Assembly: GCA_051885305.1 (NCBI GenBank)
Contig: JBJEWY010000071.1
Coordinates: 5,361-69,360, forward strand
Source of the DNA: Succinivibrio sp.
GTDB taxonomy: Bacteria; Pseudomonadota; Gammaproteobacteria; Enterobacterales; Succinivibrionaceae
Direction of reading: 5' to 3'
Length of the DNA stretch: 64,000 bases
Shown here: positions 1 to 64,000 of the stretch, one piece after another
Numbering within the stretch: position 1 is the first letter of the stretch
Layout of the letters: the number at the start of each line of letters is the position of its first letter
Notes under the pieces: model-generated
The model's input: the letters and a program-made list of their open reading frames with translations, nothing else
What the model was told of the DNA's origin: nothing
Database searches by the model: none
Program-made: the position numbers and the translations under genes

Positions 1-470
1 CATTAGCATCTATGGTATTCCTGTTTATTCTGGCTATAGGTGGATGCTCAGGCTCAACATCAGGAGGCATTAAGATCTTCAGACTGCAGATCTGCTACTC
101 TATGTTCAAGACACAGTTACAGAAGCTTGTTCACCCTCATATCGTCAGTGAACCAAGGTTTAAGGGAAAAATCATAGATCCAGATACTCTCTCTGCAGTG
201 ATCACCTATCTGGTGTCATATATGGTACTGGCCATGGCATCAAGTACAGTGGCAAGTATTCTAGGTCTTGATTTAGGCGACGCTATTACAGGCACAGTTT
301 CATGTCTTTCAAATATCGGCCCTGCTCTTGGAACCACTTTAAATCCGTCTACCAATTTTTCTCAGATATCTGATCCGCTGGCAGTATTATTCTCTATAGA
401 CATGATCATGGGACGACTTGAGATCCTCCCTGTACTCCTGTGCTTTACCAGAATGTTCTATAAAAGATAA
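1..470 (+). CDS. trkH: Trk potassium uptake membrane protein, C-terminal part (5' truncated by window edge)
   Basis: IGGCSGSTSGGIKIFR, LSNIGP and MIMGRLEILP motifs of TrkH; frame is open to the window start. Confidence 0.92.
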   Translation, partial: LASMVFLFILAIGGCSGSTSGGIKIFRLQICYSMFKTQLQKLVHPHIVSEPRFKGKIIDPDTLSAVITYLVSYMVLAMASSTVASILGLDLGDAITGTVSCLSNIGPALGTTLNPSTNFSQISDPLAVLFSIDMIMGRLEILPVLLCFTRMFYKR

Positions 471-522
471 CGTACCTTAGCAAGTTATCTTAGAACATCT
501 CATCTTGATTATACTTTCAAAT

Positions 523-597
523 AAAAAAACAGTCTGTTAATCCTTAGATGATTGACAGACTGTTCATTTTCAAGCAAGCCCTAAGAACTTAGGGCTT
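523..597. terminator. Two hairpins between convergent trkH and the DASS gene; probable bidirectional terminator
   Basis: aacagtctgttaat/attgacagactgtt stem (528-564) flanked by A/T runs; aagccctaag/cttagggctt stem (576-597). Confidence 0.65.
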
Positions 598-603
598 AAG
601 GTA

Positions 604-2019
604 TTATGAAAGGCCAAATGCATTTAGGACATATAAGAAACCTAATGCCAGAGCAAGACAGGTAACACTGATGAGGCCACCTGATTTGAGCATATCCTGG
701 TTCTTGATATAACCTGTTGCATATGCAAGAGCATTTGGAGGAGTAGAAATAGGCAGACTCATACCAAATGACAGGCAGATAGCAATGATCATCATAATTG
801 TTGAAATATTGTATCCGTCTGCTAGCTCAACATTCGAAAGAACTGCTATTGCAATAGGAAGCATCAGGTTTGCTGTTGCAGTATTTGAAATAAAGTTTGA
901 TGCTGCCCAGCCTATGACGCAGATAATAGCAACCAGAATAAAGTTGCTGTATTTTGAGTAATCCACAAGATTTGCCAAAACCTTGGCAAGTCCTGTTGAG
1001 CCTAAGGCATCACCTAGGGCAATACCTCCAGCTACAAGCCAGATAACATCCCAGTTCATGGATTTGATGTCATCTGCCTTGATAATACCAGTGCAGGTAT
1101 AAATTAAAATTGGAATTACCGCAATAACATAGCTGTTGATACCATGCCAGCGTTCTGTCATCCACAGCAGAATTGTCACTGCAAAGCCAACGTAACTTAC
1201 AATTGCTCTCCAGCTCTTTTCAAAGCTTCCTGAAATTGAGATGTTGATAGACTTGGACTTGAATGGGAACATTACGTTCAGGATGATCCAGCTTATCGTT
1301 ACACAGATAATGGCAAGAGGCAGAGCATAAGCCATCCAAGCCATGAAGCTTATGGTGTGATCTCCTGTAAGATAGCTTAAAGCGATAGCATTTGGAGGTG
1401 TACCGATAGGTGTAGCAATACCACCAATGTTTGCAGCAAAAGGAACACATAAAACCAAAGCTTTAAGACCAGTATCTTCCCTGCTTACAACATTGAGTAC
1501 AGGGGCAACCATGGCAAGCATCATTACTGTAGTTGCAGTGTTAGACATAAACATTGCAAATATGGAGGTAATGATCATAATGCCAAGCATTACAAGTTTA
1601 GGGTTCTGACCAAAAGGCTTTAGAAGAATTCTAGCAAGATTCTCATCAAGCTTATACTTGGAAGCACCAATTGCAAGGGCAAAACCACCTAGGAACAGAA
1701 TGATAATCGGGGAACTAAAAGCACTTAATACCTGTTTGAAACTTATAAGATGCTCATGATCAACCTCTTTGAGATAGTATCTTAAAGGGTAAATTGCAGT
1801 ATCTGACAGAAGAATACACAGTGATGCCACAATCACAATGGAAGTGGCATATACAGGTACAGGCTCAAACAGCCAGCACATGGCACCGAAAGTAAAAATG
1901 ACCAGCATAATATGCTGACCAGGGGTTAAGATCAGAGATTCAGTAAATATAAACGGAAGCATACCAACCAGAATACATACCAGTATCACTATGCCCAGTT
2001 TGGTCATTACAGCACGCAC
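604..2019 (-). CDS. SLC13/DASS family Na+/dicarboxylate (anion) permease
   Basis: Highly hydrophobic 471 aa; two SNT motifs (FMSNTAT, FISNTAT) and GTPPNA/STPPNA repeats. Confidence 0.88.
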   Translation of the reverse strand: MRAVMTKLGIVILVCILVGMLPFIFTESLILTPGQHIMLVIFTFGAMCWLFEPVPVYATSIVIVASLCILLSDTAIYPLRYYLKEVDHEHLISFKQVLSAFSSPIIILFLGGFALAIGASKYKLDENLARILLKPFGQNPKLVMLGIMIITSIFAMFMSNTATTVMMLAMVAPVLNVVSREDTGLKALVLCVPFAANIGGIATPIGTPPNAIALSYLTGDHTISFMAWMAYALPLAIICVTISWIILNVMFPFKSKSINISISGSFEKSWRAIVSYVGFAVTILLWMTERWHGINSYVIAVIPILIYTCTGIIKADDIKSMNWDVIWLVAGGIALGDALGSTGLAKVLANLVDYSKYSNFILVAIICVIGWAASNFISNTATANLMLPIAIAVLSNVELADGYNISTIMMIIAICLSFGMSLPISTPPNALAYATGYIKNQDMLKSGGLISVTCLALALGFLYVLNAFGLS

Positions 2020-2102
2020 ACAATACTCCTTAGTAAATTTGATTGTCTTTGCCTTATTCTGCAGTTCTTAAGACAACTTTACAAAGGAAAAAATCTCTTT
2101 TA

Positions 2103-2116
2103 TTGATCTTTATCAA
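2103..2116. promoter_or_regulatory. FNR-type box upstream of the DASS transporter
   Basis: Exact TTGAT-CTTT-ATCAA; candidate -10 TAAAGT on the minus strand at 2076-2081 gives roughly class II spacing. Confidence 0.6.
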
Positions 2117-2122
2117 CAGATA

Positions 2123-2163
2123 AAAAAAGTGCTTTAAGAGAGCTATTCTTAAAACACCTTTTT
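2123..2163 (-). terminator. Probable intrinsic terminator after menA
   Basis: Imperfect inverted repeat aagtgctttaaga/tcttaaaacacctt with A/T runs on both sides. Confidence 0.5.
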
Positions 2164-2198
2164 GAAAATAAGTATAGACTTCAGAAGTCTATTTTACT

Positions 2199-3137
2199 TT
2201 AGTAGTAAACCCAGAAATCCATGGTTAACACCAGGATCCAGACTACATTGTGAACAGCGCAGCCTATAAGAGAGAATTTACGCTCATTGGCAACGAGCTT
2301 ATGATCCTCACAGTGAATAGATGCACGATAAGTAGAGGCTGCAAGAGGCAGAAGACCTACAATAATGAATGGACACTCCCAGAATTTATGGGACTGAGCA
2401 CAGGCAACAAATGATAAAAATGAGGATATGCCAAATAAAGCTATAAGATAGATAGCAGATTTTTTTGATCCGAGTCTTGCTGCAATGGTTTTCTTGCCTG
2501 AAAGTCTGTCTTCAACAATGTCTCGCATTGAGGCCACGTGCAGAATCATAACTGACTGCAAACCAACAGCAAAACCAAGACCATAAGTATCAGGGTATAG
2601 TTCTACCCCCTGGCCTGAAGCTCCTAAAATCAGAATCTGTGAACCGATAATTGCAACAGGCCCAAAGAATATGAATACGGCAATATCGCCAAGTCCCTTG
2701 TAGCCGTACGCCATACCGATGGTGTAGAAAATGGCTGCTAAAATTGCGGCAATACCTATAAAGATAAAATAGGATAACAGCTCAAGGTTTGTTCCTACTG
2801 CAAGATAGATAGCCAAAGTACCGATCACAGTAGATAAAAGGATCACTGTTCCCATAGCTTTTCTTAGTGAAGTAAGGGAGATTGAACCTAACATCACCGC
2901 ACGGATCGGACCTAAACGGTTAGGACCATCTGCATTTTTACAGGCATCACCGTAGTCATCAGCAAAATTACTTAGTATCTGAAGCAGAACACCTGTGACA
3001 ACCACGAGAAAACCCACAAACAGAGTATAGAGATTTACCTCGCCATAATAGTAACCAAGAGCACAACCTAAAGCGCAGTTAGTTAGGGCTAAAAGTAGAG
3101 ACTTCAGTCTCATTTCACTAATCCAGTCGTTAATCAT
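2199..3137 (-). CDS. menA: 1,4-dihydroxy-2-naphthoate polyprenyltransferase (UbiA family)
   Basis: LQILSNFADDYGD..ADGPNRLGP.R, YGYKGLGD and MRDIVEDRLSGKKT Asp-rich motifs. Confidence 0.88.
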   Translation of the reverse strand: MINDWISEMRLKSLLLALTNCALGCALGYYYGEVNLYTLFVGFLVVVTGVLLQILSNFADDYGDACKNADGPNRLGPIRAVMLGSISLTSLRKAMGTVILLSTVIGTLAIYLAVGTNLELLSYFIFIGIAAILAAIFYTIGMAYGYKGLGDIAVFIFFGPVAIIGSQILILGASGQGVELYPDTYGLGFAVGLQSVMILHVASMRDIVEDRLSGKKTIAARLGSKKSAIYLIALFGISSFLSFVACAQSHKFWECPFIIVGLLPLAASTYRASIHCEDHKLVANERKFSLIGCAVHNVVWILVLTMDFWVYY

Positions 3138-3170
3138 ACCCTGTAAAATTCCTGTTTTTCAAATAGATAG

Positions 3171-4118
3171 TCAGCTATTATACAGTATGTAATCAGCAGT
3201 AAGCACCAAAAGCCAAATGACATTACATACTGAGGCGCAAAATAAGATCTGATTGAGTCTTAATTTGATAAGTATTTTATGACTAGGCTTCCTTATTACA
3301 GCGATAATATACCAAGTCATTGGAAGATAACCTACCAGAAGAAACACAGACTGCGTTAAACGATGCGAAGTCATACAAGCAAGCATTGAAGTCAACACTG
3401 CAGTTGCAAACAGAGCCACAAGATAAAAAGATGAAAACTCATAGCCAAACAGCTGTCTTAAAGACTTTCCATAGTATTTTCTGACCACTGTTTTGGCCTG
3501 TACATTTCTTACATAAAGAACAATCAGAGAAGTTGTAGCTGCAGAAAATGATAAAAAATAGGTATCAGGATAAATATCAATACCCTGGTGGCAGGAAGCG
3601 ATTACCAGAAACTGCGGTACGAAAATGGAGAAAAAACCAAATAAAGCAAACAGAAGCATAGCCCCTATACCCTTGTAGAAATACAAAGAAGAGCTTGTAT
3701 AGAGAAGTGTTGATAACACACCGATTACACAGAGAAATAAAAACCAGCTTAACTGCTGCACGCTGTAACCTAATGCATTATGGCTTGCGATAAAACCAAA
3801 AACAGCAATAACTATAGTAATCACAGCCATACGTTTTCTTAATGCTGTAAGCGGGATCTTGTGAATAACAATCGGAGCGACAATACCATTAAGACTATCC
3901 TTTTTGTGCTGCAGATAAGCTCTTGAATAATCTATTGAATAATTGCACAGCACTAAAAGAAACACCCCAGCTACAAGAGCTGACAGTGCTGTTACACAGC
4001 TTGTTATGGAAAAAGAACCATAAAAGAAACCAAGTCCACAACCTAAAGCTATGTTGGTGACAGCTAGTGTTAAAGAGAGATTTCTTGATTTATAGAATTT
4101 TCTTAATATCAATTTCAA
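3171..4118 (-). CDS. Divergent MenA paralogue lacking the Asp-rich catalytic motifs
   Basis: Colinear with the adjacent menA (TNIALGCGLG, LRKRM, YKGIG, YPDTY) and the same length; both Asp-rich motifs eroded; TTG start. Confidence 0.75.
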   Translation of the reverse strand: MKLILRKFYKSRNLSLTLAVTNIALGCGLGFFYGSFSITSCVTALSALVAGVFLLVLCNYSIDYSRAYLQHKKDSLNGIVAPIVIHKIPLTALRKRMAVITIVIAVFGFIASHNALGYSVQQLSWFLFLCVIGVLSTLLYTSSSLYFYKGIGAMLLFALFGFFSIFVPQFLVIASCHQGIDIYPDTYFLSFSAATTSLIVLYVRNVQAKTVVRKYYGKSLRQLFGYEFSSFYLVALFATAVLTSMLACMTSHRLTQSVFLLVGYLPMTWYIIAVIRKPSHKILIKLRLNQILFCASVCNVIWLLVLTADYILYNS

Positions 4119-4257
4119 AACAGTTCCAGAGTTCGTCGCTTATCAGCGTTATTTTAACTGCATGAAAGAGTAAATTCACCAAAATCTCTCAATTTTGAGA
4201 AATGACTCCTCTGAGCATGTATAATTTGTGCTGAATAAAATGAAGTTGGAGAAAACA

Positions 4258-6270
4258 ATGCTTTTTGATAATCCGGCATTACAGCAGTTAAAAAATAATT
4301 TTGAAAGCGAAAAAGTAAAAAAAGAGGGTGTGATCAAGGCTACTGAAAGAGGCTTTGGTTTCCTTGAGATAGAAAAAGATTCATTTTTTATTGCACCAAA
4401 TGACATGAAAAAGGTCATGAATGGTGACAGAGTCAGTGCCGTAATTGAAAAAGATGGTGAAGGGAAAACACACGCAGTTCCAGAAAAGCTTGTAGAAGCC
4501 TTTTTAAACCGTTTTGTTGCAAGAGTCCTTTATGTGGGAGGGAAACTTAATGTCATTCCTGATGTTCCTACAATTGCTACAAAAATTCAGGTAGATGATA
4601 AACGTAAAGACAAAAGTGAGAAGCTTGAAAACGGCGATTATGTAATCTGCACTCTAAAGACTCATGCCCTTGTAAAAGGCTATTTCAGAGCAGATCTGCA
4701 AGAATTCATCTGCAAAAAGAATGATCCTAAAGCACCATGGTCTGTAAGTTTAAGACGCTACGATTTACCGCTTGCAGAACCAGCTGATGAGGATTTCAAA
4801 TTCCTTGAAAACGATCTTAAAAGAGAAGATCTGACTGCAATTCCATTTGTAACCATTGACTCTGCTCATACAGAGGATATGGATGATGCACTGTACATTG
4901 AAAAAGACGGTGATGACTTCAAACTTTATGTTGCCATTGCAGATCCTACAGGATACATTCAGCAGGATTCAAAATTCAATGAGATTGCATCACACAGAGC
5001 TTTCTCTATTTATCTTCCAGGCAGAGATATTCCGATGCTGCCAAGAGTTCTTTCTGACAATTTCTGCTCATTAAGACCAAATGAGGAAAGAGCAGCCTTA
5101 GTTGGTACCATTACTGTAAGCAGTGATGGAGAAATCAGAACAGAAAAGACCAAGTTTACACTGGCAACCATCAAATCTCAGGCAAAACTCGTATACAACG
5201 AGATCTCTGATTATCTTGATAAAGTTGAAGGCGCAACCTTTACCCCGACAGACAGAATCAAAGAAATTCTTGATCTTTTAGTAGAGTTTACCCATGTACG
5301 TGACAAATACAGAGCAACTCACGCGGCACCGTTTAGAAATCGTCCAGATTATGAGTTTGTTCTCAAGGATACTGGAGCACTTGATCATATTGAGATAAAT
5401 TTCCGCCGTATCGCCAATCAGATCGTCGAGGAATCAATGATTGTGGCAAACGTTGCAGCAGGCAATTTCCTTGCAGAGAAACTGCAAAGCGGTATCTACA
5501 ATCTGCACAAGGGCTTTGATATGCAGAAAAAGAAGGACATTGAAGAATTACTCAAAAATGAGAACTGTCCTTATGATGCAGAAAAGCTCAATACCATTGA
5601 AGAATACAACCGCATCCGCCGATTTGCCTATGACAGCAACAATGGTTATATGGACTGCAGGATCAGAAAATTGCAGGAATTCTCTGAGATGGGAATCAAA
5701 CCAGGTCCTCACTATGCCCTTGGCGTAGAAAACTATGCTACATGGACATCTCCAATCAGAAAGTATGGTGATATGGTAAACCACAGACTGATAAAGTCAG
5801 TGATAGTAAATACTCCTCATCCATTACTTCCTGACGAATCCTTACTTAAGATCATGAATGAGGCCAGACGCACAAACCGTATGGCAGAGCGAGACGTAAG
5901 GGACTGGCTGTATGTTGAGTTTTTAAAACCTGACGTTGAGAAAAAGACTGTCTTCAACGGTGAAATCTTTGATATAAGCCGTGGCGGTCTGCGTGTTATT
6001 TTAGAAGAAAACGGTGCCATGATCTTTGTACCATTCTCCTATATCAGTAGCAACAAAGATGATCTGACCCTGTTAGGTGACACAGGAGAAGTTGTTGTAA
6101 AAGGTGAAACCGTAAAACGGTTAGGAGATCCTATCAAAGTCAGAATTGCAGAGATTAATGAGAACACACGCTCTATTATCGGTGCACCTGCAGAAAGCAT
6201 CGGATCTCTTATGATGGTTGATATTGAAGAGGTCAAAAAGAAAAAGACAGGACCTAACGGCAGAAGATAA
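4258..6270 (+). CDS. rnb: Exoribonuclease II
   Basis: MLFDNPALQQLK N-terminus, TIDSAHTEDMDDAL catalytic motif, YATWTSPIRKYGD; start moved to the ATG at 4258. Confidence 0.95.
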   Translation: MLFDNPALQQLKNNFESEKVKKEGVIKATERGFGFLEIEKDSFFIAPNDMKKVMNGDRVSAVIEKDGEGKTHAVPEKLVEAFLNRFVARVLYVGGKLNVIPDVPTIATKIQVDDKRKDKSEKLENGDYVICTLKTHALVKGYFRADLQEFICKKNDPKAPWSVSLRRYDLPLAEPADEDFKFLENDLKREDLTAIPFVTIDSAHTEDMDDALYIEKDGDDFKLYVAIADPTGYIQQDSKFNEIASHRAFSIYLPGRDIPMLPRVLSDNFCSLRPNEERAALVGTITVSSDGEIRTEKTKFTLATIKSQAKLVYNEISDYLDKVEGATFTPTDRIKEILDLLVEFTHVRDKYRATHAAPFRNRPDYEFVLKDTGALDHIEINFRRIANQIVEESMIVANVAAGNFLAEKLQSGIYNLHKGFDMQKKKDIEELLKNENCPYDAEKLNTIEEYNRIRRFAYDSNNGYMDCRIRKLQEFSEMGIKPGPHYALGVENYATWTSPIRKYGDMVNHRLIKSVIVNTPHPLLPDESLLKIMNEARRTNRMAERDVRDWLYVEFLKPDVEKKTVFNGEIFDISRGGLRVILEENGAMIFVPFSYISSNKDDLTLLGDTGEVVVKGETVKRLGDPIKVRIAEINENTRSIIGAPAESIGSLMMVDIEEVKKKKTGPNGRR

Positions 6271-6320
6271 AAACAACCATCCTCCGTTTATAAAATGGAG
6301 GTCTTAGCTTAAATAAGCAT

Positions 6321-6358
6321 AAAAAACTCCAGAAGTTAATACTACTGGAGTTTTTTTT
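6321..6358. terminator. Bidirectional intrinsic terminator between rnb and prlC
   Basis: aaaaaactccag...ctggagtttttttt hairpin between convergent genes. Confidence 0.8.
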
Positions 6359-6394
6359 CTTTAAGGTATCAGTTAATATCTGACCTTATACTTT

Positions 6395-8491
6395 TTATTC
6401 AACTTTAATTCCGCTCTGTTTTAAAAGGGCATCAACAGAAGGCTTTCTTCCTCTGAACTCTTCAAAGTTTTTCATCGGATCAGACGCACCACCGCAGGAG
6501 AGGATCAGATCAGCAAAGCTCTGACCGGTCTCTCTGTCAAAGATACCTTTTTCCTCAAACAGAGAAAAGGCATCAGCAGCCAAAACTTCAGCCCACTTGT
6601 AGCTGTAGTATCCTGCAGCATAACCGCCAGAGAAGATATGGGTAAAGTTGTTAGGGAAACGGCTGTCCTTAAACTGTGGAACAACTGAAACCTCTTTTTT
6701 AACCTCATCTAAAAGCTCGTATACCTTTATTTTCTTCTTAGGATCGTACTCATAATGAAGTCTGAAATCGAACAGAGCAAATTCAATCTGTCTTAACATT
6801 GCCATAGCTGATTCAAAGTTTTTGGCATCAAGTACGGCTTTGAGTTTGTCATCAGGTAAAGACTCACCTGTTTTTACATGACGGGAGAGGAATTTTAAAG
6901 CTTCCTTTGACCAGGCATAATTCTCATTGAACTGACTTGGAAGCTCAACAGCATCCCAAGGCACACCATTGATACCAGATACATCAGAAATATCAATCTT
7001 TGTAAGTAACTGATTTAGGGTATGACCAAACTCATGGAACATGGTTACCACTTCATCATGGGTCAGTTCAGAAACATCACCACTTACAGGACGGGTAAAG
7101 TTACATACCAGATAGGCTACAGGAAGCTGTAGTGCGCCATCATCACGGTAACGTCTTGTCAGGCATTCATCCATCCAGGCTCCGCCGTTTTTACCTGGAC
7201 GGGCATAAAGATCCATAAACAAAGAGCCAATTCTTGAGCCAAATTTCTCTTCATAGACATCAAAGCACTTGACGCTGTCATTCCATAAATCAACACCATA
7301 GCGCTGTTTTAAGGTAATGCCATACAAACGTCTTGCACACTCAAACATGCCCTCGATTACCTGATCTTCTGGGAAATACGGACGAAGTTCTTCCTCTGAA
7401 TATGAGTAACGCTCCTGTCTTAATTTCTCTGAATAAAAGGCCATATCCCATGGTTCAAGCTTTAAAAGTCCTTGGGATTTTGCGTAATCTTCAAGCTCCT
7501 TAACTTCTTCAATACCCTGCTTTCTTGATTTTTTAGCAAGATCTCTTAAGAAACTTATGACGGTCTCAGGACTGTCTGCCATCTTGGTGGCAAGCGACAA
7601 GTGAGCATATGACTTGAAACCTAAAAGCTCAGCCTCTTTATGGCGTAACTCAAGGATCTCATCAATTAAAGGAAGATTATCCCATTTGCCGGCATTAGGA
7701 CCGATATCTGATGAGCGGGTATTGAATGCTCTGTAGATTTCCTCTCTTAATTCTCTGTCCTCACAGTAAGTTAAAAAAGGTAGATATGATGGCATTTCAA
7801 GTGTGAATACATAACCATCAAAATTGCGTTTTTCAGCTTCGCTTTTGGCAAGCTTCAGTGAGTTTTCTGGAAGTCCTTTTAGACGTTTTTCATCTTTAAC
7901 CTCAAGCACGTATCCATGAGTTGCATCTAAGACGTTATTTGAAAACTTTGAGCTTAATTCTGAAAGTCTTGTACTGATTTTTACGTATTCTTTCTGATCT
8001 TCTGGAGATAGATCTATACCAGAGAGTCTAAAGTCTCTTAAAGAATTCTCTATAGCCTTGCGCTGAGGAATTGAAAGACGACCAAAGGCATCTGATGACT
8101 CAATCTTCTTTAGAACATTGAAATATGGACGGTACTGTCCTGACCATGCAGAGAACTCAGATAAAAAAGGAAGGCATTCATCATGAACCTGTCTTAATTC
8201 AGGGGTATTGTTTACAGAATTCAAATGGGAAACCACTGACCAGACCTTAGAGAGACGATCTGATGCCTCTTCTATCGGAGCTACAACATTATCCCAGGTT
8301 GGATCCTCTGCATATTTTTCGCAAACATTTGTAATAACTGTGCGGCACTTTTCGATTGCAGATTTTACAGCAGGAACAACATGTTCAGGTTTAACTTCAG
8401 AAAATGGAGGCATCCCGTTGTATTCTGTCAATGGATTAGAATTATTAGCTGGCATTTTTAATTCCTTAAATTTGGCTTGTACTTCTGTCAA
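6395..8491 (-). CDS. prlC: Oligopeptidase A (M3 peptidase); exact start uncertain
   Basis: FHEFGH zinc motif, GGAWMD, VELPSQ, GYAAGYYSYKWAEVL. Confidence 0.93.
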   Translation of the reverse strand: MTEVQAKFKELKMPANNSNPLTEYNGMPPFSEVKPEHVVPAVKSAIEKCRTVITNVCEKYAEDPTWDNVVAPIEEASDRLSKVWSVVSHLNSVNNTPELRQVHDECLPFLSEFSAWSGQYRPYFNVLKKIESSDAFGRLSIPQRKAIENSLRDFRLSGIDLSPEDQKEYVKISTRLSELSSKFSNNVLDATHGYVLEVKDEKRLKGLPENSLKLAKSEAEKRNFDGYVFTLEMPSYLPFLTYCEDRELREEIYRAFNTRSSDIGPNAGKWDNLPLIDEILELRHKEAELLGFKSYAHLSLATKMADSPETVISFLRDLAKKSRKQGIEEVKELEDYAKSQGLLKLEPWDMAFYSEKLRQERYSYSEEELRPYFPEDQVIEGMFECARRLYGITLKQRYGVDLWNDSVKCFDVYEEKFGSRIGSLFMDLYARPGKNGGAWMDECLTRRYRDDGALQLPVAYLVCNFTRPVSGDVSELTHDEVVTMFHEFGHTLNQLLTKIDISDVSGINGVPWDAVELPSQFNENYAWSKEALKFLSRHVKTGESLPDDKLKAVLDAKNFESAMAMLRQIEFALFDFRLHYEYDPKKKIKVYELLDEVKKEVSVVPQFKDSRFPNNFTHIFSGGYAAGYYSYKWAEVLAADAFSLFEEKGIFDRETGQSFADLILSCGGASDPMKNFEEFRGRKPSVDALLKQSGIKVE

Positions 8492-8601
8492 TTCTACTCA
8501 AAAGTCCGCATTTTTGGTACATGCATGTACCATGTGGTAAAATCGCCTTAAGAGTATTTATTCTTTTTTTATAAATGGAGCCTTGAAGGCAATATTTCCA
8601 T

Positions 8602-10545
8602 ATGACAGATTATCAGAACAACAATATTTATACACAGAGGGTTAGCCTGATTAAAGAGGCTATGGCCGAGCTTGATCTGGATGCGCTTATTGTCAGCCAC
8701 GATGATGAGTATCTGTCATTTGAGCTCAATGAAAATGAGGAGAGAATAAAATATCTTACCGGCTTTACAGGATCGGCAGGTTACGCTGTGTTTGTCAGAA
8801 CCGCCGTGTCAAAACTGTACGAAGGTGGAATCAATATTAAAGCTGAAGGCAGTGAACAGAGTTTTCACTCTTCGCATGACTGTGCCATATTTGTCGACGG
8901 CCGTTATGTGGTACAGGTTAAAGAACAAGTAAACCGCGATCTTTTTGATGATTTTGATTTCACAAAACTCTATCCTTCAACATGGCTTTGCCATATTATG
9001 CAGAAAAATACCCGTGTTGGTATTGATTTAAAATGCATCAGCTATAAAGAATACAATCGACTCAAAGATGAACTCTTTGATTATGGAATTGAACTGACAC
9101 CTACAGACGGCAATCTTGTAGACAGGGTCTGGCAGGATCGACCAAAACCTGTAATAAGCGCCATAGAAATCTTTCCGGATGAATACAATGGCTGCCCAAG
9201 TCCGCAGAAACGCCAGAAAATTGCTGAGCTCTTAAGAGACAAGGATCTTGATGCTACTGTAATTACTGATCCAGAGAGTATCTGCTGGCTTTTGAACATC
9301 AGAGGACGTGATCGTAATTTTCTGCCTGTAATCAATTCAAGAATGGTTGCCTATTCAAATGAGGCCCTTGAATGGTACATCAATTCAGCTCACTTTAAAG
9401 ATGATAATATTTTTGATGATCTTCAAGAACATATAGGTCATATTGATATCTTCCCTGAGGAACGATTTGACGATGTTCTTGACAGATTATGCTCATCAAG
9501 CTGTACGGTACATGTAGATCCAGACACTACCAATGCCCACACACTACTAAAGCTCTACAATGGCGGTGCCCAGGTAATTGAGGGATTAGGTCTGTGTCAG
9601 ATCCCAAAAGCCTGCAAGAATCACATTGAAATAGCAGGTGAATACAAAGCCCACATCAAAGACGGCATTGCAATGTGCCGTTTCTTCTCATGGCTAGATG
9701 ATAAGACCAGAATCAACGAGACTGTAGAAAACGATGAAGCTTTTATACGTCGAGTTGAAGGTATTGATGAAAAGGAGCTGTCAGACAGAGCGCTGAGTTT
9801 CCGCAAAGTTGAGGCTGGCTTTATTGAGCTTTCGTTTGCCACAATTTCAGCCTTAGGCCCTAATGCCGCCATGTGCCATTACAATCATGAGAATGCTAAG
9901 GTCCCAAGGAAGTTGGGACAGGACAGCATGTACCTGATTGACAGTGGAGCTCATTTTATCGAGGGTACGACTGATATTACCAGAACCTGGCTTACAGGAC
10001 CTCACATAAGTGATGAGGAAAGGCGTATGTATACCCTGGTACTAAAAGCCCATATTGCACTTGCAACTTTGGTATTTCCAAAGGGGACATCTGGAATACA
10101 GATTGATGCTATCGCAAGACGTCCTCTGTGGGATTATGGTCTTGATTTTGCTCATGGTACAGGCCATGGTGTAGGCCATGTTCTCTCTGTACATGAAGGC
10201 CCTCAGGGTATTTCATCAAAAAGATCAAACGTACCTTTAATGCCTGGCATGGTTATTTCAGATGAGCCAGGATACTATAAAGAAGACGAATACGGCATCA
10301 GACTTGAGAATCTTTTAGTGGTTACCCAGTGCTCTCAGCCTGGACTGCAGCATATGCTGTGTTTCTCTCCGCTTACATTAGTCCCATTTGACAAGAGACT
10401 CATCATCAGAGAGTTACTATCACAAAACGAAATTGATTGGCTTAACAATTACCATCAAAATGTTAATAATGTGATAACTAACGCAGCAACCTCTCTTACA
10501 GAGGATGAAATCAACTGGCTTGCAAAGGCTACTTCTGCAATTTAA
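8602..10545 (+). CDS. Xaa-Pro aminopeptidase P family (M24)
   Basis: LTGFTGSAG, VDGRY, DSGA..GTTDITRT, HGTGHGVG..VHEGP, EPGYY, GIRLEN. Confidence 0.92.
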   Translation: MTDYQNNNIYTQRVSLIKEAMAELDLDALIVSHDDEYLSFELNENEERIKYLTGFTGSAGYAVFVRTAVSKLYEGGINIKAEGSEQSFHSSHDCAIFVDGRYVVQVKEQVNRDLFDDFDFTKLYPSTWLCHIMQKNTRVGIDLKCISYKEYNRLKDELFDYGIELTPTDGNLVDRVWQDRPKPVISAIEIFPDEYNGCPSPQKRQKIAELLRDKDLDATVITDPESICWLLNIRGRDRNFLPVINSRMVAYSNEALEWYINSAHFKDDNIFDDLQEHIGHIDIFPEERFDDVLDRLCSSSCTVHVDPDTTNAHTLLKLYNGGAQVIEGLGLCQIPKACKNHIEIAGEYKAHIKDGIAMCRFFSWLDDKTRINETVENDEAFIRRVEGIDEKELSDRALSFRKVEAGFIELSFATISALGPNAAMCHYNHENAKVPRKLGQDSMYLIDSGAHFIEGTTDITRTWLTGPHISDEERRMYTLVLKAHIALATLVFPKGTSGIQIDAIARRPLWDYGLDFAHGTGHGVGHVLSVHEGPQGISSKRSNVPLMPGMVISDEPGYYKEDEYGIRLENLLVVTQCSQPGLQHMLCFSPLTLVPFDKRLIIRELLSQNEIDWLNNYHQNVNNVITNAATSLTEDEINWLAKATSAI

Positions 10546-10589
10546 CAAATAACGAAATAAAAATATCACATACGGAAAAGGAGTAATTA

Positions 10590-11960
10590 ATGCTGTTTTT
10601 TAATAAAAGTCTTCCTGGTGCTTTTTACTGCCATACCAGACTGCAGCAATTACCAACAATTCCCGTTGATTCTGGTTCATACAACATTCTTGAAACACCA
10701 AACCGTTGTCACCATAGAATCCTAGAACTTATTAAAAGCGCAAAAGAGAGAATCATGATGACTGCGCTTTATCTGCAGGATGATGAAACCGGCAGAGAAG
10801 TTTTAAATGCGCTGTATGAAGCCAAAGAGAAGAATCCAAAACTCTATGTGAGAGTTTACGTAGATTTCCATCGCGCTCAGCGAGGTCTTATCGGCAAAGG
10901 ACCATCACTAGGTAACAGTGAGCTTTACTATACAAAAGCCAAGAATGCAGAAACCCCTCCTGCCATTTATGGTGTTCCCGTAAAAAGACGAGAAATTTTT
11001 GGTGTAATGCATCTTAAGGGCTTCGTTTTTGACGACACCGTGTTATACACTGGAGCTAGCATCAACGATGTATACATGGGCGCAAATGGTCGCTACAGAC
11101 TTGATCGTTACCATGAAATCCATTCAAAGAAACTTGCAGATGCCATGTGCTTTTATACCAATGAAGCATTCCACAAGAATTTTGCCGTTCAGGATTTCTC
11201 TCAGGGTAAAGTAACCCCTGCAAAGGAAATGCGAGAGGAAATAAGAGAACTAAGGCGCCATCTGACCAAATCACAGTATTCTTTTGAGAACGAAAAAATT
11301 CAGAAGAATCAGATAGGTATTACTCCTATTGCAGGTTTAGGCAAAAAGGGAAACACCCTTAACAGGGATATTCTCTGGCTTTTAGGATCAGCAAGAGAAA
11401 AACTTTTTATCTGCACTCCTTATTTTAATCTGCCAAAGATGCTGTCTAAAGCCGTTGAGGACGCTCTGGCACGTGATGTCAGTGTCACTCTGATTGTGGG
11501 AGACAAAAGCGCTAATGATTTCTTTATCCGCGAGGGAGAAAAATTCTCTCCTGTGGGTGCTGTTCCATATATCTATGAACAGAATCTTCGGGATTTTGTG
11601 GAAAGAAACCAGAGTTATATCGACAGCGGCAATCTGAAAATCCATCTATGGAAGGATGGAGACAATACCTACCATGTCAAAGGTATGTATGTGGACAATG
11701 ACTTTGCCCTGATGACCGGTAACAATCTGAATCCGAGAGCCTGGAGTCTTGATCTTGAAAATGGACTTATCATTTCAGATCCATACCATCATCTTCAGGA
11801 AAAATTCTCTCACGAGCAGCAGTATCTCTTAAAACAGACCAGTCTCATCAAGTCAGTTAACGATCTTGACTGCTTTGAAAATTACCCAGAGGAAGTTCAG
11901 AAACTGCTGAAGAAAGTAAGACGTCTAAGAGCCTCTATTTTTATCAAGCAGCTTTTATAG
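10590..11960 (+). CDS. pssA: CDP-diacylglycerol--serine O-phosphatidyltransferase (PLD family)
   Basis: ALYLQDDE, DFHRAQRGLIG, two HKD-type motifs (HLKGFVFD, HVKGMYVD), NPRAWSLDLENG. Confidence 0.93.
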   Translation: MLFFNKSLPGAFYCHTRLQQLPTIPVDSGSYNILETPNRCHHRILELIKSAKERIMMTALYLQDDETGREVLNALYEAKEKNPKLYVRVYVDFHRAQRGLIGKGPSLGNSELYYTKAKNAETPPAIYGVPVKRREIFGVMHLKGFVFDDTVLYTGASINDVYMGANGRYRLDRYHEIHSKKLADAMCFYTNEAFHKNFAVQDFSQGKVTPAKEMREEIRELRRHLTKSQYSFENEKIQKNQIGITPIAGLGKKGNTLNRDILWLLGSAREKLFICTPYFNLPKMLSKAVEDALARDVSVTLIVGDKSANDFFIREGEKFSPVGAVPYIYEQNLRDFVERNQSYIDSGNLKIHLWKDGDNTYHVKGMYVDNDFALMTGNNLNPRAWSLDLENGLIISDPYHHLQEKFSHEQQYLLKQTSLIKSVNDLDCFENYPEEVQKLLKKVRRLRASIFIKQLL

Positions 11961-11969
11961 CAAGGTACT

Positions 11970-14063
11970 ATGGAAAATACGCCAGATGAAGTCTACTGTT
12001 CAACTGACATCAAGACCATAAAAGGTCTTGGTGGTATCTATGCTGATGCGTTTTATCAAAAAGGGATAAACTCCCTTTTTGATCTGATGTTGTATTTTCC
12101 ATACCGCTATCTTGATAAAACAAAACTAACAGCTATTGCTGATTTAAAAACCGACGGAAACTTTGCCCTTATTGATGGAGTTATCATCAACAGGAGATTC
12201 AATCAGACCTCAAAAGTCAGGATTTTGAATATCACCATTGAAGATGCCACAGGAAGGGTTGAGGCAGTATTGTTCAATCTGTACCAAAATCAGATTCAAC
12301 AGTATCAGACAGGAAGAAGAATTCTGGCATTCGGGCCTGTAAAAGCATCACCATACAGCATGCTTCCGTCAATGACTCAGCCTGTTGTAACCTTTTTGAA
12401 TGAAAGCGAGGCAGTTGAACTTTCTGACAAAATGACACCTGTATATCATGCTGCAGGAAAAAACCCTCAGAAAATTATCGCAAAAACCTGCTCTACAGTA
12501 TTGGACAGACTTAAAATCACCCCGCTTGCAGAATATCTGCCAAATGATTTAAATCCATTTGGAAAAACCATAACTGAAGCTATTTTAGATATTCACACGC
12601 CTCTACCTCCAAAAGAAGCCGGGCAGAAGATTATTCCTGAGAAATTAACCAGCTTTAAAAGAGTATGCTTTGAGGAGCTCATAGCCTATCAGCTGACGCT
12701 TCTGTGTCTTAAAAGGAAAAATGACAGACATTTAAGCTTTATAGTTAGTCCAAATACTGAAGTTCTTGGTAACTTCATAGAAAAACTTCCTTTTGAACTT
12801 ACCTCTGCCCAGAAAAAGGCCTTTAATGAAATAAGTGCAGATTTAAATCAGCAAAAACCAATGCTCAGACTTCTTCAGGGTGATGTTGGCTCAGGAAAAA
12901 CCATGATTGCCGTACTGTCATGCCTGCAGACAGCCCTTGATGGTTATCAGAGCGTTCTTTTGGCGCCAACAGAATTACTCTGTGTTCAGCACTTCAAGAA
13001 ATTTGAAGAGTTTGTGGCAGATCTGAACATTAAATGTGTACTTTTAACCTCTCAGATAAAAGGGAAAAAAAGAGAGGAAACACTTGCAAAAATAGCATCA
13101 GGAGAAGCTCAGATCATTATCGGAACCCACGCGGTTTTCCAATCTGAAGTTAAATACCACTCTCTTGCCCTTGCCATAATTGATGAGCAGCATCGTTTTG
13201 GTATTGAACAGCGTCAGTTACTCCTTGCAAAGGCACCTGAAGGCATGACACTGCATCAGCTTGCTATGACCGCAACCCCTATCCCTAGAACTTTGCAGCT
13301 TGCTTTATTCTCTGATCTTGATGTATCAACCCTGAATGAACTGCCAAAGGGTAGAAAACCTATCACAACCACAGTCATGAGCGACAGCAGTGCCTATAAA
13401 ATCGTTGCCCGCCTAAATGAGGTATGCAGAAACGGAATTCAGGCATACTGGGTCTGTCCAAGTATCGATGAGGGAGATGGTGCTCAGGCTGCAGTTACGA
13501 CCCGCTACAAAGAGCTTAAAAAGGCGCTTCCTGATATATCCATAGGACTTTTACATGGTCAGTTGAAATCTGATGAAAAAAATCTGGTTATGAAAAAGTT
13601 TTTAGAGGGAAAGTATCAGATTCTAGTTGCAACAACCATCATAGAAGTTGGTGTTGACGTACCGAATGCCTCAATCATGGTAATTGAAAGTGCTGACTCC
13701 TTTGGACTTTCACAGCTTCACCAGCTCAGGGGCCGTGTGGGAAGAGGACAGAAGGATTCCTACTGCGTACTTTTGCACAAAAATGCCGATGACGAAGATC
13801 ATAAAATAGCCATGCAGAGACTTATGATCCTCAAATCAACCAACGACGGATTTAAAATAGCAACAGAGGACTTAAAACTCAGAGGTCCTGGTGAAGTTTT
13901 AGGAGAAAAACAGAGCGGATTTGATATCTTTACAGTGGTAGATGTCAATCGTGACTTTGAACTTATTGAAGAGTGCAGAAATGTTGCACTAAAGCTTTTA
14001 AACAGTGATCAGCAGGCTGTGAAAGCTCTTGTTAAAAGATGGTTTCCAAAGTTTAAAATTTAG
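11970..14063 (+). CDS. recG: ATP-dependent DNA helicase RecG
   Basis: RLLQGDVGSGKT, DEQHRFG, MTATPIPRTL, QLHQLRGRVGRG, DLKLRGPGE. Confidence 0.96.
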   Translation: MENTPDEVYCSTDIKTIKGLGGIYADAFYQKGINSLFDLMLYFPYRYLDKTKLTAIADLKTDGNFALIDGVIINRRFNQTSKVRILNITIEDATGRVEAVLFNLYQNQIQQYQTGRRILAFGPVKASPYSMLPSMTQPVVTFLNESEAVELSDKMTPVYHAAGKNPQKIIAKTCSTVLDRLKITPLAEYLPNDLNPFGKTITEAILDIHTPLPPKEAGQKIIPEKLTSFKRVCFEELIAYQLTLLCLKRKNDRHLSFIVSPNTEVLGNFIEKLPFELTSAQKKAFNEISADLNQQKPMLRLLQGDVGSGKTMIAVLSCLQTALDGYQSVLLAPTELLCVQHFKKFEEFVADLNIKCVLLTSQIKGKKREETLAKIASGEAQIIIGTHAVFQSEVKYHSLALAIIDEQHRFGIEQRQLLLAKAPEGMTLHQLAMTATPIPRTLQLALFSDLDVSTLNELPKGRKPITTTVMSDSSAYKIVARLNEVCRNGIQAYWVCPSIDEGDGAQAAVTTRYKELKKALPDISIGLLHGQLKSDEKNLVMKKFLEGKYQILVATTIIEVGVDVPNASIMVIESADSFGLSQLHQLRGRVGRGQKDSYCVLLHKNADDEDHKIAMQRLMILKSTNDGFKIATEDLKLRGPGEVLGEKQSGFDIFTVVDVNRDFELIEECRNVALKLLNSDQQAVKALVKRWFPKFKI

Positions 14064-14071
14064 AGAAAACA

Positions 14072-16291
14072 ATGGCATTCAGAGCAATTCGTAATAAAAA
14101 TAGAGCGAACAGTAAACTGCGGTTATGGGGTAAGCTTGCTGCGCTGTTTCTTATAGCTGTTACAGCTGTTGCCATTGTTTTTATCCTGTACTTTAACGGA
14201 CAGAATGTAAAAGCTCCGCTTGTAAATTACCTTAGCAGCAGAACAGGATTTACTATTAGCATTGAAAAAGTAGAGTTCTCTCCTCTCTATCCTGATGTAA
14301 TCAAACTTAATGGAATTACCATAGGCTCTACTAAGATAAAAGAACTATATGCTGAATATGATCTGAAATCCATTCTTAGCTCTGACACTTTAAAACTTGA
14401 TTACCTGTACCTCAAAGAGCTGGTTTTAAATGAAAATGACGCCCAAAAGCTCAGAGATGAACGTTTTAAATTCAACAGTATCAGCATTGATAAACTTGAT
14501 GTCTGTGACAGCACAGTATCAATAGACAGTTTCAAAGCAAAGCCTGCCACCTTAAGCTGCCGTGAAGCCAAAATTGACAATAATGGTGAATTCACCTTTA
14601 AAGAGGGCAAACTTACAGCAAAAAACGGATACATAGATGATTTTGAGCTAAAGGATCTGTCAACAGAAATTGTTTATGAAGCAGACAGCATAAGACTAAA
14701 AAACCTCCATGCCAGTGTTCTTGGAGGATATATCGCTGCCGAAGCAAAAATAGAACCTCAGAACAGAATAATTGATTTTGATAAGCTTAGTTTAAACAAA
14801 CTTATTCTAATTGATCCCCTAAAATACACTGATGATATTACCATCAGCATAAAAAACGCCTCAGCTCAGAGTCTTGTAGTAGCTCTTCCAAAACAGGATC
14901 TGCTCATAGGACAGATCACAGGAAAACTCAGTAACTTTTATGCTCATAACAGTGATGTTTCTTTTGAATTTATTGGAAAGGCAGGAGAAATCTCAAGTCC
15001 AACACTGCAACTCACCCTTGATAATTCGTCCATTAAAACAACACTTGAAAATCAGATACTTCATTCAAGCGTAAAAGGAAATATCTTTAACGGTGTGCTT
15101 GAAAGTGACTTCAGCTACGATTTCTCCAAAGACAAACAGCTTGATATCCAGAAAATTGGATTTGAAGGTGGAAGACTTGAGATAAAAGAAGATCTCCTTT
15201 TGGGGCTTTATACAAGATTAAAAGAACTAAACTGTAAAATCAGTCTTCTTGAAATAGACAATTCTGAAGTGGTATCCCACATTGATTCATTTCCAATATC
15301 TGTAAAATCAGCTAGTGGCAGTGCAACCTCACTTAACTTTTCAAACGAAAATGATTCATCATTCTTTAGCGGTTCAAAAATTTCGTTGAAAACAGATTCT
15401 GCCTATTTCTCAGATCTCTTCATAAAAAATCTTGAACTGAACCTTGCGCTAAATGAAGGGGGATTCGAGCTTAAAGTTCCAAATCTTACCTTTATGCAGT
15501 CTTCTTTAAGCTTTGAGCTTAATCGAGATTATAAAAACAACTTACTGACATTTAAAACGGCAACTGAAGACTTTAATCTTGCAGAGCTTAACAGTGGACT
15601 TATCCCAAGACTTGTCGGAGGAAAATTAACCTTCAGTGCCGACATTAAAACCGCACCAAAGTCTCCTGTTCTTGACAGCAATGATCCGCCTTTGCAGAGT
15701 GGAATCACAAGAGAGTACCTTGATAGGATCTCCCTTTTAACAAGACTTAAAGGCGGGGCAGACATTAAAAGCAAATCTGTTGTTGTTTCAAATTTTGGAC
15801 TTGATCTGTTAAACGGTGGTCCTAAAAAAGACTATACCTTTAGCTTTTCTGATCTGGCATCAGCAATCTACAGCAGTGATCTAGGTCTTTATGATTTGAA
15901 TACTAAAATAAGCTTTGATAATGGCTCAGTCAGTCTCAAAGGCAGCTCTGATCTTACAACCTCTCATATTACGCTCAGGGGAACTGTTGATCTTCTGGAT
16001 CTTGAAAACAGGATCAAGGCGACACTTGTGTCCATGCCAAAAGACAGTATTACCTCTGTTATCCTGTCTGGAAAAATTTCATCCCCAACCATCTTTATAA
16101 CTGCTCTGACAAGAGGAATGGAGAGACCTGGTATTGAAGATCCTGAAGGGCAAAAAGAGGATAAAAAAGAAGAAAGTACTAATGAAGATGTGGCAACAGC
16201 AGATGACATCAAAAACAAAATTGACGCACTAAAAACTGTTGCCCCTGGTACTACAGTACTTGATGAATCAGGTAATACACCAAAAGAATGA
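14072..16291 (+). CDS. AsmA-like (YicH-type) periplasm-spanning protein
   Basis: Single N-terminal TM anchor followed by a long beta-rich repetitive region; lies after recG, where AsmA-family genes are common. Confidence 0.55.
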   Translation: MAFRAIRNKNRANSKLRLWGKLAALFLIAVTAVAIVFILYFNGQNVKAPLVNYLSSRTGFTISIEKVEFSPLYPDVIKLNGITIGSTKIKELYAEYDLKSILSSDTLKLDYLYLKELVLNENDAQKLRDERFKFNSISIDKLDVCDSTVSIDSFKAKPATLSCREAKIDNNGEFTFKEGKLTAKNGYIDDFELKDLSTEIVYEADSIRLKNLHASVLGGYIAAEAKIEPQNRIIDFDKLSLNKLILIDPLKYTDDITISIKNASAQSLVVALPKQDLLIGQITGKLSNFYAHNSDVSFEFIGKAGEISSPTLQLTLDNSSIKTTLENQILHSSVKGNIFNGVLESDFSYDFSKDKQLDIQKIGFEGGRLEIKEDLLLGLYTRLKELNCKISLLEIDNSEVVSHIDSFPISVKSASGSATSLNFSNENDSSFFSGSKISLKTDSAYFSDLFIKNLELNLALNEGGFELKVPNLTFMQSSLSFELNRDYKNNLLTFKTATEDFNLAELNSGLIPRLVGGKLTFSADIKTAPKSPVLDSNDPPLQSGITREYLDRISLLTRLKGGADIKSKSVVVSNFGLDLLNGGPKKDYTFSFSDLASAIYSSDLGLYDLNTKISFDNGSVSLKGSSDLTTSHITLRGTVDLLDLENRIKATLVSMPKDSITSVILSGKISSPTIFITALTRGMERPGIEDPEGQKEDKKEESTNEDVATADDIKNKIDALKTVAPGTTVLDESGNTPKE

Positions 16292-17212
16292 TTACTGCCT
16301 TGATGACACCTTTATGCTGATATTTGCTTTTTTACGATTGCCAACAATGCCGTCAGAACCTAATGTTGAACCAGTTACATTTGCAAGGTACACCATAAAA
16401 TCAGGCACTTCATCAGACATTCCGGAGCGAACAATGCCTAAAGTAGCTGTAAATTCAGCTCCTATAAGCACAATCCACCAGCTGATGTAAATCCAGATAA
16501 ACAGTACAGGAATTACTGCAATAGCACCATAAATTGCTTCATAATTTGAAAAGTTGAGAACAAATACACTAAAAAGCTTCTTTGATACCTCAAAAGCAAC
16601 TGTAACTAAAACAGCACCTAAAAGAGCATCCTGCATACGCACTCTGACTCTTGGAACAATTACGTAAAGAGCAGTCAAAACAGCACATTCAATAATGATT
16701 GGGAATATAAAGTATGCCATCATCAAAGGAAGAGCTATAGTTGAACCTGTTGACATAGCATAGGCCATCACTTTGGTAAAGATCCAGATAACCACACCAA
16801 GGGCAATCGGACCTAAAGTTAAAAGGGTCCAGTAAATTGCAATCATGGTTCCAAGTTTTCTTTTACCACCGCGCCAGATTCTGTTGAGGCACTGATCTAT
16901 TGAGCGAACAAGCAAAAGAGAAATAACAAAGAATACAGCTGTACTTGTGGCTGTCAGCTTACCTGCATGTTCAACAAATGTGCCGACGTACTTTCCTAAA
17001 GAATCAGCAAATACCGGCATGAAATTAGCCTGAGCAAAATTCTTCAGAGACTCTCTGAAATCCTCAAATGACGGAAATACAGCAAAGAAATAAAAAATAA
17101 CTGTTATCGCAGGAATTAAAGCAAGAATAGAAGTAAAAGAAAGAGCAGAAGCCTCAAGACCAATTGAATCTCTTCTGACGCGGTTAAAAAAATACAGATA
17201 CAGTTCTTTCAC
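16292..17212 (-). CDS. yihY: YihY/BrkB family inner membrane protein
   Basis: ASALSFTSILALIP, LNRIW, YWTLLTLGP, YEAIYGAIA.IP..WIYISW.IVLIGAE. Confidence 0.88.
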   Translation of the reverse strand: MKELYLYFFNRVRRDSIGLEASALSFTSILALIPAITVIFYFFAVFPSFEDFRESLKNFAQANFMPVFADSLGKYVGTFVEHAGKLTATSTAVFFVISLLLVRSIDQCLNRIWRGGKRKLGTMIAIYWTLLTLGPIALGVVIWIFTKVMAYAMSTGSTIALPLMMAYFIFPIIIECAVLTALYVIVPRVRVRMQDALLGAVLVTVAFEVSKKLFSVFVLNFSNYEAIYGAIAVIPVLFIWIYISWWIVLIGAEFTATLGIVRSGMSDEVPDFMVYLANVTGSTLGSDGIVGNRKKANISIKVSSRQ

Positions 17213-17435
17213 TTTATATTCCTTAAGTTATATTGATGCCTTGTTTATTATCATATCTTCAATTATATCTTTTCTTTTGGAGAAAAAGCCCGATACTAGC
17301 CGTACTAACATGGCATTTTCAACTTTTTTCATTTCTTTTTGTGTAAAAAATGTTAGTTACATCAAAAATAGGATAAAATAGCGCAGCACTTTTTTATCGC
17401 AAACTCACTTCGAGTAATTTCACAGGTTAGTAAAG

Positions 17436-19274
17436 ATGGATGTTCAGAAGATCCGCAACATCGCTATTATTGCACATGTTGACCACGGCAAAACTACATT
17501 AGTAGACAAGTTACTCCGTCAGTCAGGCACTCTTGACCGTAATGAACTAGGTCAGGAACGCGTGATGGACTCAAATGACATTGAAAAAGAGCGCGGTATT
17601 ACCATTCTTTCAAAGAATACCGCTATTAACTGGAATGGATACCGTATTAACATCGTAGACACCCCAGGTCACGCTGACTTCGGTGGTGAGGTAGAACGAG
17701 TTATGTCCATGGTTGATTCCGTACTTCTGCTCGTTGATGCAGTTGATGGTCCTATGCCACAGACTCGTTTCGTTACCCAGAAAGCTTTCGCAGCTGGTCT
17801 AAAGCCAATTGTTGTTATCAACAAGTGCGACCGTGAAGGTGCACGTCCTGACTGGGTTATTGATCAGGTATTTGATCTGTTTGATAACTTAGGCGCAACT
17901 GACGAGCAGCTAGACTTCCCTGTTGTTTACGCATCAGCCTTCCAAGGTTGGGCAACCATGGATCTGAGCAGCCATGGCGATACCATGGAACCTCTGTTCC
18001 AGACCATCGTTGACAGAGTAAGCCCACCAGATGCTGACTTAAATGGTCCATTCCAGATGCAGATTTCATCACTTGATTACACCTCATATGTTGGTGTTAT
18101 CGGTGTAGGTCGTGTCAAACGCGGTGTAGCTCAGGCAAATTCTCCAGTAACCATCATCGATCGTGATGGTAACACCCGTACCGGAAAGGTTGGTCAGGTA
18201 TTAGGTTACTTAGGTCTCCACCGTACCAATGTTGACAGAGCAGAAGCTGGTGACATTATTGCAATCACAGGTTTAGGCGAGCTCAAGATCTCAGATACCA
18301 TCTGTGATAACTCAAAAGTTGAGGCTCTTCCAGCCTTAACAGTTGATGAGCCAACTGTTTCCATGAATTTCTGTGTTAACACCTCTCCATTTGCAGGTCG
18401 TGAAGGTAAGTTCATTACTTCAAGAAATCTTGAGGAAAGACTTCGTGAAGAACTCGTTCACAACGTTGCTCTGCGTGTTGAAAAAACAGATGATACCGAT
18501 CGTTTCAAGGTATCAGGCCGTGGTGAGCTCCACCTGTCAGTTCTGATTGAGGAAATGCGACGCGAAGGCTATGAAATGGCTGTATCACGTCCTGAGGTTA
18601 TCCTTCACAAAGTTGACGGCAAGACCTTAGAACCATATGAGGTTATGACTCTTGATCTTCAGGAAAACCATCAGGGTCCAGTAATGGAAGAGCTTGGCCT
18701 TAGAAAGGGTGAACTTAAGAACATGGTTCCAGATGGAAAGGGCCGTGTACGTCTTGATTACAGAATTCCTGCCCGTGGCCTTATCGGTTTCCAGTCACTG
18801 TTCATGACTTTAACTTCAGGTACTGGTCTCATGTACCATTCATTTGACAGCTATGATGAATATGTAGGTGGCAGTATCGGTCAGAGACAGAATGGCGTAC
18901 TGATTTCAAACGATACCGGCAAGACTGTTCCATATGCTCTGTGGTTCTTACAGGAGCGTGGTCGCCTGTTTGTTGACCCAGGTGAGGAAGTTTACGAGGG
19001 TGAGGTTATCGGTCTGCATGTTCGTTCAAACGATCTGACTGTTAACCCGCTGAAGACCAAGAAACTCACCAACGTTCGTGCTGCAGGCTCAGATGATAAC
19101 ATCATCCTGACTCCTGCCGTTCATATGAGTCTTGAACAGTCTTTAGAATTCATCAATGAAGATGAACTCGTGGAAGTAACTCCTAAGAGCCTGAGAATCC
19201 GTAAGAAGAACCTCTCAGAATTAGATCGTGTGCGTGCTTTCCGTGCAGCTGGCGGTAAGAAAGCTGACGAATAA
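17436..19274 (+). CDS. typA: Translational GTPase TypA/BipA
   Basis: [44 protein letters not shown]. Confidence 0.97.
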
Positions 19275-19293
19275 GCGCACATAATTTGTGCTT

Positions 19294-19329
19294 AAAAAAA
19301 GCCTGTATTCTGATAATACAGGCTTTTTT
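19294..19329 (+). terminator. Intrinsic terminator after typA
   Basis: aaaaaagcctgtatt/aatacaggctttttt hairpin with U-tract. Confidence 0.85.
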
Positions 19330-19387
19330 ATTGCCGTTTTTATGATATCCATATGATTTATAAGTTCTTTCCATACTGAACCATAAT

Positions 19388-19422
19388 TGCACCATTTTAT
19401 AACAATGCACTATTTTTGTGCT
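19388..19422. promoter_or_regulatory. NtrC-type binding site(s) upstream of glnL
   Basis: TGCAC-TATTTTT-GTGCT at 19406-19422 plus half-site TGCACCA at 19388-19394; consensus is TGCAC-N7-GTGCA. Confidence 0.65.
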
Positions 19423-19488
19423 AATTTTCAAAATTATGATAAAGTAATGGATAATTTAGACTATCAAACTAATCAAAATGGATCATAA

Positions 19489-20583
19489 ATGGCTTTTAAA
19501 GACAAGGACAGTATTCTTGAGAATCTGACCACAGCAGTTTTACTGACTGATAAGAATTTCAAGATACTATACGCTAATATGGCAGCAGAACAGTTGTGTG
19601 GCATGTCACGCAACAAGCTTGTCTTTTTAAAAGTCATTAACTTCATCGACAGAAGTGAAGAGACTCTTTTAAACACTATAAGTGAGACCGATTTCTCTGA
19701 CGGTTTTCAGGGTTTCTCTGCAGCAGGTGTTACCTTCAGCCCGATTCCTGGCAAACATGTAAAAGTTGATTTTGTTGTATTCCAGTACACAAACAAAGAT
19801 ATAAACGGACTTCTCGTTGAACTTCACCCTGTATCTCAGCAGGAAAAACTGATAAAGCAGACTATTCAGAATGATCAGTATATGGCTGCAAGAGATCTGA
19901 TTAGAAGCCTTGCTCATGAGATTAAAAATCCGCTAGGCGGAATCAGAGGAGCTGCTCAGTTAATTGAAATGACCTATGGTAATACCGTTGACGGCATAAA
20001 AGATTACACAAAGGTTATCATTGAGCAAACTGACAGATTAAAAAGTCTGGTAAACAGATTATTAGGTCCGCAGAAACCAAATCCACTGGTCTTAGTTAAT
20101 ATTCACTACATTATCGAAAAGGTAATGTCTTTAGTTTCCATGCAGGAAGACTTCAAGGGTATAAAAGTCGTAAGAGATTACGATCCCTCACTTCCAGAGC
20201 TGAGCCTTGATATGGATTCAGTAGAGCAGGTCATACTGAATATTGTAAATAATGCAGTTCAGGCATTAAAAGAAGCCAATACACCAGATCCAACTATTAC
20301 ATTAAAAACTAGGGCAAGTATCAGACCGATTATTCGTAAAAAGAAATATCCTACTGCACTGCAGCTTTCTATTTCCAATAACGGTCCTGAAATTCCAGAA
20401 CATATCAAGCAGACTGTTTTCTATCCGATGGTTACAACTAAAACCAACGGTAACGGTTTAGGGCTGTCTATTGCCCTGAACATAATTGAACGGCACCACG
20501 GTACTATTGAATGCACTAGTGATGCTCATGAAACCTCATTTAAAATTATCCTGCCATTAAAAAGCAGAACCCATGGAGATTAG
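19489..20583 (+). CDS. glnL: Nitrogen regulation sensor kinase NtrB
   Basis: N-terminal PAS-like region, H-box LAHEIKNPLGGIRGAAQL, RDYDPSLPE, FYPMV, GLGLSIA. Confidence 0.92.
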   Translation: MAFKDKDSILENLTTAVLLTDKNFKILYANMAAEQLCGMSRNKLVFLKVINFIDRSEETLLNTISETDFSDGFQGFSAAGVTFSPIPGKHVKVDFVVFQYTNKDINGLLVELHPVSQQEKLIKQTIQNDQYMAARDLIRSLAHEIKNPLGGIRGAAQLIEMTYGNTVDGIKDYTKVIIEQTDRLKSLVNRLLGPQKPNPLVLVNIHYIIEKVMSLVSMQEDFKGIKVVRDYDPSLPELSLDMDSVEQVILNIVNNAVQALKEANTPDPTITLKTRASIRPIIRKKKYPTALQLSISNNGPEIPEHIKQTVFYPMVTTKTNGNGLGLSIALNIIERHHGTIECTSDAHETSFKIILPLKSRTHGD

Positions 20584-20585
20584 CT

Positions 20586-22028
20586 ATGAATCCTATGATT
20601 TGGGTCATCGATGACGATGCAAGTATCCGTTTCGTGTTTGACAAGGCGCTAGACGCTAACAACATTACCCACCGTCTTTTTGAAAACGGTGAGGCTGCTC
20701 TTGAGGCTTTAAAGGTTGAAACCCCTGATGTCATCGTATCTGACATCAAAATGCCTGGCATTGACGGTATTCAACTGGTAAAGGAAGTCCATGAGGTTGA
20801 TGAGCATATTCCTTTTATCATCATGACTGCCCACTCTGATCTTTCTGCTGCAATCGATGCTTACGAAGAAGGTTCATTTGAGTATCTGCCAAAACCATTT
20901 GATATTGAGCAGGCAATAAGTGTTATCAGAAGAGCTGCTGTTCATCGTGTAAACATGTTACAGATGCTTGATCAGAAACCTCACATCGAACAGCCGGTAA
21001 ACAATGATGGCTCAACATCTGAGGAAATTGAGATCATCGGTAAATCACCTGCAATGCAGGAAGTATTCAAATTCATCGGCAGAGTATCTAAAACTGATCT
21101 CCCTGTCCTTATTCATGGTGAAGTTGGAACTGGTCGCGGACAGGTAGCCAAAGCCCTTCACAATCACGGTGAAAGAAAGGGGCATAAGTTTGTATCACTT
21201 AATATGACATCCATTCCTCAGGAAATGGTCAAATATGAAATGTTTGGTGATGCTAGCAAGGATTTAAGCCAGAGCGCTATCGTAAAGGCTGACGGTGGTA
21301 CATTGTTCATCAATGAAATCAGTGACATGCCAATGGACTGCCAGAACAGACTTCTGCAACTGCTGCAGAAACAGGAATACTCACCTATCGGCTCAACCGC
21401 TCCTCTACATGCTGATGTAAGAATCATAGCTTCTACATCTCATGATCTCGAGCAGAAAATTGCAGAAGGCACATTCAATTCAGATCTCTACTACAGACTG
21501 AATATCATCAATATCAATATTCCACCTTTACGTGAACGCAACAATGATATTCCAATGCTTGCCAAGCACTTCCTTGCTCAAAGTGCAATTGACGGTCACA
21601 CAGAGCCTAAAAAACTGACATCTGAAGTGCTGGTATTCCTCTGCCGTCTGCCTTGGCCTGGAAACGTAAGACAGCTTAAGAATCTGTGCAAATACCTGAC
21701 CATCATGGTGACCGGAAGAGATATTCAGCTTGTTGATCTCCCATCAGAGTTCCTGCATGCTAACAGCAATCAGAACAAGACCTTGAATACCACAACTTCC
21801 CAAAACCGTGAGAATGCCACCTGGCAGGAGCTTTTAAGAAGCTGGGTCGATGGAAAGCTCAAAGCAGGTGAACACGATATTCTCACTGAAGCTGTACCTG
21901 AATTTGAAAGAGTTATGCTTGAGGCAACACTTACCTTTACTGGTAACCATAAACAGGAATCAGCAAAACTTTTAGGTTGGGGTAGAAATACATTGACACG
22001 AAAGATCAAAGAGTTAAATATCAACTGA
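20586..22028 (+). CDS. glnG: Nitrogen regulator NtrC with degenerate AAA+ domain (no GAFTGA)
   Basis: Receiver WVIDDDASIR..SDIKMPG, IIMTAHSDL, YLPKPFD; NtrC-specific HTH AKLLGWGRNTLTRKIKEL; follows glnL. Confidence 0.92.
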   Translation: MNPMIWVIDDDASIRFVFDKALDANNITHRLFENGEAALEALKVETPDVIVSDIKMPGIDGIQLVKEVHEVDEHIPFIIMTAHSDLSAAIDAYEEGSFEYLPKPFDIEQAISVIRRAAVHRVNMLQMLDQKPHIEQPVNNDGSTSEEIEIIGKSPAMQEVFKFIGRVSKTDLPVLIHGEVGTGRGQVAKALHNHGERKGHKFVSLNMTSIPQEMVKYEMFGDASKDLSQSAIVKADGGTLFINEISDMPMDCQNRLLQLLQKQEYSPIGSTAPLHADVRIIASTSHDLEQKIAEGTFNSDLYYRLNIININIPPLRERNNDIPMLAKHFLAQSAIDGHTEPKKLTSEVLVFLCRLPWPGNVRQLKNLCKYLTIMVTGRDIQLVDLPSEFLHANSNQNKTLNTTTSQNRENATWQELLRSWVDGKLKAGEHDILTEAVPEFERVMLEATLTFTGNHKQESAKLLGWGRNTLTRKIKELNIN

Positions 22029-22037
22029 TTCTGATAG

Positions 22038-22062
22038 AAACGCAGGTATAACCTGCGTTTTT
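22038..22062 (+). terminator. Intrinsic terminator after glnG
   Basis: aaacgcaggt/acctgcgttttt hairpin. Confidence 0.8.
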
Positions 22063-22160
22063 GTTTAAGTGGCGATACGCGCTTCACAAAAGAGAAAAGA
22101 TCTCTGATATATTTATTCGGTTATAACCTATTATCAAAGAGTAACTCTTGTGGAGGTATT

Positions 22161-22778
22161 ATGACTCAAACAAAGAATCACCCTGTCGTAGACAGCAATG
22201 ATATGATGCTTACCTTATGTCACAGTGTGGCAAGTGTTCTTACAACAGCAACAGGTAGCACAACCAAGTATGCACCATTAGTACAGAAAATCACAAAAAC
22301 ACTACTTACTCCAGATATTGGAACCTTTGTAATGTTTACCGGTTCTTTCTCAGGAATGGTTGTAATCAACTTCCCGAAAGATACCGCAATGGAACTGTAC
22401 ACAAGCTACATGAAAAACATGGGAATGTCAGATTCGGACATTGCCAAAAACTATACGTCTGATGAAGTAAGCAATACATTAGGTGAGCTGATGAACCAGA
22501 TCCTTGGTAACTTTACTCGCCAGATCAGTGAAGATTTGCATATAAGAATCGACCAGTCACAACCTAAAATGTTAGTATTACCACGTGAGGTGCAGATCAG
22601 CATTTCTGTAAACCTTGATAATCCGATTTTCGGTAAGGTAACATTCCATACTGAAAGTGGTAATGTTTTCTATGTAGAACTTGCAATGGATGACACCAGC
22701 TTCCTGGCAATTAAGGATATTGAACATAACTGCCAGCTTTCACCTGATGACATTCTTGAGCAATATCAACAGAATTAG
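22161..22778 (+). CDS. DUF3334 family protein (CheC/CheX-like fold)
   Basis: LCHSVASVL, FSGMVVINF, TSDEVSNTLGELMNQ (ExxN), FYVELAMD; family recalled from memory. Confidence 0.7.
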   Translation: MTQTKNHPVVDSNDMMLTLCHSVASVLTTATGSTTKYAPLVQKITKTLLTPDIGTFVMFTGSFSGMVVINFPKDTAMELYTSYMKNMGMSDSDIAKNYTSDEVSNTLGELMNQILGNFTRQISEDLHIRIDQSQPKMLVLPREVQISISVNLDNPIFGKVTFHTESGNVFYVELAMDDTSFLAIKDIEHNCQLSPDDILEQYQQN

Positions 22779-22784
22779 AGCTTA

Positions 22785-23432
22785 ATGACAGACATTATTA
22801 AAAAAAATGTCCTGAATTTTAGAGCAACAAAATTTGTAACCAGCGCCCCAGACATCTCAAAACTACCAGAGGATGCGGGCGCTGAGATTGCTATTATTGG
22901 CCGCTCAAATTCAGGAAAATCATCTTCCATCAACGCCATCTGTGATCAGAAAACACTGGCAAAAACAAGTCGCACTCCGGGAAGAACAAGACTTATCAAC
23001 CTGTTTAAGGTAAGTGACAGGAAATATCTTGTTGACCTTCCAGGTTATGGTTATGCCAAGGTTCCTGAGAACATGAAAAGACAGTGGCAACGCTCCATGA
23101 CAGAATATCTGCAACAGCGCAAATGCTTGTGCGGTCTTGTTGTAACCATGGATATTAGAACTCCTTTAAAGGATCATGACAGAATGATCATTGACTGGTC
23201 AATTGCTGCAAACCTTCCTTGCCTTATCCTTTTAACCAAAGCCGATAAATTCGGTGTCAACAAGCGCAAGGAAATGGTTGGTGAGGTAAAAGCCCAGCTC
23301 AGCGAGTTTGGTGGCAATTTCAAGATCATTGCTTTTTCAGCATTAAGAAAAATCGGTGTAGATGAAGTTCGTGAGGTTTTAGCCAACTGGTTTGAACTTT
23401 TCCATACAGATGCACCAGACCCAGAAGAATAG
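22785..23432 (+). CDS. engB: Ribosome biogenesis GTPase YihA/EngB
   Basis: GRSNSGKSS, SRTPGRT, VDLPGYGYA, TKADK. Confidence 0.95.
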   Translation: MTDIIKKNVLNFRATKFVTSAPDISKLPEDAGAEIAIIGRSNSGKSSSINAICDQKTLAKTSRTPGRTRLINLFKVSDRKYLVDLPGYGYAKVPENMKRQWQRSMTEYLQQRKCLCGLVVTMDIRTPLKDHDRMIIDWSIAANLPCLILLTKADKFGVNKRKEMVGEVKAQLSEFGGNFKIIAFSALRKIGVDEVREVLANWFELFHTDAPDPEE

Positions 23433-23458
23433 CAAAAAAAAAATAGAAATAAATAACT

Positions 23459-24076
23459 ATGTCAAAAGGCACACTTTTTATCGTATCAGCACCATCTGGT
23501 GCTGGAAAGTCATCTCTTATTGATGCTCTTTTAAAGAGGTTTAACCTCGATGACTCTTTAAGACTGTCTGTATCACATACCACCAGAGATCCAAGGCCTG
23601 GAGAGGTTGATCATGTAAGCTATCACTTTGTTGATAACACCGAGTTTGAAAGCATGATTGAACGTGGTGCATTCTATGAATATGCCAAGGTTTTTGACAA
23701 CTATTACGGCACTTCAAGAGAAATCGTTGAAAACTGGGTTAATGAAGGAAAGGATGTTCTTTTTGATATTGACTGGCAGGGTGCAAGACAGATCAGAAAA
23801 CAGACTCCTGAGGCCAAGAGTATTTTCATTATTCCGCCATCACTTGCAGAACTTGAGCGCAGACTGGTATCAAGAGGTACTGACAGTGCTGAAGTAATTG
23901 AAAAGAGAATGAACAAGGCCGTATCAGAGATTTCTCACTTTAATGAATACGATTATGTAATCATCAATGATAACTTTGATGAGAGTCTTTTACAGCTCAG
24001 ATCAATCATCCTAGCAAACAGAAATACCGAAGCAAAAATTGAGAATAAAGTAAAAGCACTGTTTGATTTGGACTAA
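23459..24076 (+). CDS. gmk: Guanylate kinase
   Basis: [35 protein letters not shown]. Confidence 0.96.
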
Positions 24077-24346
24077 GGTTAAGCGATTAATCTCCTTTGA
24101 ATGTCAAAGCACCGTGTTTTTAGTGTATAATGGCCGGAAGTGCAAATGCGGCACGCCTGCCTTTAATCCATGCAAAACAGTTTTTTTTCTCAAATAATTG
24201 TTTGAGAGGTGTTTTGTTGACCTTAAAAGGCTGTATGCTATAAGCCGTGAGGCTTGATAAATTTGTTTTTAAATCAGTCGCAATAAAAAGACTGGTACCT
24301 ATTTTTTTCAGATCAGAAGATCTGATATTAACTGAAGGTAAATAAA

Positions 24347-24631
24347 ATGGCTAGAGTTACCGTTGAAGATGCAGTTTCAAAAGTTGGAAACCGTTTTGAT
24401 CTGGTTCTGCTTGCTGCACGCCGTGCACGTCAGATTTCTTCTGGCAGCAATCCACTTGTTGAAGAGGACAAGGATAAGCCAACCGTTATCGCTCTGCGTG
24501 AAATTGAAGAAGGTCTGATCACCAAGGAATTCCTTGATAAACAGGATCGCAAAGAGCACTTAAGAGACGTTTCTGTTTCTCCTGCCGACAATGAATTCGC
24601 TCCAATTGACGGCGTTGAAATGTTTAACTAA
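24347..24631 (+). CDS. rpoZ: RNA polymerase omega subunit
   Basis: [35 protein letters not shown]. Confidence 0.97.
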
Positions 24632-24718
24632 TCTTGAGTGTTAACCGTTGATGTAAAACTTCGGTCAACATATAATTGATTTATCAACGATAAATCTTTT
24701 CATAGTTAGGGGATACAT

Positions 24719-26890
24719 ATGGGAGAAGAGCTTGACACCTTGATTCCCTCAGGCGAAGGAAAAACTCCGCTTGAGCAAGCTCTATCCTCCCCTAATTTTC
24801 AGTTTTATGTCCATTTAAGAGACATTCTTTCTCAGTACCTTCCAGACAAATCTCTAGACGTTATAGACAGAACGTTCTATGTGGCCGATTTTGCGCACAA
24901 AGCACAGAAACGAGCATCAGGTGAGCCTTACATCATCCATCCAATAGCCGTAGCCACCGTAATTGCACAGATGCATCTTGACGTTGAATCTGTTCAGGCA
25001 GCTCTTCTTCACGACGTTGTTGAAGACACTGAAATTACCGCTGAAATGCTAGCAAAGGAATTCGGTCAGACTGTAAACGAGCTGGTTCAGGGCGTAACCA
25101 AACTGGATAAACTGCGTTTCCATGATTACAAGGAAGCGCAGATGGAAAACTTCAGAAAGATGATCCTGGCTATGACCAAGGATATTCGTGTCATCCTTGT
25201 TAAATTAGCTGACCGTACACACAATATGCGCACCTTAGGTGCGCTTCGCCCTGACAAACGTGTAAGAATCGCCAAAGAAACTTTGGATGTATTCGTTCCA
25301 ATAGCAAACCGACTTGGCATTTCAGACGTCAGATCAGAACTTGAAGAACTGTGTATGGCATCTATCTATCCGATGCGCTACAGAGTATTAAAGGCCGCTG
25401 TCACCAGAGCAAGAAACAACCGCAAGGAAGTGGTCACAAACATACTTGAGGCAATTAAGAACCGCCTTAAAGAAGCAAAAATTGATGCTGTTGTCTTCGG
25501 CAGAGAGAAAAGACTCTATTCAATTTACCGCAAAATGGTCAATAAGGAACTGCAGTTCCGTGAGATTATGGATGTATACGGATTTCGTATCATCCTCAAG
25601 GATGTTGATACCTGTTACCGTGTATTAGGCCAGGTACACAATCTGTTCAAACCAAGACCAAATGGTTTTAAAGATTACATTGCAATTCCAAAATTAAACG
25701 GATACCAGTCGCTGCATACCTCTCTTTTAGGACCTCATGCAGTACCAATTGAAATCCAGATAAGAACCGAACTTATGGATCAGATGGCTGCTCGCGGTGT
25801 TGCAGCTCACTGGGCCTACAAGGAAAACGGTTCAAAGGCTGTCTCCTCAGCCTCTCAGAAAAATGCTCAGGACTGGATTAAAAACCTGATTGATTTACAG
25901 CAGAGTGCTGGCTCTTCAATGGAATTTGTTGAGGATGTAAAAACCGATCTCTTCCCAGATTCAATCTTTGTATTTACTCCAGACGGCACTATCTACAATC
26001 TTCCAAAAGGATCTACCCCTGTTGATTTTGCTTATGCGTTGCACTCTGATATCGGTCAGCACTGCATCGGTGCCAGAGTTAATCACCATGTATTCCCGCT
26101 GTCTAGATCATTAAGTTCTGGACAGTCAGTTGAGATTATTACCGCAAAAACCGCCTGTCCTAATGCCATCTGGCTGTCTACCGTAGTTACATCAAAGGCC
26201 AGATCCTGCATAAGACAGTATCTCAAAGGTTTAAGAGCACAGGAATGCGAACTTATTGGCAGACGCTTACTGCAGAATACTCTGCGCTCTGTAAGAATTG
26301 AGACTCTGACTCAGGAGCAGATTGACAATATCCTCAAGAACTTCAACGAGCCTGATCTTAACCACCTTTTCTGTGATATTGCTGTTGGCAACATCCTGAC
26401 TGTTGCCGTAACAAAATTCCTTGATCCAGAATCTCATCACCATGAATTACCTGTAATGGGCACTGGTGGAATGCCATTTACTTTTGCACAGTGCTGTATG
26501 CCTATTCCAGGCGACGATATCATTGCACACATAGCAAAAGGATCTGGCATAGTTATTCACAGTGTAAACTGTAAGAATCTAAGAGAATCTGACAGGGTTC
26601 CAGGCAAGAGTCTTAAAGTCAGCTGGAATTATGCTGTCACTGCCAATATGGACTTTAAGAGCTGTATTGTCATTGAACTTGAGAACAGACAGGGTATTGT
26701 TTCAGAAATCTCAGCTGCTGTAGATCTTGCAAGCTCAAAGATTGAAAGCATCAATTCAGAGATGAAGGATGAAAAGACTTTTATAATGTCTCTTGTACTC
26801 TCCGTTCGGGATAGACTGCACCTTTCAAGAGTCATGCGCCGTATAAAAGCGGTGCCAAATGTGATATCGATCTACAGGCGCCGTTCCTGA
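24719..26890 (+). CDS. spoT: Bifunctional (p)ppGpp synthetase/hydrolase
   Basis: SGEPYIIHP, LLHDVVED (intact HD), GYQSLHT, EIQIRT, TGS domain TPVDFAY; follows rpoZ. Confidence 0.95.
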   Translation: MGEELDTLIPSGEGKTPLEQALSSPNFQFYVHLRDILSQYLPDKSLDVIDRTFYVADFAHKAQKRASGEPYIIHPIAVATVIAQMHLDVESVQAALLHDVVEDTEITAEMLAKEFGQTVNELVQGVTKLDKLRFHDYKEAQMENFRKMILAMTKDIRVILVKLADRTHNMRTLGALRPDKRVRIAKETLDVFVPIANRLGISDVRSELEELCMASIYPMRYRVLKAAVTRARNNRKEVVTNILEAIKNRLKEAKIDAVVFGREKRLYSIYRKMVNKELQFREIMDVYGFRIILKDVDTCYRVLGQVHNLFKPRPNGFKDYIAIPKLNGYQSLHTSLLGPHAVPIEIQIRTELMDQMAARGVAAHWAYKENGSKAVSSASQKNAQDWIKNLIDLQQSAGSSMEFVEDVKTDLFPDSIFVFTPDGTIYNLPKGSTPVDFAYALHSDIGQHCIGARVNHHVFPLSRSLSSGQSVEIITAKTACPNAIWLSTVVTSKARSCIRQYLKGLRAQECELIGRRLLQNTLRSVRIETLTQEQIDNILKNFNEPDLNHLFCDIAVGNILTVAVTKFLDPESHHHELPVMGTGGMPFTFAQCCMPIPGDDIIAHIAKGSGIVIHSVNCKNLRESDRVPGKSLKVSWNYAVTANMDFKSCIVIELENRQGIVSEISAAVDLASSKIESINSEMKDEKTFIMSLVLSVRDRLHLSRVMRRIKAVPNVISIYRRRS

Positions 26891-26942
26891 TATTGCCATT
26901 CATGCAATTTTTAACCTATATTCAAAGTAGTTACTGATATAT

Positions 26943-27917
26943 ATGGTTAAAAAAATGAACAGATATACCAAAGCCTTCCTTAACGTTGACTCATACGTTG
27001 CCAAGCACGATGAAATTGAAAGACTTTACCGCTCAAGTGTGGAGATCATAAATTTCACAACCCCTGACGGACTGACGCTTGTAGCTGCCAGATTAAATGT
27101 AGAAAATGCTAAAGACAGGCTGGTAATTATTCCAGGTCGCGGAGAAATTCCTCATAAGTTCGCTGAATTCTTTTATACACTCAGCGAACTGAAAATCTCG
27201 GCAGTGGTTATATTTGCTAGAGGCCAGTATCTCTCTTCTAGGATCCTGCAGGATAAAAACAAATGCCATATTGATAAATTTGAGAATTTCTCAAAAGACA
27301 TAAGTTTTGTTTTAGATGAACTAAAAATCCGTGACTACAAACTGTTGGCATTCTCTTTAGGAGGTCTGATATCTCTTGATATTATCGTCAACGGAAAGAA
27401 TAAACCATCAAGAGCGGCCTTGATTTCCCCTTATCTGTGGCCTCACTTCAAACTCAGAAAATCAGTTTTAAGGGCTGTAATTACTTTCTTTGGTACTATG
27501 CCAGGTCTCAGTACCATGTATACACCTCATGGAAGCACCTACAAAAGAGTTCCTTTTGAGGAAAACAACCATGCGCACTGCAAAGAACGTTACAACTATT
27601 ATCACGACTATTTTGCGCTCCATCCAAACTATACCATTGGAGGACCAACATTCCACTTCGTAAAAGAGTGCCTAAAAAAACAGTTGCAACTTAAAGCTGC
27701 AAAATTTGAATTCCCAATTCCTGTCTACTGTCAGTCAAGCGGTGATGATCAGGTAGTTTCCACTCCTGACGCTCAAGAATTTTTTGAGCAGCATAAAAAC
27801 GATCCGATAAAGCCTCGTTTTGAGATAGTAGATGGAGCTTGGCATGACGTCATCAATGAAACAGACAATTACCGTACCCCTATGATGGCTAATGCGCTTA
27901 AATTCTTATTTGGATAG
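26943..27917 (+). CDS. pldB: Alpha/beta hydrolase, lysophospholipase L2-like
   Basis: PGRGE, RGQ.LS.R, nucleophile AFSLGG, GGPT, D and H triad residues (GDDQVV, GAWHD). Confidence 0.65.
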   Translation: MVKKMNRYTKAFLNVDSYVAKHDEIERLYRSSVEIINFTTPDGLTLVAARLNVENAKDRLVIIPGRGEIPHKFAEFFYTLSELKISAVVIFARGQYLSSRILQDKNKCHIDKFENFSKDISFVLDELKIRDYKLLAFSLGGLISLDIIVNGKNKPSRAALISPYLWPHFKLRKSVLRAVITFFGTMPGLSTMYTPHGSTYKRVPFEENNHAHCKERYNYYHDYFALHPNYTIGGPTFHFVKECLKKQLQLKAAKFEFPIPVYCQSSGDDQVVSTPDAQEFFEQHKNDPIKPRFEIVDGAWHDVINETDNYRTPMMANALKFLFG

Positions 27918-27991
27918 TAGATTTTTGATCATCTTCCAAGTTAGTTATACAATACCTGATAATTAACATTTGCTACTATCAGGTATTTTTC

Positions 27992-29134
27992 ATGTCAGAC
28001 AATACAGAATTTTCAAACGAGGAAAAAATCCCCGTAAATATCATTACAGGATTTTTAGGCAGTGGCAAAACCACTTTATTAAATCATTGGGTAAACAGTG
28101 AGGATTTTAAGGATACACTGGTACTTATTAATGAATTTGGTGATGTAGGACTTGATCATGAGCTGGTAGAATCTGTTGATTCCTCAGTGGTACTTCTGCA
28201 GTCAGGTTGTATCTGCTGTTCTCTGCAGGGGGCTCTTGTAGACAGTCTTGCTGTGAACTACGTCAAGTCACAGCGGGGTGAAATTCCAAAATTCAAACGC
28301 GTGATCATTGAAACAACTGGTCTTGCAGATCCATCTGGAGTGATCACAACCTTAAGCGGTGACGATTTCCTTCTTGAACATTACTATCATGACGGAACCA
28401 TTACTGTTTTAGATGCTGTCAATGTAAGAGAACAGATTAAAAAGCAGTATGAGGCAGTAAAGCAGGTAGCCCTTGCCGATATTATTATCGTAAGTAAAAC
28501 TGATCTTACTGATTCAGATGAAATTGATGCAATTTATGAAGTCGCTGAGAAGATCAATCCATCTGCAAAACTGTATCCTGCAGTAAAGGGCAAGATCTCT
28601 CCAAAAATCATTTTAGAGGTTGGGCCTTACAAAGATCACAATCTTGAATATGACAGCAAGGTAAAAAGCTGGCTTAATATTAAAAAACCTGCTGCTAATC
28701 TTGCTTCATCATTCAGACCTGCAACCGTTACTGGTGAGGTTGGTGTTGCCAAACGCAAGATCATTGCTCATTCAGACATTGACTCTTTTGCACTTGAATA
28801 TGATGAGCCTATTGAGGCCTTAACCCTGCTTGCTGCCATTTCTCAGGTCTCACAGCAGTATGGTGATTCTATCTTAAGAATTAAGGGTATTCTTGATCTA
28901 AAAGGTCAGGACAAACCTGTAGTGATCCATGGTGTTTTAGGTAATTTATATCCGTTATCCGAGCTTAACAGCTGGCCTTCAGGCTCAAAAAAATCGCAAC
29001 TTGTCTTTATCTGCAGAGCCTCAGTAATTGAACAGATTAAGCATATGCTTAACGAAATCATGACTAACAGTGATGAAGCTACCTTGAGCTACTATCAGCA
29101 GATGCTCGATAATATTGAAAGAGAAGATTACTGA
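27992..29134 (+). CDS. CobW/COG0523 (G3E) metal-chaperone GTPase
   Basis: ITGFLGSGKTT, INEFG, GCICC, ETTGLADP, ILRIKG. Confidence 0.92.
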   Translation: MSDNTEFSNEEKIPVNIITGFLGSGKTTLLNHWVNSEDFKDTLVLINEFGDVGLDHELVESVDSSVVLLQSGCICCSLQGALVDSLAVNYVKSQRGEIPKFKRVIIETTGLADPSGVITTLSGDDFLLEHYYHDGTITVLDAVNVREQIKKQYEAVKQVALADIIIVSKTDLTDSDEIDAIYEVAEKINPSAKLYPAVKGKISPKIILEVGPYKDHNLEYDSKVKSWLNIKKPAANLASSFRPATVTGEVGVAKRKIIAHSDIDSFALEYDEPIEALTLLAAISQVSQQYGDSILRIKGILDLKGQDKPVVIHGVLGNLYPLSELNSWPSGSKKSQLVFICRASVIEQIKHMLNEIMTNSDEATLSYYQQMLDNIEREDY

Positions 29135-29149
29135 TAATTATTTTTTGTG

Positions 29150-29204
29150 GGGCAGGATTTTCCTGCCTTTAAGATTATAAAACCCGGAACATGTTCCGGG
29201 TTTT
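29150..29204. terminator. Hairpins between the convergent CobW-family gene and ompA; bidirectional terminator
   Basis: ggcagga/tcctgcc and aaaacccggaac/gttccgggtttt. Confidence 0.8.
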
Positions 29205-29225
29205 GTTATTATAACGAGCTATAAA

Positions 29226-30272
29226 TTACTGCTCTTCAACATGCTCAGTAGTGGTATCGCCAGTTACTACGATCTCAACACGACGATCTGGAGATAAGCA
29301 GTCAATAAGAGCTGCACGGCCCTTAACAGAATCACACTTGGTGCCAGTTACAGGTGATGATTTGCCACGACCTTCTGAAGCCTTGACAGTGTTTACGCCG
29401 TCAGCAACAAGCTCTGAGGTAACTGCATCTGCACGCTTCTGTGATAACTTCTGATTGTATGCATCAGAACCAATGCGATCGGTATAACCGTAAACCTCAA
29501 ACTCTGTATTCTCAAACTTCTTTGAAGACTCAACAACTTCTGCTACAGCCTTCTTGCCTTCTGCAGAAATGGTTGAACCGTCGAATGGGAAGAGAAGACC
29601 TGCAGCCAGGCTGTGGTTCTCAGTTACACGAATAACAGTCTTAGTCTTTGGTGCAGGAGCAGCTACTGGAGCAGGAGCTGGGGCAGCACCGAAGTTATAC
29701 TGTAAACCTAAATATAAAAGGCCAGAGTTGATCTTGTCTGGTCTGTTTTCTGAACGAACAGTATTTAACAGGTAGTCATAACCAGCACGGATAGCAAGTG
29801 ACTTGTTAACAGCCCACTGACCGCCGATACCAAATACGGCACCAACCTTGTCTTTAGCATCACTGTAGCCGTTTACCCAGTTATAGGTAGGACCAACCTT
29901 GAAGAATACATCTGAACCATTTGCATCAATTGGCAGAGCAAAACGGCCGTATACAGAAGCAACATCAGTATGAACATTGCTCTTCTTGAAACCGTCATTG
30001 ATCTTGACACCTTTCAGGTAGTCATAGCTTACGCCTAAACCAAACCAGTCAGTGAAGTTGTATTCACCATCAAGCTTAATGTCAAAACCATTCTTATCGC
30101 TTACTTCGCTCTTGTAAGTGAAACCTCTAGAATCAACACCAAGACCGAAATCTGAATCGAATGCATGCTGCCAGCCACCAGCAATACCGGTTGACCAACT
30201 GCCTTCTACAGCTGCATTAGCTGAAAATACAACAGTAGATGCAAGAACCAAAGCTAAAAACTTAGTCTTCAT
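29226..30272 (-). CDS. ompA: Outer membrane protein A
   Basis: Signal peptide, beta-barrel, Ala-Pro hinge, GYTDRIGSDAYNQKLS..RA and LIDCLSPDRRVEI. Confidence 0.93.
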   Translation of the reverse strand: MKTKFLALVLASTVVFSANAAVEGSWSTGIAGGWQHAFDSDFGLGVDSRGFTYKSEVSDKNGFDIKLDGEYNFTDWFGLGVSYDYLKGVKINDGFKKSNVHTDVASVYGRFALPIDANGSDVFFKVGPTYNWVNGYSDAKDKVGAVFGIGGQWAVNKSLAIRAGYDYLLNTVRSENRPDKINSGLLYLGLQYNFGAAPAPAPVAAPAPKTKTVIRVTENHSLAAGLLFPFDGSTISAEGKKAVAEVVESSKKFENTEFEVYGYTDRIGSDAYNQKLSQKRADAVTSELVADGVNTVKASEGRGKSSPVTGTKCDSVKGRAALIDCLSPDRRVEIVVTGDTTTEHVEEQ

Positions 30273-30484
30273 ATTTATTCCCTCATTAATAAATAATGCA
30301 CATATGGTATCAAAAATGCCTTAGTACATTATTATCAAATGATTAACTATCTGATTTTTTAAACCTTTAATCAGATAATAAGTAACATTTTATTACCAAT
30401 ATCTGACTTTTCGAGGGTTATTTTAGCACTTTTTGAAATTTTCAAAGCATAAAATGAAAAAGTTTTTCATATTAATGCAAAAAT

Positions 30485-30511
30485 AAAGCCCAGATTTCTC
30501 TGGGCCTTTTT
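30485..30511 (-). terminator. Intrinsic terminator after rpmG
   Basis: gcccaga/tctgggc hairpin flanked by A/T runs. Confidence 0.75.
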
Positions 30512-30538
30512 ATAAACTTTTGCAAAAGTTCATCAAGA

Positions 30539-30709
30539 TTACTTGATCTTGCCTTCTTTGTACAGAACGTGCTGGCGAACAACTGGATCGAACTTCATAA
30601 TTTCCATCTTACCTGGAGTAGTACGACGGTTCTTATCAGTTGTGTAGAAGTGACCTGTACCTGCAGTTGAATTTAAACGGATCTTTTCACGACCGCCTTT
30701 CTTAGCCAT
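30539..30709 (-). CDS. rpmG: 50S ribosomal protein L33 (56 aa; missing from the ORF track)
   Basis: Hand translation [56 protein letters not shown]; AGGAG SD; follows rpmB. Confidence 0.97.
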
Positions 30710-30720
30710 TTTGGTCTCCT

Positions 30721-30957
30721 TTATACTCTAACGCCGTTTGCGCGAATATCTGCTAATACGGCATCAATGCCTTTCTTATCGATAATACGCATAGCCTTGG
30801 TGGTGACACGCAATCTTACGAAGCGGCCTTCACTCTCGACCCAGAAACGGTGATACTTTAAGTTAGGAAGAAAACGACGCTTAGCCGCATTCTTTGCGTG
30901 GGAACGAAGATTACCCACTGCTGGGCGCTTGCCCGTAACTTGGCAAACTCTGGACAT
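30721..30957 (-). CDS. rpmB: 50S ribosomal protein L28
   Basis: [18 protein letters not shown]...RRFLPNL. Confidence 0.97.
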
Positions 30958-31129
30958 GTTAGTCACACTCCAAATAAATAAAAGTGATTTCTTATCAGCT
31001 TCACGCCAGAAGAAATCGATTAATAGGTCAAAACAAAGTGCACGTATTCTAGCACAAAAGAAGACTATATCCTCAAAAAAATCAATTTTTGAGGCAACTT
31101 TTATGAATACATGGACTTAACAAATCATG

Positions 31130-31145
31130 TGTGATTAATATCACA
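31130..31145. promoter_or_regulatory. CRP-type box in the divergent rpmB/coaBC spacer
   Basis: Exact TGTGA-TTAATA-TCACA. Confidence 0.55.
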
Positions 31146-31320
31146 CTCAAATCGTGGTAACTGCACATTATATATTAATTAAGCCTCATAGATCAATTGT
31201 GAAAAAATTAATATATTAATTTATCGTTAACCCTCTGTATAATCAGAATGTTAGACCTCATATTATCTTGTAGACGATATAAAAAATCACTGACGAATAA
31301 ACGTACAAGGAGATGTCTCT

Positions 31321-32634
31321 ATGAATACTCAGTTAAAAGATCGCACTATTGTTCTTGGTGTTACAGGAGGTATCGCAGCCTACAAGGCATGTACACTATG
31401 CCGTTTACTGGTTAAGGCAGGTGCAAATGTTTATGTATGCATGAGCGATGCTGCAACAAAACTCGTAGGCAAGAGTACTTTTGAGGCTCTTTCAGGACAT
31501 AAGGTTTATACAGGCATCTTTGAAGATGGCAAAGACATTTCTCATGTAGCCTTGGCTACAAACGCAGATCTGGTTCTTATAGCTCCTGCAACTGCCAATA
31601 CCTTAGCAAAGATTGCAGGCGGAATGGCAGATAACATGATCACAGCTGTTACCTTAGCAGCTACCTGCCCTGTAGCAGTTGCTCCATCAATGAATGTCAA
31701 CATGTACCACAACATTGCAACTCAGGAGAATATCACAACTTTAAGAAACAGAGGTTTCTATATTATTCTTCCACAGTCTGGCGAACTTGCCTGCGGAGTT
31801 GTAGGCGACGGCAGAATGAAAGAGCCAGAAGACATCTTCTCTGACGTTGTAGCAATTTTTGCAAACCGCCTTGAAAATCTGAAAGAAACTCCAATGATTG
31901 AGAACAATCAGGAAAGACTTCCATCTCCAACAAAGCCACTAGAACTAACCCAGACAAGACTTCTGCCAAAGGCTTTTGGTGCCGGTATGAAGGTTTTAAT
32001 TACTGCAGGACCTACTCAGGAGGCACTTGACCCTGTTAGGTACATCTCTAACCATTCATCTGGGAAAATGGGATATGCTCTTGCCCATGCTGCACTGCAA
32101 ATGGGGGCAGAAGTAACCTTGATTTCAGGACCTGTCAATATCGAACCGCCTCATGGAGTGCGCTTGATTTCAGTAAAAACAGCAGTTGAAATGCTCAATG
32201 CTGTTGAAGCTTATGTGGCATCATCTGACATTTTTATTGGCTGTGCTGCAGTTGCCGACTACAGGGCACAGACAGTCTCTCCTGTAAAAATCAAAAAGAC
32301 AGGCGATAATGAAGAGATGACAATCACCCTTGTAAGAAACCCTGATATCATTGCAACAGTTGCCTCTAGAGAGAGTGGCAGACCTTTTACCGTTGGATTT
32401 GCTGCAGAAACCAACAGTGGCGAGAGTTATGCCAAAGATAAACTTGAAAGAAAGAATCTTGATCTTATTGTGCTTAACGATGTATCAGACAAGAGCATAG
32501 GATTTAACAGCAATGACAATGAGGTGACCGTATTTGACCATGACGGCAAGGTTGCTCATTTTGACAAACAGTCAAAAGCAGTAATCGCAGCTTCTGTAAT
32601 GGAACTTATCTTTAATGCTGCAAGGAAACAGTAA
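31321..32634 (+). CDS. coaBC: Phosphopantothenoylcysteine decarboxylase/synthase
   Basis: GVTGGIAAYK, APATAN, PSMN, TAGPT.E.LDPVRYISNHSSGKMG, GFAAET. Confidence 0.95.
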   Translation: MNTQLKDRTIVLGVTGGIAAYKACTLCRLLVKAGANVYVCMSDAATKLVGKSTFEALSGHKVYTGIFEDGKDISHVALATNADLVLIAPATANTLAKIAGGMADNMITAVTLAATCPVAVAPSMNVNMYHNIATQENITTLRNRGFYIILPQSGELACGVVGDGRMKEPEDIFSDVVAIFANRLENLKETPMIENNQERLPSPTKPLELTQTRLLPKAFGAGMKVLITAGPTQEALDPVRYISNHSSGKMGYALAHAALQMGAEVTLISGPVNIEPPHGVRLISVKTAVEMLNAVEAYVASSDIFIGCAAVADYRAQTVSPVKIKKTGDNEEMTITLVRNPDIIATVASRESGRPFTVGFAAETNSGESYAKDKLERKNLDLIVLNDVSDKSIGFNSNDNEVTVFDHDGKVAHFDKQSKAVIAASVMELIFNAARKQ

Positions 32635-32635
32635 T

Positions 32636-33091
32636 ATGCTCAATGTTCAGATCAAAATCCTTGATAAAAGATTAAATCAGGATTTTCCTCTTCCTTCATA
32701 TGAAACAGCAATGTCCGCTGGTATGGACTTACGAGCCATGGTTGATGAGGATTTCATTTTAAAACCAGGTGAGGTAAGAATGATAAAAACCGGCTTTGCC
32801 ATGCATATTGCTGATCCTAATGTTACAGCACTGATTGTTCCCCGTTCAGGGCTTGGCTATAAGCACGGCATTGTACTGAGCAATCTGACTGGCGTTATTG
32901 ATGCAGATTACCAAGGAGAGCTTATGATCCCTCTTTGGAACCATTCTACTGAATCATTCAAGATCTGCGTAGGTGACAGAGTAGCTCAAATGCTCTTTGT
33001 TCCAGTACTGAGGGCTCAGTTTGAAATAACAGACAGTTTCTCTAAAGAATCATCCCGCGGAGAGAATGGATTCGGTTCCACAGGAGTGTAA
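32636..33091 (+). CDS. dut: dUTP diphosphatase
   Basis: SAGMDL, PRSGLG, GVIDADYQGE, RGENGFGSTG. Confidence 0.96.
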   Translation: MLNVQIKILDKRLNQDFPLPSYETAMSAGMDLRAMVDEDFILKPGEVRMIKTGFAMHIADPNVTALIVPRSGLGYKHGIVLSNLTGVIDADYQGELMIPLWNHSTESFKICVGDRVAQMLFVPVLRAQFEITDSFSKESSRGENGFGSTGV

Positions 33092-33099
33092 AGAGGTTG

Positions 33100-33432
33100 T
33101 CAGAACTCACCATCAAAGCTTTGCGATGAAATAGTATAGGACTCATAAACAGGTGAAATAAAAATCTTGCCATCACCAGGATTTCCCTTTTCACCTGTCA
33201 TTGCTGACTGCATGATTGTGCTGACCACCAGATCCTTCTCATCATCAGGAATCACAAGATAAAGCATAACCTTAGTCATTTCTTCGTATAAGACATCACC
33301 AACCTTTATACCTTTCTCTTTTCCTCTACCAGAGACGGTTGCTTTAGTTAAGGCACTAAATCCCTTGTTATAAAGAGCATCCTGAACATTCATTATCTTT
33401 TCAGGACGAACAATTGCAGTAACAGCCAACAT
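33100..33432 (-). CDS. PII-family regulator, NifI1 (nifHD-region GlnB-like 1) type
   Basis: AIVRPEK, short T-loop GRGKEKGIKVGDVLYEEMTK, TGEKGNPGDGKIFISPV..YTISS. Confidence 0.82.
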   Translation of the reverse strand: MLAVTAIVRPEKIMNVQDALYNKGFSALTKATVSGRGKEKGIKVGDVLYEEMTKVMLYLVIPDDEKDLVVSTIMQSAMTGEKGNPGDGKIFISPVYESYTISSQSFDGEF

Positions 33433-33504
33433 AGAAGATCTCCTTAAAATTTGTCCACAGAAGTAAGCTTCTCACTGTTATCTTACAGTTTTAGTACGCT
33501 TAAA

Positions 33505-33557
33505 ATAAAATATGCACCGCAAGGGTGCATATTTGTACTGTTATCCAATTTGGTGCA
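33505..33557. promoter_or_regulatory. Perfect NtrC box inside an argH terminator-like hairpin, plus a second half-site
   Basis: TGCACC-GCAAG-GGTGCA at 33513-33529 within aaatatgcacc/ggtgcatattt; TGGTGCA at 33551-33557. Confidence 0.65.
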
Positions 33558-33572
33558 TTTATAACAGTGTTT

Positions 33573-34958
33573 TTAATCTTCTCTGTCTTTTAAAAGATTT
33601 TCAAGATAGTCAATCTCTATGACGGTCTGTGCTGGTGCGACACCACCTTTGATATTGCGCTTTGCAAGAATACTGTCAAGCTGCAATACTGGATAAACGT
33701 CATCACCAATCACATCAGAGTATTCCTTAAACTCCTCAACGCTCAGATCCTCTAGGGCCTTCTGCTTTGAGATTGCATAAAGAACAACTCTACCAACGAT
33801 TGAGTGAGCCTCACGGAAAGGAATTCCCTTTGATACTAGATAGTCAGCAAGCTCGGTGGCATTTGAATAGCCACCTTTTGCAGCAGCCTCGGCATTTTCA
33901 GCATTAAGCTTAATACCTTCAAACACCAAAGAAGCCATATATAGACTGTCAATCCAGGTATCCATAGCATCAAACAGGCGTTCTTTATCTTCCTGAAGAT
34001 CCTTATCGTAAGCTAACGGAAGAGCCTTAACTGTTACAAGCATACCGGTTAAAGCACCAACTACACGACCGCATTTACCACGAATAAGCTCTAAGGCATC
34101 AGGATTCTTTTTCTGAGGCATTAAAGATGATCCTGAGGTTACCTTATCTGAAAGATCAACAAACTTGGCCTCACCAGAATTATAGATAATCAAATCTTCG
34201 GCAAAACGTGATAAATGAACCATGGAAATAGAAGCAACAGAAAGAAGCTCCATAACATGATCTCTATCTGATACACCATCAAGACTGTTGTGAGTAGCCT
34301 CCTTGAATCCTAAATCTCTTGCAAGCAAATCTCTGTCAATATCATAGGCAGTACCGGCTAATGCTGCAGAGCCTAATGGACAGGTTGCCATCAGATCTTT
34401 TGCATTCAAAAGACGCTGATAATCGCGCTCAAACATCTGAGCATAAGCTAATACCCAGTGAGAGAATGTAACAGGCTGTGCACGCTGTAAATGGGTATAT
34501 CCTGGGAAAATCTTACCCTGATTCTCTTTTGCAACCTTCAAAAGTTCCTTTTCAAGATGGGTAATTGCCTTTAGAGCATCATTGACTGCTTTACGGCACC
34601 AGAGTTTCAGATCAAGAGCTACCTGATCATTGCGGCTGCGACCTGTATGCAGTTTCTTGCCTAACGAACCAACCTTTTCGATAAGACGGCGCTCAACGTA
34701 TGAGTGAATATCCTCATCACCAGCTGTGGCAATACTGTGGATATCATTTGAAATCTCATCTAAAAGCTCTTTAAGAGCCTTTTTAAGATCAGCATTTTCC
34801 TGTGCAGTTAAAACACCGGCACGAGTAATAGCATCAGCCCAGCAGATTGAACCTTCAATATCCTCAATTGCCATACGGTAATCAAACTTTAAAGAATCAT
34901 TGTAATCTTTAAATCTCTGATCTGGTCCCTCAGTGAACCTTCCGCCCCATAAAGCCAT
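33573..34958 (-). CDS. argH: Argininosuccinate lyase
   Basis: [41 protein letters not shown]. Confidence 0.97.
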
Positions 34959-35064
34959 AAATTACCTCTTTGAACTAATTTCTGAACTGCAAAAGGATAA
35001 CACGATTAAGCAAAATTAACATTAAAAAGATTCTTGTAAATATCAGTTTGAGCGATAAACAAGC

Positions 35065-36861
35065 CTAGCATTCACTTTTCATGAATTTTCTAAAACTTCC
35101 ATACTCAGAGATATCACGGGCATTTGTTACAGCTTCTCCCTCACAGATAAAACCAGTAAGCATGGAACCATCTTCAAGTTCTACCTTTCCAAGCCCTAAA
35201 GGGTAGGGAATTAAAGACAGGAAATACCCAAGTGCCTCATAAGACAGCCTGTATACCTCAACTTCAAACTTACAGCCCGAATTCTCCTTTCTGATAAGCC
35301 CAGGCTTTTTAACAGCACAGGTACCATCTAAAAGATACATTCTGTAGTTTGCTGAAGTACTGCATGTTTTCACATACTCAGCCCCTAAATCATTTAACTG
35401 GAAATTTAAAGGCATGCCCTTTAAGTGTGCCCCACATACTACAACTTCGGTATAGCATTCAGGTGATTTCTTTACTTCATTTGTCTGATAAGGTAGCATC
35501 TTTGCTCCAGTTGGATATGAGGTAAAATTCGTATACTCTGATGCAACAGCAAGTAATGCCTCATCATAAAATGCTCTTGCAAACAAAGTGATTCCAAATG
35601 GAAGTCCTTTTTTCTCTCCTTCTGCTCTAAACCCAGCTGGCAGGGCCACAGCACAAAAATCCATGAGATTCATAAAGTTTGTGTAATACCCAAGGTTTGA
35701 GTTAAGAGAAATAGGATCATTTAAAACATCATTGATTTTATAGATGGTTCCTGTTGTTGGAGTTACTACAAAATCTATTCCTTTTAATATTTCCTCACTT
35801 ATTTTTTTGTATTCAGATAATTTAAGCTTATCTGCAAAAACATCTGCAGCAGTGAATTTTCTACTGCCACCGATGATTGTCTGAATAACAGGAAGGCATT
35901 TATCTAGGTTCTTTTCAAAGAAATCGTAATTACCAGAAAGACGCTCTGCTACAAATGATCTTTCATACAGAAGCTTTGCAGCATCTAAAAATGGTCTTAA
36001 ATTGATAGTCTTTGCTGTTCCTCCTATCTTTTCTAAAGACTCTACTGCCTTATAAAAAAGCTTTCTTGCTTCTTCATCATTAAAGAACTGCAGATCCTCA
36101 GCATCTGGAACACCAAACACGAAATTCTTTTTAAAGCCTTTTTTGATTGCTGGAGAACATCTTGCGTAAGGGTCGGAGCTGTCATAATTGCTCATGACAG
36201 AAAAAACCTTTGATAAATCATCAGTGCAACGGGCAAACACGGTAAGACAGTCTATACTCTTACAGGCTGGAACCACGCCAGTGTTACTAACTCTTCCACA
36301 TGTTCCTTTAAGACCTAAAATATTGTTAAATGCTGCAGGTACACGACCACTTCCTGCTGTATCAGTACCAAGAGAAAACAGAACCTGACCAGTTGCTACA
36401 GAAACAGCCGATCCTGAGCTTGAACCTCCAGAAACATAATCCTTGTTGATAGAGTTGTGGCATACACCATAAGGACTTCTTACACCAACTAGACCTGTTG
36501 CAAACTGATCCATATTGGTTTTTCCCAAAGGAATGGCTCCTGCTTTTATCAGAAGATCAACAGCATAGGCACTTTTTTCAGGGACATATTCATACTCTCT
36601 GCAGGCGGCAGTTGTAGGCATCTGCTCAAGATCAATATTGTCTTTTATGGCAAATGGTACGCCCCATAAAGGAAGATCTTTATCGCCATCAAATAATGCA
36701 TCAAGATACTCATCAAGTTTTTCTTCACTGATTACACTTATCCAGGCGTTTAAATCATCTTCTTTTATAAGTGTTAAAAGCTCATGGAACCACTGCCTTA
36801 AATCAAAACTTCCTGCTTTTACAGCCTCATGAAACTCTTTAATACTTGAAAACTCTTTCAT
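35065..36861 (-). CDS. atzF: Allophanate hydrolase
   Basis: PFAIKDNID, GKTNMDQFATGLVG, GGSSSGS, GTDTAGSGRVPA, GYYTNFMN, C-domain VCGAHLKGMPLN. Confidence 0.95.
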   Translation of the reverse strand: MKEFSSIKEFHEAVKAGSFDLRQWFHELLTLIKEDDLNAWISVISEEKLDEYLDALFDGDKDLPLWGVPFAIKDNIDLEQMPTTAACREYEYVPEKSAYAVDLLIKAGAIPLGKTNMDQFATGLVGVRSPYGVCHNSINKDYVSGGSSSGSAVSVATGQVLFSLGTDTAGSGRVPAAFNNILGLKGTCGRVSNTGVVPACKSIDCLTVFARCTDDLSKVFSVMSNYDSSDPYARCSPAIKKGFKKNFVFGVPDAEDLQFFNDEEARKLFYKAVESLEKIGGTAKTINLRPFLDAAKLLYERSFVAERLSGNYDFFEKNLDKCLPVIQTIIGGSRKFTAADVFADKLKLSEYKKISEEILKGIDFVVTPTTGTIYKINDVLNDPISLNSNLGYYTNFMNLMDFCAVALPAGFRAEGEKKGLPFGITLFARAFYDEALLAVASEYTNFTSYPTGAKMLPYQTNEVKKSPECYTEVVVCGAHLKGMPLNFQLNDLGAEYVKTCSTSANYRMYLLDGTCAVKKPGLIRKENSGCKFEVEVYRLSYEALGYFLSLIPYPLGLGKVELEDGSMLTGFICEGEAVTNARDISEYGSFRKFMKSEC

Positions 36862-36865
36862 AATA

Positions 36866-39800
36866 CTAGTCCTCTCTAATAATCATCAGAGGCTGACCTG
36901 AGGTTACAGCTGAGCCCTCACCTTTGATAATTCGGCTGACAGTTCCTGAACAGCTTGCAGCAATCTGAATCTCCATTTTCATGGATTCAACTATCATGAC
37001 TACATCGCCTTCTTTTACAGAATCGCCTTCTTTAACCAGAGTTTTCCATACACTACATGAAATTTCTGACTCAATTGCTGTCTCATTGTCTTCTAAAACA
37101 AGTTCTTCACTAGAAGTTTCTACAGTCTCCATCTGTGCTGAGAAATTAACCTGACCTGATTCAACCCAGCGCTGATACTCTGCATCAAACGCATCCTGCT
37201 GACGCTTTTTAGCTTTTACAATCTCATCATGATTATCTGTCAGAAGCTTCTTGTACTCAGCAAATGAATACTGGGTATCCTCAATTTTTATATGGTACTG
37301 ACCTAAAAGGAACTTATGACGAATATCCATCAGTTCATCATGGGTTACTTCAAAGAATCTTATCTGATCAAAGAAGCGTAACAGCCAAGGCTTCTGGAAC
37401 TCTTCAGTCTTATGATTACGATTCCACATCTGCAATGTTCTGCCAAAGAACTGATATCCACCAGGACCTTCCATACCGTATACGCACATATAAGCACCAC
37501 CAATACCAACGGCATTTTCAGGAGTCCAGGTTCGTGCTGGATTGTATTTGGTAGTAACCAGACGATGGCGTGGATCAATAGGAGTTGCAACAGGAGCACC
37601 TAGGTAAACATCACCTAAACCATAAACGAGGTAGGTAGCGTTGAAAATGATGTTCTTTACATCCTCTACTGAATCAAGACCATTTATTCGACGGATAAAT
37701 TCAATATTTGAAGGGAACCATGGAGCATTCTTTCTAACAAGTTCGTCATACTTCTTAATAGCGAGTCTTGTCTGCTCGTCATCCCAGGATACAGGAAGAT
37801 ACACTACTCTTGATGGAACAGTAATGGATTCAAGATCCGGCATGTTCTTTTCGATTTTTTCCATGATATCAAGAAGGTCATTACGATCAAGTTTAAGACT
37901 GTCAAAATGAACCTGTAAAGAACGTATGCCTGGGGTTAAATCAATAATTCCCTCAAGATTCATTTTCTTGAGTTCCATCATCAGAACATGAGCGCGGAAT
38001 CTTAATTCTAGATCAATTACCTGAGGACCGTATTCAACAAGAATATTGTCCTCACCGCTCATACGGTAGACAATATCTGTTCCATGGGTCACATCAGATG
38101 ACAATGTCTTAATTACTGCAGTCTCATAGGTACTTCTAGACCATGATGCGGTCACAGATTTGAGATCTTTAATGCTTGCAAGCTGAGCTGTTTCAAGAGC
38201 CTTAGCATCATCTAAAGAAACAGGAATAAACTTTACCTTGTCACCAGCTTTAAGCTGACCCATCTTCCAGAGATCAGCTCTTATGATTGTTGCAGGGCAA
38301 ACAAATCCGCCTAAGCTTGGGCCATCAGGTCCTAAGAGGATTGGCATATCGCCTGTAAAATCAATGGTACCAATAGCATAGGCATTATCATGAATATTTG
38401 ATGGATGTAAACCAGCCTCACCACCATTCTCTCTTGCCCACTCAGGTTTTGGACCAATTAGACGGATACCGGTTCTTGAGGAGTTATAGTGAACCTCATA
38501 TTCTTTGGAAAATAAGGTATCAATGTCATTTTTGGTAAAGAAATCTGGTGCACCATGCGGACCGTAAATAACTCTGATATTCCATTCATGGGTAATTTCA
38601 GGAATAAGTGATTCATCAATGCTTAATGATTTGATTGAACTGTCATATGCACTTATGTGCAATACGTCACCAGCCTTTAGGGCACGACCAGCATGACCAC
38701 CAAACATACCTAAAGTAAAGGTTGAACGGCTGCCAAGATACAGAGGACAGTTAAATCCTCCCTGTACTGCAAGATAAGCTCTGACGCCGCCTTCTTTTAC
38801 CTTGCCAAGTTTAAGAACCTGTCCTGCTTTCACTTTAAGAGGCTGGTACATCTTTACATCACAGCCATCTAAGGTTGCTTTGATTTCTGCACCTGTAAGA
38901 GCTATTTCAGAATCGCAGTTAAAAGAAAGTGTTGGACCTGATACTGTTATTTCAAGACCTGCTGCGTCCTCTGGATTATTCAGTAATCTGTTTGCAAGTC
39001 TGAATGAAAGGTTATCAAAAGGACCTGATGGAGGAACACCGACATCCCACATTCCCACACGTCCTGGGTAATCCTGAATGGTAGTCTGTGTTCCTGATGT
39101 CAGAATATCAATGGTAGTATCAGAGTATTTATAATCATTTAATGATCTTGTAAGCATTCTGCCCTGCAACAGAAGATCAGAAGCTAACAGATTAATTAAA
39201 TATCTCTGATTGGTTTCAATGCCATATACAAGAGAATCACTTAAGGTATCTTTTAATTTTGATATCGCATTTAATCTGTCCTCATCAAATGCAATCACCT
39301 TGGCAAGCATCGGATCAAATAAAGGACTTACAATAGAACCTGATTCAATCCAGGTATCAATACGGATATTCTTTCTATCCTGTTTTGGGAAACTTACTGA
39401 ACTTACAGTACCAGCGCTTGGTCTGAAATTCTTAGCGGGATCTTCAGCATATAATCTGGCCTCAATTGCATGTCCGCGAGGCTTTAAAGATTTTGAGATT
39501 TCATTTAAATCAGGTAGTTCATCACATCCTAACTGAAGCATCATCTTCACAATATCAACACCGTAAACCATTTCAGTTACACCGTGTTCTACCTGAAGTC
39601 TAGTATTAACCTCTAAGAAATAAAATTTTTCTGCATCTGCGTCATAAACATACTCAACAGTACCTGCTCCACGATATTTAACTATTGAGCCTAATGCTAC
39701 TGCTGTTTTCTGTAATTCCTGTCTTACCTCTTGAGTTAAACCAGGAGCAGGGCACTCCTCAATTACCTTCTGATTTCTTCTCTGAGTTGAACAGTCGCGC

Positions 39801-40474
39801 TCACCAATGGTAAGAATATTGCCCTTACCATCACCAAAAATCTGTACTTCAATATGACGGGCGTGCTCAATGAATTTTTCTAAGAATACACCACCGGTAC
39901 TAAAGTTACTCTGAGCTAAATGCTTTACTTTTTCAAAAGCCTCAGATAGTTCTTCAGCACTGTAACAGCGCTGCATACCAATACCGCCACCACCTGCGGT
40001 ACTTTTGAGCATAACAGGGTAACCAATCTTATCGGCATTCTCTAATGCCTCATCTGCAGTCTCCAGTAAAGATGTGCCAGGAGGAAGAGGGACCCCCGCC
40101 TTCTGAGCAATGGCTCTTGCTTCATGTTTCAGACCAAAGGAAATCATCTGTTCACTGGTTGGTCCTAAGAATACGACACCTTCCTTCTCGCAAAACCTTA
40201 CAAAATCAGGGTTTTCACTTAAGAAACCATAACCAGGATGAATAGCCTGTGCACCTGATTTCTTTACAATATCTATGATTTTCTGCTGGTCAAGATAGGT
40301 ATAACAAACAGCACCTTCACCTAAAGAATAGCTCTCGTCAGCCATTTGCACATGAAGACTGTCACGATCAGCCTCATTGTAGACAGCAACTGATTTAATT
40401 CCCATTTCTCTTAAAGTGAGAATAATACGGCAAGCAATTGCTCCGCGGTTGGCAATCAATACTTTTGAAAACAT
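36866..40474 (-). CDS. uca: Urea/guanidine carboxylase (biotin-dependent), probably guanidine-preferring
   Basis: BC domain KVLIANRGAIA; CT motifs HPSNIHD, TTKYNPART; biotin site ESMKME; start set at ATG 40474 with an AGGA SD. Confidence 0.95.
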   Translation of the reverse strand: MFSKVLIANRGAIACRIILTLREMGIKSVAVYNEADRDSLHVQMADESYSLGEGAVCYTYLDQQKIIDIVKKSGAQAIHPGYGFLSENPDFVRFCEKEGVVFLGPTSEQMISFGLKHEARAIAQKAGVPLPPGTSLLETADEALENADKIGYPVMLKSTAGGGGIGMQRCYSAEELSEAFEKVKHLAQSNFSTGGVFLEKFIEHARHIEVQIFGDGKGNILTIGERDCSTQRRNQKVIEECPAPGLTQEVRQELQKTAVALGSIVKYRGAGTVEYVYDADAEKFYFLEVNTRLQVEHGVTEMVYGVDIVKMMLQLGCDELPDLNEISKSLKPRGHAIEARLYAEDPAKNFRPSAGTVSSVSFPKQDRKNIRIDTWIESGSIVSPLFDPMLAKVIAFDEDRLNAISKLKDTLSDSLVYGIETNQRYLINLLASDLLLQGRMLTRSLNDYKYSDTTIDILTSGTQTTIQDYPGRVGMWDVGVPPSGPFDNLSFRLANRLLNNPEDAAGLEITVSGPTLSFNCDSEIALTGAEIKATLDGCDVKMYQPLKVKAGQVLKLGKVKEGGVRAYLAVQGGFNCPLYLGSRSTFTLGMFGGHAGRALKAGDVLHISAYDSSIKSLSIDESLIPEITHEWNIRVIYGPHGAPDFFTKNDIDTLFSKEYEVHYNSSRTGIRLIGPKPEWARENGGEAGLHPSNIHDNAYAIGTIDFTGDMPILLGPDGPSLGGFVCPATIIRADLWKMGQLKAGDKVKFIPVSLDDAKALETAQLASIKDLKSVTASWSRSTYETAVIKTLSSDVTHGTDIVYRMSGEDNILVEYGPQVIDLELRFRAHVLMMELKKMNLEGIIDLTPGIRSLQVHFDSLKLDRNDLLDIMEKIEKNMPDLESITVPSRVVYLPVSWDDEQTRLAIKKYDELVRKNAPWFPSNIEFIRRINGLDSVEDVKNIIFNATYLVYGLGDVYLGAPVATPIDPRHRLVTTKYNPARTWTPENAVGIGGAYMCVYGMEGPGGYQFFGRTLQMWNRNHKTEEFQKPWLLRFFDQIRFFEVTHDELMDIRHKFLLGQYHIKIEDTQYSFAEYKKLLTDNHDEIVKAKKRQQDAFDAEYQRWVESGQVNFSAQMETVETSSEELVLEDNETAIESEISCSVWKTLVKEGDSVKEGDVVMIVESMKMEIQIAASCSGTVSRIIKGEGSAVTSGQPLMIIRED

Positions 40475-40497
40475 GATGATATTCCTATATTGTACTG

Positions 40498-40538
40498 GCA
40501 GGCCGTCCTGCAATGGTGTTTTAACGAAGCCGTCTTCG
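40498..40538 (-). ncRNA. Guanidine-II (mini-ykkC) riboswitch directly upstream of the carboxylase RBS
   Basis: Minus strand reads CGAAG-ACGG-CTTCG, 13-nt linker, GCAGG-ACGG-CCTGC, then 11 nt to the AGGA SD: two G-C-closed ACGR tetraloop hairpins. Confidence 0.88.
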
Positions 40539-40584
40539 AACCAGCTGTGATTGCTTGTTATTATTCAGCTGGAAAAGGAGTGAG

Positions 40585-41223
40585 TTAATCCCAAACTAAT
40601 ACTTCAACTGGAGTTGGATTGTATGCGTTGCAAGGATTGTTCAGCTGAGGACAGTTTGAAATCAGAATTGTAGTGTCCATTAAAGCCTCAAATTCCACAT
40701 AGAATCCAGGTGCGCTTATACCATCAGCAAATGTCAGGTAACCATCTTCGGTTACAGGAACATTCATAAAGAAATTGATGTTGTGGGCTATATCTCTTTT
40801 GGTTAAACCAAATTCTCTTTTTTCATTTACTGCAAGCATCCATGAATCACGGCAAGCATGCATAAACTTCTTTTCAATTGCATAGCGTACTGTGTTGCTT
40901 TCTGTTGCGCAGGCCCCACCTAAAGTGTCATGACGTCCACAGTTATCTGCAACAATTTTCAGCATTGGATTATTGAAATTTGTTCTGAGTACTGTTCCTG
41001 TTGTCAGGAAAATGTTCATCTGCTCACGGATGGTATTTTCAGCGCTGTAACGCTCTTCTTTATTGTGGGTGTTGTAAAAAAGAGAATCTGATGCCTGATT
41101 TCCTTCAATATCTACCAGACGGAATTTCTGACCCTTTTTGATGTCATGAAGAAAATATGAACCTGCAGGTACTATTTCTCTGTATACGGCGTTCTCTGGT
41201 AATAATGAACTTTCTTTTTTCAT
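40585..41223 (-). CDS. cgdB: Carboxyguanidine deiminase subunit (DUF1989, urea carboxylase-associated protein)
   Basis: [46 protein letters not shown]. Confidence 0.85.
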
Positions 41224-41235
41224 CTTCTGTTCCCT

Positions 41236-41967
41236 CTAAAAAAGATCCTTGATGCCAAACATGTAACGTCTGGTGTTCTCAAAGCCACGCTTATTCTCAT
41301 CACAGTGAGTTCTGCACATATCAAATTCACCAGCAGGATCACAGCTGTAAACAGCATAGTGAACACCATGTCGAGGATAATCTTTTGCTGGATTAAGAGG
41401 ATGCGGACAGGTATGGAACATCACTAGAGTTGGCATCTCAAAACGTAGAGCAATGACATTACCCTTTTTGGAGTGGTTTTCCACAAATGAGAGATTGCCA
41501 TCATAATCTACTGAAACGCGTGAAAACAGATTCAGATTCATGTGCATATCTTTAGCACTTAATCCGTATTTGCCAAGTTCTACAAGGAAACTGTCAAAAC
41601 CGTTCTGTTTCCATTCATTACGATCCTTCTGATAATCTCTGTCGCCCCATTTCTTTTCAACCATTTTGCGATCGCAGTTACCTGTAACTGTATCAATCCA
41701 TCCGGTATCATCACGGACAACTGAGCACATTACTCGCCCCATATCACTGTATACACAGTTACCTTCAGTGAGCTTGAATGTATGCTGACACTTCAAGGTA
41801 TCTGGCGCATTGTATCTTTCACAAAGGTTGAGTGGGTTGAACAACATCATTCCAACATTTGCGCCTCCATCCACATCTGTAAACTCTAAAATTGAATTTG
41901 CAGGAAGGATGGCTGAAAAGTGAGCTGCACCAGGCATATCTTCCTGATAAATCAGTTTCTTTGACAT
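41236..41967 (-). CDS. cgdA: Carboxyguanidine deiminase subunit (DUF1989, urea carboxylase-associated protein)
   Basis: GGANVGM, ERYNAPDTLKCQHT, SDMGR, HTCPHPL, ENKRGFENT. Confidence 0.85.
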   Translation of the reverse strand: MSKKLIYQEDMPGAAHFSAILPANSILEFTDVDGGANVGMMLFNPLNLCERYNAPDTLKCQHTFKLTEGNCVYSDMGRVMCSVVRDDTGWIDTVTGNCDRKMVEKKWGDRDYQKDRNEWKQNGFDSFLVELGKYGLSAKDMHMNLNLFSRVSVDYDGNLSFVENHSKKGNVIALRFEMPTLVMFHTCPHPLNPAKDYPRHGVHYAVYSCDPAGEFDMCRTHCDENKRGFENTRRYMFGIKDLF

Positions 41968-42003
41968 TTTCTTATCCTCTTGTTTCTTTGTTATTTGAAA
42001 TAG

Positions 42004-42792
42004 CTAATTCTCCTGAGAATCAACCATTCCATCCTTAAGCTTCATATCGTAGGTTATAGTTGATCCAAGCGTATTCTTGTGGGTCTTTGCACTCTTGATC
42101 TTGTCAAATACCCAGAGCCTGCTTCCAAGCTTAAAGCCTTCACTCAAGTCATGAGTAACCATAAAAATTGTCAGATTATTCTGCTTCCATAAATCATGGA
42201 TGAGCTGGTGCATATCCTTTCTGATACCAGGATCGAGTGCGCCAAAAGGTTCATCTAAAAGCAGAATCTTTGGTTTCTTCATCAGTGCCTGTGCTATGGC
42301 AAGTCGCTGCTGCATACCACCTGAAAGTTCTGACGGATAGCGTTTTAAAGCATGACTTAAGCCAACCTTTTCAAGCATCTGTTCTGCTTCTGCTCTTATT
42401 TCCCTTTTCTTTGAACCTGAAATAAAACCTAAGAAATTCGATTCTTCAAAGGTTCTTGCTACCATGACATTTTCAAGTACGGTCATATGAGGAAAAACAC
42501 TGTACTTCTGAAAGACAATACCTCTTTCTTCGTTAGGCTCCTTGCTGATAGGCTTTCCTTCAAACAGCAGCTGACCTCTTGAACATTGTTCGGTACCTAA
42601 AATAAGTTTTAAAAAAGTACTCTTTCCACAGCCAGATGTTCCAATTACAGTAATGAATTCACCCCTGTTAATCTTTACATTGATCTTTTCAAGAATTACT
42701 GTCTGTCCATATTCCTTCCAAAGATTAACCGCCTCAATTATTGGGGTTTCTTCTGTACTTGATTGCAATTGAGTAGTATTCATGTAACCCAT
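42004..42792 (-). CDS. ABC transporter ATP-binding subunit (nitrate/sulfonate type; guanidine uptake)
   Basis: GTSGCGKST, LSGGMQQR, LLLDEPFGALD. Confidence 0.92.
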   Translation of the reverse strand: MGYMNTTQLQSSTEETPIIEAVNLWKEYGQTVILEKINVKINRGEFITVIGTSGCGKSTFLKLILGTEQCSRGQLLFEGKPISKEPNEERGIVFQKYSVFPHMTVLENVMVARTFEESNFLGFISGSKKREIRAEAEQMLEKVGLSHALKRYPSELSGGMQQRLAIAQALMKKPKILLLDEPFGALDPGIRKDMHQLIHDLWKQNNLTIFMVTHDLSEGFKLGSRLWVFDKIKSAKTHKNTLGSTITYDMKLKDGMVDSQEN

Positions 42793-42799
42793 CCCTTAT

Positions 42800-43609
42800 T
42801 TACAGGTAGTACCATTTGAAGAGTTTCTTTGAAATCAGCTTTAGGATCAGATCCATTGCAAAAGCAAGAATGGTAATCCAGGCTACATACGGAAGAATTA
42901 CAGACATATCAAGGTATCTTCTAACAAGGAAAATCCTGTATCCAAGTCCGCTGTTTGCTGCAATTGCCTCTGCTGAGATTAAAAACAGCCAGGCACTTCC
43001 TAAAGTCAGCCTAAGAGATGAAAACAGCTTAGGCATGATCTGAGGTAACAGCACTTTTGTCAGTATCTGTCCTGTGCTTGCACCTAAAGTAAGACTCTTT
43101 ACAATAATTTCCTGCGGTATGGCTCTTGTTGCCTGTTCAATATCGCGAATGATAAAAGGGCAGATTCCTATAATAATGAGCATTATTTTGGCAAAATCAC
43201 CCAAACCAAAGCTTATAAAAAGTATTGGTAATATTGCCATTGGAGGAATCAGTGAAATTACGGTTGTCAGCGGGCTGAACAGGTGCCTGAATACTGGAAT
43301 TGAGCCATTTAAAAGCCCCAGAACCAGTCCTACGATTCCGCTTACAGCAACACCAGTAAGCAGGAGCTTTAGACTTGATAAAGTATCGTTTATAAGAAGA
43401 ATGCTTCCGGTTCTTTTATCTGGCTCACTTACCAGTGCAACGATTTTATGTCCAATTGTTGACAGTGATGGTAACAGCTTATCGTTTGGGTTTATCCCTA
43501 AACGGCTTGCCGATGCAATGATATAAGCAAGGAACAATACCACAAAAGGTATAACAGTCAAAAAGAGTCTGTTTACCTTGTTTACGTCATAGTTAATCAT
43601 TTTGGACAT
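42800..43609 (-). CDS. ABC transporter permease (guanidine uptake)
   Basis: NDKLLPS, IPPMAILP, AWLFLISAEAIA..GLGYRIFLVRRY. Confidence 0.9.
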   Translation of the reverse strand: MSKMINYDVNKVNRLFLTVIPFVVLFLAYIIASASRLGINPNDKLLPSLSTIGHKIVALVSEPDKRTGSILLINDTLSSLKLLLTGVAVSGIVGLVLGLLNGSIPVFRHLFSPLTTVISLIPPMAILPILFISFGLGDFAKIMLIIIGICPFIIRDIEQATRAIPQEIIVKSLTLGASTGQILTKVLLPQIMPKLFSSLRLTLGSAWLFLISAEAIAANSGLGYRIFLVRRYLDMSVILPYVAWITILAFAMDLILKLISKKLFKWYYL

Positions 43610-43627
43610 AATACTTACCCGTAAATA

Positions 43628-44704
43628 TTAAAGTTTACCGTCTGCAGCCATCTGCATAAATTCAGGGGTAAAACGTAATTTGATGTTGTTCTTGTCACCG
43701 TATATGCCACTTGGTGTCTCAATACCAACATACTCGGCACTTGTTGCAGCATCACCAAACAGGCCATGTAAATATGAGAACTCAGCCATTGCCTTCATAG
43801 TAGAAAGGAGCTCTTTAGTTTTGCTGTAATCAGCTGCATCCTGAGCTTTGTAAAACAGATGAATAGTCTTAATTTGATCTTTGTAGTTCTGCATATCTGT
43901 GCCAGCTGCTTTTGCCATAATGGTTAAAGCTTCATCAGTCTTTTCTCCAGAACCACTCATGATGCCCATGATTTCGTACCATGCGCCTGCAAGGGCTTTG
44001 GCAAACTCAGGGTTTTCCTTGATGACTTCTGTCTTTACTACTGTTAAATCAAGAATCTCACCTGGGATGTTGCTTGAATCAAATACCTTGAAGGTGCCAG
44101 GATTTCCGGCCTCAATTTCAGATACGATAGGATTCCAGGTTACAACAGTATCAACATCGTCTGTGGTATATGCTGATGCCATATCTGAATCTGAGGTATT
44201 AACGACTGTAATATCCTTCTCACTCATACCATTCTTTTCTAAAGCACGAGCTAAAAGATAATGAGATACTGAAAGCTCAACTAAATTGATATTCTTGCCT
44301 TTAAGCTCTTTAACTGACTGAGCAGACTTTGACAGAATTGCATCAGTACCGTTTGAGTAATCACCAATAATCACTGCGGTGCTGTCTACGCCACCTACTG
44401 CTGGAATATCAAGTGCATCCATACTTGCCATAGTGCAGGCATCAAAATCACCTGCTGTATACTGGTTTATTGATTCGGCATAATCATTTACCTGAACAAT
44501 CTCAATTTTGATATTGTATTTATCAGCCCACTTGTCCATGATTTTGCTTGCTGCTGCATAATCGTATGGCATCCAGCCAGCAAAAATTGTCCAGGCAACC
44601 TTAAATGAATCTTTTGCCTGTGCTTCAGAAATACAAGAACCAAATGCAATTGATGCAGCTAATGTGGTTGCCATTACCTTTTTTACAAATTTAAAATTCT
44701 TCAT
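43628..44704 (-). CDS. ABC transporter substrate-binding protein (urea-carboxylase-associated; probably binds guanidine)
   Basis: Signal peptide; WTIFAGWMP, NDYAESINQY, DYSNG, LVELSVSHYLL, TWNP; start ATG 44704 with AGGAG SD. Confidence 0.88.
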   Translation of the reverse strand: MKNFKFVKKVMATTLAASIAFGSCISEAQAKDSFKVAWTIFAGWMPYDYAAASKIMDKWADKYNIKIEIVQVNDYAESINQYTAGDFDACTMASMDALDIPAVGGVDSTAVIIGDYSNGTDAILSKSAQSVKELKGKNINLVELSVSHYLLARALEKNGMSEKDITVVNTSDSDMASAYTTDDVDTVVTWNPIVSEIEAGNPGTFKVFDSSNIPGEILDLTVVKTEVIKENPEFAKALAGAWYEIMGIMSGSGEKTDEALTIMAKAAGTDMQNYKDQIKTIHLFYKAQDAADYSKTKELLSTMKAMAEFSYLHGLFGDAATSAEYVGIETPSGIYGDKNNIKLRFTPEFMQMAADGKL

Positions 44705-44729
44705 GATCGCGCTCCTACTTTCTTGAGGC

Positions 44730-44765
44730 AAAAAAAAAGGAGATCGGCTCATACTGCCTATCTCC
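44730..44765 (-). terminator. Riboswitch-controlled intrinsic terminator (expression platform)
   Basis: Minus strand GGAGATAGGC...GCCGATCTCC followed by T9; the 5' arm overlaps the aptamer 3' end. Confidence 0.85.
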
Positions 44766-44873
44766 TCCCGGGCTTTTATCCCGCCGTGAACCTGAATATG
44801 TTTTCTTCAGGTTAGATTCTCTCGGACCGAACATTACATCCAAAACAGTTGCAACTGGAACCCTAGAACCTAA
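44764..44873 (-). ncRNA. Guanidine-I (ykkC-yxkD) riboswitch
   Basis: Minus strand has GGTTCTAGGGTTCC...GGTCCGAGAG...CACGGCGGGATAAAAGCCCGGGAGG, upstream of the ABC-cgdAB-carboxylase operon. Confidence 0.95.
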
Positions 44874-45000
44874 TTACAGCGTAAATATACCAAGCAACTA
44901 CGTTAATTTACGTACACGCACTATTTATAAACACGAAATGTAAGTGATTTAGGTAAATGCACTACTTTAGGATGGATAATTCATAGTATTAGTGCACATT

Positions 45001-45035
45001 AAAAAATGAAATTCCTGCAGTATTCTGCAGGAATT
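45001..45035 (-). terminator. Intrinsic terminator after ddl
   Basis: aattcctgcag/ctgcaggaatt hairpin followed by a T-rich run on the minus strand. Confidence 0.7.
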
Positions 45036-45042
45036 AAATGGA

Positions 45043-46044
45043 TTATTTATGCTGTTTCTGTGCGATTGCTTTGTAAACAGCTTTTGCAAGGAACTGATCC
45101 ATCTTGTCTCCATTGTGCTCAAGCATCTTTGGGAACATGGATATAGGGGTGGCACCAGGGAAGGTGTTGATCTCATTGATTAAGATACCGTCCTCTTTTG
45201 ACAGGAAGAAATCTATTCTTGAGAGATCTCTCAGTTTAAGTCCTCTAAAGGCTCGTCGGGCAAGCTCCTGAATAGTAGCTATATCCTCTTCGCTGAGATC
45301 CTCTGGCTCTACAGTAGTTACTGTGCCAGAATCCTTTGAGTATTTTTCACTGAATGTATAGAACTTGTTTTCTGGAATTATAATTTCACCAGGTTTTGAG
45401 ATTTTCAGCTCATCTCCTATTTCATAGGCAGCAACCTCAAGTTCTCTGTGAACAATATTCTTTTCGATGACAACTTCAGAACTGAAACTAAAAGCCTCTA
45501 CAATACTGTCCCATACATCCTCGCGCTTGGTGACGTGGTAGCAGCCTACAGATGAGCCTTGTGAAGCAGCTTTAACGTATATATCGCTGTATTTTTCATA
45601 AAATTCAATTGCCTGCTTCCTGTATGTATCATTCTGAAGCGGAATAATTCTGTATGGAGTATTAGGAATACCTAAAGCATCGAGGTAGAGCTTTGTGGTG
45701 TTTTTATTAAAACAGTTTCTGCTTGCCTCAGCTCCACAGCCAATGTATGGAATGTCTAGAATATCAAGAAATGACTGAATATCACCAGTTTCACCTGGAA
45801 TACCGTGGATACAAGGAACTACACAGTCAACATCAAATTTATGACCACTAAAAATGAATGTATTGCTGTTATCAAAATAGCCTGGTTCACCGTCAACTAA
45901 AAACTGATGATCATGGATAACGGCTTTTAATACATAAAAGTCTTCGGTCTTGTTAAGCTGTTCTTCAATAAACTGTGCTGAAAGAAGAGAAATATCGTGT
46001 TCGGCTCCATCACCGCCACAAAGAAGAAGAATGTTGGTACTCAT
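45043..46044 (-). CDS. ddl: D-alanine--D-alanine ligase
   Basis: GG..EHDISLLSA, HGIPGETG.IQ, QGSSVG, FYTFSEKY, SRIDFF, NEINTFPG. Confidence 0.93.
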   Translation of the reverse strand: MSTNILLLCGGDGAEHDISLLSAQFIEEQLNKTEDFYVLKAVIHDHQFLVDGEPGYFDNSNTFIFSGHKFDVDCVVPCIHGIPGETGDIQSFLDILDIPYIGCGAEASRNCFNKNTTKLYLDALGIPNTPYRIIPLQNDTYRKQAIEFYEKYSDIYVKAASQGSSVGCYHVTKREDVWDSIVEAFSFSSEVVIEKNIVHRELEVAAYEIGDELKISKPGEIIIPENKFYTFSEKYSKDSGTVTTVEPEDLSEEDIATIQELARRAFRGLKLRDLSRIDFFLSKEDGILINEINTFPGATPISMFPKMLEHNGDKMDQFLAKAVYKAIAQKQHK

Positions 46045-46236
46045 GTTTATTTCCAAATAAATACTTTAAGTAAATATTATGATAGTTGTTTCTTTATGTT
46101 CAAGAACTAATAGAAATATTACTCTTAAAAAATTATAAAAGAGCATAAAAGTAGTTTTAAGGGCATTTTTTATGATCATATCTGTCAGTTTATGAGTCAC
46201 AAGCATGACTTAAAAGCTATTTGAGCATCTGCAAGT

Positions 46237-46264
46237 AAAAAGGGAGAGCATAAGCTCTCCCTTC
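46237..46264 (-). terminator. Intrinsic terminator after trxA
   Basis: aagggagagc/gctctccctt hairpin with a T-run on the minus strand. Confidence 0.8.
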
Positions 46265-46280
46265 TGGAAATATATACAGA

Positions 46281-46604
46281 CTAATCTAAAGCACTTTCAA
46301 TGAAAGCTTTAAGCTCTGATTTTGGAAGAGCTCCAATCTGACGATTGACAATCTCGCCATTCTTGAACAGTAGGAGATTTGGAATACTCATCACTCCATA
46401 TTTTGTTGCATAAGCAGAGTTTTTGTCGATGTCTACTTTGACAATCTTCACATCAGGGAGTTCTTCTGCGAGCTCTTCCAAGTAAGGTCCAATCATTTTG
46501 CAAGGACCGCACCAGGTAGCCCAGAAATCAACCAGAACGAGTTTATCTGAGTTAAGAACCTCAGTTTCGAATTGGTTATCATTGATATGCAGAACTTCGC
46601 TCAT
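46281..46604 (-). CDS. trxA: Thioredoxin
   Basis: VDFWATWCGPCKM; GGAGG SD before ATG 46604. Confidence 0.95.
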   Translation of the reverse strand: MSEVLHINDNQFETEVLNSDKLVLVDFWATWCGPCKMIGPYLEELAEELPDVKIVKVDIDKNSAYATKYGVMSIPNLLLFKNGEIVNRQIGALPKSELKAFIESALD

Positions 46605-46671
46605 ATTATCCTCCATTTATAGTCCTCTGATATTAACACTAAGAACAGAATAAATTCAGATAAATCTGAGA

Positions 46672-47307
46672 TTAATTATCATTTTTGTTGCATGTAATAT
46701 GTTTTAGTATGAAATTGAGCATGATGCCATATGCTGGTACGAATATGGAAAGGTTGGCTGTTATCTTGACGATATAGTCTACCAGCGCAATTTCAACCCA
46801 GTGTTCAGCCATGAATGCATCAGGACTGTACATAAAGGCAACAGCAAAGAATACATAGGTATCTAAAAGATTTCCGAGTACAGAGCTTGCAAGAGGGGCT
46901 GGCCACCATCTTTTTAGCTGTCTTAGGTGCTGGAAAACCAGAATATCAGCAAGCTGACCTATGGCGTAAGCTGTAAGAGATGCTAAGGTAATTCTAAATA
47001 CAAACATTGAGAAGCTGCTTAGATTAGCAAATCCCTGGAAATCTCCATGCTCAAAGAGTGTTCCTACAAAATATGACAGGACAAGTCCTGGCAGGGTAGC
47101 AAGAAAAACAATTTTTCTGGCGTGGTGCTTTCCAAAGATTCTGACAGTCAGGTCTGTAGTTAGAAAGATAAAAGGATAGGTAAAAGTTCCTACGGTAGTG
47201 TTGATTCCCAAAATAGTAATCGGGATCTGCACAGCGTAATTACTTAGTACCAGAATAAAAATATGAAAAAACCAAAGCTTTTTAAAAGGGAAAGAAAAAA
47301 TATTCAT
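46672..47307 (-). CDS. yhhQ: Queuosine precursor (preQ0/preQ1) transporter
   Basis: SNYAVQIP, GTFTYPFIFLTTDLTVRIFG...AR, GQLADILVF, HWVEIALVDY. Confidence 0.88.
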   Translation of the reverse strand: MNIFSFPFKKLWFFHIFILVLSNYAVQIPITILGINTTVGTFTYPFIFLTTDLTVRIFGKHHARKIVFLATLPGLVLSYFVGTLFEHGDFQGFANLSSFSMFVFRITLASLTAYAIGQLADILVFQHLRQLKRWWPAPLASSVLGNLLDTYVFFAVAFMYSPDAFMAEHWVEIALVDYIVKITANLSIFVPAYGIMLNFILKHITCNKNDN

Positions 47308-47515
47308 TTTCGTTTCAGTAGTAAAAAAAATAAAGAACAGAACCTAGATAGGTTCACCTGCCGCTAGGGCAGGGATATTTTAGCCCAAATGACTGCAAAG
47401 ATGTTATAAGGTTGCAAAAAAGGTGTTTTTACTTGATGAATGAGCTTTCACAGTGTGAACTTGGCTCTTTTAAAGCATGGTACAATTTACAAAAAAACAT
47501 TTATCAGGATAAGTT

Positions 47516-50317
47516 ATGTCAGACAAGTTCCCTCTAGTTTTAATTGATGGCTCATCTTTTTTATATCGTGCCTTTTATGCTGCACGTCAGGGTTTCACAA
47601 ATTCCAAAGGTGTTCCGACTGGAGTTTCTTTAATCATTACCAAAATGTTGCAGGGCATTATTGATAAGTTTAAAGGTGCAAAATTTGTTATGGTCTTTGA
47701 TGCCAAGGGAAAGTCTTTCAGATCTGAACTATACAAAGAATATAAGGCTAACCGCCCTCCAATGCCTGAAGATCTGAGAGTTCAGATCGAGTTTGTTCAT
47801 GCGATAGTCAGAGCCATGGGATTCCCTTTGGTATCAATTGAAGGTGTAGAGGCTGATGACGTACTTGGAACCTATGCCATAGAAGCTACCAAAGAAGGAA
47901 TAAAGACTGTTATCTGCACTGGTGATAAGGATCTTTCTCAGCTTGTAGATGATAATGTTGTTCTTTACGACTCAATGAAAGATGTTTTTTATGACGTAAA
48001 CGGGGTAGCTGAGAAATTTGGAGTTGCACCTTCGCATATTGTTGATTTTCTGGCTCTAAAAGGAGACTCTTCTGACAATATTCCTGGTATGGCAGGAGTT
48101 GGCGATAAAACCGCTCAGGCTCTCATAAATGAAATTGGCGGAATTGAGGAAATTTATTCTAACAGGGATAAAATTGCATCTCTGTCATTTAGAGGGGCAA
48201 AGAATTTTGCAGAAAAATTTGAATCTCAGATAGATGTTATCCGACTCTCATATAAGCTTGCCACTATTAAGACAGATGTAGAGCTGCCTTTCAGTGTAAA
48301 AGATGTACCTGCACTTGTACCAAATAGGCAGGAACTTATCTCAATATATAAAGAGCTTGAGTTTAAAAAGATGCTTTCTGAGCTTCTGCATTCTGCTGAC
48401 AGTGAAAATACAGTAGCAGATACAGCAATAAATACTCAAGTATCTAAGAGTGAATCTATCTTCTCATCTGATGAACAGAGTGCTTTAGATAACATAAACA
48501 CCTACAGTGCACAGTTCACTCTTGTAAATACAGAAGAACAGCTAAGAATGCTTGCTGATGACATTCGTAGAAGAAAATTCGTGGCATTTGATACTGAAAC
48601 TACTTCTGTTGATACAAGAAACTGCTCTATAGTCGGAATGTCATTATCTCTTGATGATAAAAGCGCCTGCTATATTCCTGTAAATCACACTTATCTTGGG
48701 GTTTCTCCTCAACTTACGGTTGCACAGATAAAAGAATATCTGCTGCCGGCTCTAAATGAGAACGGTGTAAAAATCGTAGGACACAATATCAAGTTTGATC
48801 TTGAAGTGATGCACTATCAGGGGCTTGATATCAAACTTGATAATGTTTACGCAGATACCATGGTTTTAGCCCATCTTGTAAACTCTGCTGCAGCTGTAAA
48901 CATGGATTCTTTGGCTCAGTCTCTTTTAAATTATCAGACTATTACCTACAAGGAAGTTGTAGGTGACAAGAAAAAGATACCTATAAGTGAAGTGGAAGTT
49001 GAAAGGGTTTTAGATTACGCTGCTGAAGATGCCATAGTCACTCTTAGAATGTACGAGGCCTTAAGTAAGTCTTTAGATGACAATACTGTCTCAAAACTTT
49101 TCTTTTCACAGGAAATGCCTCTTTTAAAAGTTCTCTACAAGATGGAGCTGAATGGTGTATATGTTGATGCTTCTGAATTAGAGCGTCAGAATAAGGTGTT
49201 AAAAACTGAACTTAGTGAACTTGAAAAGCAGATTTATGCATCAGCAGGTATTGAGTTTAATATTGCCTCGCCAAAGCAGCTAGGAGAAGTTCTGTTTGAC
49301 AAGTTAAAGATCCCTTATCCAAAGAAGCTTAAGGCAGGAGCAAAATATTCAACAGCAGAGGATATTTTAGAGTCCATCTCCTATGATTATGACATTGCCA
49401 ATCTGGTATTGCGCTATAGGGAATTAAGCAAGCTGATTTCAACCTATACAGAGAAGCTTCAGACTTTGATTGATCCGCAAACTCATCGCATATATGCTTC
49501 ATTTAATCAGGCAGGAACTGTCACAGGTAGACTGTCTTCATCCGATCCTAATCTTCAGAATATTCCTGCAAGGACAAAAGAAGGAAAACTTATCAGAAAG
49601 GCATTTACAGCTCCTGACGGTTACAGCATCATTTCTGCTGACTATTCTCAGATCGAACTGCGTCTTATTGCCCATATAAGTGAAGATCCTACTTTAATCA
49701 GCGCATTTAAGGCAGGTTACGATATTCATAGGGCAACTGCAGCTGAAGTATTACAGAAGAGAATAGAGGATGTAACTCCTCAGGAACGTTCACATGCAAA
49801 GGCAACAAATTTTGGTCTCATGTACGGAATGGGGGCTTTTGGACTAACAAGACAGACTCATATGAGTATGTCAGAGGCAAAGGTTTATATTGAAAGATAT
49901 TTCTCTAAGTATCCTGCAGTTAAAAAATACATGGAAGGTGTGAAGCAGTTTGCTAGGGATCATGAGTATGTTGAGGCAATCAACGGAAGAAAAATCATGG
50001 TTTCAAATATCACAAGTTCAAATACCATGTTGCAGAAAGCAGCAGAGCGCGCAGCTATCAATGCTCCTATGCAAGGAAGTGCAGCAGACATCATAAAGGT
50101 AGCTATGATAGATATTTCAAACTGGATCGAAACCTTACCAAAAGATACGGTCAGAATGACTGTTCAGGTTCACGATGAGCTCCTTTTTGAAGTTAAAAAT
50201 GACTTTATTGATAAAGCTAAACAGGTTATATCTGACATTATGGAACATGCCTGTGAGTTGAAGGTTCCTCTGTCAGTGGGAATTGAGAGCGGAGACAATT
50301 GGGCCGACTCTCATTAA
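47516..50317 (+). CDS. polA: DNA polymerase I
   Basis: LIDGSSFLYRAF, EADD, GDSSDNIPG, FDTET, TGRLSSSDPNLQNIP, DYSQIELR, QVHDEL. Confidence 0.97.
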   Translation: MSDKFPLVLIDGSSFLYRAFYAARQGFTNSKGVPTGVSLIITKMLQGIIDKFKGAKFVMVFDAKGKSFRSELYKEYKANRPPMPEDLRVQIEFVHAIVRAMGFPLVSIEGVEADDVLGTYAIEATKEGIKTVICTGDKDLSQLVDDNVVLYDSMKDVFYDVNGVAEKFGVAPSHIVDFLALKGDSSDNIPGMAGVGDKTAQALINEIGGIEEIYSNRDKIASLSFRGAKNFAEKFESQIDVIRLSYKLATIKTDVELPFSVKDVPALVPNRQELISIYKELEFKKMLSELLHSADSENTVADTAINTQVSKSESIFSSDEQSALDNINTYSAQFTLVNTEEQLRMLADDIRRRKFVAFDTETTSVDTRNCSIVGMSLSLDDKSACYIPVNHTYLGVSPQLTVAQIKEYLLPALNENGVKIVGHNIKFDLEVMHYQGLDIKLDNVYADTMVLAHLVNSAAAVNMDSLAQSLLNYQTITYKEVVGDKKKIPISEVEVERVLDYAAEDAIVTLRMYEALSKSLDDNTVSKLFFSQEMPLLKVLYKMELNGVYVDASELERQNKVLKTELSELEKQIYASAGIEFNIASPKQLGEVLFDKLKIPYPKKLKAGAKYSTAEDILESISYDYDIANLVLRYRELSKLISTYTEKLQTLIDPQTHRIYASFNQAGTVTGRLSSSDPNLQNIPARTKEGKLIRKAFTAPDGYSIISADYSQIELRLIAHISEDPTLISAFKAGYDIHRATAAEVLQKRIEDVTPQERSHAKATNFGLMYGMGAFGLTRQTHMSMSEAKVYIERYFSKYPAVKKYMEGVKQFARDHEYVEAINGRKIMVSNITSSNTMLQKAAERAAINAPMQGSAADIIKVAMIDISNWIETLPKDTVRMTVQVHDELLFEVKNDFIDKAKQVISDIMEHACELKVPLSVGIESGDNWADSH

Positions 50318-50328
50318 GAAAAAGGCGC

Positions 50329-51069
50329 CTAGAAATTTTTTTCCATTGGGCGCTGAACCAGTTTAAGGGTATTGTGGTCAATCTTTATGTAGCTGTAATT
50401 TGATTTCCACATGCCAAGACCAAGTCTGTGGGTATTCTCTCCAAAGGCGTTGTCTTCACCTCCATAAACATGGAAATGTCCATGGATGAGAATACTGCAG
50501 TCAGCCTTCTTCAAGAAGGTTTCACCAGCCTTTTTGACAATCGGATCACTCAGGTGGTGCTGATTTTCTCTGGCTTTTTCTTTATCCTGACTCTTTTGTC
50601 TGATCTTTTTACCAATATTGTTGCGCATTGATAAAGGTAGCGCCATAAAGAGCATTTTTATAAAAGGATTGTTGCTCAGGGAACGGTAGTGCTGAAAAGA
50701 TCTGTCGTTAAGGCAGAGCTGATCTCCGTGAATCAATAGAGCTCTGCCCTCAACTGTAGGAATGCAGTAGAAATCTGCAATCAGTTTCATTCCAAAATAG
50801 GCAGCAGATGCTTCATCCATTAAAAAGTCGCGGTTTCCTCTCATAAACAGAGTCTGAACTCCGCGCTTTTTTGCTTTAAGAATGATGTCTCTGATGTTCT
50901 GCTGGAATTTTGAGTTCTTGTCCACACCGACAAACATGTCAAACATATCACCTATGATAATCAGTCTGTCATTTAGATACAGATTGTTTTCGTAAAAATT
51001 AGACAGAGCATTAGTCAATATAGGTCTATTCTCTGCCAGGTGAAGATCAGCGATGATATATGTTGCCAT
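50329..51069 (-). CDS. lpxH: UDP-2,3-diacylglucosamine diphosphatase
   Basis: ADLHL, GDMFD, GNRDF, HGD.LC..D, IHGH.H; follows ppiB. Confidence 0.9.
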   Translation of the reverse strand: MATYIIADLHLAENRPILTNALSNFYENNLYLNDRLIIIGDMFDMFVGVDKNSKFQQNIRDIILKAKKRGVQTLFMRGNRDFLMDEASAAYFGMKLIADFYCIPTVEGRALLIHGDQLCLNDRSFQHYRSLSNNPFIKMLFMALPLSMRNNIGKKIRQKSQDKEKARENQHHLSDPIVKKAGETFLKKADCSILIHGHFHVYGGEDNAFGENTHRLGLGMWKSNYSYIKIDHNTLKLVQRPMEKNF

Positions 51070-51093
51070 AAATGACCTGCGAACTGCTTCTAA

Positions 51094-51585
51094 TTACTCA
51101 AGGATAGCGTCAAGAATTTCAACTGTTTCAACAGGAACATCCTGATAAGGATATACAGTTTTGGTTTTTGATTTTTCAATCTTGTCAACAACGTCCATTC
51201 CTTTTACAACCTTGCCGAATACGCAGTAGCCCCAGCCGGAGATATCCTTTGATCTGAAGTTTAAGAAGTCATTGTTTACGGTGTTGATGAAGAACTGTGC
51301 AGTAGCAGAGTGAGGATCACTTGTTCTTGCCATGGCAATAGTGCCGCGCTCGTTGGCTAAACCGTTGTCTGCTTCGTTCTGGATAGGATCGTTGGTCTCT
51401 TTATTATCCATATCTTTGGTCAGACCGCCGCCCTGGATCATGAAACCCTTGATAACTCTGTGGAAAATAGTTCCCTTGTAGAAACCTGATTTTACATATT
51501 CTTCAAAGTTCTGTGCTGTCTTTGGAGCCTTATCGTAATCAAGTTCAATAACAATATCGCCAAGGGTAGTCTTTAAAGTGATCAT
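51094..51585 (-). CDS. ppiB: Cyclophilin-type peptidyl-prolyl isomerase B
   Basis: [31 protein letters not shown]; divergent from cysS. Confidence 0.95.
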
Positions 51586-51778
51586 AAAAAAATCTCTAAT
51601 ATAAGTAGTTAAAAAGATGTTTTAAATATATTACCTGTACATTGTACAATGTTGCTGTTTTTTTTTACATTATTATCGGTCACACAGTGAATACAAATTG
51701 AGTTGTATGCTGTTTTTCGTGTTAACCGTTCTCATTTTTGGTATAGTAGCACCACAGATTTTATTCGGATAAATTGCA

Positions 51779-53149
51779 ATGCTGAAAATATATAACACAC
51801 TGACAAGATCAAAACAGGAATTCAAGCCTATTCGTGAGGGCGAAATCGGCATGTATGTATGCGGTGTTACCGTATACGATCTCTGTCATATCGGACACGC
51901 TCGTACCTTTGTTAACTTTGATGTGATTGTCCGTTATTTAAGATACAGCGGTTATAAGGTTACTTATGTCAGAAATATCACTGATATTGATGACAAAATC
52001 ATTAAAAGAGCCAATGAGCGCGGGATTGCTGCAAAAGATCTGGCTGAACAGTTTATTGTAGAGATGCACAATGATTTTGATGCACTCAATATCAGACGTC
52101 CAGATATTGAACCTAGAGCAACTCAGACTATTGATGAGATCATCGCTTTTGTTAAAAAACTCATTGATAACAAAAATGCTTATGTAGCTCAAAATGGTGA
52201 TGTTGTATTCAAGATAGATACCTTCCCAGAGTATGGTCGCCTGTCAGGACAGAAGATTGATGAGTTAAAAGCAGGAGCTAGAATTGAAGTTGCTCAGGGA
52301 AAGGAAAATCCTTTAGATTTTGTGCTCTGGAAAATGTCAAAACCAGGTGAGCCATACTGGGATTCTCCATGGGGTAAAGGTAGACCAGGCTGGCATATTG
52401 AATGCTCTGCCATGAACAACAAATATCTTGGCAGTGAATTTGATATTCACGGTGGTGGTTCTGATCTTGCTTTCCCTCATCATGAGAATGAGATTGCTCA
52501 AAGCTGCTGTGCTAACCACAACGATTATGTTCATTACTGGATGCACTCTGGCATGGTAATGATTAACGAAGAGAAGATGTCAAAATCTCTCAACAACTTC
52601 TTTACCATAAGAGATGTTCTAAAAGAGTATGATCCTGAGACTATTCGTTTCTTCCTTCTGTCTGGACAGTACAGAAGTCCTTTGAACTATTCTCAGGAAA
52701 ATCTTGATAAGGCAAGAGCTGCTTTAAACCGCTTCTATACAACTTTACGTGATACCAAGGCATCCGAACCTGATACTGCTGAGGATGAGTATACAGCTAA
52801 GTTTAAAGAATATATGGATGATGATTTTAATACTCCAGGTGCCATTTCTGTTCTTTTTGATCTTGTTAAGGCTGTTAATAAGGAATCAGGTGAAAAGGCA
52901 GAGAAACTTGCCGGAAGGTTAAAACAGCTTGCAAGTGTACTTGGTATCTTAGAGCAGGATCCTGACACTTTCTTGAAATCAGGTGCAGGTGTTGATGACT
53001 CAGCTGAAATTGAAGCATTAGTAAAAGAGCGAAATGATGCTAGAAAGGCAAAAGACTGGGCCAGAGCAGATGCTGCAAGAGATAAACTCAAGGCAATGAA
53101 TATTGAACTTGAAGATACCCCAAATGGAACAATCTGGCATCGAATCTAG
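51779..53149 (+). CDS. cysS: Cysteine--tRNA ligase
   Basis: [38 protein letters not shown]. Confidence 0.97.
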
Positions 53150-53172
53150 TTTAATATCAATGCAATAATTAC

Positions 53173-53203
53173 AAAAGGCTGTGAGTTTTCTCACGGCCTT
53201 TTT
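53173..53203 (+). terminator. Intrinsic terminator after cysS
   Basis: aaaaggctgtgag/ctcacggccttttt. Confidence 0.8.
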
Positions 53204-53267
53204 AATTCCTGTTTGAATATTTAACCTTACTGTTTAATCTTAATAGATAGAGAGTAAGGAAAAGCCT

Positions 53268-55163
53268 ATGTTTCTAGAAAAAGCCAAAGTCGCGAACTTT
53301 CGCGGTATAAGAAAAATAACTGTAGACTTTGAAGATGGCAGTACTGTTTTAATAGGTGAAAACCACTGGGGTAAAACATCATTACTACGTGTCTTATGGA
53401 TGGTTCTAGGACAGGGAGAAACGCTATGTAATTTTTCTCATGACGATCTTTATGTTCCTATTCCTATTGATACCACATCAAGGATCAAAGCAGACGATCT
53501 TGTTGAAAAGGTAACAGGCAGAAAATCGATTAGTTTTGATGAAACTTATCAGAATGTAAAAAATGCTGATTCTTCTGACAGGAAGTCTGAAAACAAAGCT
53601 GATACTCCGGCATTAAAGAATGAAAAACTTTTTCTCGATGAATTGGGAAAATTCATAGATGAGAGTGAACCTTTAGATACAGCTGTAGAAGAAGAGAGTT
53701 TTGATAAGACGGATGCTCACATAAGGGTGGATCTCTTTTTCAGAGAAAGCGTTCCATCTGGTCCTGGCGAGGCTGATCCTGAGCTTAAGGACTTTTGGTA
53801 TTACGACAGTGATGGTGTATACAGAATTCATTATCAGATTGTAGCTTTCTTTAATGAGAATGAAGGTAGATTTGTCACTTACCATAACCTTTTAAACAAG
53901 CAGAAGATGGCTGTTAAGAGAGATGAAAAACAGGTGAAAGCCATTTTAGCTCTCATTCGCTACAATCCTGTGTTCCGTCTTCGTGACAGTCGTATGGATG
54001 GACAGAGTGATTACTCAGATGAGCAGTCAAGAGAGAACAAGCTCAAGGCCATTATGGCAAAAGTTCAGGCATCAGAAACTGTTTCTGGTGAATACATAGG
54101 AAGTGTCATAAATCTGTTTGGTGATTTTTTAGACAAGTATTTTGCCAATTACACCAATTACAGTGGAGATGTAAAGCAACCCAAGAAAACCCGAAATTTA
54201 GACGATATTGTAAAAAGACCAATTTCTCTTGAATCATTATCATCAATCAAGACCATGCTACAGGAGCCTGGATTTAACAAGTCAAAGGCTTTGGTATCAT
54301 TTATTGCCATCAACATGCTTTTATCTCAAGGTGATCGTAAAATCTCCCCAGACAGCAGACCTATCATCATCTTCGAGGATATTGAATCACGTTTTCATCC
54401 ATCACTTCTTCTGTCTTTCTGGTCGTTAATTGAACCTACTGAAACTCAAAAAATTATTACGACCAACAGCGGAGATCTTTTAAGTGCAGTATCTCTTGAA
54501 TCCTTACGTCGTCTGCACAGAAGACTTTATGATACCTACTGTTTCAAGATTGATCCGTATGCCTTAAGTTATGAGGATCTAAGAAGAATCGCTTTTCATA
54601 TCAGGCTTAACAGACCAATGGCTCTGTTTGCAAGAACGTGGATTTTGGTTGAGGGTGAAACAGAAGTATGGATCATAACTCAGATAGCTTCTATCCTTGG
54701 GATCTCTCTGCCATGTGAAGGTATCAGGATTATTGAGTTTGCTCAGTGCGGTTTAAAACCTCTTATAAAAATGGCAAAACAGCTTGGTATCAATTTTCAC
54801 GTGCTGACAGACGGAGATGAAGCCGGACAGAAATATTCAGATATCACCAAGGCTTTCATTTCAAAGAAAAAGATAGACCGATACCTGACCACATTGCCAC
54901 AAAAGGATATTGAGCATTATCTTTACACTCAAGGTTATGAGAGAACATTCAGGCTGGCTGCGGGCATTACCAATCAGAATCAGCTGAAAAAAGGTTTTAA
55001 CATGGACAGGATCATTGAGCTTGCAATCAGAAAAAAGAGCAAGCCTGGACTTGCTCTGGTTCTTGTGGATGCCATTCAAAAGCGTGGACTTGAAGGTGTT
55101 CCTGTTATTTTTGCCAGACTTTTACAGACGGTAAGGGAGCTTGGCAGCGAGAATTACCTATAG
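53268..55163 (+). CDS. YbjD/DUF2813-type OLD-family ATPase-TOPRIM nuclease
   Basis: NFRGI, Walker A IGENHWGKTS, Walker B IIFEDIESRFHP, TTNSGDLL, TOPRIM WILVEGETE and TDGDEAG. Confidence 0.85.
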   Translation: MFLEKAKVANFRGIRKITVDFEDGSTVLIGENHWGKTSLLRVLWMVLGQGETLCNFSHDDLYVPIPIDTTSRIKADDLVEKVTGRKSISFDETYQNVKNADSSDRKSENKADTPALKNEKLFLDELGKFIDESEPLDTAVEEESFDKTDAHIRVDLFFRESVPSGPGEADPELKDFWYYDSDGVYRIHYQIVAFFNENEGRFVTYHNLLNKQKMAVKRDEKQVKAILALIRYNPVFRLRDSRMDGQSDYSDEQSRENKLKAIMAKVQASETVSGEYIGSVINLFGDFLDKYFANYTNYSGDVKQPKKTRNLDDIVKRPISLESLSSIKTMLQEPGFNKSKALVSFIAINMLLSQGDRKISPDSRPIIIFEDIESRFHPSLLLSFWSLIEPTETQKIITTNSGDLLSAVSLESLRRLHRRLYDTYCFKIDPYALSYEDLRRIAFHIRLNRPMALFARTWILVEGETEVWIITQIASILGISLPCEGIRIIEFAQCGLKPLIKMAKQLGINFHVLTDGDEAGQKYSDITKAFISKKKIDRYLTTLPQKDIEHYLYTQGYERTFRLAAGITNQNQLKKGFNMDRIIELAIRKKSKPGLALVLVDAIQKRGLEGVPVIFARLLQTVRELGSENYL

Positions 55164-55220
55164 TCTTTTGTTGTGCAGAATTCAGGCTGTATTAGCAGTA
55201 TAAAATGTCAATAAATATTG

Positions 55221-56075
55221 CTATTCAATATTCTGAATCTGCTCTCTCATCTGCTCAATTAAAACCTTGAGTTCAACGGCGGTATCTGTGATGAGAAGGT
55301 TTGATGCTTTTGAGGCAATGGTGTTTGCCTCACGGTTGTATTCCTGCATCAAAAAGTCGAGTCTCTTTCCGCAAAGTCCGCCTCCATGCAGAATACTTTC
55401 TGTTTGCGCAAGATGAGATCTGAGCCTGTCATATTCCTCTTTGATATCTGCTCTCTGAGCTGCAAGCACTACTTCAGCTTCTAGTCTCTCTTTTGGAATT
55501 TCAGTATCGCTAAGTTTTCCCAATATTCTTTCTTTTTCTGTTGCAACAAGGCTCTCTAGGTTGTCTCTAATGACATCAAGCTGTTTTTCAATGTCAGATT
55601 CAATTGCTAAAAGACAGCATCTGATGCGATCACCTTCAAGTGCTCTTGATTCAAGGAACTTTAAAACAGCTTCATTAAAACACTGCTCAAGATCTGGCAT
55701 GATTTCTTCTAGATCTTTTCTTTCAACCTTAATTCCAGGATAGTTTAGGATTTCTGTAGCGTTTACAGTGGCATTTGGAATTTCGCTGTTAATGAGTCGA
55801 ATCGCCGAGGCAATCTGTTTGAGAGTATTTTGGTCTATTTCAAACTGATCTTCTATGTCATCAGTGTAGATAACAGTACAGTTGACCTTACCTCTTTTCA
55901 GATGCGATTTTAAGATGTCAGAAAATTTTTTCTCTAAAGTTTTTATATTGTCAGAAATTTGCAGATTTAATTCTGTAAAGCGGTTGTTTACAGATGAGAT
56001 AGTGATACTTACTGAACCTTTTTTCAGTTTCTTTTCGAGGTTTGAATAACCAGTCATGCTGTAGATTCTGTTCAT
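55221..56075 (-). CDS. yicC: YicC/YloC family endoribonuclease
   Basis: SMTGY, SVNNRF, RGKV, GKRLDFLMQE.NREANT..SK, IEQMREQIQNIE. Confidence 0.92.
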   Translation of the reverse strand: MNRIYSMTGYSNLEKKLKKGSVSITISSVNNRFTELNLQISDNIKTLEKKFSDILKSHLKRGKVNCTVIYTDDIEDQFEIDQNTLKQIASAIRLINSEIPNATVNATEILNYPGIKVERKDLEEIMPDLEQCFNEAVLKFLESRALEGDRIRCCLLAIESDIEKQLDVIRDNLESLVATEKERILGKLSDTEIPKERLEAEVVLAAQRADIKEEYDRLRSHLAQTESILHGGGLCGKRLDFLMQEYNREANTIASKASNLLITDTAVELKVLIEQMREQIQNIE

Positions 56076-56176
56076 TGGGCACTCCTTGTAATTTTAAATT
56101 ATAACAGTAGAGATAGTGTGACGACAAAAGCGTTCTTATAGTGTAGAATTTAAGCAGTTTTTTAGAGGAAGGTACT

Positions 56177-56818
56177 ATGCAGGAATATCAGCGTAAGTTT
56201 ATTGAACTGGCTTTGGCCAAAGGTGTATTGAAGTTTGGTTCTTTTGTTTTGAAATCTGGCAGAACAAGCCCATATTTTTTCAATGCGGGAGGTTTCAATA
56301 CTGGTTCAGATTTAGCTGAGCTTGGTTCATGCTATGCTCACGCTTTAGTTGATGCAGGTATTTCATTTGATGTTTTATTCGGACCTGCATACAAGGGAAT
56401 TCCTCTAGCCTGTGCCACTTCTATTGCACTTGCAACCGAGCATAACCGCAATGTTCCTTGGTGTTTCAACCGCAAGGAAAAGAAAGATCATGGAGAGGGT
56501 GGTAATCTCGTGGGAGCCCCTCTAAAGGGTGATATTCTTCTTGTTGATGACGTAATTACAGCCGGTACAGCAATTAGAGAATCAGAGCAGATCATTAAGG
56601 CCACAGGAGCAAATTTCAAGGCTGCCATTATCGCCTTAAACCGTATGGAGAAAGGCAATGGGGATAAGAGCGCCATTGAAGAGGCTGAAGAGAGCATCGG
56701 TATCAAGATTATTTCAATTGTAACTTTCAATGACCTGTTGAAGTACATTGAAAATGACAGCGAGCTAAGCGCTCATATCCCAGCAATGCTCAAGTACAGA
56801 GAGCAGTACGGCGCATAG
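56177..56818 (+). CDS. pyrE: Orotate phosphoribosyltransferase
   Basis: [42 protein letters not shown]. Confidence 0.97.
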
Positions 56819-56826
56819 CATCAGAT

Positions 56827-56856
56827 ATGCTTCTGTTTTTTTGTAGACAGAAGCAT
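56827..56856. terminator. Hairpin between convergent pyrE and queH
   Basis: atgcttctgt/acagaagcat 10-bp inverted repeat; no clear U-tract. Confidence 0.45.
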
Positions 56857-56870
56857 GTCATATAGTAGGT

Positions 56871-57500
56871 TCATTTCTTGTAGCCGGCGCTTATCTGACT
56901 GTAAGCGCAACCGCAGTAAAGCTGGTTGTAAAAACCGATTTCTTTTACAAGTTCATAACGTCTGCCGACAAGACCATCTTTTCTCCAGTCCTGATCCCAG
57001 TAACTTATGTTTTCTGCCTGTTTTGCTGCAGCAAATCCGGCCTCATCAACCTGCTTTTTACTTTTCCATCTGGAAGTTGCAAGTGTTGTGGTGAAGGTAT
57101 TGATGCCGTTTTCTTTTGCGAACATTGCAGTAACTGTAAGTCTGTGAGTAAAGCATTTCAAACATCTTCCTCCACGCTCTGGTTCGTTTTCAAGACCTTT
57201 GATTTTCTCCTGCCAGTTCTCGTAATCGTAATCACCGACTACGTAATCAAGATTCAATAGTTGGCACAGGTGGATCCATTCATCTCTTCTTTTTTCGTAT
57301 TCTTCAAACGGATAGATATTTGGATTGTAAAAAAACATCAAAGGCCTGATATTGTTGAATAGAAGGCATTCCACCAATGAAGTAGAGCATGGAGCGCAGC
57401 AGGCATGAAGAACTAGCCCGTTGGCACCTTCAGGAAGTATTAACTCTTTTTTAGGACTAGATTTTGCAAAATCATCAGGCAGTGAAAAGTTAAATGTCAT
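56871..57500 (-). CDS. queH: Epoxyqueuosine reductase QueH (DUF208)
   Basis: LHACCAPCS, FYNPNI, EPERGGRC..CF..RL, YNQLYCGC.YS. Confidence 0.9.
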   Translation of the reverse strand: MTFNFSLPDDFAKSSPKKELILPEGANGLVLHACCAPCSTSLVECLLFNNIRPLMFFYNPNIYPFEEYEKRRDEWIHLCQLLNLDYVVGDYDYENWQEKIKGLENEPERGGRCLKCFTHRLTVTAMFAKENGINTFTTTLATSRWKSKKQVDEAGFAAAKQAENISYWDQDWRKDGLVGRRYELVKEIGFYNQLYCGCAYSQISAGYKK

Positions 57501-57568
57501 ATTATGATCCGAATAAGACTGAATATCGTATTATAGTCAGAGTTTTTTTATTAACCAAAAGAAAAACA

Positions 57569-59353
57569 ATGAAGTCACAATCCGCAAAAATATTATTAAC
57601 CCTGTTATGTCCTGTTACATTGTGTGGACTTTTCTATTATCTATATGATTTTTCATTAAGAAGTTATGTCACTTTTTTTGTATACAATCTGACATCACTT
57701 GTAGCGGTAATTTTAACTTTTTTCCTGATATCTGACAGAAAAAAGGCACTTTGGGCTTTTGTCTTTATCGAGGCTGTATATTTAAGTGTTTATCTCCTGT
57801 CTTTAGCATTAGGCCTAAATACCAGTCTCTTTGATTTTGCAAAGGGGGTTGGCTTTTCTTTAATTGTGGCATCACTCGTATTGCTTGCAAGTACGCTGTT
57901 CACAGGTCGTGGATTAGTATTAAATATATTTTTCTTTCTACTCGTTTTTATAGCGCTACTCTTTCCTCTCATGTTTATCTGCTATTTTGTAGCAACAGGA
58001 TCGCTGATATCCTCTGATATCATTATTGCGCTAGCGCAGACTAATCCTGAAGAGGGGTCGGAATTCTTTATAAGTAATGTCAATGTATGGTGGGGTGTTT
58101 CTTTTATTGTTCTGTCAGCAGTTTTAGCCATTAGTTTTATCCTGATAAAAAGAGCAAAGCTAAAACTTTCCTCCCAAAGATACCTGACGGTTTCACTTTT
58201 TTTAACTCTTGTATCAGCGGTGTTTCTTGTATTGCCAAGAATGGATTACCTTCCATTTGCAGTGGTTAAAATCACATCAAGACAGCTAGATAACTTTGAT
58301 GCCTACAAAAAGCAGAAAGGGGAGAGATTAGAAAAGTTAAAGACTCTTACCTCATTAAAACTAGAAGACAGAAGTGTTAAAAATCCAGGTCTTTATGTGC
58401 TGGTTATCGGAGAGTCTGCCAGTGCAAACAGAATGCAGGTTTATGGTTTTGAAAGAAAAAATACCAGCAGACTTGTAGCAAGACTTAAAGAATCAGAGCA
58501 CAATCTTGTATTCAGAAATGTCTATTCGTCATGGCCACAGACAGTCCAGGCCCTTTCATATGCGCTAACACAGGCCAATCAGTACAATGGTATTGAATGT
58601 GTAAATGCATTTTCCTTAATTGAAATGGCACGAGTCTGCGGCTTTGATACCTACTGGCTTTCAAATCAGCGTAAATACGGCATGTATGAAACTCCAATTA
58701 CTGTAATTGCATCAACTGCCGCCCACGAGATCTGGACTAACGGGACCTCAAAGATGGAAAGTGTGTTTTTTGACTCAGAGCTTGTAAAGAACTTTCCAAA
58801 AATTGATGAGAATACCAACACCCTTGTTGTAATACATCTTATGGGAAGTCACCAGAAATATGACAAGAGACTGCCAAATGATTTCATGCTGTTTCATGGA
58901 GATGATTCTGTACTAGACAGCTACGATGATACCATTGCATATACTGATTACATAGTCGATGAAATCTATAAAAAGGCTGCTCTGAATAAATCTTTTAAAG
59001 CTTTAGTGTACTTTTCTGATCATGGAGAAGATCCTCATCTTACAGGCGGTCATGATCCTGAAAATGTAACTCTGAACATGCTGCATGTTCCTTTGTATAT
59101 GCATTTGTCTTCTTCATTTGTAGAAGAAGCACCTAAGGTGTTTTTGAATCTGAAATCAAATACAGGAAAGTACTTTTCAAATGATCTGATATTTGATCTG
59201 ATGACTTCCATATTAGGTATAGATGGTATTCCTGATTACAGGCAGTCATTAAATCTTGCAAGTGACGAGTATTCGCTAGACAGGGATTCTATCCTTACAA
59301 TGTATGGAAAAATGCATTTAGATGACAGCAGGTTGCAAAAATTAAAAAAATAG
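57569..59353 (+). CDS. Phosphoethanolamine transferase (EptA/CptA-like, sulfatase fold)
   Basis: N-terminal TM helices, QTN..E, VLVIGES, catalytic Thr (PQTVQAL), WLSNQ, HLMGSH, YFSDHGE. Confidence 0.85.
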   Translation: MKSQSAKILLTLLCPVTLCGLFYYLYDFSLRSYVTFFVYNLTSLVAVILTFFLISDRKKALWAFVFIEAVYLSVYLLSLALGLNTSLFDFAKGVGFSLIVASLVLLASTLFTGRGLVLNIFFFLLVFIALLFPLMFICYFVATGSLISSDIIIALAQTNPEEGSEFFISNVNVWWGVSFIVLSAVLAISFILIKRAKLKLSSQRYLTVSLFLTLVSAVFLVLPRMDYLPFAVVKITSRQLDNFDAYKKQKGERLEKLKTLTSLKLEDRSVKNPGLYVLVIGESASANRMQVYGFERKNTSRLVARLKESEHNLVFRNVYSSWPQTVQALSYALTQANQYNGIECVNAFSLIEMARVCGFDTYWLSNQRKYGMYETPITVIASTAAHEIWTNGTSKMESVFFDSELVKNFPKIDENTNTLVVIHLMGSHQKYDKRLPNDFMLFHGDDSVLDSYDDTIAYTDYIVDEIYKKAALNKSFKALVYFSDHGEDPHLTGGHDPENVTLNMLHVPLYMHLSSSFVEEAPKVFLNLKSNTGKYFSNDLIFDLMTSILGIDGIPDYRQSLNLASDEYSLDRDSILTMYGKMHLDDSRLQKLKK

Positions 59354-59388
59354 TTTGTATTTTTTTTTAAATCGTGTAGAATAATTTG

Positions 59389-59889
<501 letters not shown>

Positions 59890-59907
59890 CAATAGGGGAT
59901 AAATACA

Positions 59908-60546
59908 ATGTCAATCGGTTTAATTGGCCGCAAGCTTGGTATGACCCGTGTTTTCAACGAGAACGGCAAATCTGTTCCAGTAACAGTCATCCAGGTAGAA
60001 GCAAACCGCGTTACCCAGGTTAAGAATCTTGAATCAGACGGTTACACCGCAATTCAGGTTACTACTGGCGAGCGCAAAGCAAGTCGTATGACCAAGCCAG
60101 AAATTGGTCATTTCGCTAAGTCCGGCGTTCAGGCAGGCCGTGGCTTATGGGAGTTCCGTTTAGATGATGCCGAGCTTGCTAACTATAAAGTAGGCGACGA
60201 GATCAAGGTAGACGCCTTCCAGGATGTTAAGAAAGTTGATGTAACTGGTCAGTCAAAAGGTAAAGGTACTGCTGGTACTATCAAGCGCTATAACTTCTTA
60301 CATCAGGATTACACTCACGGTAACTCACGTTCACATCGTGTTCCTGGCTCAACCGGTCAGAATCAGACTCCAGGTCGAGTATTCAAGGGTAAGAAGATGG
60401 TTGGTCACATGGGTTCTGAGAAAGTCACTGTACAGTGCCTTGACTTAGTTCGCATTGATGCAGAACGCAATTTACTCCTCGTTAAGGGTGCTGTTCCAGG
60501 CGCTAACAACGGTGATGTAATTGTAAGGCCAAGTGTTAAAGCTTAA
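59908..60546 (+). CDS. rplC: 50S ribosomal protein L3
   Basis: [34 protein letters not shown]. Confidence 0.98.
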
Positions 60547-60562
60547 CCTGAGGTAATAGGAA

Positions 60563-61177
60563 ATGGAATTAAAGTTAATTGGCACTGACAAGCAGCTTGA
60601 AGTATCAGAGAATGCTTTTGGCCGCGAGTTCAATGAGCCATTAGTGCATCAGGTTGTAGTTTCTTACCTGAGCACTGCCCGCCGTGGCACTAAAGCCCAG
60701 AAGACCCGCTCTGAAGTTTCAGGCGGCGGCAAGAAGCCATTCCGTCAGAAGGGCACCGGCCGTGCACGTGCTGGTTCTTCCCGCTCACCATTATGGCGTG
60801 CTGGTGGTACCATCTTTGCTGCTAAGCCACAGGATTGGACTCAGAAAGTTAATCGTAAGATGTATCGTGTTGCTATGTGCAGCATCTTATCTGAGCTCGT
60901 TCGTCAGGATCGTTTAGTTGTAGTTGAAGACTTCAAGATTGAAGATCACAAGACTAAGACTCTCGTAAACAAGCTGAAGGATCTCGGCTTAAAGCAGGTT
61001 CTTATCGTAACTGATGCTATCGATGACAACTTATTCTTAGCATCACGCAATCTGTACAAAGTAGAAGTATGTCAGCCACGTTCTTCAGAGTTCAACCCAT
61101 ACAATCTGGTTGGCTTTGACAAGATTCTTGTTACTTCTGCCGCTGTTAAGAAGATCGAAGAGGAGTTACTGAAATAA
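60563..61177 (+). CDS. rplD: 50S ribosomal protein L4
   Basis: [25 protein letters not shown]. Confidence 0.98.
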
Positions 61178-61494
61178 TGTCACAGGCTCGTCTATACAAC
61201 ATCTTAAAAGCTCCAGTAGTTTCTGAGAAGAGCACTGCTGCTAACGAAAAGAATGTTTTAGTATTCAAAGTCCTCAAGGACGCTACTAAGGATGAAATCA
61301 AGGCCGCTGTTGAGACCATCTTCAATGTTCAGGTTCTCGACGTTCGTACCTTAAATGTTCTTGGTAAAGTTCGCCGTACCGCACGTGGTTTAGGCAAGCG
61401 TTCTGATTGGAAAAAGGCTTATGTTACTCTTCCAGAAGGCACTACACTCGATGTAGAAGATGCCTCACAGCAGACTAACAAGGAGAGCAAGTAA
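61177..61494 (+). CDS. rplW: 50S ribosomal protein L23
   Basis: [26 protein letters not shown]. Confidence 0.97.
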
Positions 61495-62309
61495 TGGCAA
61501 TCATAAAAGCAAAGCCAACCACTCCATCACGTCGTCACGTGGTTCAGATCAAGACTGCTGACTTATGGAAGGGTGGTCCAGAGCGTTCTCTTACCGTTGA
61601 GAAGCGTAAGACTGGTGGTCGTGACAATTATGGTCACATTTCAACCCGTCACATCGGTGGTGGTCACAAGCAGCGTTACCGTTTAATCGACTTCAAGCGT
61701 CAGAAGGACGGTGTTGTAGCTGTTGTTGAGCGTATTGAGTACGATCCAAACCGTTCTGCTCACATCGCTTTAATCTGCTATACAGATGGTTCACGTAGCT
61801 ATATCTTAGCTCCTAAGGGCCTCAAGGCAGGTGACAAGGTTGTTTCAGGTCAGAATGCTGAGATCAAAGTTGGTAATACTCTGCCAATGCGCAACATTCC
61901 ACTTGGTACTACCATCCACGCTGTAGAGCTTCATCCAGGTGCTGGTGCAGTATTTGCACGTTCAGCAGGTTGCTACTGTGAACTCGTTGCACGTGAGGGT
62001 GCTTACGTAACCCTTCGCATGCGTTCAGGCGAAATGCGTAAAGTATTAGCTGAAGGCCGTGCAACTATCGGTGAAATCGGCAATGGCGAGCACATGCTTG
62101 CTCAGCTTGGTAAAGCTGGTGCTAAGCGTTGGCGCGGCGTTCGCCCTACCGTTCGCGGTATGTCAATGAACCCTATCGACCATCCACATGGTGGTGGTGA
62201 AGGTAGAAACAAGGGTATTCAGCCTTGCTCACCATGGGGTACCCCATGTAAGGGCTTCAAGACCCGTAATAACAAGCGTACTGACAAGTACATTGTTCAT
62301 CACCGTTAA
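61494..62309 (+). CDS. rplB: 50S ribosomal protein L2
   Basis: [28 protein letters not shown]. Confidence 0.98.
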
Positions 62310-62329
62310 TCGAATAGCGAGGATATAAC

Positions 62330-62605
62330 ATGCCACGTTCTTTAAAGAAAGGTCCATTTATTGATGAGTCCTTACTTAAGAAGGTACTGCAGGCCACTGA
62401 GAACGGCGATAAAAAGCCAATCAAGACCTGGTCACGCCGTTCAGTTATCATTCCACAGATGATTGGAATGACCATCGCTGTTCACAACGGCCGTCAGCAC
62501 GTACCAGTTTTTGTTTCTGATGAAATGGTAGGTCACAAGTTAGGTGAGTTTGCACCAACTCGTACCTTCAAAGGTCACGCCGCCGCTGCCACAGCTAAGG
62601 CTTAA
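62330..62605 (+). CDS. rpsS: 30S ribosomal protein S19
   Basis: [28 protein letters not shown]. Confidence 0.98.
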
Positions 62606-62619
62606 TGGAGTTTAATGTA

Positions 62620-62961
62620 ATGGAAGTTAAAGCTATACATAAATATGCTCGTTCTTCTGCACAGAGAACTCGCCTGGTCGCAGATCAGGTTCGCGGTTTA
62701 CCTGTTCAGAAAGCTCTGGATTTATTAAAGTTCAGCCCACGTAAGGCTGCTGCAATTATCCGCAAGGTATTGCTCTCTGCTGTTGCTAACGCAGAGCACA
62801 ATAATTCTATGGACATCGATTCACTCGTTGTTTCAAAGATTATGGTAGATGAGGGTCCATCTCTAAAGCGTATCATGCCACGTGCTAAAGGCCGTGCTGA
62901 TCGTATTGTGAAGCGTACTTCTCACATCACCGTTGTTGTAGCTGACGAGGTTAGGGAGTAA
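62620..62961 (+). CDS. rplV: 50S ribosomal protein L22
   Basis: [32 protein letters not shown]; ATG 62620 follows a GGAG SD (ATG 62605 is an alternative start). Confidence 0.97.
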
Positions 62962-62963
62962 TT

Positions 62964-63749
62964 ATGGGCCAGAAAATTAATCCAAACGGAATCAGACTGG
63001 GTATCACCAGACCTTATTCATCAGTTTGGTATGCATCAACTGCAAATTTCCCTGCTAACATCAAGAGCGATTCTGCAGTTCGTAAATATCTGACCGGTGA
63101 GCTCAAGAACGCATCTGTTTCAAAGATCGTTATTGACCGCCCAGCCAAGAGCATTCGCGTAACCATCTGCACTGCACGCCCAGGTATCGTTATTGGTAAG
63201 AAGGGTGAAGATGTTGAGAAGTTACGTCAGAAGATTTCAGCTATCGCTGGTGTTCCTGCACAAGTTAACATCTCAGAGATCCGCAAGCCAGATCTTGATG
63301 CTAAGCTTGTAGCAGACTCAATTGCATCACAGCTCGAGCGCCGTGTAATGTTCCGCCGTGCTATGAAGAAGGCAATTCAGAACGCAATGCGTGCTGGTGC
63401 TAAGGGTATCAAAGTTGAAGTATCAGGCCGTTTAGGCGGTGCCGAAATTGCTCGTTCAGAGTGGCTCCGTGAAGGTCGTGTACCTCTTCACACTCTTCGC
63501 GCTGATATCGATTATGCTCTGTCAGAGGCTATTACAACCTATGGTGTAATCGGTATTAAGGTTTGGATCTTCAAGGGTGAAGTTTTAGGTGGACTCCCAC
63601 TGACCCAGGAAGAGACCGAGGACCGTAGCAATGCAGCTGCTCCAGCTGGTCGTCGTGGCCGTCGTGATGATAACCAGGCTCGTAACGGCCGTGGTCGTCG
63701 CGGTGCTAAGAAGACCGATGAAGCATCAGCTTCAAAGGCTGCTGAGTAA
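62964..63749 (+). CDS. rpsC: 30S ribosomal protein S3
   Basis: [45 protein letters not shown]. Confidence 0.98.
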
Positions 63750-63763
63750 CGGAGGAAGTATAA

Positions 63764-64000
63764 GTGTTACAACCTAAACGTACAAAATATCGCAAGACTC
63801 AGAAAGGTCGCAATGAAGGCTTAGCATACGCAGGCTCAATTGTTTCTTTTGGTGAGTTTGGTCTTAAGGCTACATCTCGTGGTCAGGTAACTGCCCGTGA
63901 GATCGAAGCTGCACGTCGTGCTTTCACCCGTGAGATGAAGCGTGAAGGTAAAGTCTGGATTCGTGTATTCCCAGATAAGCCAATCACTCAGAAAGCTTTG
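63764..64000 (+). CDS. rplP: 50S ribosomal protein L16 (3' truncated, GTG start; missing from the ORF track)
   Basis: GGAGG SD, then GTG TTA CAA CCT AAA CGT giving [16 protein letters not shown]...IEAARRA...WIRVFPDKP. Confidence 0.96.

Follow-up and report, generated by a model that had tools for sequence, protein, structure and literature searches.

Three nitrogen-related units that lie within ~26 kb of the 2.1-Mb genome of a Succinivibrio-like gut bacterium probably differ in evolutionary age: an ntrBC pair whose NtrC appears to have been rewired in the common ancestor of 8 genera, a PII gene gained within the genus by a single sub-lineage, and a guanidine operon acquired by the strain. For this explanation as a whole, comprising NtrC rewiring, PII acquisition and acquisition of the guanidine cassette, we estimate a probability of about 0.7. 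The window analyzed is a stretch of 64,000 nucleotides from Succinivibrio sp. (GCA_051885305.1, contig JBJEWY010000071.1, positions 5,361-69,360 of the forward strand). A preliminary description had noted a glnLG pair without glnA, an orphan PII gene, a guanidine operon, recurrent NtrC-like half-sites and no sigma-54 motif, and all five observations were confirmed. Its view of the units as one co-evolved nitrogen-scavenging system was not upheld, since they seem to differ in age and are separated by housekeeping genes, including yihA, gmk, rpoZ, spoT, ompA, coaBC and dut. Given these different ages, the closeness of ntrBC, the PII gene and the guanidine operon is probably coincidental, and the idea that they form a single circuit is only partly supported.

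The ntrBC locus contains the following features:
17436..19274, plus strand: typA, translational GTPase (NCBIfam TypA, 932 bits; synteny)
19388..19422, plus strand: two adjacent candidate NtrC boxes before ntrB, one weak (TGCACCATTTTATAACA) and one strong (TGCACTATTTTTGTGCT)
19489..20583, plus strand: ntrB (glnL), canonical NRII histidine kinase with PAS, HisKA and HATPase domains (NF008293, 335 bits against a cut-off of 240)
20586..22028, plus strand: ntrC (glnG) variant (TIGR01818, 531.9 bits, below the cut-off of 558.6)

The pair is atypical in that NtrC falls under the cut-off of its model and glnA is located on another contig (C39). NtrC has kept the receiver Asp53 and an intact Fis-type HTH, and its match to Sigma54_activat still reaches 164 bits, while the L1 loop (residues 220-231) has been shortened by 6 aa and lacks GAFTGA, R184 replaces the Lys of Walker A, and N243 replaces the Asp of Walker B. 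The L1 deletion, a Walker A of the form GTGR and a Walker B of the form F(I/V)(N/S)E are common to 24/24 sequences from 8 genera (clade A), whereas NtrC is canonical in 10/10 sequences of the sister clade (clade B). Clade A NtrC forms a single group on a long branch of the tree, and typA lies directly upstream of ntrBC in every clade-A locus for which the flank was retrieved, the gene order being typA-ntrBC in clade A and glnA-ntrBC in clade B. This contrast counts as one evolutionary event (two if the disappearance of both genes from genus g7 is added), as kin genomes are not independent. The identity of the AAA+ domain is 71% within clade A as against 74% within clade B, and that of the HTH within clade A is 88%. 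Judged from these comparisons, the rewiring of NtrC is real and clade-wide, and its AAA+ domain is under purifying selection, being as conserved as that of canonical NtrC.

The promoters of the Ntr targets differ in a corresponding way. A sigma-54 promoter at a consistent position precedes amtB in 15/15 clade-B genomes and in the g2 genome, but in 0/29 clade-A genomes, in most of which NtrC-like boxes stay ~80-150 nt upstream of the start codon. At glnA, a sigma-54 promoter with NtrC boxes is present in the genomes examined from clade B and in that of g2; the promoter was found in 0/21 clade-A genomes. A scan for TGGCAC-N5-TTGCW with up to two mismatches gave no match before ntrB, the PII gene or the guanidine operon, bearing out the earlier impression that these units have no convincing -24/-12 promoter. 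Sigma-54 itself has been kept: rpoN is present in this genome and was found in 77/81 genomes of the family, perfect intergenic sigma-54 promoters mostly precede flagellar genes, and the only GAFTGA-bearing bEBPs of the genome are FlrA-like and FlrC-like. The loss of GAFTGA, the loop motif in contact with sigma-54, and of the catalytic Walker residues, together with that of the sigma-54 promoters at glnA and amtB, thus points to a sigma-54-independent Ntr regulon, a reading that is well supported, but solely in this refined form with a flagellar rpoN. The nitrogen-limitation regulon without sigma-54 of the preliminary description stands for the Ntr targets; it does not extend to sigma-54 as such, which drives the flagellar genes.

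We propose that NtrC lost its sigma-54 dependence at the base of the 8-genus clade, keeping the phospho-acceptor domain, the AAA+ scaffold and the DNA-reading helix and giving up GAFTGA and the residues for ATP hydrolysis. Phosphorylated NtrC would still bind TGCAC-N7-GTGCA boxes, would act directly on sigma-70 promoters without ATP hydrolysis so as to activate scavenging genes, and would probably repress its own promoter, with nitrogen status still being read by the canonical GlnD, GlnB/GlnK and NtrB chain. We infer activation through sigma-70 from the missing sigma-54 promoters and from precedent, as GAFTGA-less NtrC proteins acting at sigma-70 promoters have been described (10.1101/2023.06.06.543975). 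In Caulobacter crescentus, a deletion in L1 likewise removes GAFTGA and NtrC regulates sigma-70 promoters, but it has both the Lys of Walker A and the Asp of Walker B, and growth on ammonium requires them (10.1101/2023.06.06.543975), whereas both are replaced in clade A. Caulobacter NtrC also still drives glnBA, while most clade-A glnA upstream regions have no clear NtrC box, suggesting that clade-A NtrC may have lost part of its regulon or may chiefly repress. The NtrC of Rhodobacter capsulatus and other Rhodobacterales is said to work with sigma-70 (Bowman & Kranz 1998, cited in 10.1101/2023.06.06.543975), and that of R. capsulatus to need ATP binding. It resembles the protein described here in being an NtrB-paired NtrC ortholog with L1/GAFTGA deleted, the receiver Asp kept and targets without sigma-54 promoters, but it is alphaproteobacterial, and the loss of GAFTGA is hence independent. 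Clade A differs further from R. capsulatus in the clade-wide replacement of the Walker A Lys by Arg and of the Walker B Asp by Asn or Ser, and in the retention of rpoN for flagella. VpsR of Vibrio cholerae acts at sigma-70 promoters and does not need ATP (10.1101/2023.06.06.543975). VpsR and NtrX share the receiver, AAA+ and HTH architecture without GAFTGA, and Brucella NtrX (5m7n) is the best-matching solved structure; however, neither is an NtrC ortholog, the present protein scoring 532 bits on the NtrC model as against 304 bits on the NtrX model and keeping the NtrC recognition helix, NtrC-type boxes and NtrB.

Within the 519 nt that precede the three units, five TGCAC(C/T)A half-sites are present as against 0.15 expected (post hoc p ~5e-7), although unequally: the previously noted GCAC(C/T)A sites are strong before ntrB and the PII gene and weak in the guanidine leader. 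In a genome-wide scan for TGCAC-N7-GTGCA, 15 of the 39 boxes with at most one core mismatch were intergenic, while intergenic DNA makes up 12.8% of the genome, and the adjoining genes are mostly nitrogen-related. Boxes with two mismatches showed no such excess (0.23 per kb of intergenic and 0.25 per kb of coding DNA). The strong ntrB box, with one mismatch, is the top PWM match of the genome and is conserved, 80-106 nt before ntrB, across most genomes of the genus; a -10-like TAAAGT lies ~17 nt past the two ntrB boxes. Candidate targets of NtrC are amtB-glnK, urtA, a glnH/argT-like binding protein, gdhA, speA, a puuD-like gene and sstT. Similar target classes, namely amtB-glnK, amino-acid binding proteins and polyamine genes, belong to the E. 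coli Ntr regulon. The enterobacterial glnALG/Ntr system also shares NtrB, the GlnD and PII sensing genes, the TGCACC-N5-GGTGCA consensus and a box at the ntrB promoter, but in the present system the targets have no sigma-54 promoters, ntrBC lies away from glnA and after typA, and the AAA+ motor is catalytically degenerate.

Two other readings of clade-A NtrC were weighed. It could be a degenerate remnant that serves only as repressor or autoregulator or has little function, ammonia being plentiful in the gut or rumen; for the rumen, Ntr control has been argued to be often dispensable (PMC13196213). The lost catalytic residues, the glnA promoters without a box, the disappearance of ntrBC from genus g7 and the location of the strong ntrB box beside a -10-like element, a position typical of repression, all fit such a remnant. 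Nevertheless, we consider it rather unlikely, because the ORF is full-length with all domains conserved in 8 genera and the AAA+ domain no less conserved than in canonical NtrC, boxes have been kept before amtB and several scavenging genes, and the cognate NtrB is intact. That NtrC still uses sigma-54 through a non-canonical contact at non-consensus promoters is very improbable: the presence of rpoN and the score of the Sigma54_activat domain would allow it, but GAFTGA is gone along with the Lys of Walker A and the Asp of Walker B, and no -24/-12 element was seen at ntrB, glnA, amtB, the PII gene or the guanidine leader, while the sister clade has conserved ones.

Loss of sigma-54 dependence remains our preferred reading for NtrC; the second unit appears to be younger. 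It comprises:
33100..33432, minus strand: NifI1-type PII paralog, orphan, 110 aa (Pfam P-II only 68 bits; alignment)
33508..33534, minus strand: palindrome, argH terminator hairpin (terminator scan), containing a perfect NtrC box TGCACC-N5-GGTGCA at 33513-33529
33541-33557, minus strand: weaker candidate NtrC box before the PII gene
33573..34958, minus strand: argH (argininosuccinate lyase), preceding the PII gene at all ortholog loci

The gene lies between argH and dut, and its assignment as an orphan NifI1-like PII was corroborated by a T-loop 4 residues shorter, a B-loop insert TGEKGxxGDGKIF and a YTISS tail. These marks are shared with NifI1 proteins of nif clusters, to which it is 54-64% identical, the homologs in nifH-nifI1-nifI2-nifD clusters showing 54-59% identity; in contrast to them, it has no nifI2 partner among the three PII genes of the genome and no adjoining nifH, and its occurrence does not coincide with that of the genome's nitrogenase-like cluster. 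Most members of the subfamily have Gln at position 39, where the present protein has Glu. Orthologs were found only in the 8 closest species (8/26 sampled genomes of the genus), and TGCAC/GTGCA half-sites occur in 6/7 orthologous argH-PII spacers. A single sub-lineage within the genus most likely gained the PII gene, which was inserted behind argH. The preliminary description had considered it a possible sensor, while allowing that canonical glnB/glnK, glnD and rpoN elsewhere might explain the regulation. All of these are present, as are glnA and amtB; rpoN serves flagellar promoters, but the canonical GlnB, GlnK and GlnD, together with the narrower distribution of the PII gene compared with the altered NtrC, speak against a sensor, and the NifI1-type PII is probably an NtrC-controlled output. 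The perfect box before the PII gene, the only perfect TGCACY-N5-RGTGCA of the genome, doubles as the stem of the argH terminator, which counts against this explanation.

The third unit is a complete guanidine operon with its leader:
35065..36861, minus strand: allophanate hydrolase, last gene of the operon (TIGR02713, 714 bits)
36866..40474, minus strand: urea/guanidine carboxylase (TIGR02712, 1835 bits, aligned from ORF residue 15; likely start ATG at 40474)
40498..40541, minus strand: guanidine-II (mini-ykkC)-like element, a pair of ACGG-loop hairpins (5-bp stems) with 13 nt between them
40585-41223, minus strand: UAAP2, forming with UAAP1 a carboxyguanidine deiminase-type pair (TIGR03424, 325 bits; TIGR03425, 289 bits)
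41236-41967, minus strand: UAAP1
42004-42792, minus strand: ABC importer ATPase (profile match)
42800-43609, minus strand: ABC importer permease (profile match)
43628-44704, minus strand: ABC importer substrate-binding protein (profile match)
44730..44877, minus strand: guanidine-I riboswitch, aptamer 44763-44877 (RF00442, 80.1 bits against a cut-off of 63; fold), terminator hairpin with U9 run at 44730-44769
44958..44996, minus strand: candidate NtrC half-sites, TGCACTAATACTATGAA (2 core mismatches) and TAGTGCA, 25 nt apart

Every gene class of a full catabolic operon was found, with UAAP1 and UAAP2 of the CgdAB type and a TIGR03427 match of 503 bits in the importer (42004..44704). Guanidine carboxylase operons under guanidine-I and guanidine-II riboswitches have been reviewed (PMC12186494; PMC5558903), and the present operon agrees with them in gene set, in the guanidine-I terminator switch at its head and in the guanidine-II element before the carboxylase. 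Of the two riboswitches noted before, guanidine-I is clear, whereas the guanidine-II-like element, with 22.9 bits, remains under the Rfam cut-off of 32, owing to its A/U-richer stems. Nonetheless, no other hairpin pair of this kind exists in the genome, 11 nt separate the second hairpin from the downstream AGGA ribosome-binding site of the carboxylase, and such an element occupies the equivalent place in 59/80 related operons, 7/14 of these passing the cut-off. We propose that guanidine-I acts as a transcription-termination switch for the operon and guanidine-II as a translational switch for the carboxylase, both having arrived with the import-and-degradation cassette. As guanidine-I occurs in 2/81 family genomes and the operon is missing at the syntenic place in 6 close relatives, the operon is, on this distribution, a strain-specific acquisition.

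In related cassettes a sigma-54 motif lies upstream of the aptamer in 32/45 cases (1/45 in a control stretch; ~29% without), suggesting that these cassettes are normally gated by low nitrogen AND guanidine together; the motif is missing here, and the host family otherwise has no such operon. The AND logic previously put forward is thus normal elsewhere through sigma-54, and in this strain it is plausible, resting on a weak box and a half-site that lie ~85-120 nt upstream of the aptamer and directly downstream of the ddl terminator (45010-45035). Whether these half-sites restore nitrogen gating via sigma-70, and hence place the operon under NtrC, is in our judgment an even call. Close to that stands a weak constitutive sigma-70 promoter with control by the two riboswitches alone, the half-sites being due to chance: two-mismatch boxes are equally common inside and between genes, the leader site has a PWM score of only 6.4 compared with 12.6-29.5 for the ntrB-upstream sites that built the PWM, part of the related cassettes likewise have no sigma-54 motif, and no close relative carries the operon to show conservation of the half-sites. 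Against chance, two perfect heptamers fall within 165 nt where 0.05 are expected, and the leader holds one of only five half-site pairs that occur between genes genome-wide; of the remaining four, three precede ntrB, gdhA and the puuD-like gene. The integrated circuit of the preliminary description, in which the operon needs both NtrC-P and guanidine and the NifI1-type PII informs NtrB, gains from these pairs, from the half-site enrichment before all three units, from the nitrogen gating of cassettes elsewhere and from a leader without a consensus sigma-70 promoter, as would fit an activator-dependent promoter. We regard it as improbable in view of the canonical GlnB, GlnK and GlnD, the weak leader site, the strain-specific operon and the intervening housekeeping genes. 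Its parts also differ in distribution: the altered NtrC extends over 8 genera, whereas the PII gene and guanidine-I are confined to the few genomes given above.

The three units proposed earlier to form one nitrogen-scavenging circuit, namely ntrB-ntrC, a gene for a NifI1-type PII protein and a guanidine import-and-degradation operon, lie in a 2.1-Mb draft genome of 121 contigs (88% complete). In the window, ntrC is followed by housekeeping genes (yihA, gmk, rpoZ, spoT, genes for a lysophospholipase and a CobW-like GTPase, ompA, coaBC and dut). On the minus strand, the order of transcription is ddl with its terminator, the guanidine operon, a 106-nt gap, argH, a 140-nt gap and the PII gene. 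The features used in the following are:

17436-19274, plus strand: typA
19489-20583, plus strand: ntrB, directly upstream of ntrC
20586-22028, plus strand: ntrC
33432-33100, minus strand: PII gene (110 aa)
33573-34958, minus strand: argH
40541-40498, minus strand: guanidine-II-like element (RF01068)
44877-44763, minus strand: guanidine-I aptamer (RF00442)

NtrC is the textbook sigma-54 activator. The ntrC product was translated and aligned to solved structures. It contains a Response_reg domain (93 bits) and a Fis-type HTH (HTH_8), and its cognate ntrB adjoins. The L1 loop carries a 6-residue deletion that leaves FGDASKDLSQSA where Aquifex NtrC1 has its GAFTGA stretch, and the sigma-54-contact loop is thereby gone. 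Walker A reads GTGR and Walker B FINE, the canonical forms being GTGK and FLDE; the Lys and Asp thus replaced are the residues required for ATP hydrolysis. Judged from these motifs, the altered NtrC would be unable to couple to sigma-54. By sequence, the closest structural relative is Brucella NtrX, which likewise has no GAFTGA. However, the NtrC family model scored 532 bits on the query protein and the NtrX model 304. The matches to TIGR01818 (531.9; curated equivalog cut-off 558.6) and PRK10923 (522.4; cut-off 620) stayed below threshold; by family score, just under the curated NtrC cut-off, the protein would be classed as an NtrC ortholog. Four genes resembling sigma-54-dependent enhancer-binding proteins (bEBPs) were found in the genome, among which the FlrA-like and FlrC-like genes retain GAFTGA and both Walker motifs. 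The fourth (L010, contig C19, 2955-3407) has an RtcR-like N-terminal part and GAYTGL for GAFTGA, and may be another regulator with weakened sigma-54 coupling.

Among 81 sampled genomes of the Succinivibrionaceae, the NtrC matches split into two groups. Clade A comprises eight genera, including that of the query (g1, g3, g4, g5, g12, g15, g16 and g17; 63-100% identity to the query NtrC), while its sister clade B comprises g6, g8, g10, g11, g13, g14 and one g7 genome (45-51%). All 24 aligned clade-A proteins combine the L1 deletion with GTGR and F[IV][NS]E, whereas all 10 from clade B have GAFTGA or GSFTGA, GTGK and FLDE; since the genomes are kin, this contrast amounts to one or two evolutionary events and not to dozens of independent ones. 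Clade-A NtrC forms a single group on a long branch. The phospho-acceptor Asp in SDI[KR]MPG is kept in all 34 aligned sequences of both clades, and the recognition helix GWGRNTLTRK is identical in the two clades except in two g11 sequences. Because the AAA+ domain is conserved as well inside clade A (71% identity) as inside clade B (74%), it is still under selection in clade A, where it is presumably retained as an oligomerisation scaffold. The gene order also differs, being glnA-ntrB-ntrC in clade B and typA-ntrB-ntrC in clade A; in the latter, glnA is divergent from typA in some genera and located elsewhere in the genome in the genus of the query.

The promoters of the classical NtrC targets follow the same division. 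A sigma-54 promoter lies 63 to 117 nt upstream of glnA in every clade-B genome examined and in the g2 genome, mostly with NtrC boxes about 100 nt further upstream, and amtB has one at a conserved position in 15 of 15 clade-B genomes and the g2 genome. In clade A, no sigma-54 promoter was found at glnA (0/21 genomes), nor at a consistent position at amtB (0/29), and an NtrC-like box is retained approximately 80-150 nt before the amtB start codon in most genomes. Within the window, a motif scan detected no -24/-12 promoter before ntrB, the PII gene or the leader (upstream region) of the guanidine operon, which bears out what the preliminary description had stated for these three units. Sigma-54 is still in use in the genome. 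The rpoN gene is present here and in 77 of the 81 family genomes, perfect TGGCAC-N5-TTGCW motifs number 11 (about 1.3 expected by our estimate from base composition), and most of the intergenic ones precede flagellar genes (flgE, rod genes, fliL and a flhG-like gene). One perfect motif is found 63 nt upstream of a SieB-like gene of the superinfection exclusion family (L128, contig C16, 4427-5101), an odd sigma-54 target.

The genome also contains the canonical Ntr parts glnA, glnD, two canonical PII genes and amtB beside one of these. It had been considered that canonical glnB/glnK, glnD and rpoN might fully explain the regulation. All are indeed present; however, they would not restore the canonical mechanism, because the altered NtrC appears unable to couple to sigma-54. 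In Succinivibrio, a genus abundant in gut and rumen, automatic annotation would give the wrong impression that Ntr control depends on sigma-54.

To our knowledge, few NtrC proteins without GAFTGA act with sigma-70, all of them alphaproteobacterial. They have been described at sigma-70 promoters in Rhodobacterales and Caulobacter, with the Walker motifs needed in Caulobacter NtrC and ATP binding needed in R. capsulatus (10.1101/2023.06.06.543975). Clade-A NtrC resembles this type in being an NtrC ortholog with the L1 deletion and the receiver Asp kept, but differs from it in that the ATP motifs are not intact (R for K in Walker A, N or S for D in Walker B). On sequence grounds, it would represent an independent gammaproteobacterial case that goes beyond the known ones by the additional loss of the Walker Lys and Asp. 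Nothing on the NtrC of Succinivibrio was found in the literature searched, subscription papers lying mostly outside its coverage. The long-standing question addressed by these proteins is how a motor-driven enhancer-binding protein turns into a classical activator and how its target promoters follow. The question becomes testable with natural pairs of proteins and promoters, as the sister clade has canonical NtrC and still carries the glnA and amtB sigma-54 promoters.

Putative NtrC boxes were then considered at ntrB and genome-wide. The sequence TGCACTATTTTTGTGC(T/C) is located 80-106 nt before the ntrB start codon and conserved in most genomes of the genus, with a -10-like TAAAGT about 17 nt downstream of the box and a second half-box near the start codon. 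This arrangement looks like autoregulation, and autoregulation of a comparable kind operates at the E. coli glnL promoter. A PWM was made from ntrB-upstream sites, extracted from loci of the genus by a short regular expression. As this PWM, with its AT spacer, penalises the GC-rich spacer of the perfect box at the PII gene, core-only counts were used. The genome-wide scan for TGCAC-N7-GTGCA suggested in the preliminary description yielded 39 sites with at most one core mismatch, 15 of them intergenic in a genome of which 12.8% is intergenic, and all three perfect cores were intergenic. Sites with two core mismatches showed no enrichment (0.23 per kb intergenic vs 0.25 per kb coding). The genes beside the boxes with at most one mismatch are largely nitrogen-related (ntrB, amtB-glnK, urtA, a gene for a glnH/argT-like binding protein, speA, sstT, gdhA with tandem boxes and a puuD-like gene); cysK and pntA are also among them. 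The stop codon and the terminator of typA flank GCGCACATAATTTGTGC (19276-19292), which combines an NtrC-like box (PWM 19.7) with a small hairpin; no such element was seen after typA in the loci of relatives.

The guanidine-I aptamer at the head of the guanidine operon scored 80.1 bits (cut-off 63), and a terminator hairpin plus U9 run serves as its expression platform. Downstream are the genes for an ABC substrate-binding protein, permease and ATPase, UAAP1, UAAP2, a urea/guanidine carboxylase and an allophanate hydrolase. The full gene set of the guanidine carboxylase pathway is therefore present in one operon, with UAAP1/UAAP2 as CgdAB of the carboxyguanidine deiminase type. In guanidine carboxylases, the substrate-specificity position is Asp, not Asn (PMC12186494). 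The operon had been described as having two riboswitches. Rfam reported one guanidine-I aptamer only, and a tandem guanidine-I arrangement was dismissed, as none was found in the 165 nt upstream of the aptamer; the second switch is the internal guanidine-II-like element. It consists of two 5-bp hairpins with ACGG loops in the spacer of 110 nt that separates UAAP2 from the carboxylase gene, and it shows the guanidine-II features, i.e., two ACGR-loop hairpins closed by G-C, a short linker and an adjacent ribosome-binding site. It aligned over the whole Rfam model with 22.9 bits, under the cut-off of 32. In a direct scan of both strands, no other pair of hairpins with ACGR loops and stems of 5 bp or more was found in the genome, where single hairpins of that kind number 144.

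Via the UAAP2 protein, 80 related loci (L136-L215; 67-73% identity), mostly from marine Gammaproteobacteria, were retrieved. The ACGR hairpin pair was found in 59 of them, nearly always 100-200 nt after UAAP2. Fourteen loci were scanned with Rfam; guanidine-I stood at the operon head in all of them, and guanidine-II exceeded the cut-off at the same spot in seven. Because of this recurrence and of the seven matches above the cut-off, the two-switch layout is real and the standard build of the cassette, and the earlier description of the operon as dual-riboswitch stands. In most of the other seven operons, the ACGR pair is still there. Guanidine operons and riboswitches are already known (PMC12186494, PMC5558903). 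No explicit statement on one operon with both guanidine switch classes, or with a sigma-54 promoter, was found in the literature covered, to which subscription papers mostly did not belong. The operon and its two switches are ordinary, and the missing sigma-54 promoter is the sole unusual point.

A guanidine-I aptamer was found in only two of the 81 family genomes, the query and G017. The latter was rejected as a comparison for the leader, as it has a different type of switch before a small gene, a GC-rich genome and no NtrC box. In six close relatives, neither the guanidine operon nor ddl is present upstream of argH, and the genes at this position correspond to contig C43 of the query genome. 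The GC content across the operon (0.37-0.41; genome 0.394) gave no signal of foreign origin; it is by distribution and synteny alone that a recent acquisition is indicated.

Among the 14 related cassettes, 12 have a sigma-54 promoter 63-120 nt upstream of the aptamer and 13 have the motif inside 350 nt. In several of these cassettes, NtrC boxes are seen about 100 nt above the promoter. Of 45 related loci in which the aptamer core is where it would be expected, 32 have a sigma-54 motif, compared to 1 of 45 in a control stretch. Since sigma-54 motifs precede the aptamer in most related cassettes, "low nitrogen AND guanidine" is the usual cassette logic. In the query genome, the sigma-54 promoter of the cassette is missing, which fits a host NtrC unable to use one. 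The leader contains TGCACTAATACTATGAA (two core mismatches, PWM 6.4) and TAGTGCA 25 nt away, i.e., two half-site heptamers in 165 nt where 0.05 are expected. It is one of five intergenic heptamer pairs in the genome, and three of the other four precede ntrB, gdhA and the puuD-like gene. No consensus sigma-70 promoter was found in the leader, which fits dependence on an activator. At ntrB, the boxes are strong and conserved. We consider the odds to be about even that NtrC controls the guanidine operon via these candidate half-sites, and nitrogen gating of the operon is possible. The AND logic proposed in the preliminary description therefore agrees with the usual cassette design in relatives but is weakened here by the missing promoter and the imperfect leader site.

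The PII protein was aligned with named homologs and with the two other PII proteins of the genome, which are canonical with a full T-loop. This third PII has a T-loop shorter by 4 residues, an TGEKGNPGDGKIF insert and a YTISS tail, which is the NifI1 signature. No nifI2 was found in the genome, and the neighboring genes are argH and dut, not nifH and nifD. In contrast, the NifI1 of nif clusters is found as nifH-nifI1-nifI2-nifD in 31 of 51 metagenome homolog loci longer than 5 kb (homologs 54-59% identical). Only the eight closest species of the genus have orthologs of the PII gene (75-83% identity), and the gene order argH-PII-dut holds in every case. The only perfect TGCACY-N5-RGTGCA of the genome lies upstream of the gene at 33513-33529, where it doubles as the argH terminator stem. 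The TGCAC/GTGCA half-sites are retained in 6 of 7 orthologous argH-PII spacers, and one of these half-sites keeps a constant distance of 32-34 nt to a conserved TAA(A)GTG motif downstream of it.

The NtrC change is much older than the PII gene. For this reason, and because canonical sensors are present, the protein probably serves as an output under NtrC control rather than as the sensor, which the preliminary description had named as a possible role. The three units differ in their distribution across the family: the altered NtrC occurs in eight genera, the PII gene in the eight closest species and the operon in the query only.

The ArgH encoded at 33573-34958 matches positions 1-459 of the 624-position argininosuccinate lyase model PRK12308, the C-terminal part being absent, and the PII gene occupies the site where a PRK12308-type C-terminal extension of ArgH would come. 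The genome also carries a nitrogenase-like cluster (L118-L123, contig C105, 6432-11955) with two NifB-like radical-SAM genes, a NifK/N-like gene, a NifD/E-like gene (159 bits, far under the cut-off) and a NifH that passes the cut-off (459 bits), which is not a canonical nifHDK. Clusters of this type are present in five of the 81 family genomes, with a partial match in a sixth. Pairing of the PII with this cluster was rejected, as the two do not consistently co-occur. Further orphan genes for NifI1-type PII proteins, 57-59% identical, form a second group on gut metagenome contigs (L259, 1507-5874; L264, 1390-5879; L276, 2762-5899) in a conserved operon with a class-III aminotransferase, an Fe-alcohol dehydrogenase, the PII and an APC amino-acid permease. 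This suggests repeated recruitment of the NifI1 subfamily into amine/amino-acid catabolism, with the PII gene immediately ahead of one for a transporter. Descriptions of NifI1-type PII proteins outside nif clusters appear to be scarce.

Motif losses, promoter losses, box retention and the distributions are the observed part of the following model. GlnD together with GlnB/GlnK would set the activity of NtrB, and NtrC, once phosphorylated, would bind the boxes. Hydrolysing no ATP, it would act on the sigma-70 form of RNA polymerase; scavenging genes would be activated in the classical manner, and the promoter of ntrB-ntrC itself would probably be repressed. Guanidine would act at two RNA switches, through anti-termination at the leader and through translation of the carboxylase. 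Taken jointly, the cassette would have entered a host with a sigma-54-deaf NtrC, and its ancestral sigma-54/NtrC promoter would have been replaced by a sigma-70 promoter with NtrC half-sites, which would rebuild the AND gate on the other holoenzyme. The orphan NifI1-type PII would be a new NtrC-controlled signal protein, with no NifI2 and with a non-nitrogenase target. To this joint reading as a whole we assign a probability of roughly one in four. If true, the clade would be a natural experiment in which an ATP-driven enhancer-binding protein became an ATP-independent classical activator and its regulon was re-promoted gene by gene.

Most genomes of genus g7 (L226, L234, L236, L238, L334, L335, L344, L346-L348) have no NtrC match at all. 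Those without ntrBC showed neither a sigma-54 promoter nor an NtrC box at glnA or amtB, and this genus represents a second, different route out of sigma-54-dependent Ntr control inside the same family.

Follow-up and report, generated by a model that had tools for sequence, protein, structure and literature searches.

A probable, sequence-diverged guanidine-II riboswitch between cgdB and the carboxylase gene of a guanidine-I-headed operon

A guanidine-I riboswitch heads the carboxylase operon

The window, by which we mean the whole stretch of 64,000 nt that was analysed, comes from a Succinivibrio genome of 2.1 Mb and carries on its minus strand an operon with the following features, given from its head to its last gene:

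44763-44877, minus strand: guanidine-I (ykkC) aptamer at the operon head; RF00442, 80.1 bits against a gathering score of 63, full model 1-107
44730-44768, minus strand: intrinsic terminator, the guanidine-I expression platform; stem GGAGGAGAU.GGC / GCC.AUCUCCUUU, then a U-run; from sequence and fold
43628-44704, minus strand: ABC substrate-binding protein; TIGR03427, 502.7 bits; true start ATG 44704
42800-43609, minus strand: ABC permease; matches to NitT/TauT-type permeases
42004-42792, minus strand: ABC ATPase; from profile search
41236-41967, minus strand: cgdA, carboxyguanidine deiminase subunit ('urea amidolyase associated protein UAAP1'); TIGR03425, 288.8 bits
40585-41223, minus strand: cgdB, carboxyguanidine deiminase subunit ('urea amidolyase associated protein UAAP2'); TIGR03424, 325.2 bits
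36866-40474, minus strand: guanidine ('urea') carboxylase; TIGR02712, 1834.8 bits
35065-36861, minus strand: allophanate hydrolase (atzF); NF006043, 744.4 bits; starts 4 nt past the carboxylase stop

The guanidine-I aptamer is the single match to its model in the whole genome. Its terminator hairpin (44768-44736) leads into a nine-U tract, and the 5' strand of this hairpin overlaps the 3' end of the aptamer, which is the canonical anti-termination ON-switch architecture of the class (PMC12186494). A score above gathering together with this overlap identifies the element as guanidine-I. In the mechanical list of open reading frames (ORFs), the gene for the substrate-binding protein opens at 44752, a position within the terminator. 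Because the terminator occupies that start, we placed the true start at ATG 44704, which has an AGGAG 7 nt upstream.

Between the cgdB stop codon (TAA, 40587-40585) and the carboxylase ATG (40474-40472) lies a spacer of 110 nt; the gaps between the other adjacent genes of the operon, calculated from ORF coordinates, are 4-36 nt. A search of the minus strand of this spacer found no terminator-like site. Translation of the carboxylase and atzF is plausibly coupled.

Twin ACGG hairpins precede the carboxylase ribosome-binding site

The spacer contains two short hairpins on the minus strand, followed by the Shine-Dalgarno (SD) sequence of the carboxylase:

40525-40538, minus strand: candidate guanidine-II hairpin P1, CGAAG-ACGG-CUUCG; closing pair G-C, second pair A-U; from sequence
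40512-40524, minus strand: linker between P1 and P2, UUAAAACACCAUU, 13 nt; from sequence; mostly kept in the congener described below
40498-40511, minus strand: candidate guanidine-II hairpin P2, GCAGG-ACGG-CCUGC; closing pair G-C; from sequence
40483-40486, minus strand: carboxylase SD, AGGA, 8 nt 5' of the ATG; AGGAA in the congener

Both stems have 5 bp, and both tetraloops are ACGG, which fits ACGR, each closed by a G-C pair. P2 ends 11 nt before the AGGA and 23 nt before the AUG, and a pyrimidine tract, CTCCTTTTCC, occupies 40580-40571 (minus strand) in the 5' part of the spacer. When we re-read the sequence, the twin hairpins, their linker, the distance to the SD and every coordinate proved to be as an earlier note on this DNA had described them. 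P1 and P2 are the sole G-C-closed ACGR hairpins with a stem of at least 5 bp on either strand of the window. In 300 first-order Markov simulations, such hairpins averaged 0.4 per window and never occurred as an adjacent pair.

The ORF list opens the carboxylase at TTG 40513, which turns P2 into coding sequence. Positions 1-1200 of the 1201 in TIGR02712 (NCBIfam urea_carbox) align to residues 2-1199 of the protein that begins at ATG 40474, and the carboxylase homologues all align from residue 1 of this protein (MFSKVLIANRG...). Reading the congener by eye, we found an in-frame TAG 7 codons upstream of its carboxylase ATG. These observations put the true start of the carboxylase at ATG 40474, not TTG 40513. 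This agrees with the earlier claim that the long ORF call conceals the element; translation from 40513, which would have made the hairpins coding sequence, is not what the profile and the homologues indicate.

The hairpin pair is conserved at the same junction in other operons

A CgdB search over 60 relatives recovered the operon five times: in a congener, one of 36 searched, and in members of four other families within the order. Twin ACGR hairpins were present at the cgdB-carboxylase junction in all five related operons, and their stem sequences differ. The four operons from the other families pass the cut-off of the guanidine-II model RF01068 with 35.1-38.9 bits. A guanidine-I aptamer lies upstream in four of the five, including the congener; the contig of the fifth stops before the operon head.

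A scan of species-representative genomes added 80 further loci, 77 of which have a cgdB-carboxylase junction, and a loop-anchored regular-expression scan detected the hairpin pair at 54 of these 77. Junction lengths are bimodal, at 5-52 nt without the switch and at least 69 nt with it: spacers that bear the pair span 69-345 nt, and 21 of the 23 pairless junctions measure 5-52 nt. The remaining two pairless junctions (71 and 103 nt) have one clear hairpin each. Among the orthologues, the loops are ACGA or ACGG only. The linker is 9-22 nt long in 58 of 60 orthologues, with a modal length of 13 nt and outliers of 50 and 51 nt, and the distance from the end of P2 to the start codon is 10-25 nt in 57 of 60. 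In an alignment of 74 matches to a covariance model of junction elements, which was fitted to the model and hence leans towards structure, 97.5% of cells were paired, compared with 72.6% after shuffling and 31-56% when the partners were slid. Changes on both sides occurred at nine of the ten pairs, and none of 500 shuffles attained the observed covariation values. The loop-anchored scan, which is independent of the model, agrees with this alignment.

Comparison with the congener, whose CgdB is 91% identical, showed that the P1-linker-P2 block is kept. Within this block, a single pair of P2 differs in a compensatory way (C-G to U-A), and the R position of loop 1 has changed. Divergence between the two, including a 14-nt indel, affects the 5' half of the spacer. 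Together, sequence comparison indicates that the window element is orthologous to the one that most proteobacterial guanidine-carboxylase operons carry between cgdB and the carboxylase gene.

The local peculiarities of the window element are the A-U second pair of P1 and its AT-rich stems. Below the loop, the second pair is G-C in P2 and A-U in P1, the latter a compensated change common to the congener. In P1, this pair is G-C in ∼95% of orthologues, and the covariance-model alignment (A5) has GC 68 times, AU three times and UA once at the second pair. An A-U second pair occurs in three P1 hairpins and one P2 hairpin among the 60 orthologues, including those of the independent lineages L021 and L086. 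With a fold of -3.5 kcal/mol, P1 is the seventh weakest among the 60 orthologues, whose median is -7.5.

Class assignment of an element below the Rfam cut-off

The earlier note had proposed to check both elements against the Rfam covariance models, and the outcome was split. Whereas the operon head passes the ykkC model (80.1 against 63), the spacer element does not pass the mini-ykkC model (RF01068, Guanidine-II): it aligns over the full model at 40541-40498 (minus strand) and reaches 22.9 bits (E 0.01 on 301 nt), whereas the gathering score, an operational annotation cut-off rather than a biological feature, is 32 bits. As 22.9 bits falls under this cut-off, the element went unreported at gathering score in the whole-window Rfam scan and in the whole-genome RF01068 search, and it surfaced solely in an E-value scan of the spacer. 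A junction covariance model, seeded from five junction elements (one of six was excluded because of MAFFT misalignment), gave the window element 49.7 bits, a score that is circular here as the window's own element is in the seed. Searched with this model and with the guanidine-I model, the genome yields exactly one guanidine-I and one guanidine-II-like element, both inside the carboxylase operon, separated by ∼4.2 kb and five genes.

In its anatomy and setting, the element agrees with the class. The 13-nt linker falls inside the 7-40 nt range of guanidine-II, and the spacing of 11 nt between P2 and AGGA puts the hairpins just 5' of the SD; 90% of mini-ykkC members lie no more than 33 nt from the SD (PMC1950547). 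The downstream gene matches TIGR02712 within a cgdAB-atzF operon, and an association of mini-ykkC with carboxylase genes has been known since 2007 (PMC1950547; PMC5558903). The guanidine-II consensus has a second G-C pair under each loop (PMC5558903), from which P1 departs in sequence while retaining a base pair. In mutational data, the G-C closing pair alone was invariant, and up to four stem pairs may covary (PMC10351892). Because only the closing pair is invariant in those data, the weak, A-U-bearing P1 likely keeps its function, perhaps with a shifted response.

We regard the identity of the element as guanidine-II as settled by homology. Very probably, 40541-40498 (minus strand) is a functional yet sequence-diverged guanidine-II (mini-ykkC) riboswitch, located on a read-through polycistronic operon RNA, that switches translation of the carboxylase. 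The core of the earlier reading, a guanidine-II element between cgdB and the carboxylase gene in an operon headed by guanidine-I, is backed by orthology and covariation as well as by experiments published for operons of this layout.

A model for two-step control of the operon

In the model that we propose, the operon would be transcribed from a promoter upstream of 44877, and guanidine-bound guanidine-I would let RNA polymerase past the terminator at 44768-44730. In the polycistronic RNA thus made, the ACGG loops of P1 and P2 would, by analogy with characterized elements, bind one guanidinium each and then kiss. Kissing would expose the ribosome-binding site 3' of P2 (AGGA 40486-40483, AUG 40474) and turn on translation of the carboxylase. 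Control of atzF may follow by coupling; relief of Rho polarity, which PMC12508155 brings up, is a possible further contribution. To this model the window contributes its anatomy, orthology, covariation and guanidine-I terminator; ligand binding and the assignment of a transcriptional and a translational role would carry over from the literature on homologous operons.

The published model of guanidine-II function holds that each ACGR loop binds one guanidinium, the loops kiss, the rigid dimer separates the 5' and 3' tails and the ribosome loads (PMC5558903). The geometry in the window, with a linker of the modal 13 nt and P2 located 23 nt before the AUG, fits this model, and we infer that loop docking would release the SD here as well. 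Massively parallel mutagenesis points to a P0b helix between the tails, not direct SD sequestration, as the expression platform (PMC10351892). The suggestion in the earlier note that the tract CTCCTTTTCC could act as an anti-SD received no support: it offers 4 bp only (UCCU:AGGA), which form with ∼0.3 probability in a fold truncated near +15 and with ∼0 probability once the fold is extended by 45 nt of coding sequence. The SD and the AUG then pair with codons 1-3 in a hairpin that abuts P2, and neither fold is convincing. Across the 60 orthologues, duplex energies of the 5' tail or the linker with the 3' tail gave no signal of a conserved anti-SD or P0 helix (mean z +0.12 and +0.04 versus shuffles), and ensemble pairing of the SD region revealed no consistent class of partner.

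In Vreelandella (Halomonas) boliviensis LC1, in-line probing yielded a KD of 44 ± 9 µM for guanidine-I and 93 ± 6 µM for guanidine-II, and guanidine-II also bound methylguanidine at 83 µM (PMC12508155). The passage of PMC10351892 that covers the G. violaceus homologue cites a Hill coefficient of 1.4, that is, cooperative binding. By analogy, separate thresholds for uptake and catabolism would fit the two-fold difference in published KD values. Tentatively, and with more doubt than confidence, we consider that double gating could be a designed order of expression: guanidine-I alone would release the importer and CgdAB, the second enzyme, whereas the carboxylase, the first and ATP- and biotin-consuming enzyme, would need both switches. 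The distal genes would then respond more steeply and at a higher threshold, the deiminase for carboxyguanidine would be ready first, and the weak P1 might shift the threshold further.

Alternative explanations for the spacer element

The guanidine-II element could instead belong to the 5' UTR of a separate carboxylase-atzF transcript that starts from an internal promoter at the cgdB end, perhaps in addition to read-through. A promoter-like TTAACT-17-AATAAT does lie at 40588-40560 (minus strand), ∼15 nt upstream of P1, but it matches 9 of 12 positions, and the region contains 14 such sites compared with 12.8 ± 3.3 in shuffles. Moreover, cgdB is not followed by a terminator, and in Marinobacter-type loci the same junction measures 8-17 nt, which implies that the genes are co-transcribed there. 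PMC12508155, too, describes a single operon that contains an internal switch. We consider an internal promoter unlikely, and a riboswitch on the read-through operon RNA remains our preferred reading.

Decay of the riboswitch has a considerably smaller chance of being correct. According to this explanation, the hairpins derive from a guanidine-II element that has lost its response to guanidine, and translation of the carboxylase would be constitutive on any operon transcript. The score under gathering in this AT-rich genome, the weak P1 fold with its A-U second pair and the occurrence of the operon in just one of 36 congeners would be expected of such a relic, but the ACGR loops and G-C closing pairs of both hairpins are preserved, and two species share the P1-linker-P2 block, in which a stem change is compensatory, although their flanking spacer has diverged. 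A second pair of A-U is also compatible with the mutational data and recurs independently in L021 and L086. A functional guanidine-II riboswitch explains these features better than a relic, which we judge very improbable.

Chance hairpins, or part of a carboxylase reading frame opened at TTG 40513 as in the ORF list, can be dismissed as refuted by the simulations, by conservation of the element at 54 of 77 junctions and by a protein start that profile and homologues place at ATG 40474. A generic stabiliser hairpin between cistrons was also considered and was rejected in view of the invariant ACGR loops.

Known operons and elements of related design

The earlier note implied that the dual-class layout was new. 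This did not survive comparison with the literature: the arrangement is not new because it has been published for V. boliviensis and for enterobacteria, and it is the norm for this type of carboxylase operon. V. boliviensis LC1 (Nat Commun 2025, PMC12508155) shares with the window the guanidine-I leader, the ABC importer, cgdA/cgdB, a guanidine-II element in the gap between cgdB and the carboxylase gene (gca), gca itself and atzF. In this species the whole operon is induced, and transcriptional control by guanidine-I and translational control by guanidine-II have been proposed (PMC12508155). Unlike V. boliviensis, the window has gca and atzF without intervening mgdH and mgdL, the hairpin stems are richer in AT, the second pair of P1 is A-U, the score is under the Rfam gathering score, and the element is known from sequence alone. 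The same layout is reported for Raoultella, Erwinia and Klebsiella in the part of PMC12186494 that draws on Sinn et al. 2021, where guanidine-I stands before the genes for the importer and the carboxyguanidine deiminase, and guanidine-II before those for guanidine carboxylase and allophanate hydrolase; the window differs from these operons in coming from another genus with a smaller, AT-rich genome.

The guanidine-II elements of P. aeruginosa and of E. coli sugE/gdx are translational ON switches that act via loop-loop kissing (PMC5558903, PMC10351892). Like the window element, they have two ACGR hairpins with G-C closing pairs and a short linker just 5' of the SD. However, they reside in the monocistronic 5' UTR of an exporter gene, and their tails form a defined P0a/P0b helix, whereas the window element is intercistronic, precedes the gene of a catabolic enzyme and lacks a clear P0 helix. 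The 'bi-mechanism' tandem of SAM-II and SAM-V (PMC9481103) likewise combines two unrelated aptamer classes for one ligand on one mRNA, acting on transcription and translation. Its aptamers are adjacent in one leader; the window pair is ∼4.2 kb apart, and only the distal genes would be doubly gated.

The layout is hidden only in the AT-rich lineage of the window, where the score falls under the Rfam cut-off, and not in general. For annotation, this means that the cut-off misses AT-rich guanidine-II members, both in the window and in the congener; as the ORF call in addition swallows the element, such operons become annotated as single-sensor. The reason for combining two sensor classes was flagged as open in PMC12508155, and the present locus offers no new handle on it.

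Guanidine-I accompanies the internal guanidine-II pair in most operons

The earlier note had also called for a survey of how often both classes share an operon. Searching with the guanidine-I model, we found that 44 of the 54 loci with an internal pair have this aptamer upstream in the same orientation. Nine of the ten remaining loci have less than 3.7 kb of upstream sequence and hence fall outside the testable set, so that both classes occur in 44 of 45 testable loci. The exception is L021, which has no guanidine-I within 8 kb. In 42 of the 44 loci, the aptamer lies ∼3.6-4.0 kb before cgdB, that is, ahead of the ABC genes. The same layout is present in the enterobacterial survey loci of Dickeya (L088) and Atlantibacter (L095). 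These counts give numbers to a co-occurrence that papers describe qualitatively.

The survey also recovered other positions of the guanidine-II pair. In ten loci with short cgdB-carboxylase junctions, the pair is located upstream of cgdA instead. In two Azospirillum species, one leader upstream of cgdA combines a guanidine-I aptamer with a guanidine-II pair at a distance of ∼73 nt, and in this leader a clear pyrimidine tract pairs with the SD around both hairpins. According to a 2022 review of tandem riboswitches, none of the guanidine classes had been seen in a tandem arrangement (PMC9481103). The guanidine-II part of the Azospirillum leader scores 25.2 bits, under the Rfam cut-off, which may account for this tandem having been missed. 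Such direct guanidine-I/guanidine-II tandems are rare: we inspected 25 guanidine-I sites and saw the arrangement at two. Of these 25 sites, 24 came from 81 sampled genomes of that family, and A. endophyticum L102 was included by hand.

Placement of the internal guanidine-II switch

In eight surveyed cgdB loci (L032, L055, L072, L074, L079, L081, L096 and L098), the twin ACGR hairpins are located upstream of cgdA, ∼790–890 nt before the cgdB start, instead of at the cgdB–carboxylase junction, which is short (5–52 nt) in these operons. In seven of the eight, that is, in every locus where this region is visible (L098 excluded), guanidine-I precedes the ABC genes, another ∼3 kb upstream of the hairpins. 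With guanidine-II before cgdA and guanidine-I before the ABC genes, the internal guanidine-II switch thus always lies between transporter genes and catabolic genes, while the exact boundary shifts.

Five Marinobacter loci (L042, L058, L062, L066 and L069) carry guanidine-I immediately before cgdA, with no intervening ABC genes; their cgdB–carboxylase junctions measure 8–17 nt and guanidine-II is absent from these loci. The second switch seems to accompany the long operon form that starts with transporter genes. Among the 45 testable loci, those with enough upstream sequence, only one (L021, an Ectothiorhodospiraceae MAG) has an internal guanidine-II pair without guanidine-I within 8 kb upstream.

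Direct tandem of both classes in Azospirillum

Guanidine-I and guanidine-II stand in direct tandem within a single leader before cgdA in Azospirillum sp. TSO35-2 (L022:6986-7270), and the same arrangement was found in L059 and in L102 (A. endophyticum). In the L022 leader, the guanidine-I aptamer scores 88.3 bits and is followed, ∼73 nt 3′ of it, by the hairpins GGCCGGG-ACGA-CCCGGCC and UGCCGGG-ACGG-CCCGGCA. The SD GGAAGGAG and the start codon, GTG, come next. In the MFE fold, this SD is predicted to pair with a UCCUCCU tract lying 5′ of the first hairpin. The guanidine-II part reaches just 25.2 bits with the Rfam guanidine-II model RF01068. The direct tandem is rare, occurring at 2 of the 25 guanidine-I sites examined in Azospirillum's family (24 from an 81-genome sample plus the hand-added A. 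endophyticum L102). A 2022 review of tandem riboswitches states that none had been observed for any guanidine class (PMC9481103).

Further structures around the window's switches

Two additional hairpins flank P1 and P2, the twin ACGR hairpins of the window's cgdB–carboxylase spacer:

40541-40572, minus strand, 7-bp hairpin CCAGCUG-N18-CAGCUGG, ending 2 nt before P1
40456-40497, minus strand, predicted imperfect hairpin, beginning directly 3′ of P2

The first is not present in the congener locus (L002), whose sequence differs here by a 14-nt indel and forms another small hairpin instead. In the second, the SD and AUG are predicted to pair with codons 1–3 (GGAAUAU/AUGUUUU) and GUAUUG with CAGUAC, with pair probabilities of 0.55–0.78. 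This second hairpin could be the OFF-state structure, although it is AU-rich and not conserved in the congener. Common to both congeners is the linker motif AAACACC(C)AU (window 40512-40524, and L002), which resembles the weak 'cacc' of the Rfam consensus linker.

The whole guanidine operon (window 35065-44877) is patchy in the genus. A search of 36 congeners (genomes G001–G036) recovered CgdB from just one, G026, and the nearest homologues outside the genus, at 67–72% identity, belong to other families. These sequence comparisons suggest gain by transfer or widespread loss.

For the substrate-binding protein gene, the ORF-list start at 44752 (minus strand) was rejected, as this position lies inside the guanidine-I terminator. 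Its true start is the ATG at 44704 (minus strand); AGGAG precedes this codon by 7 nt, and the N-terminus encoded from it, MKNFKFVKKVMATTLAAS, resembles a signal peptide.
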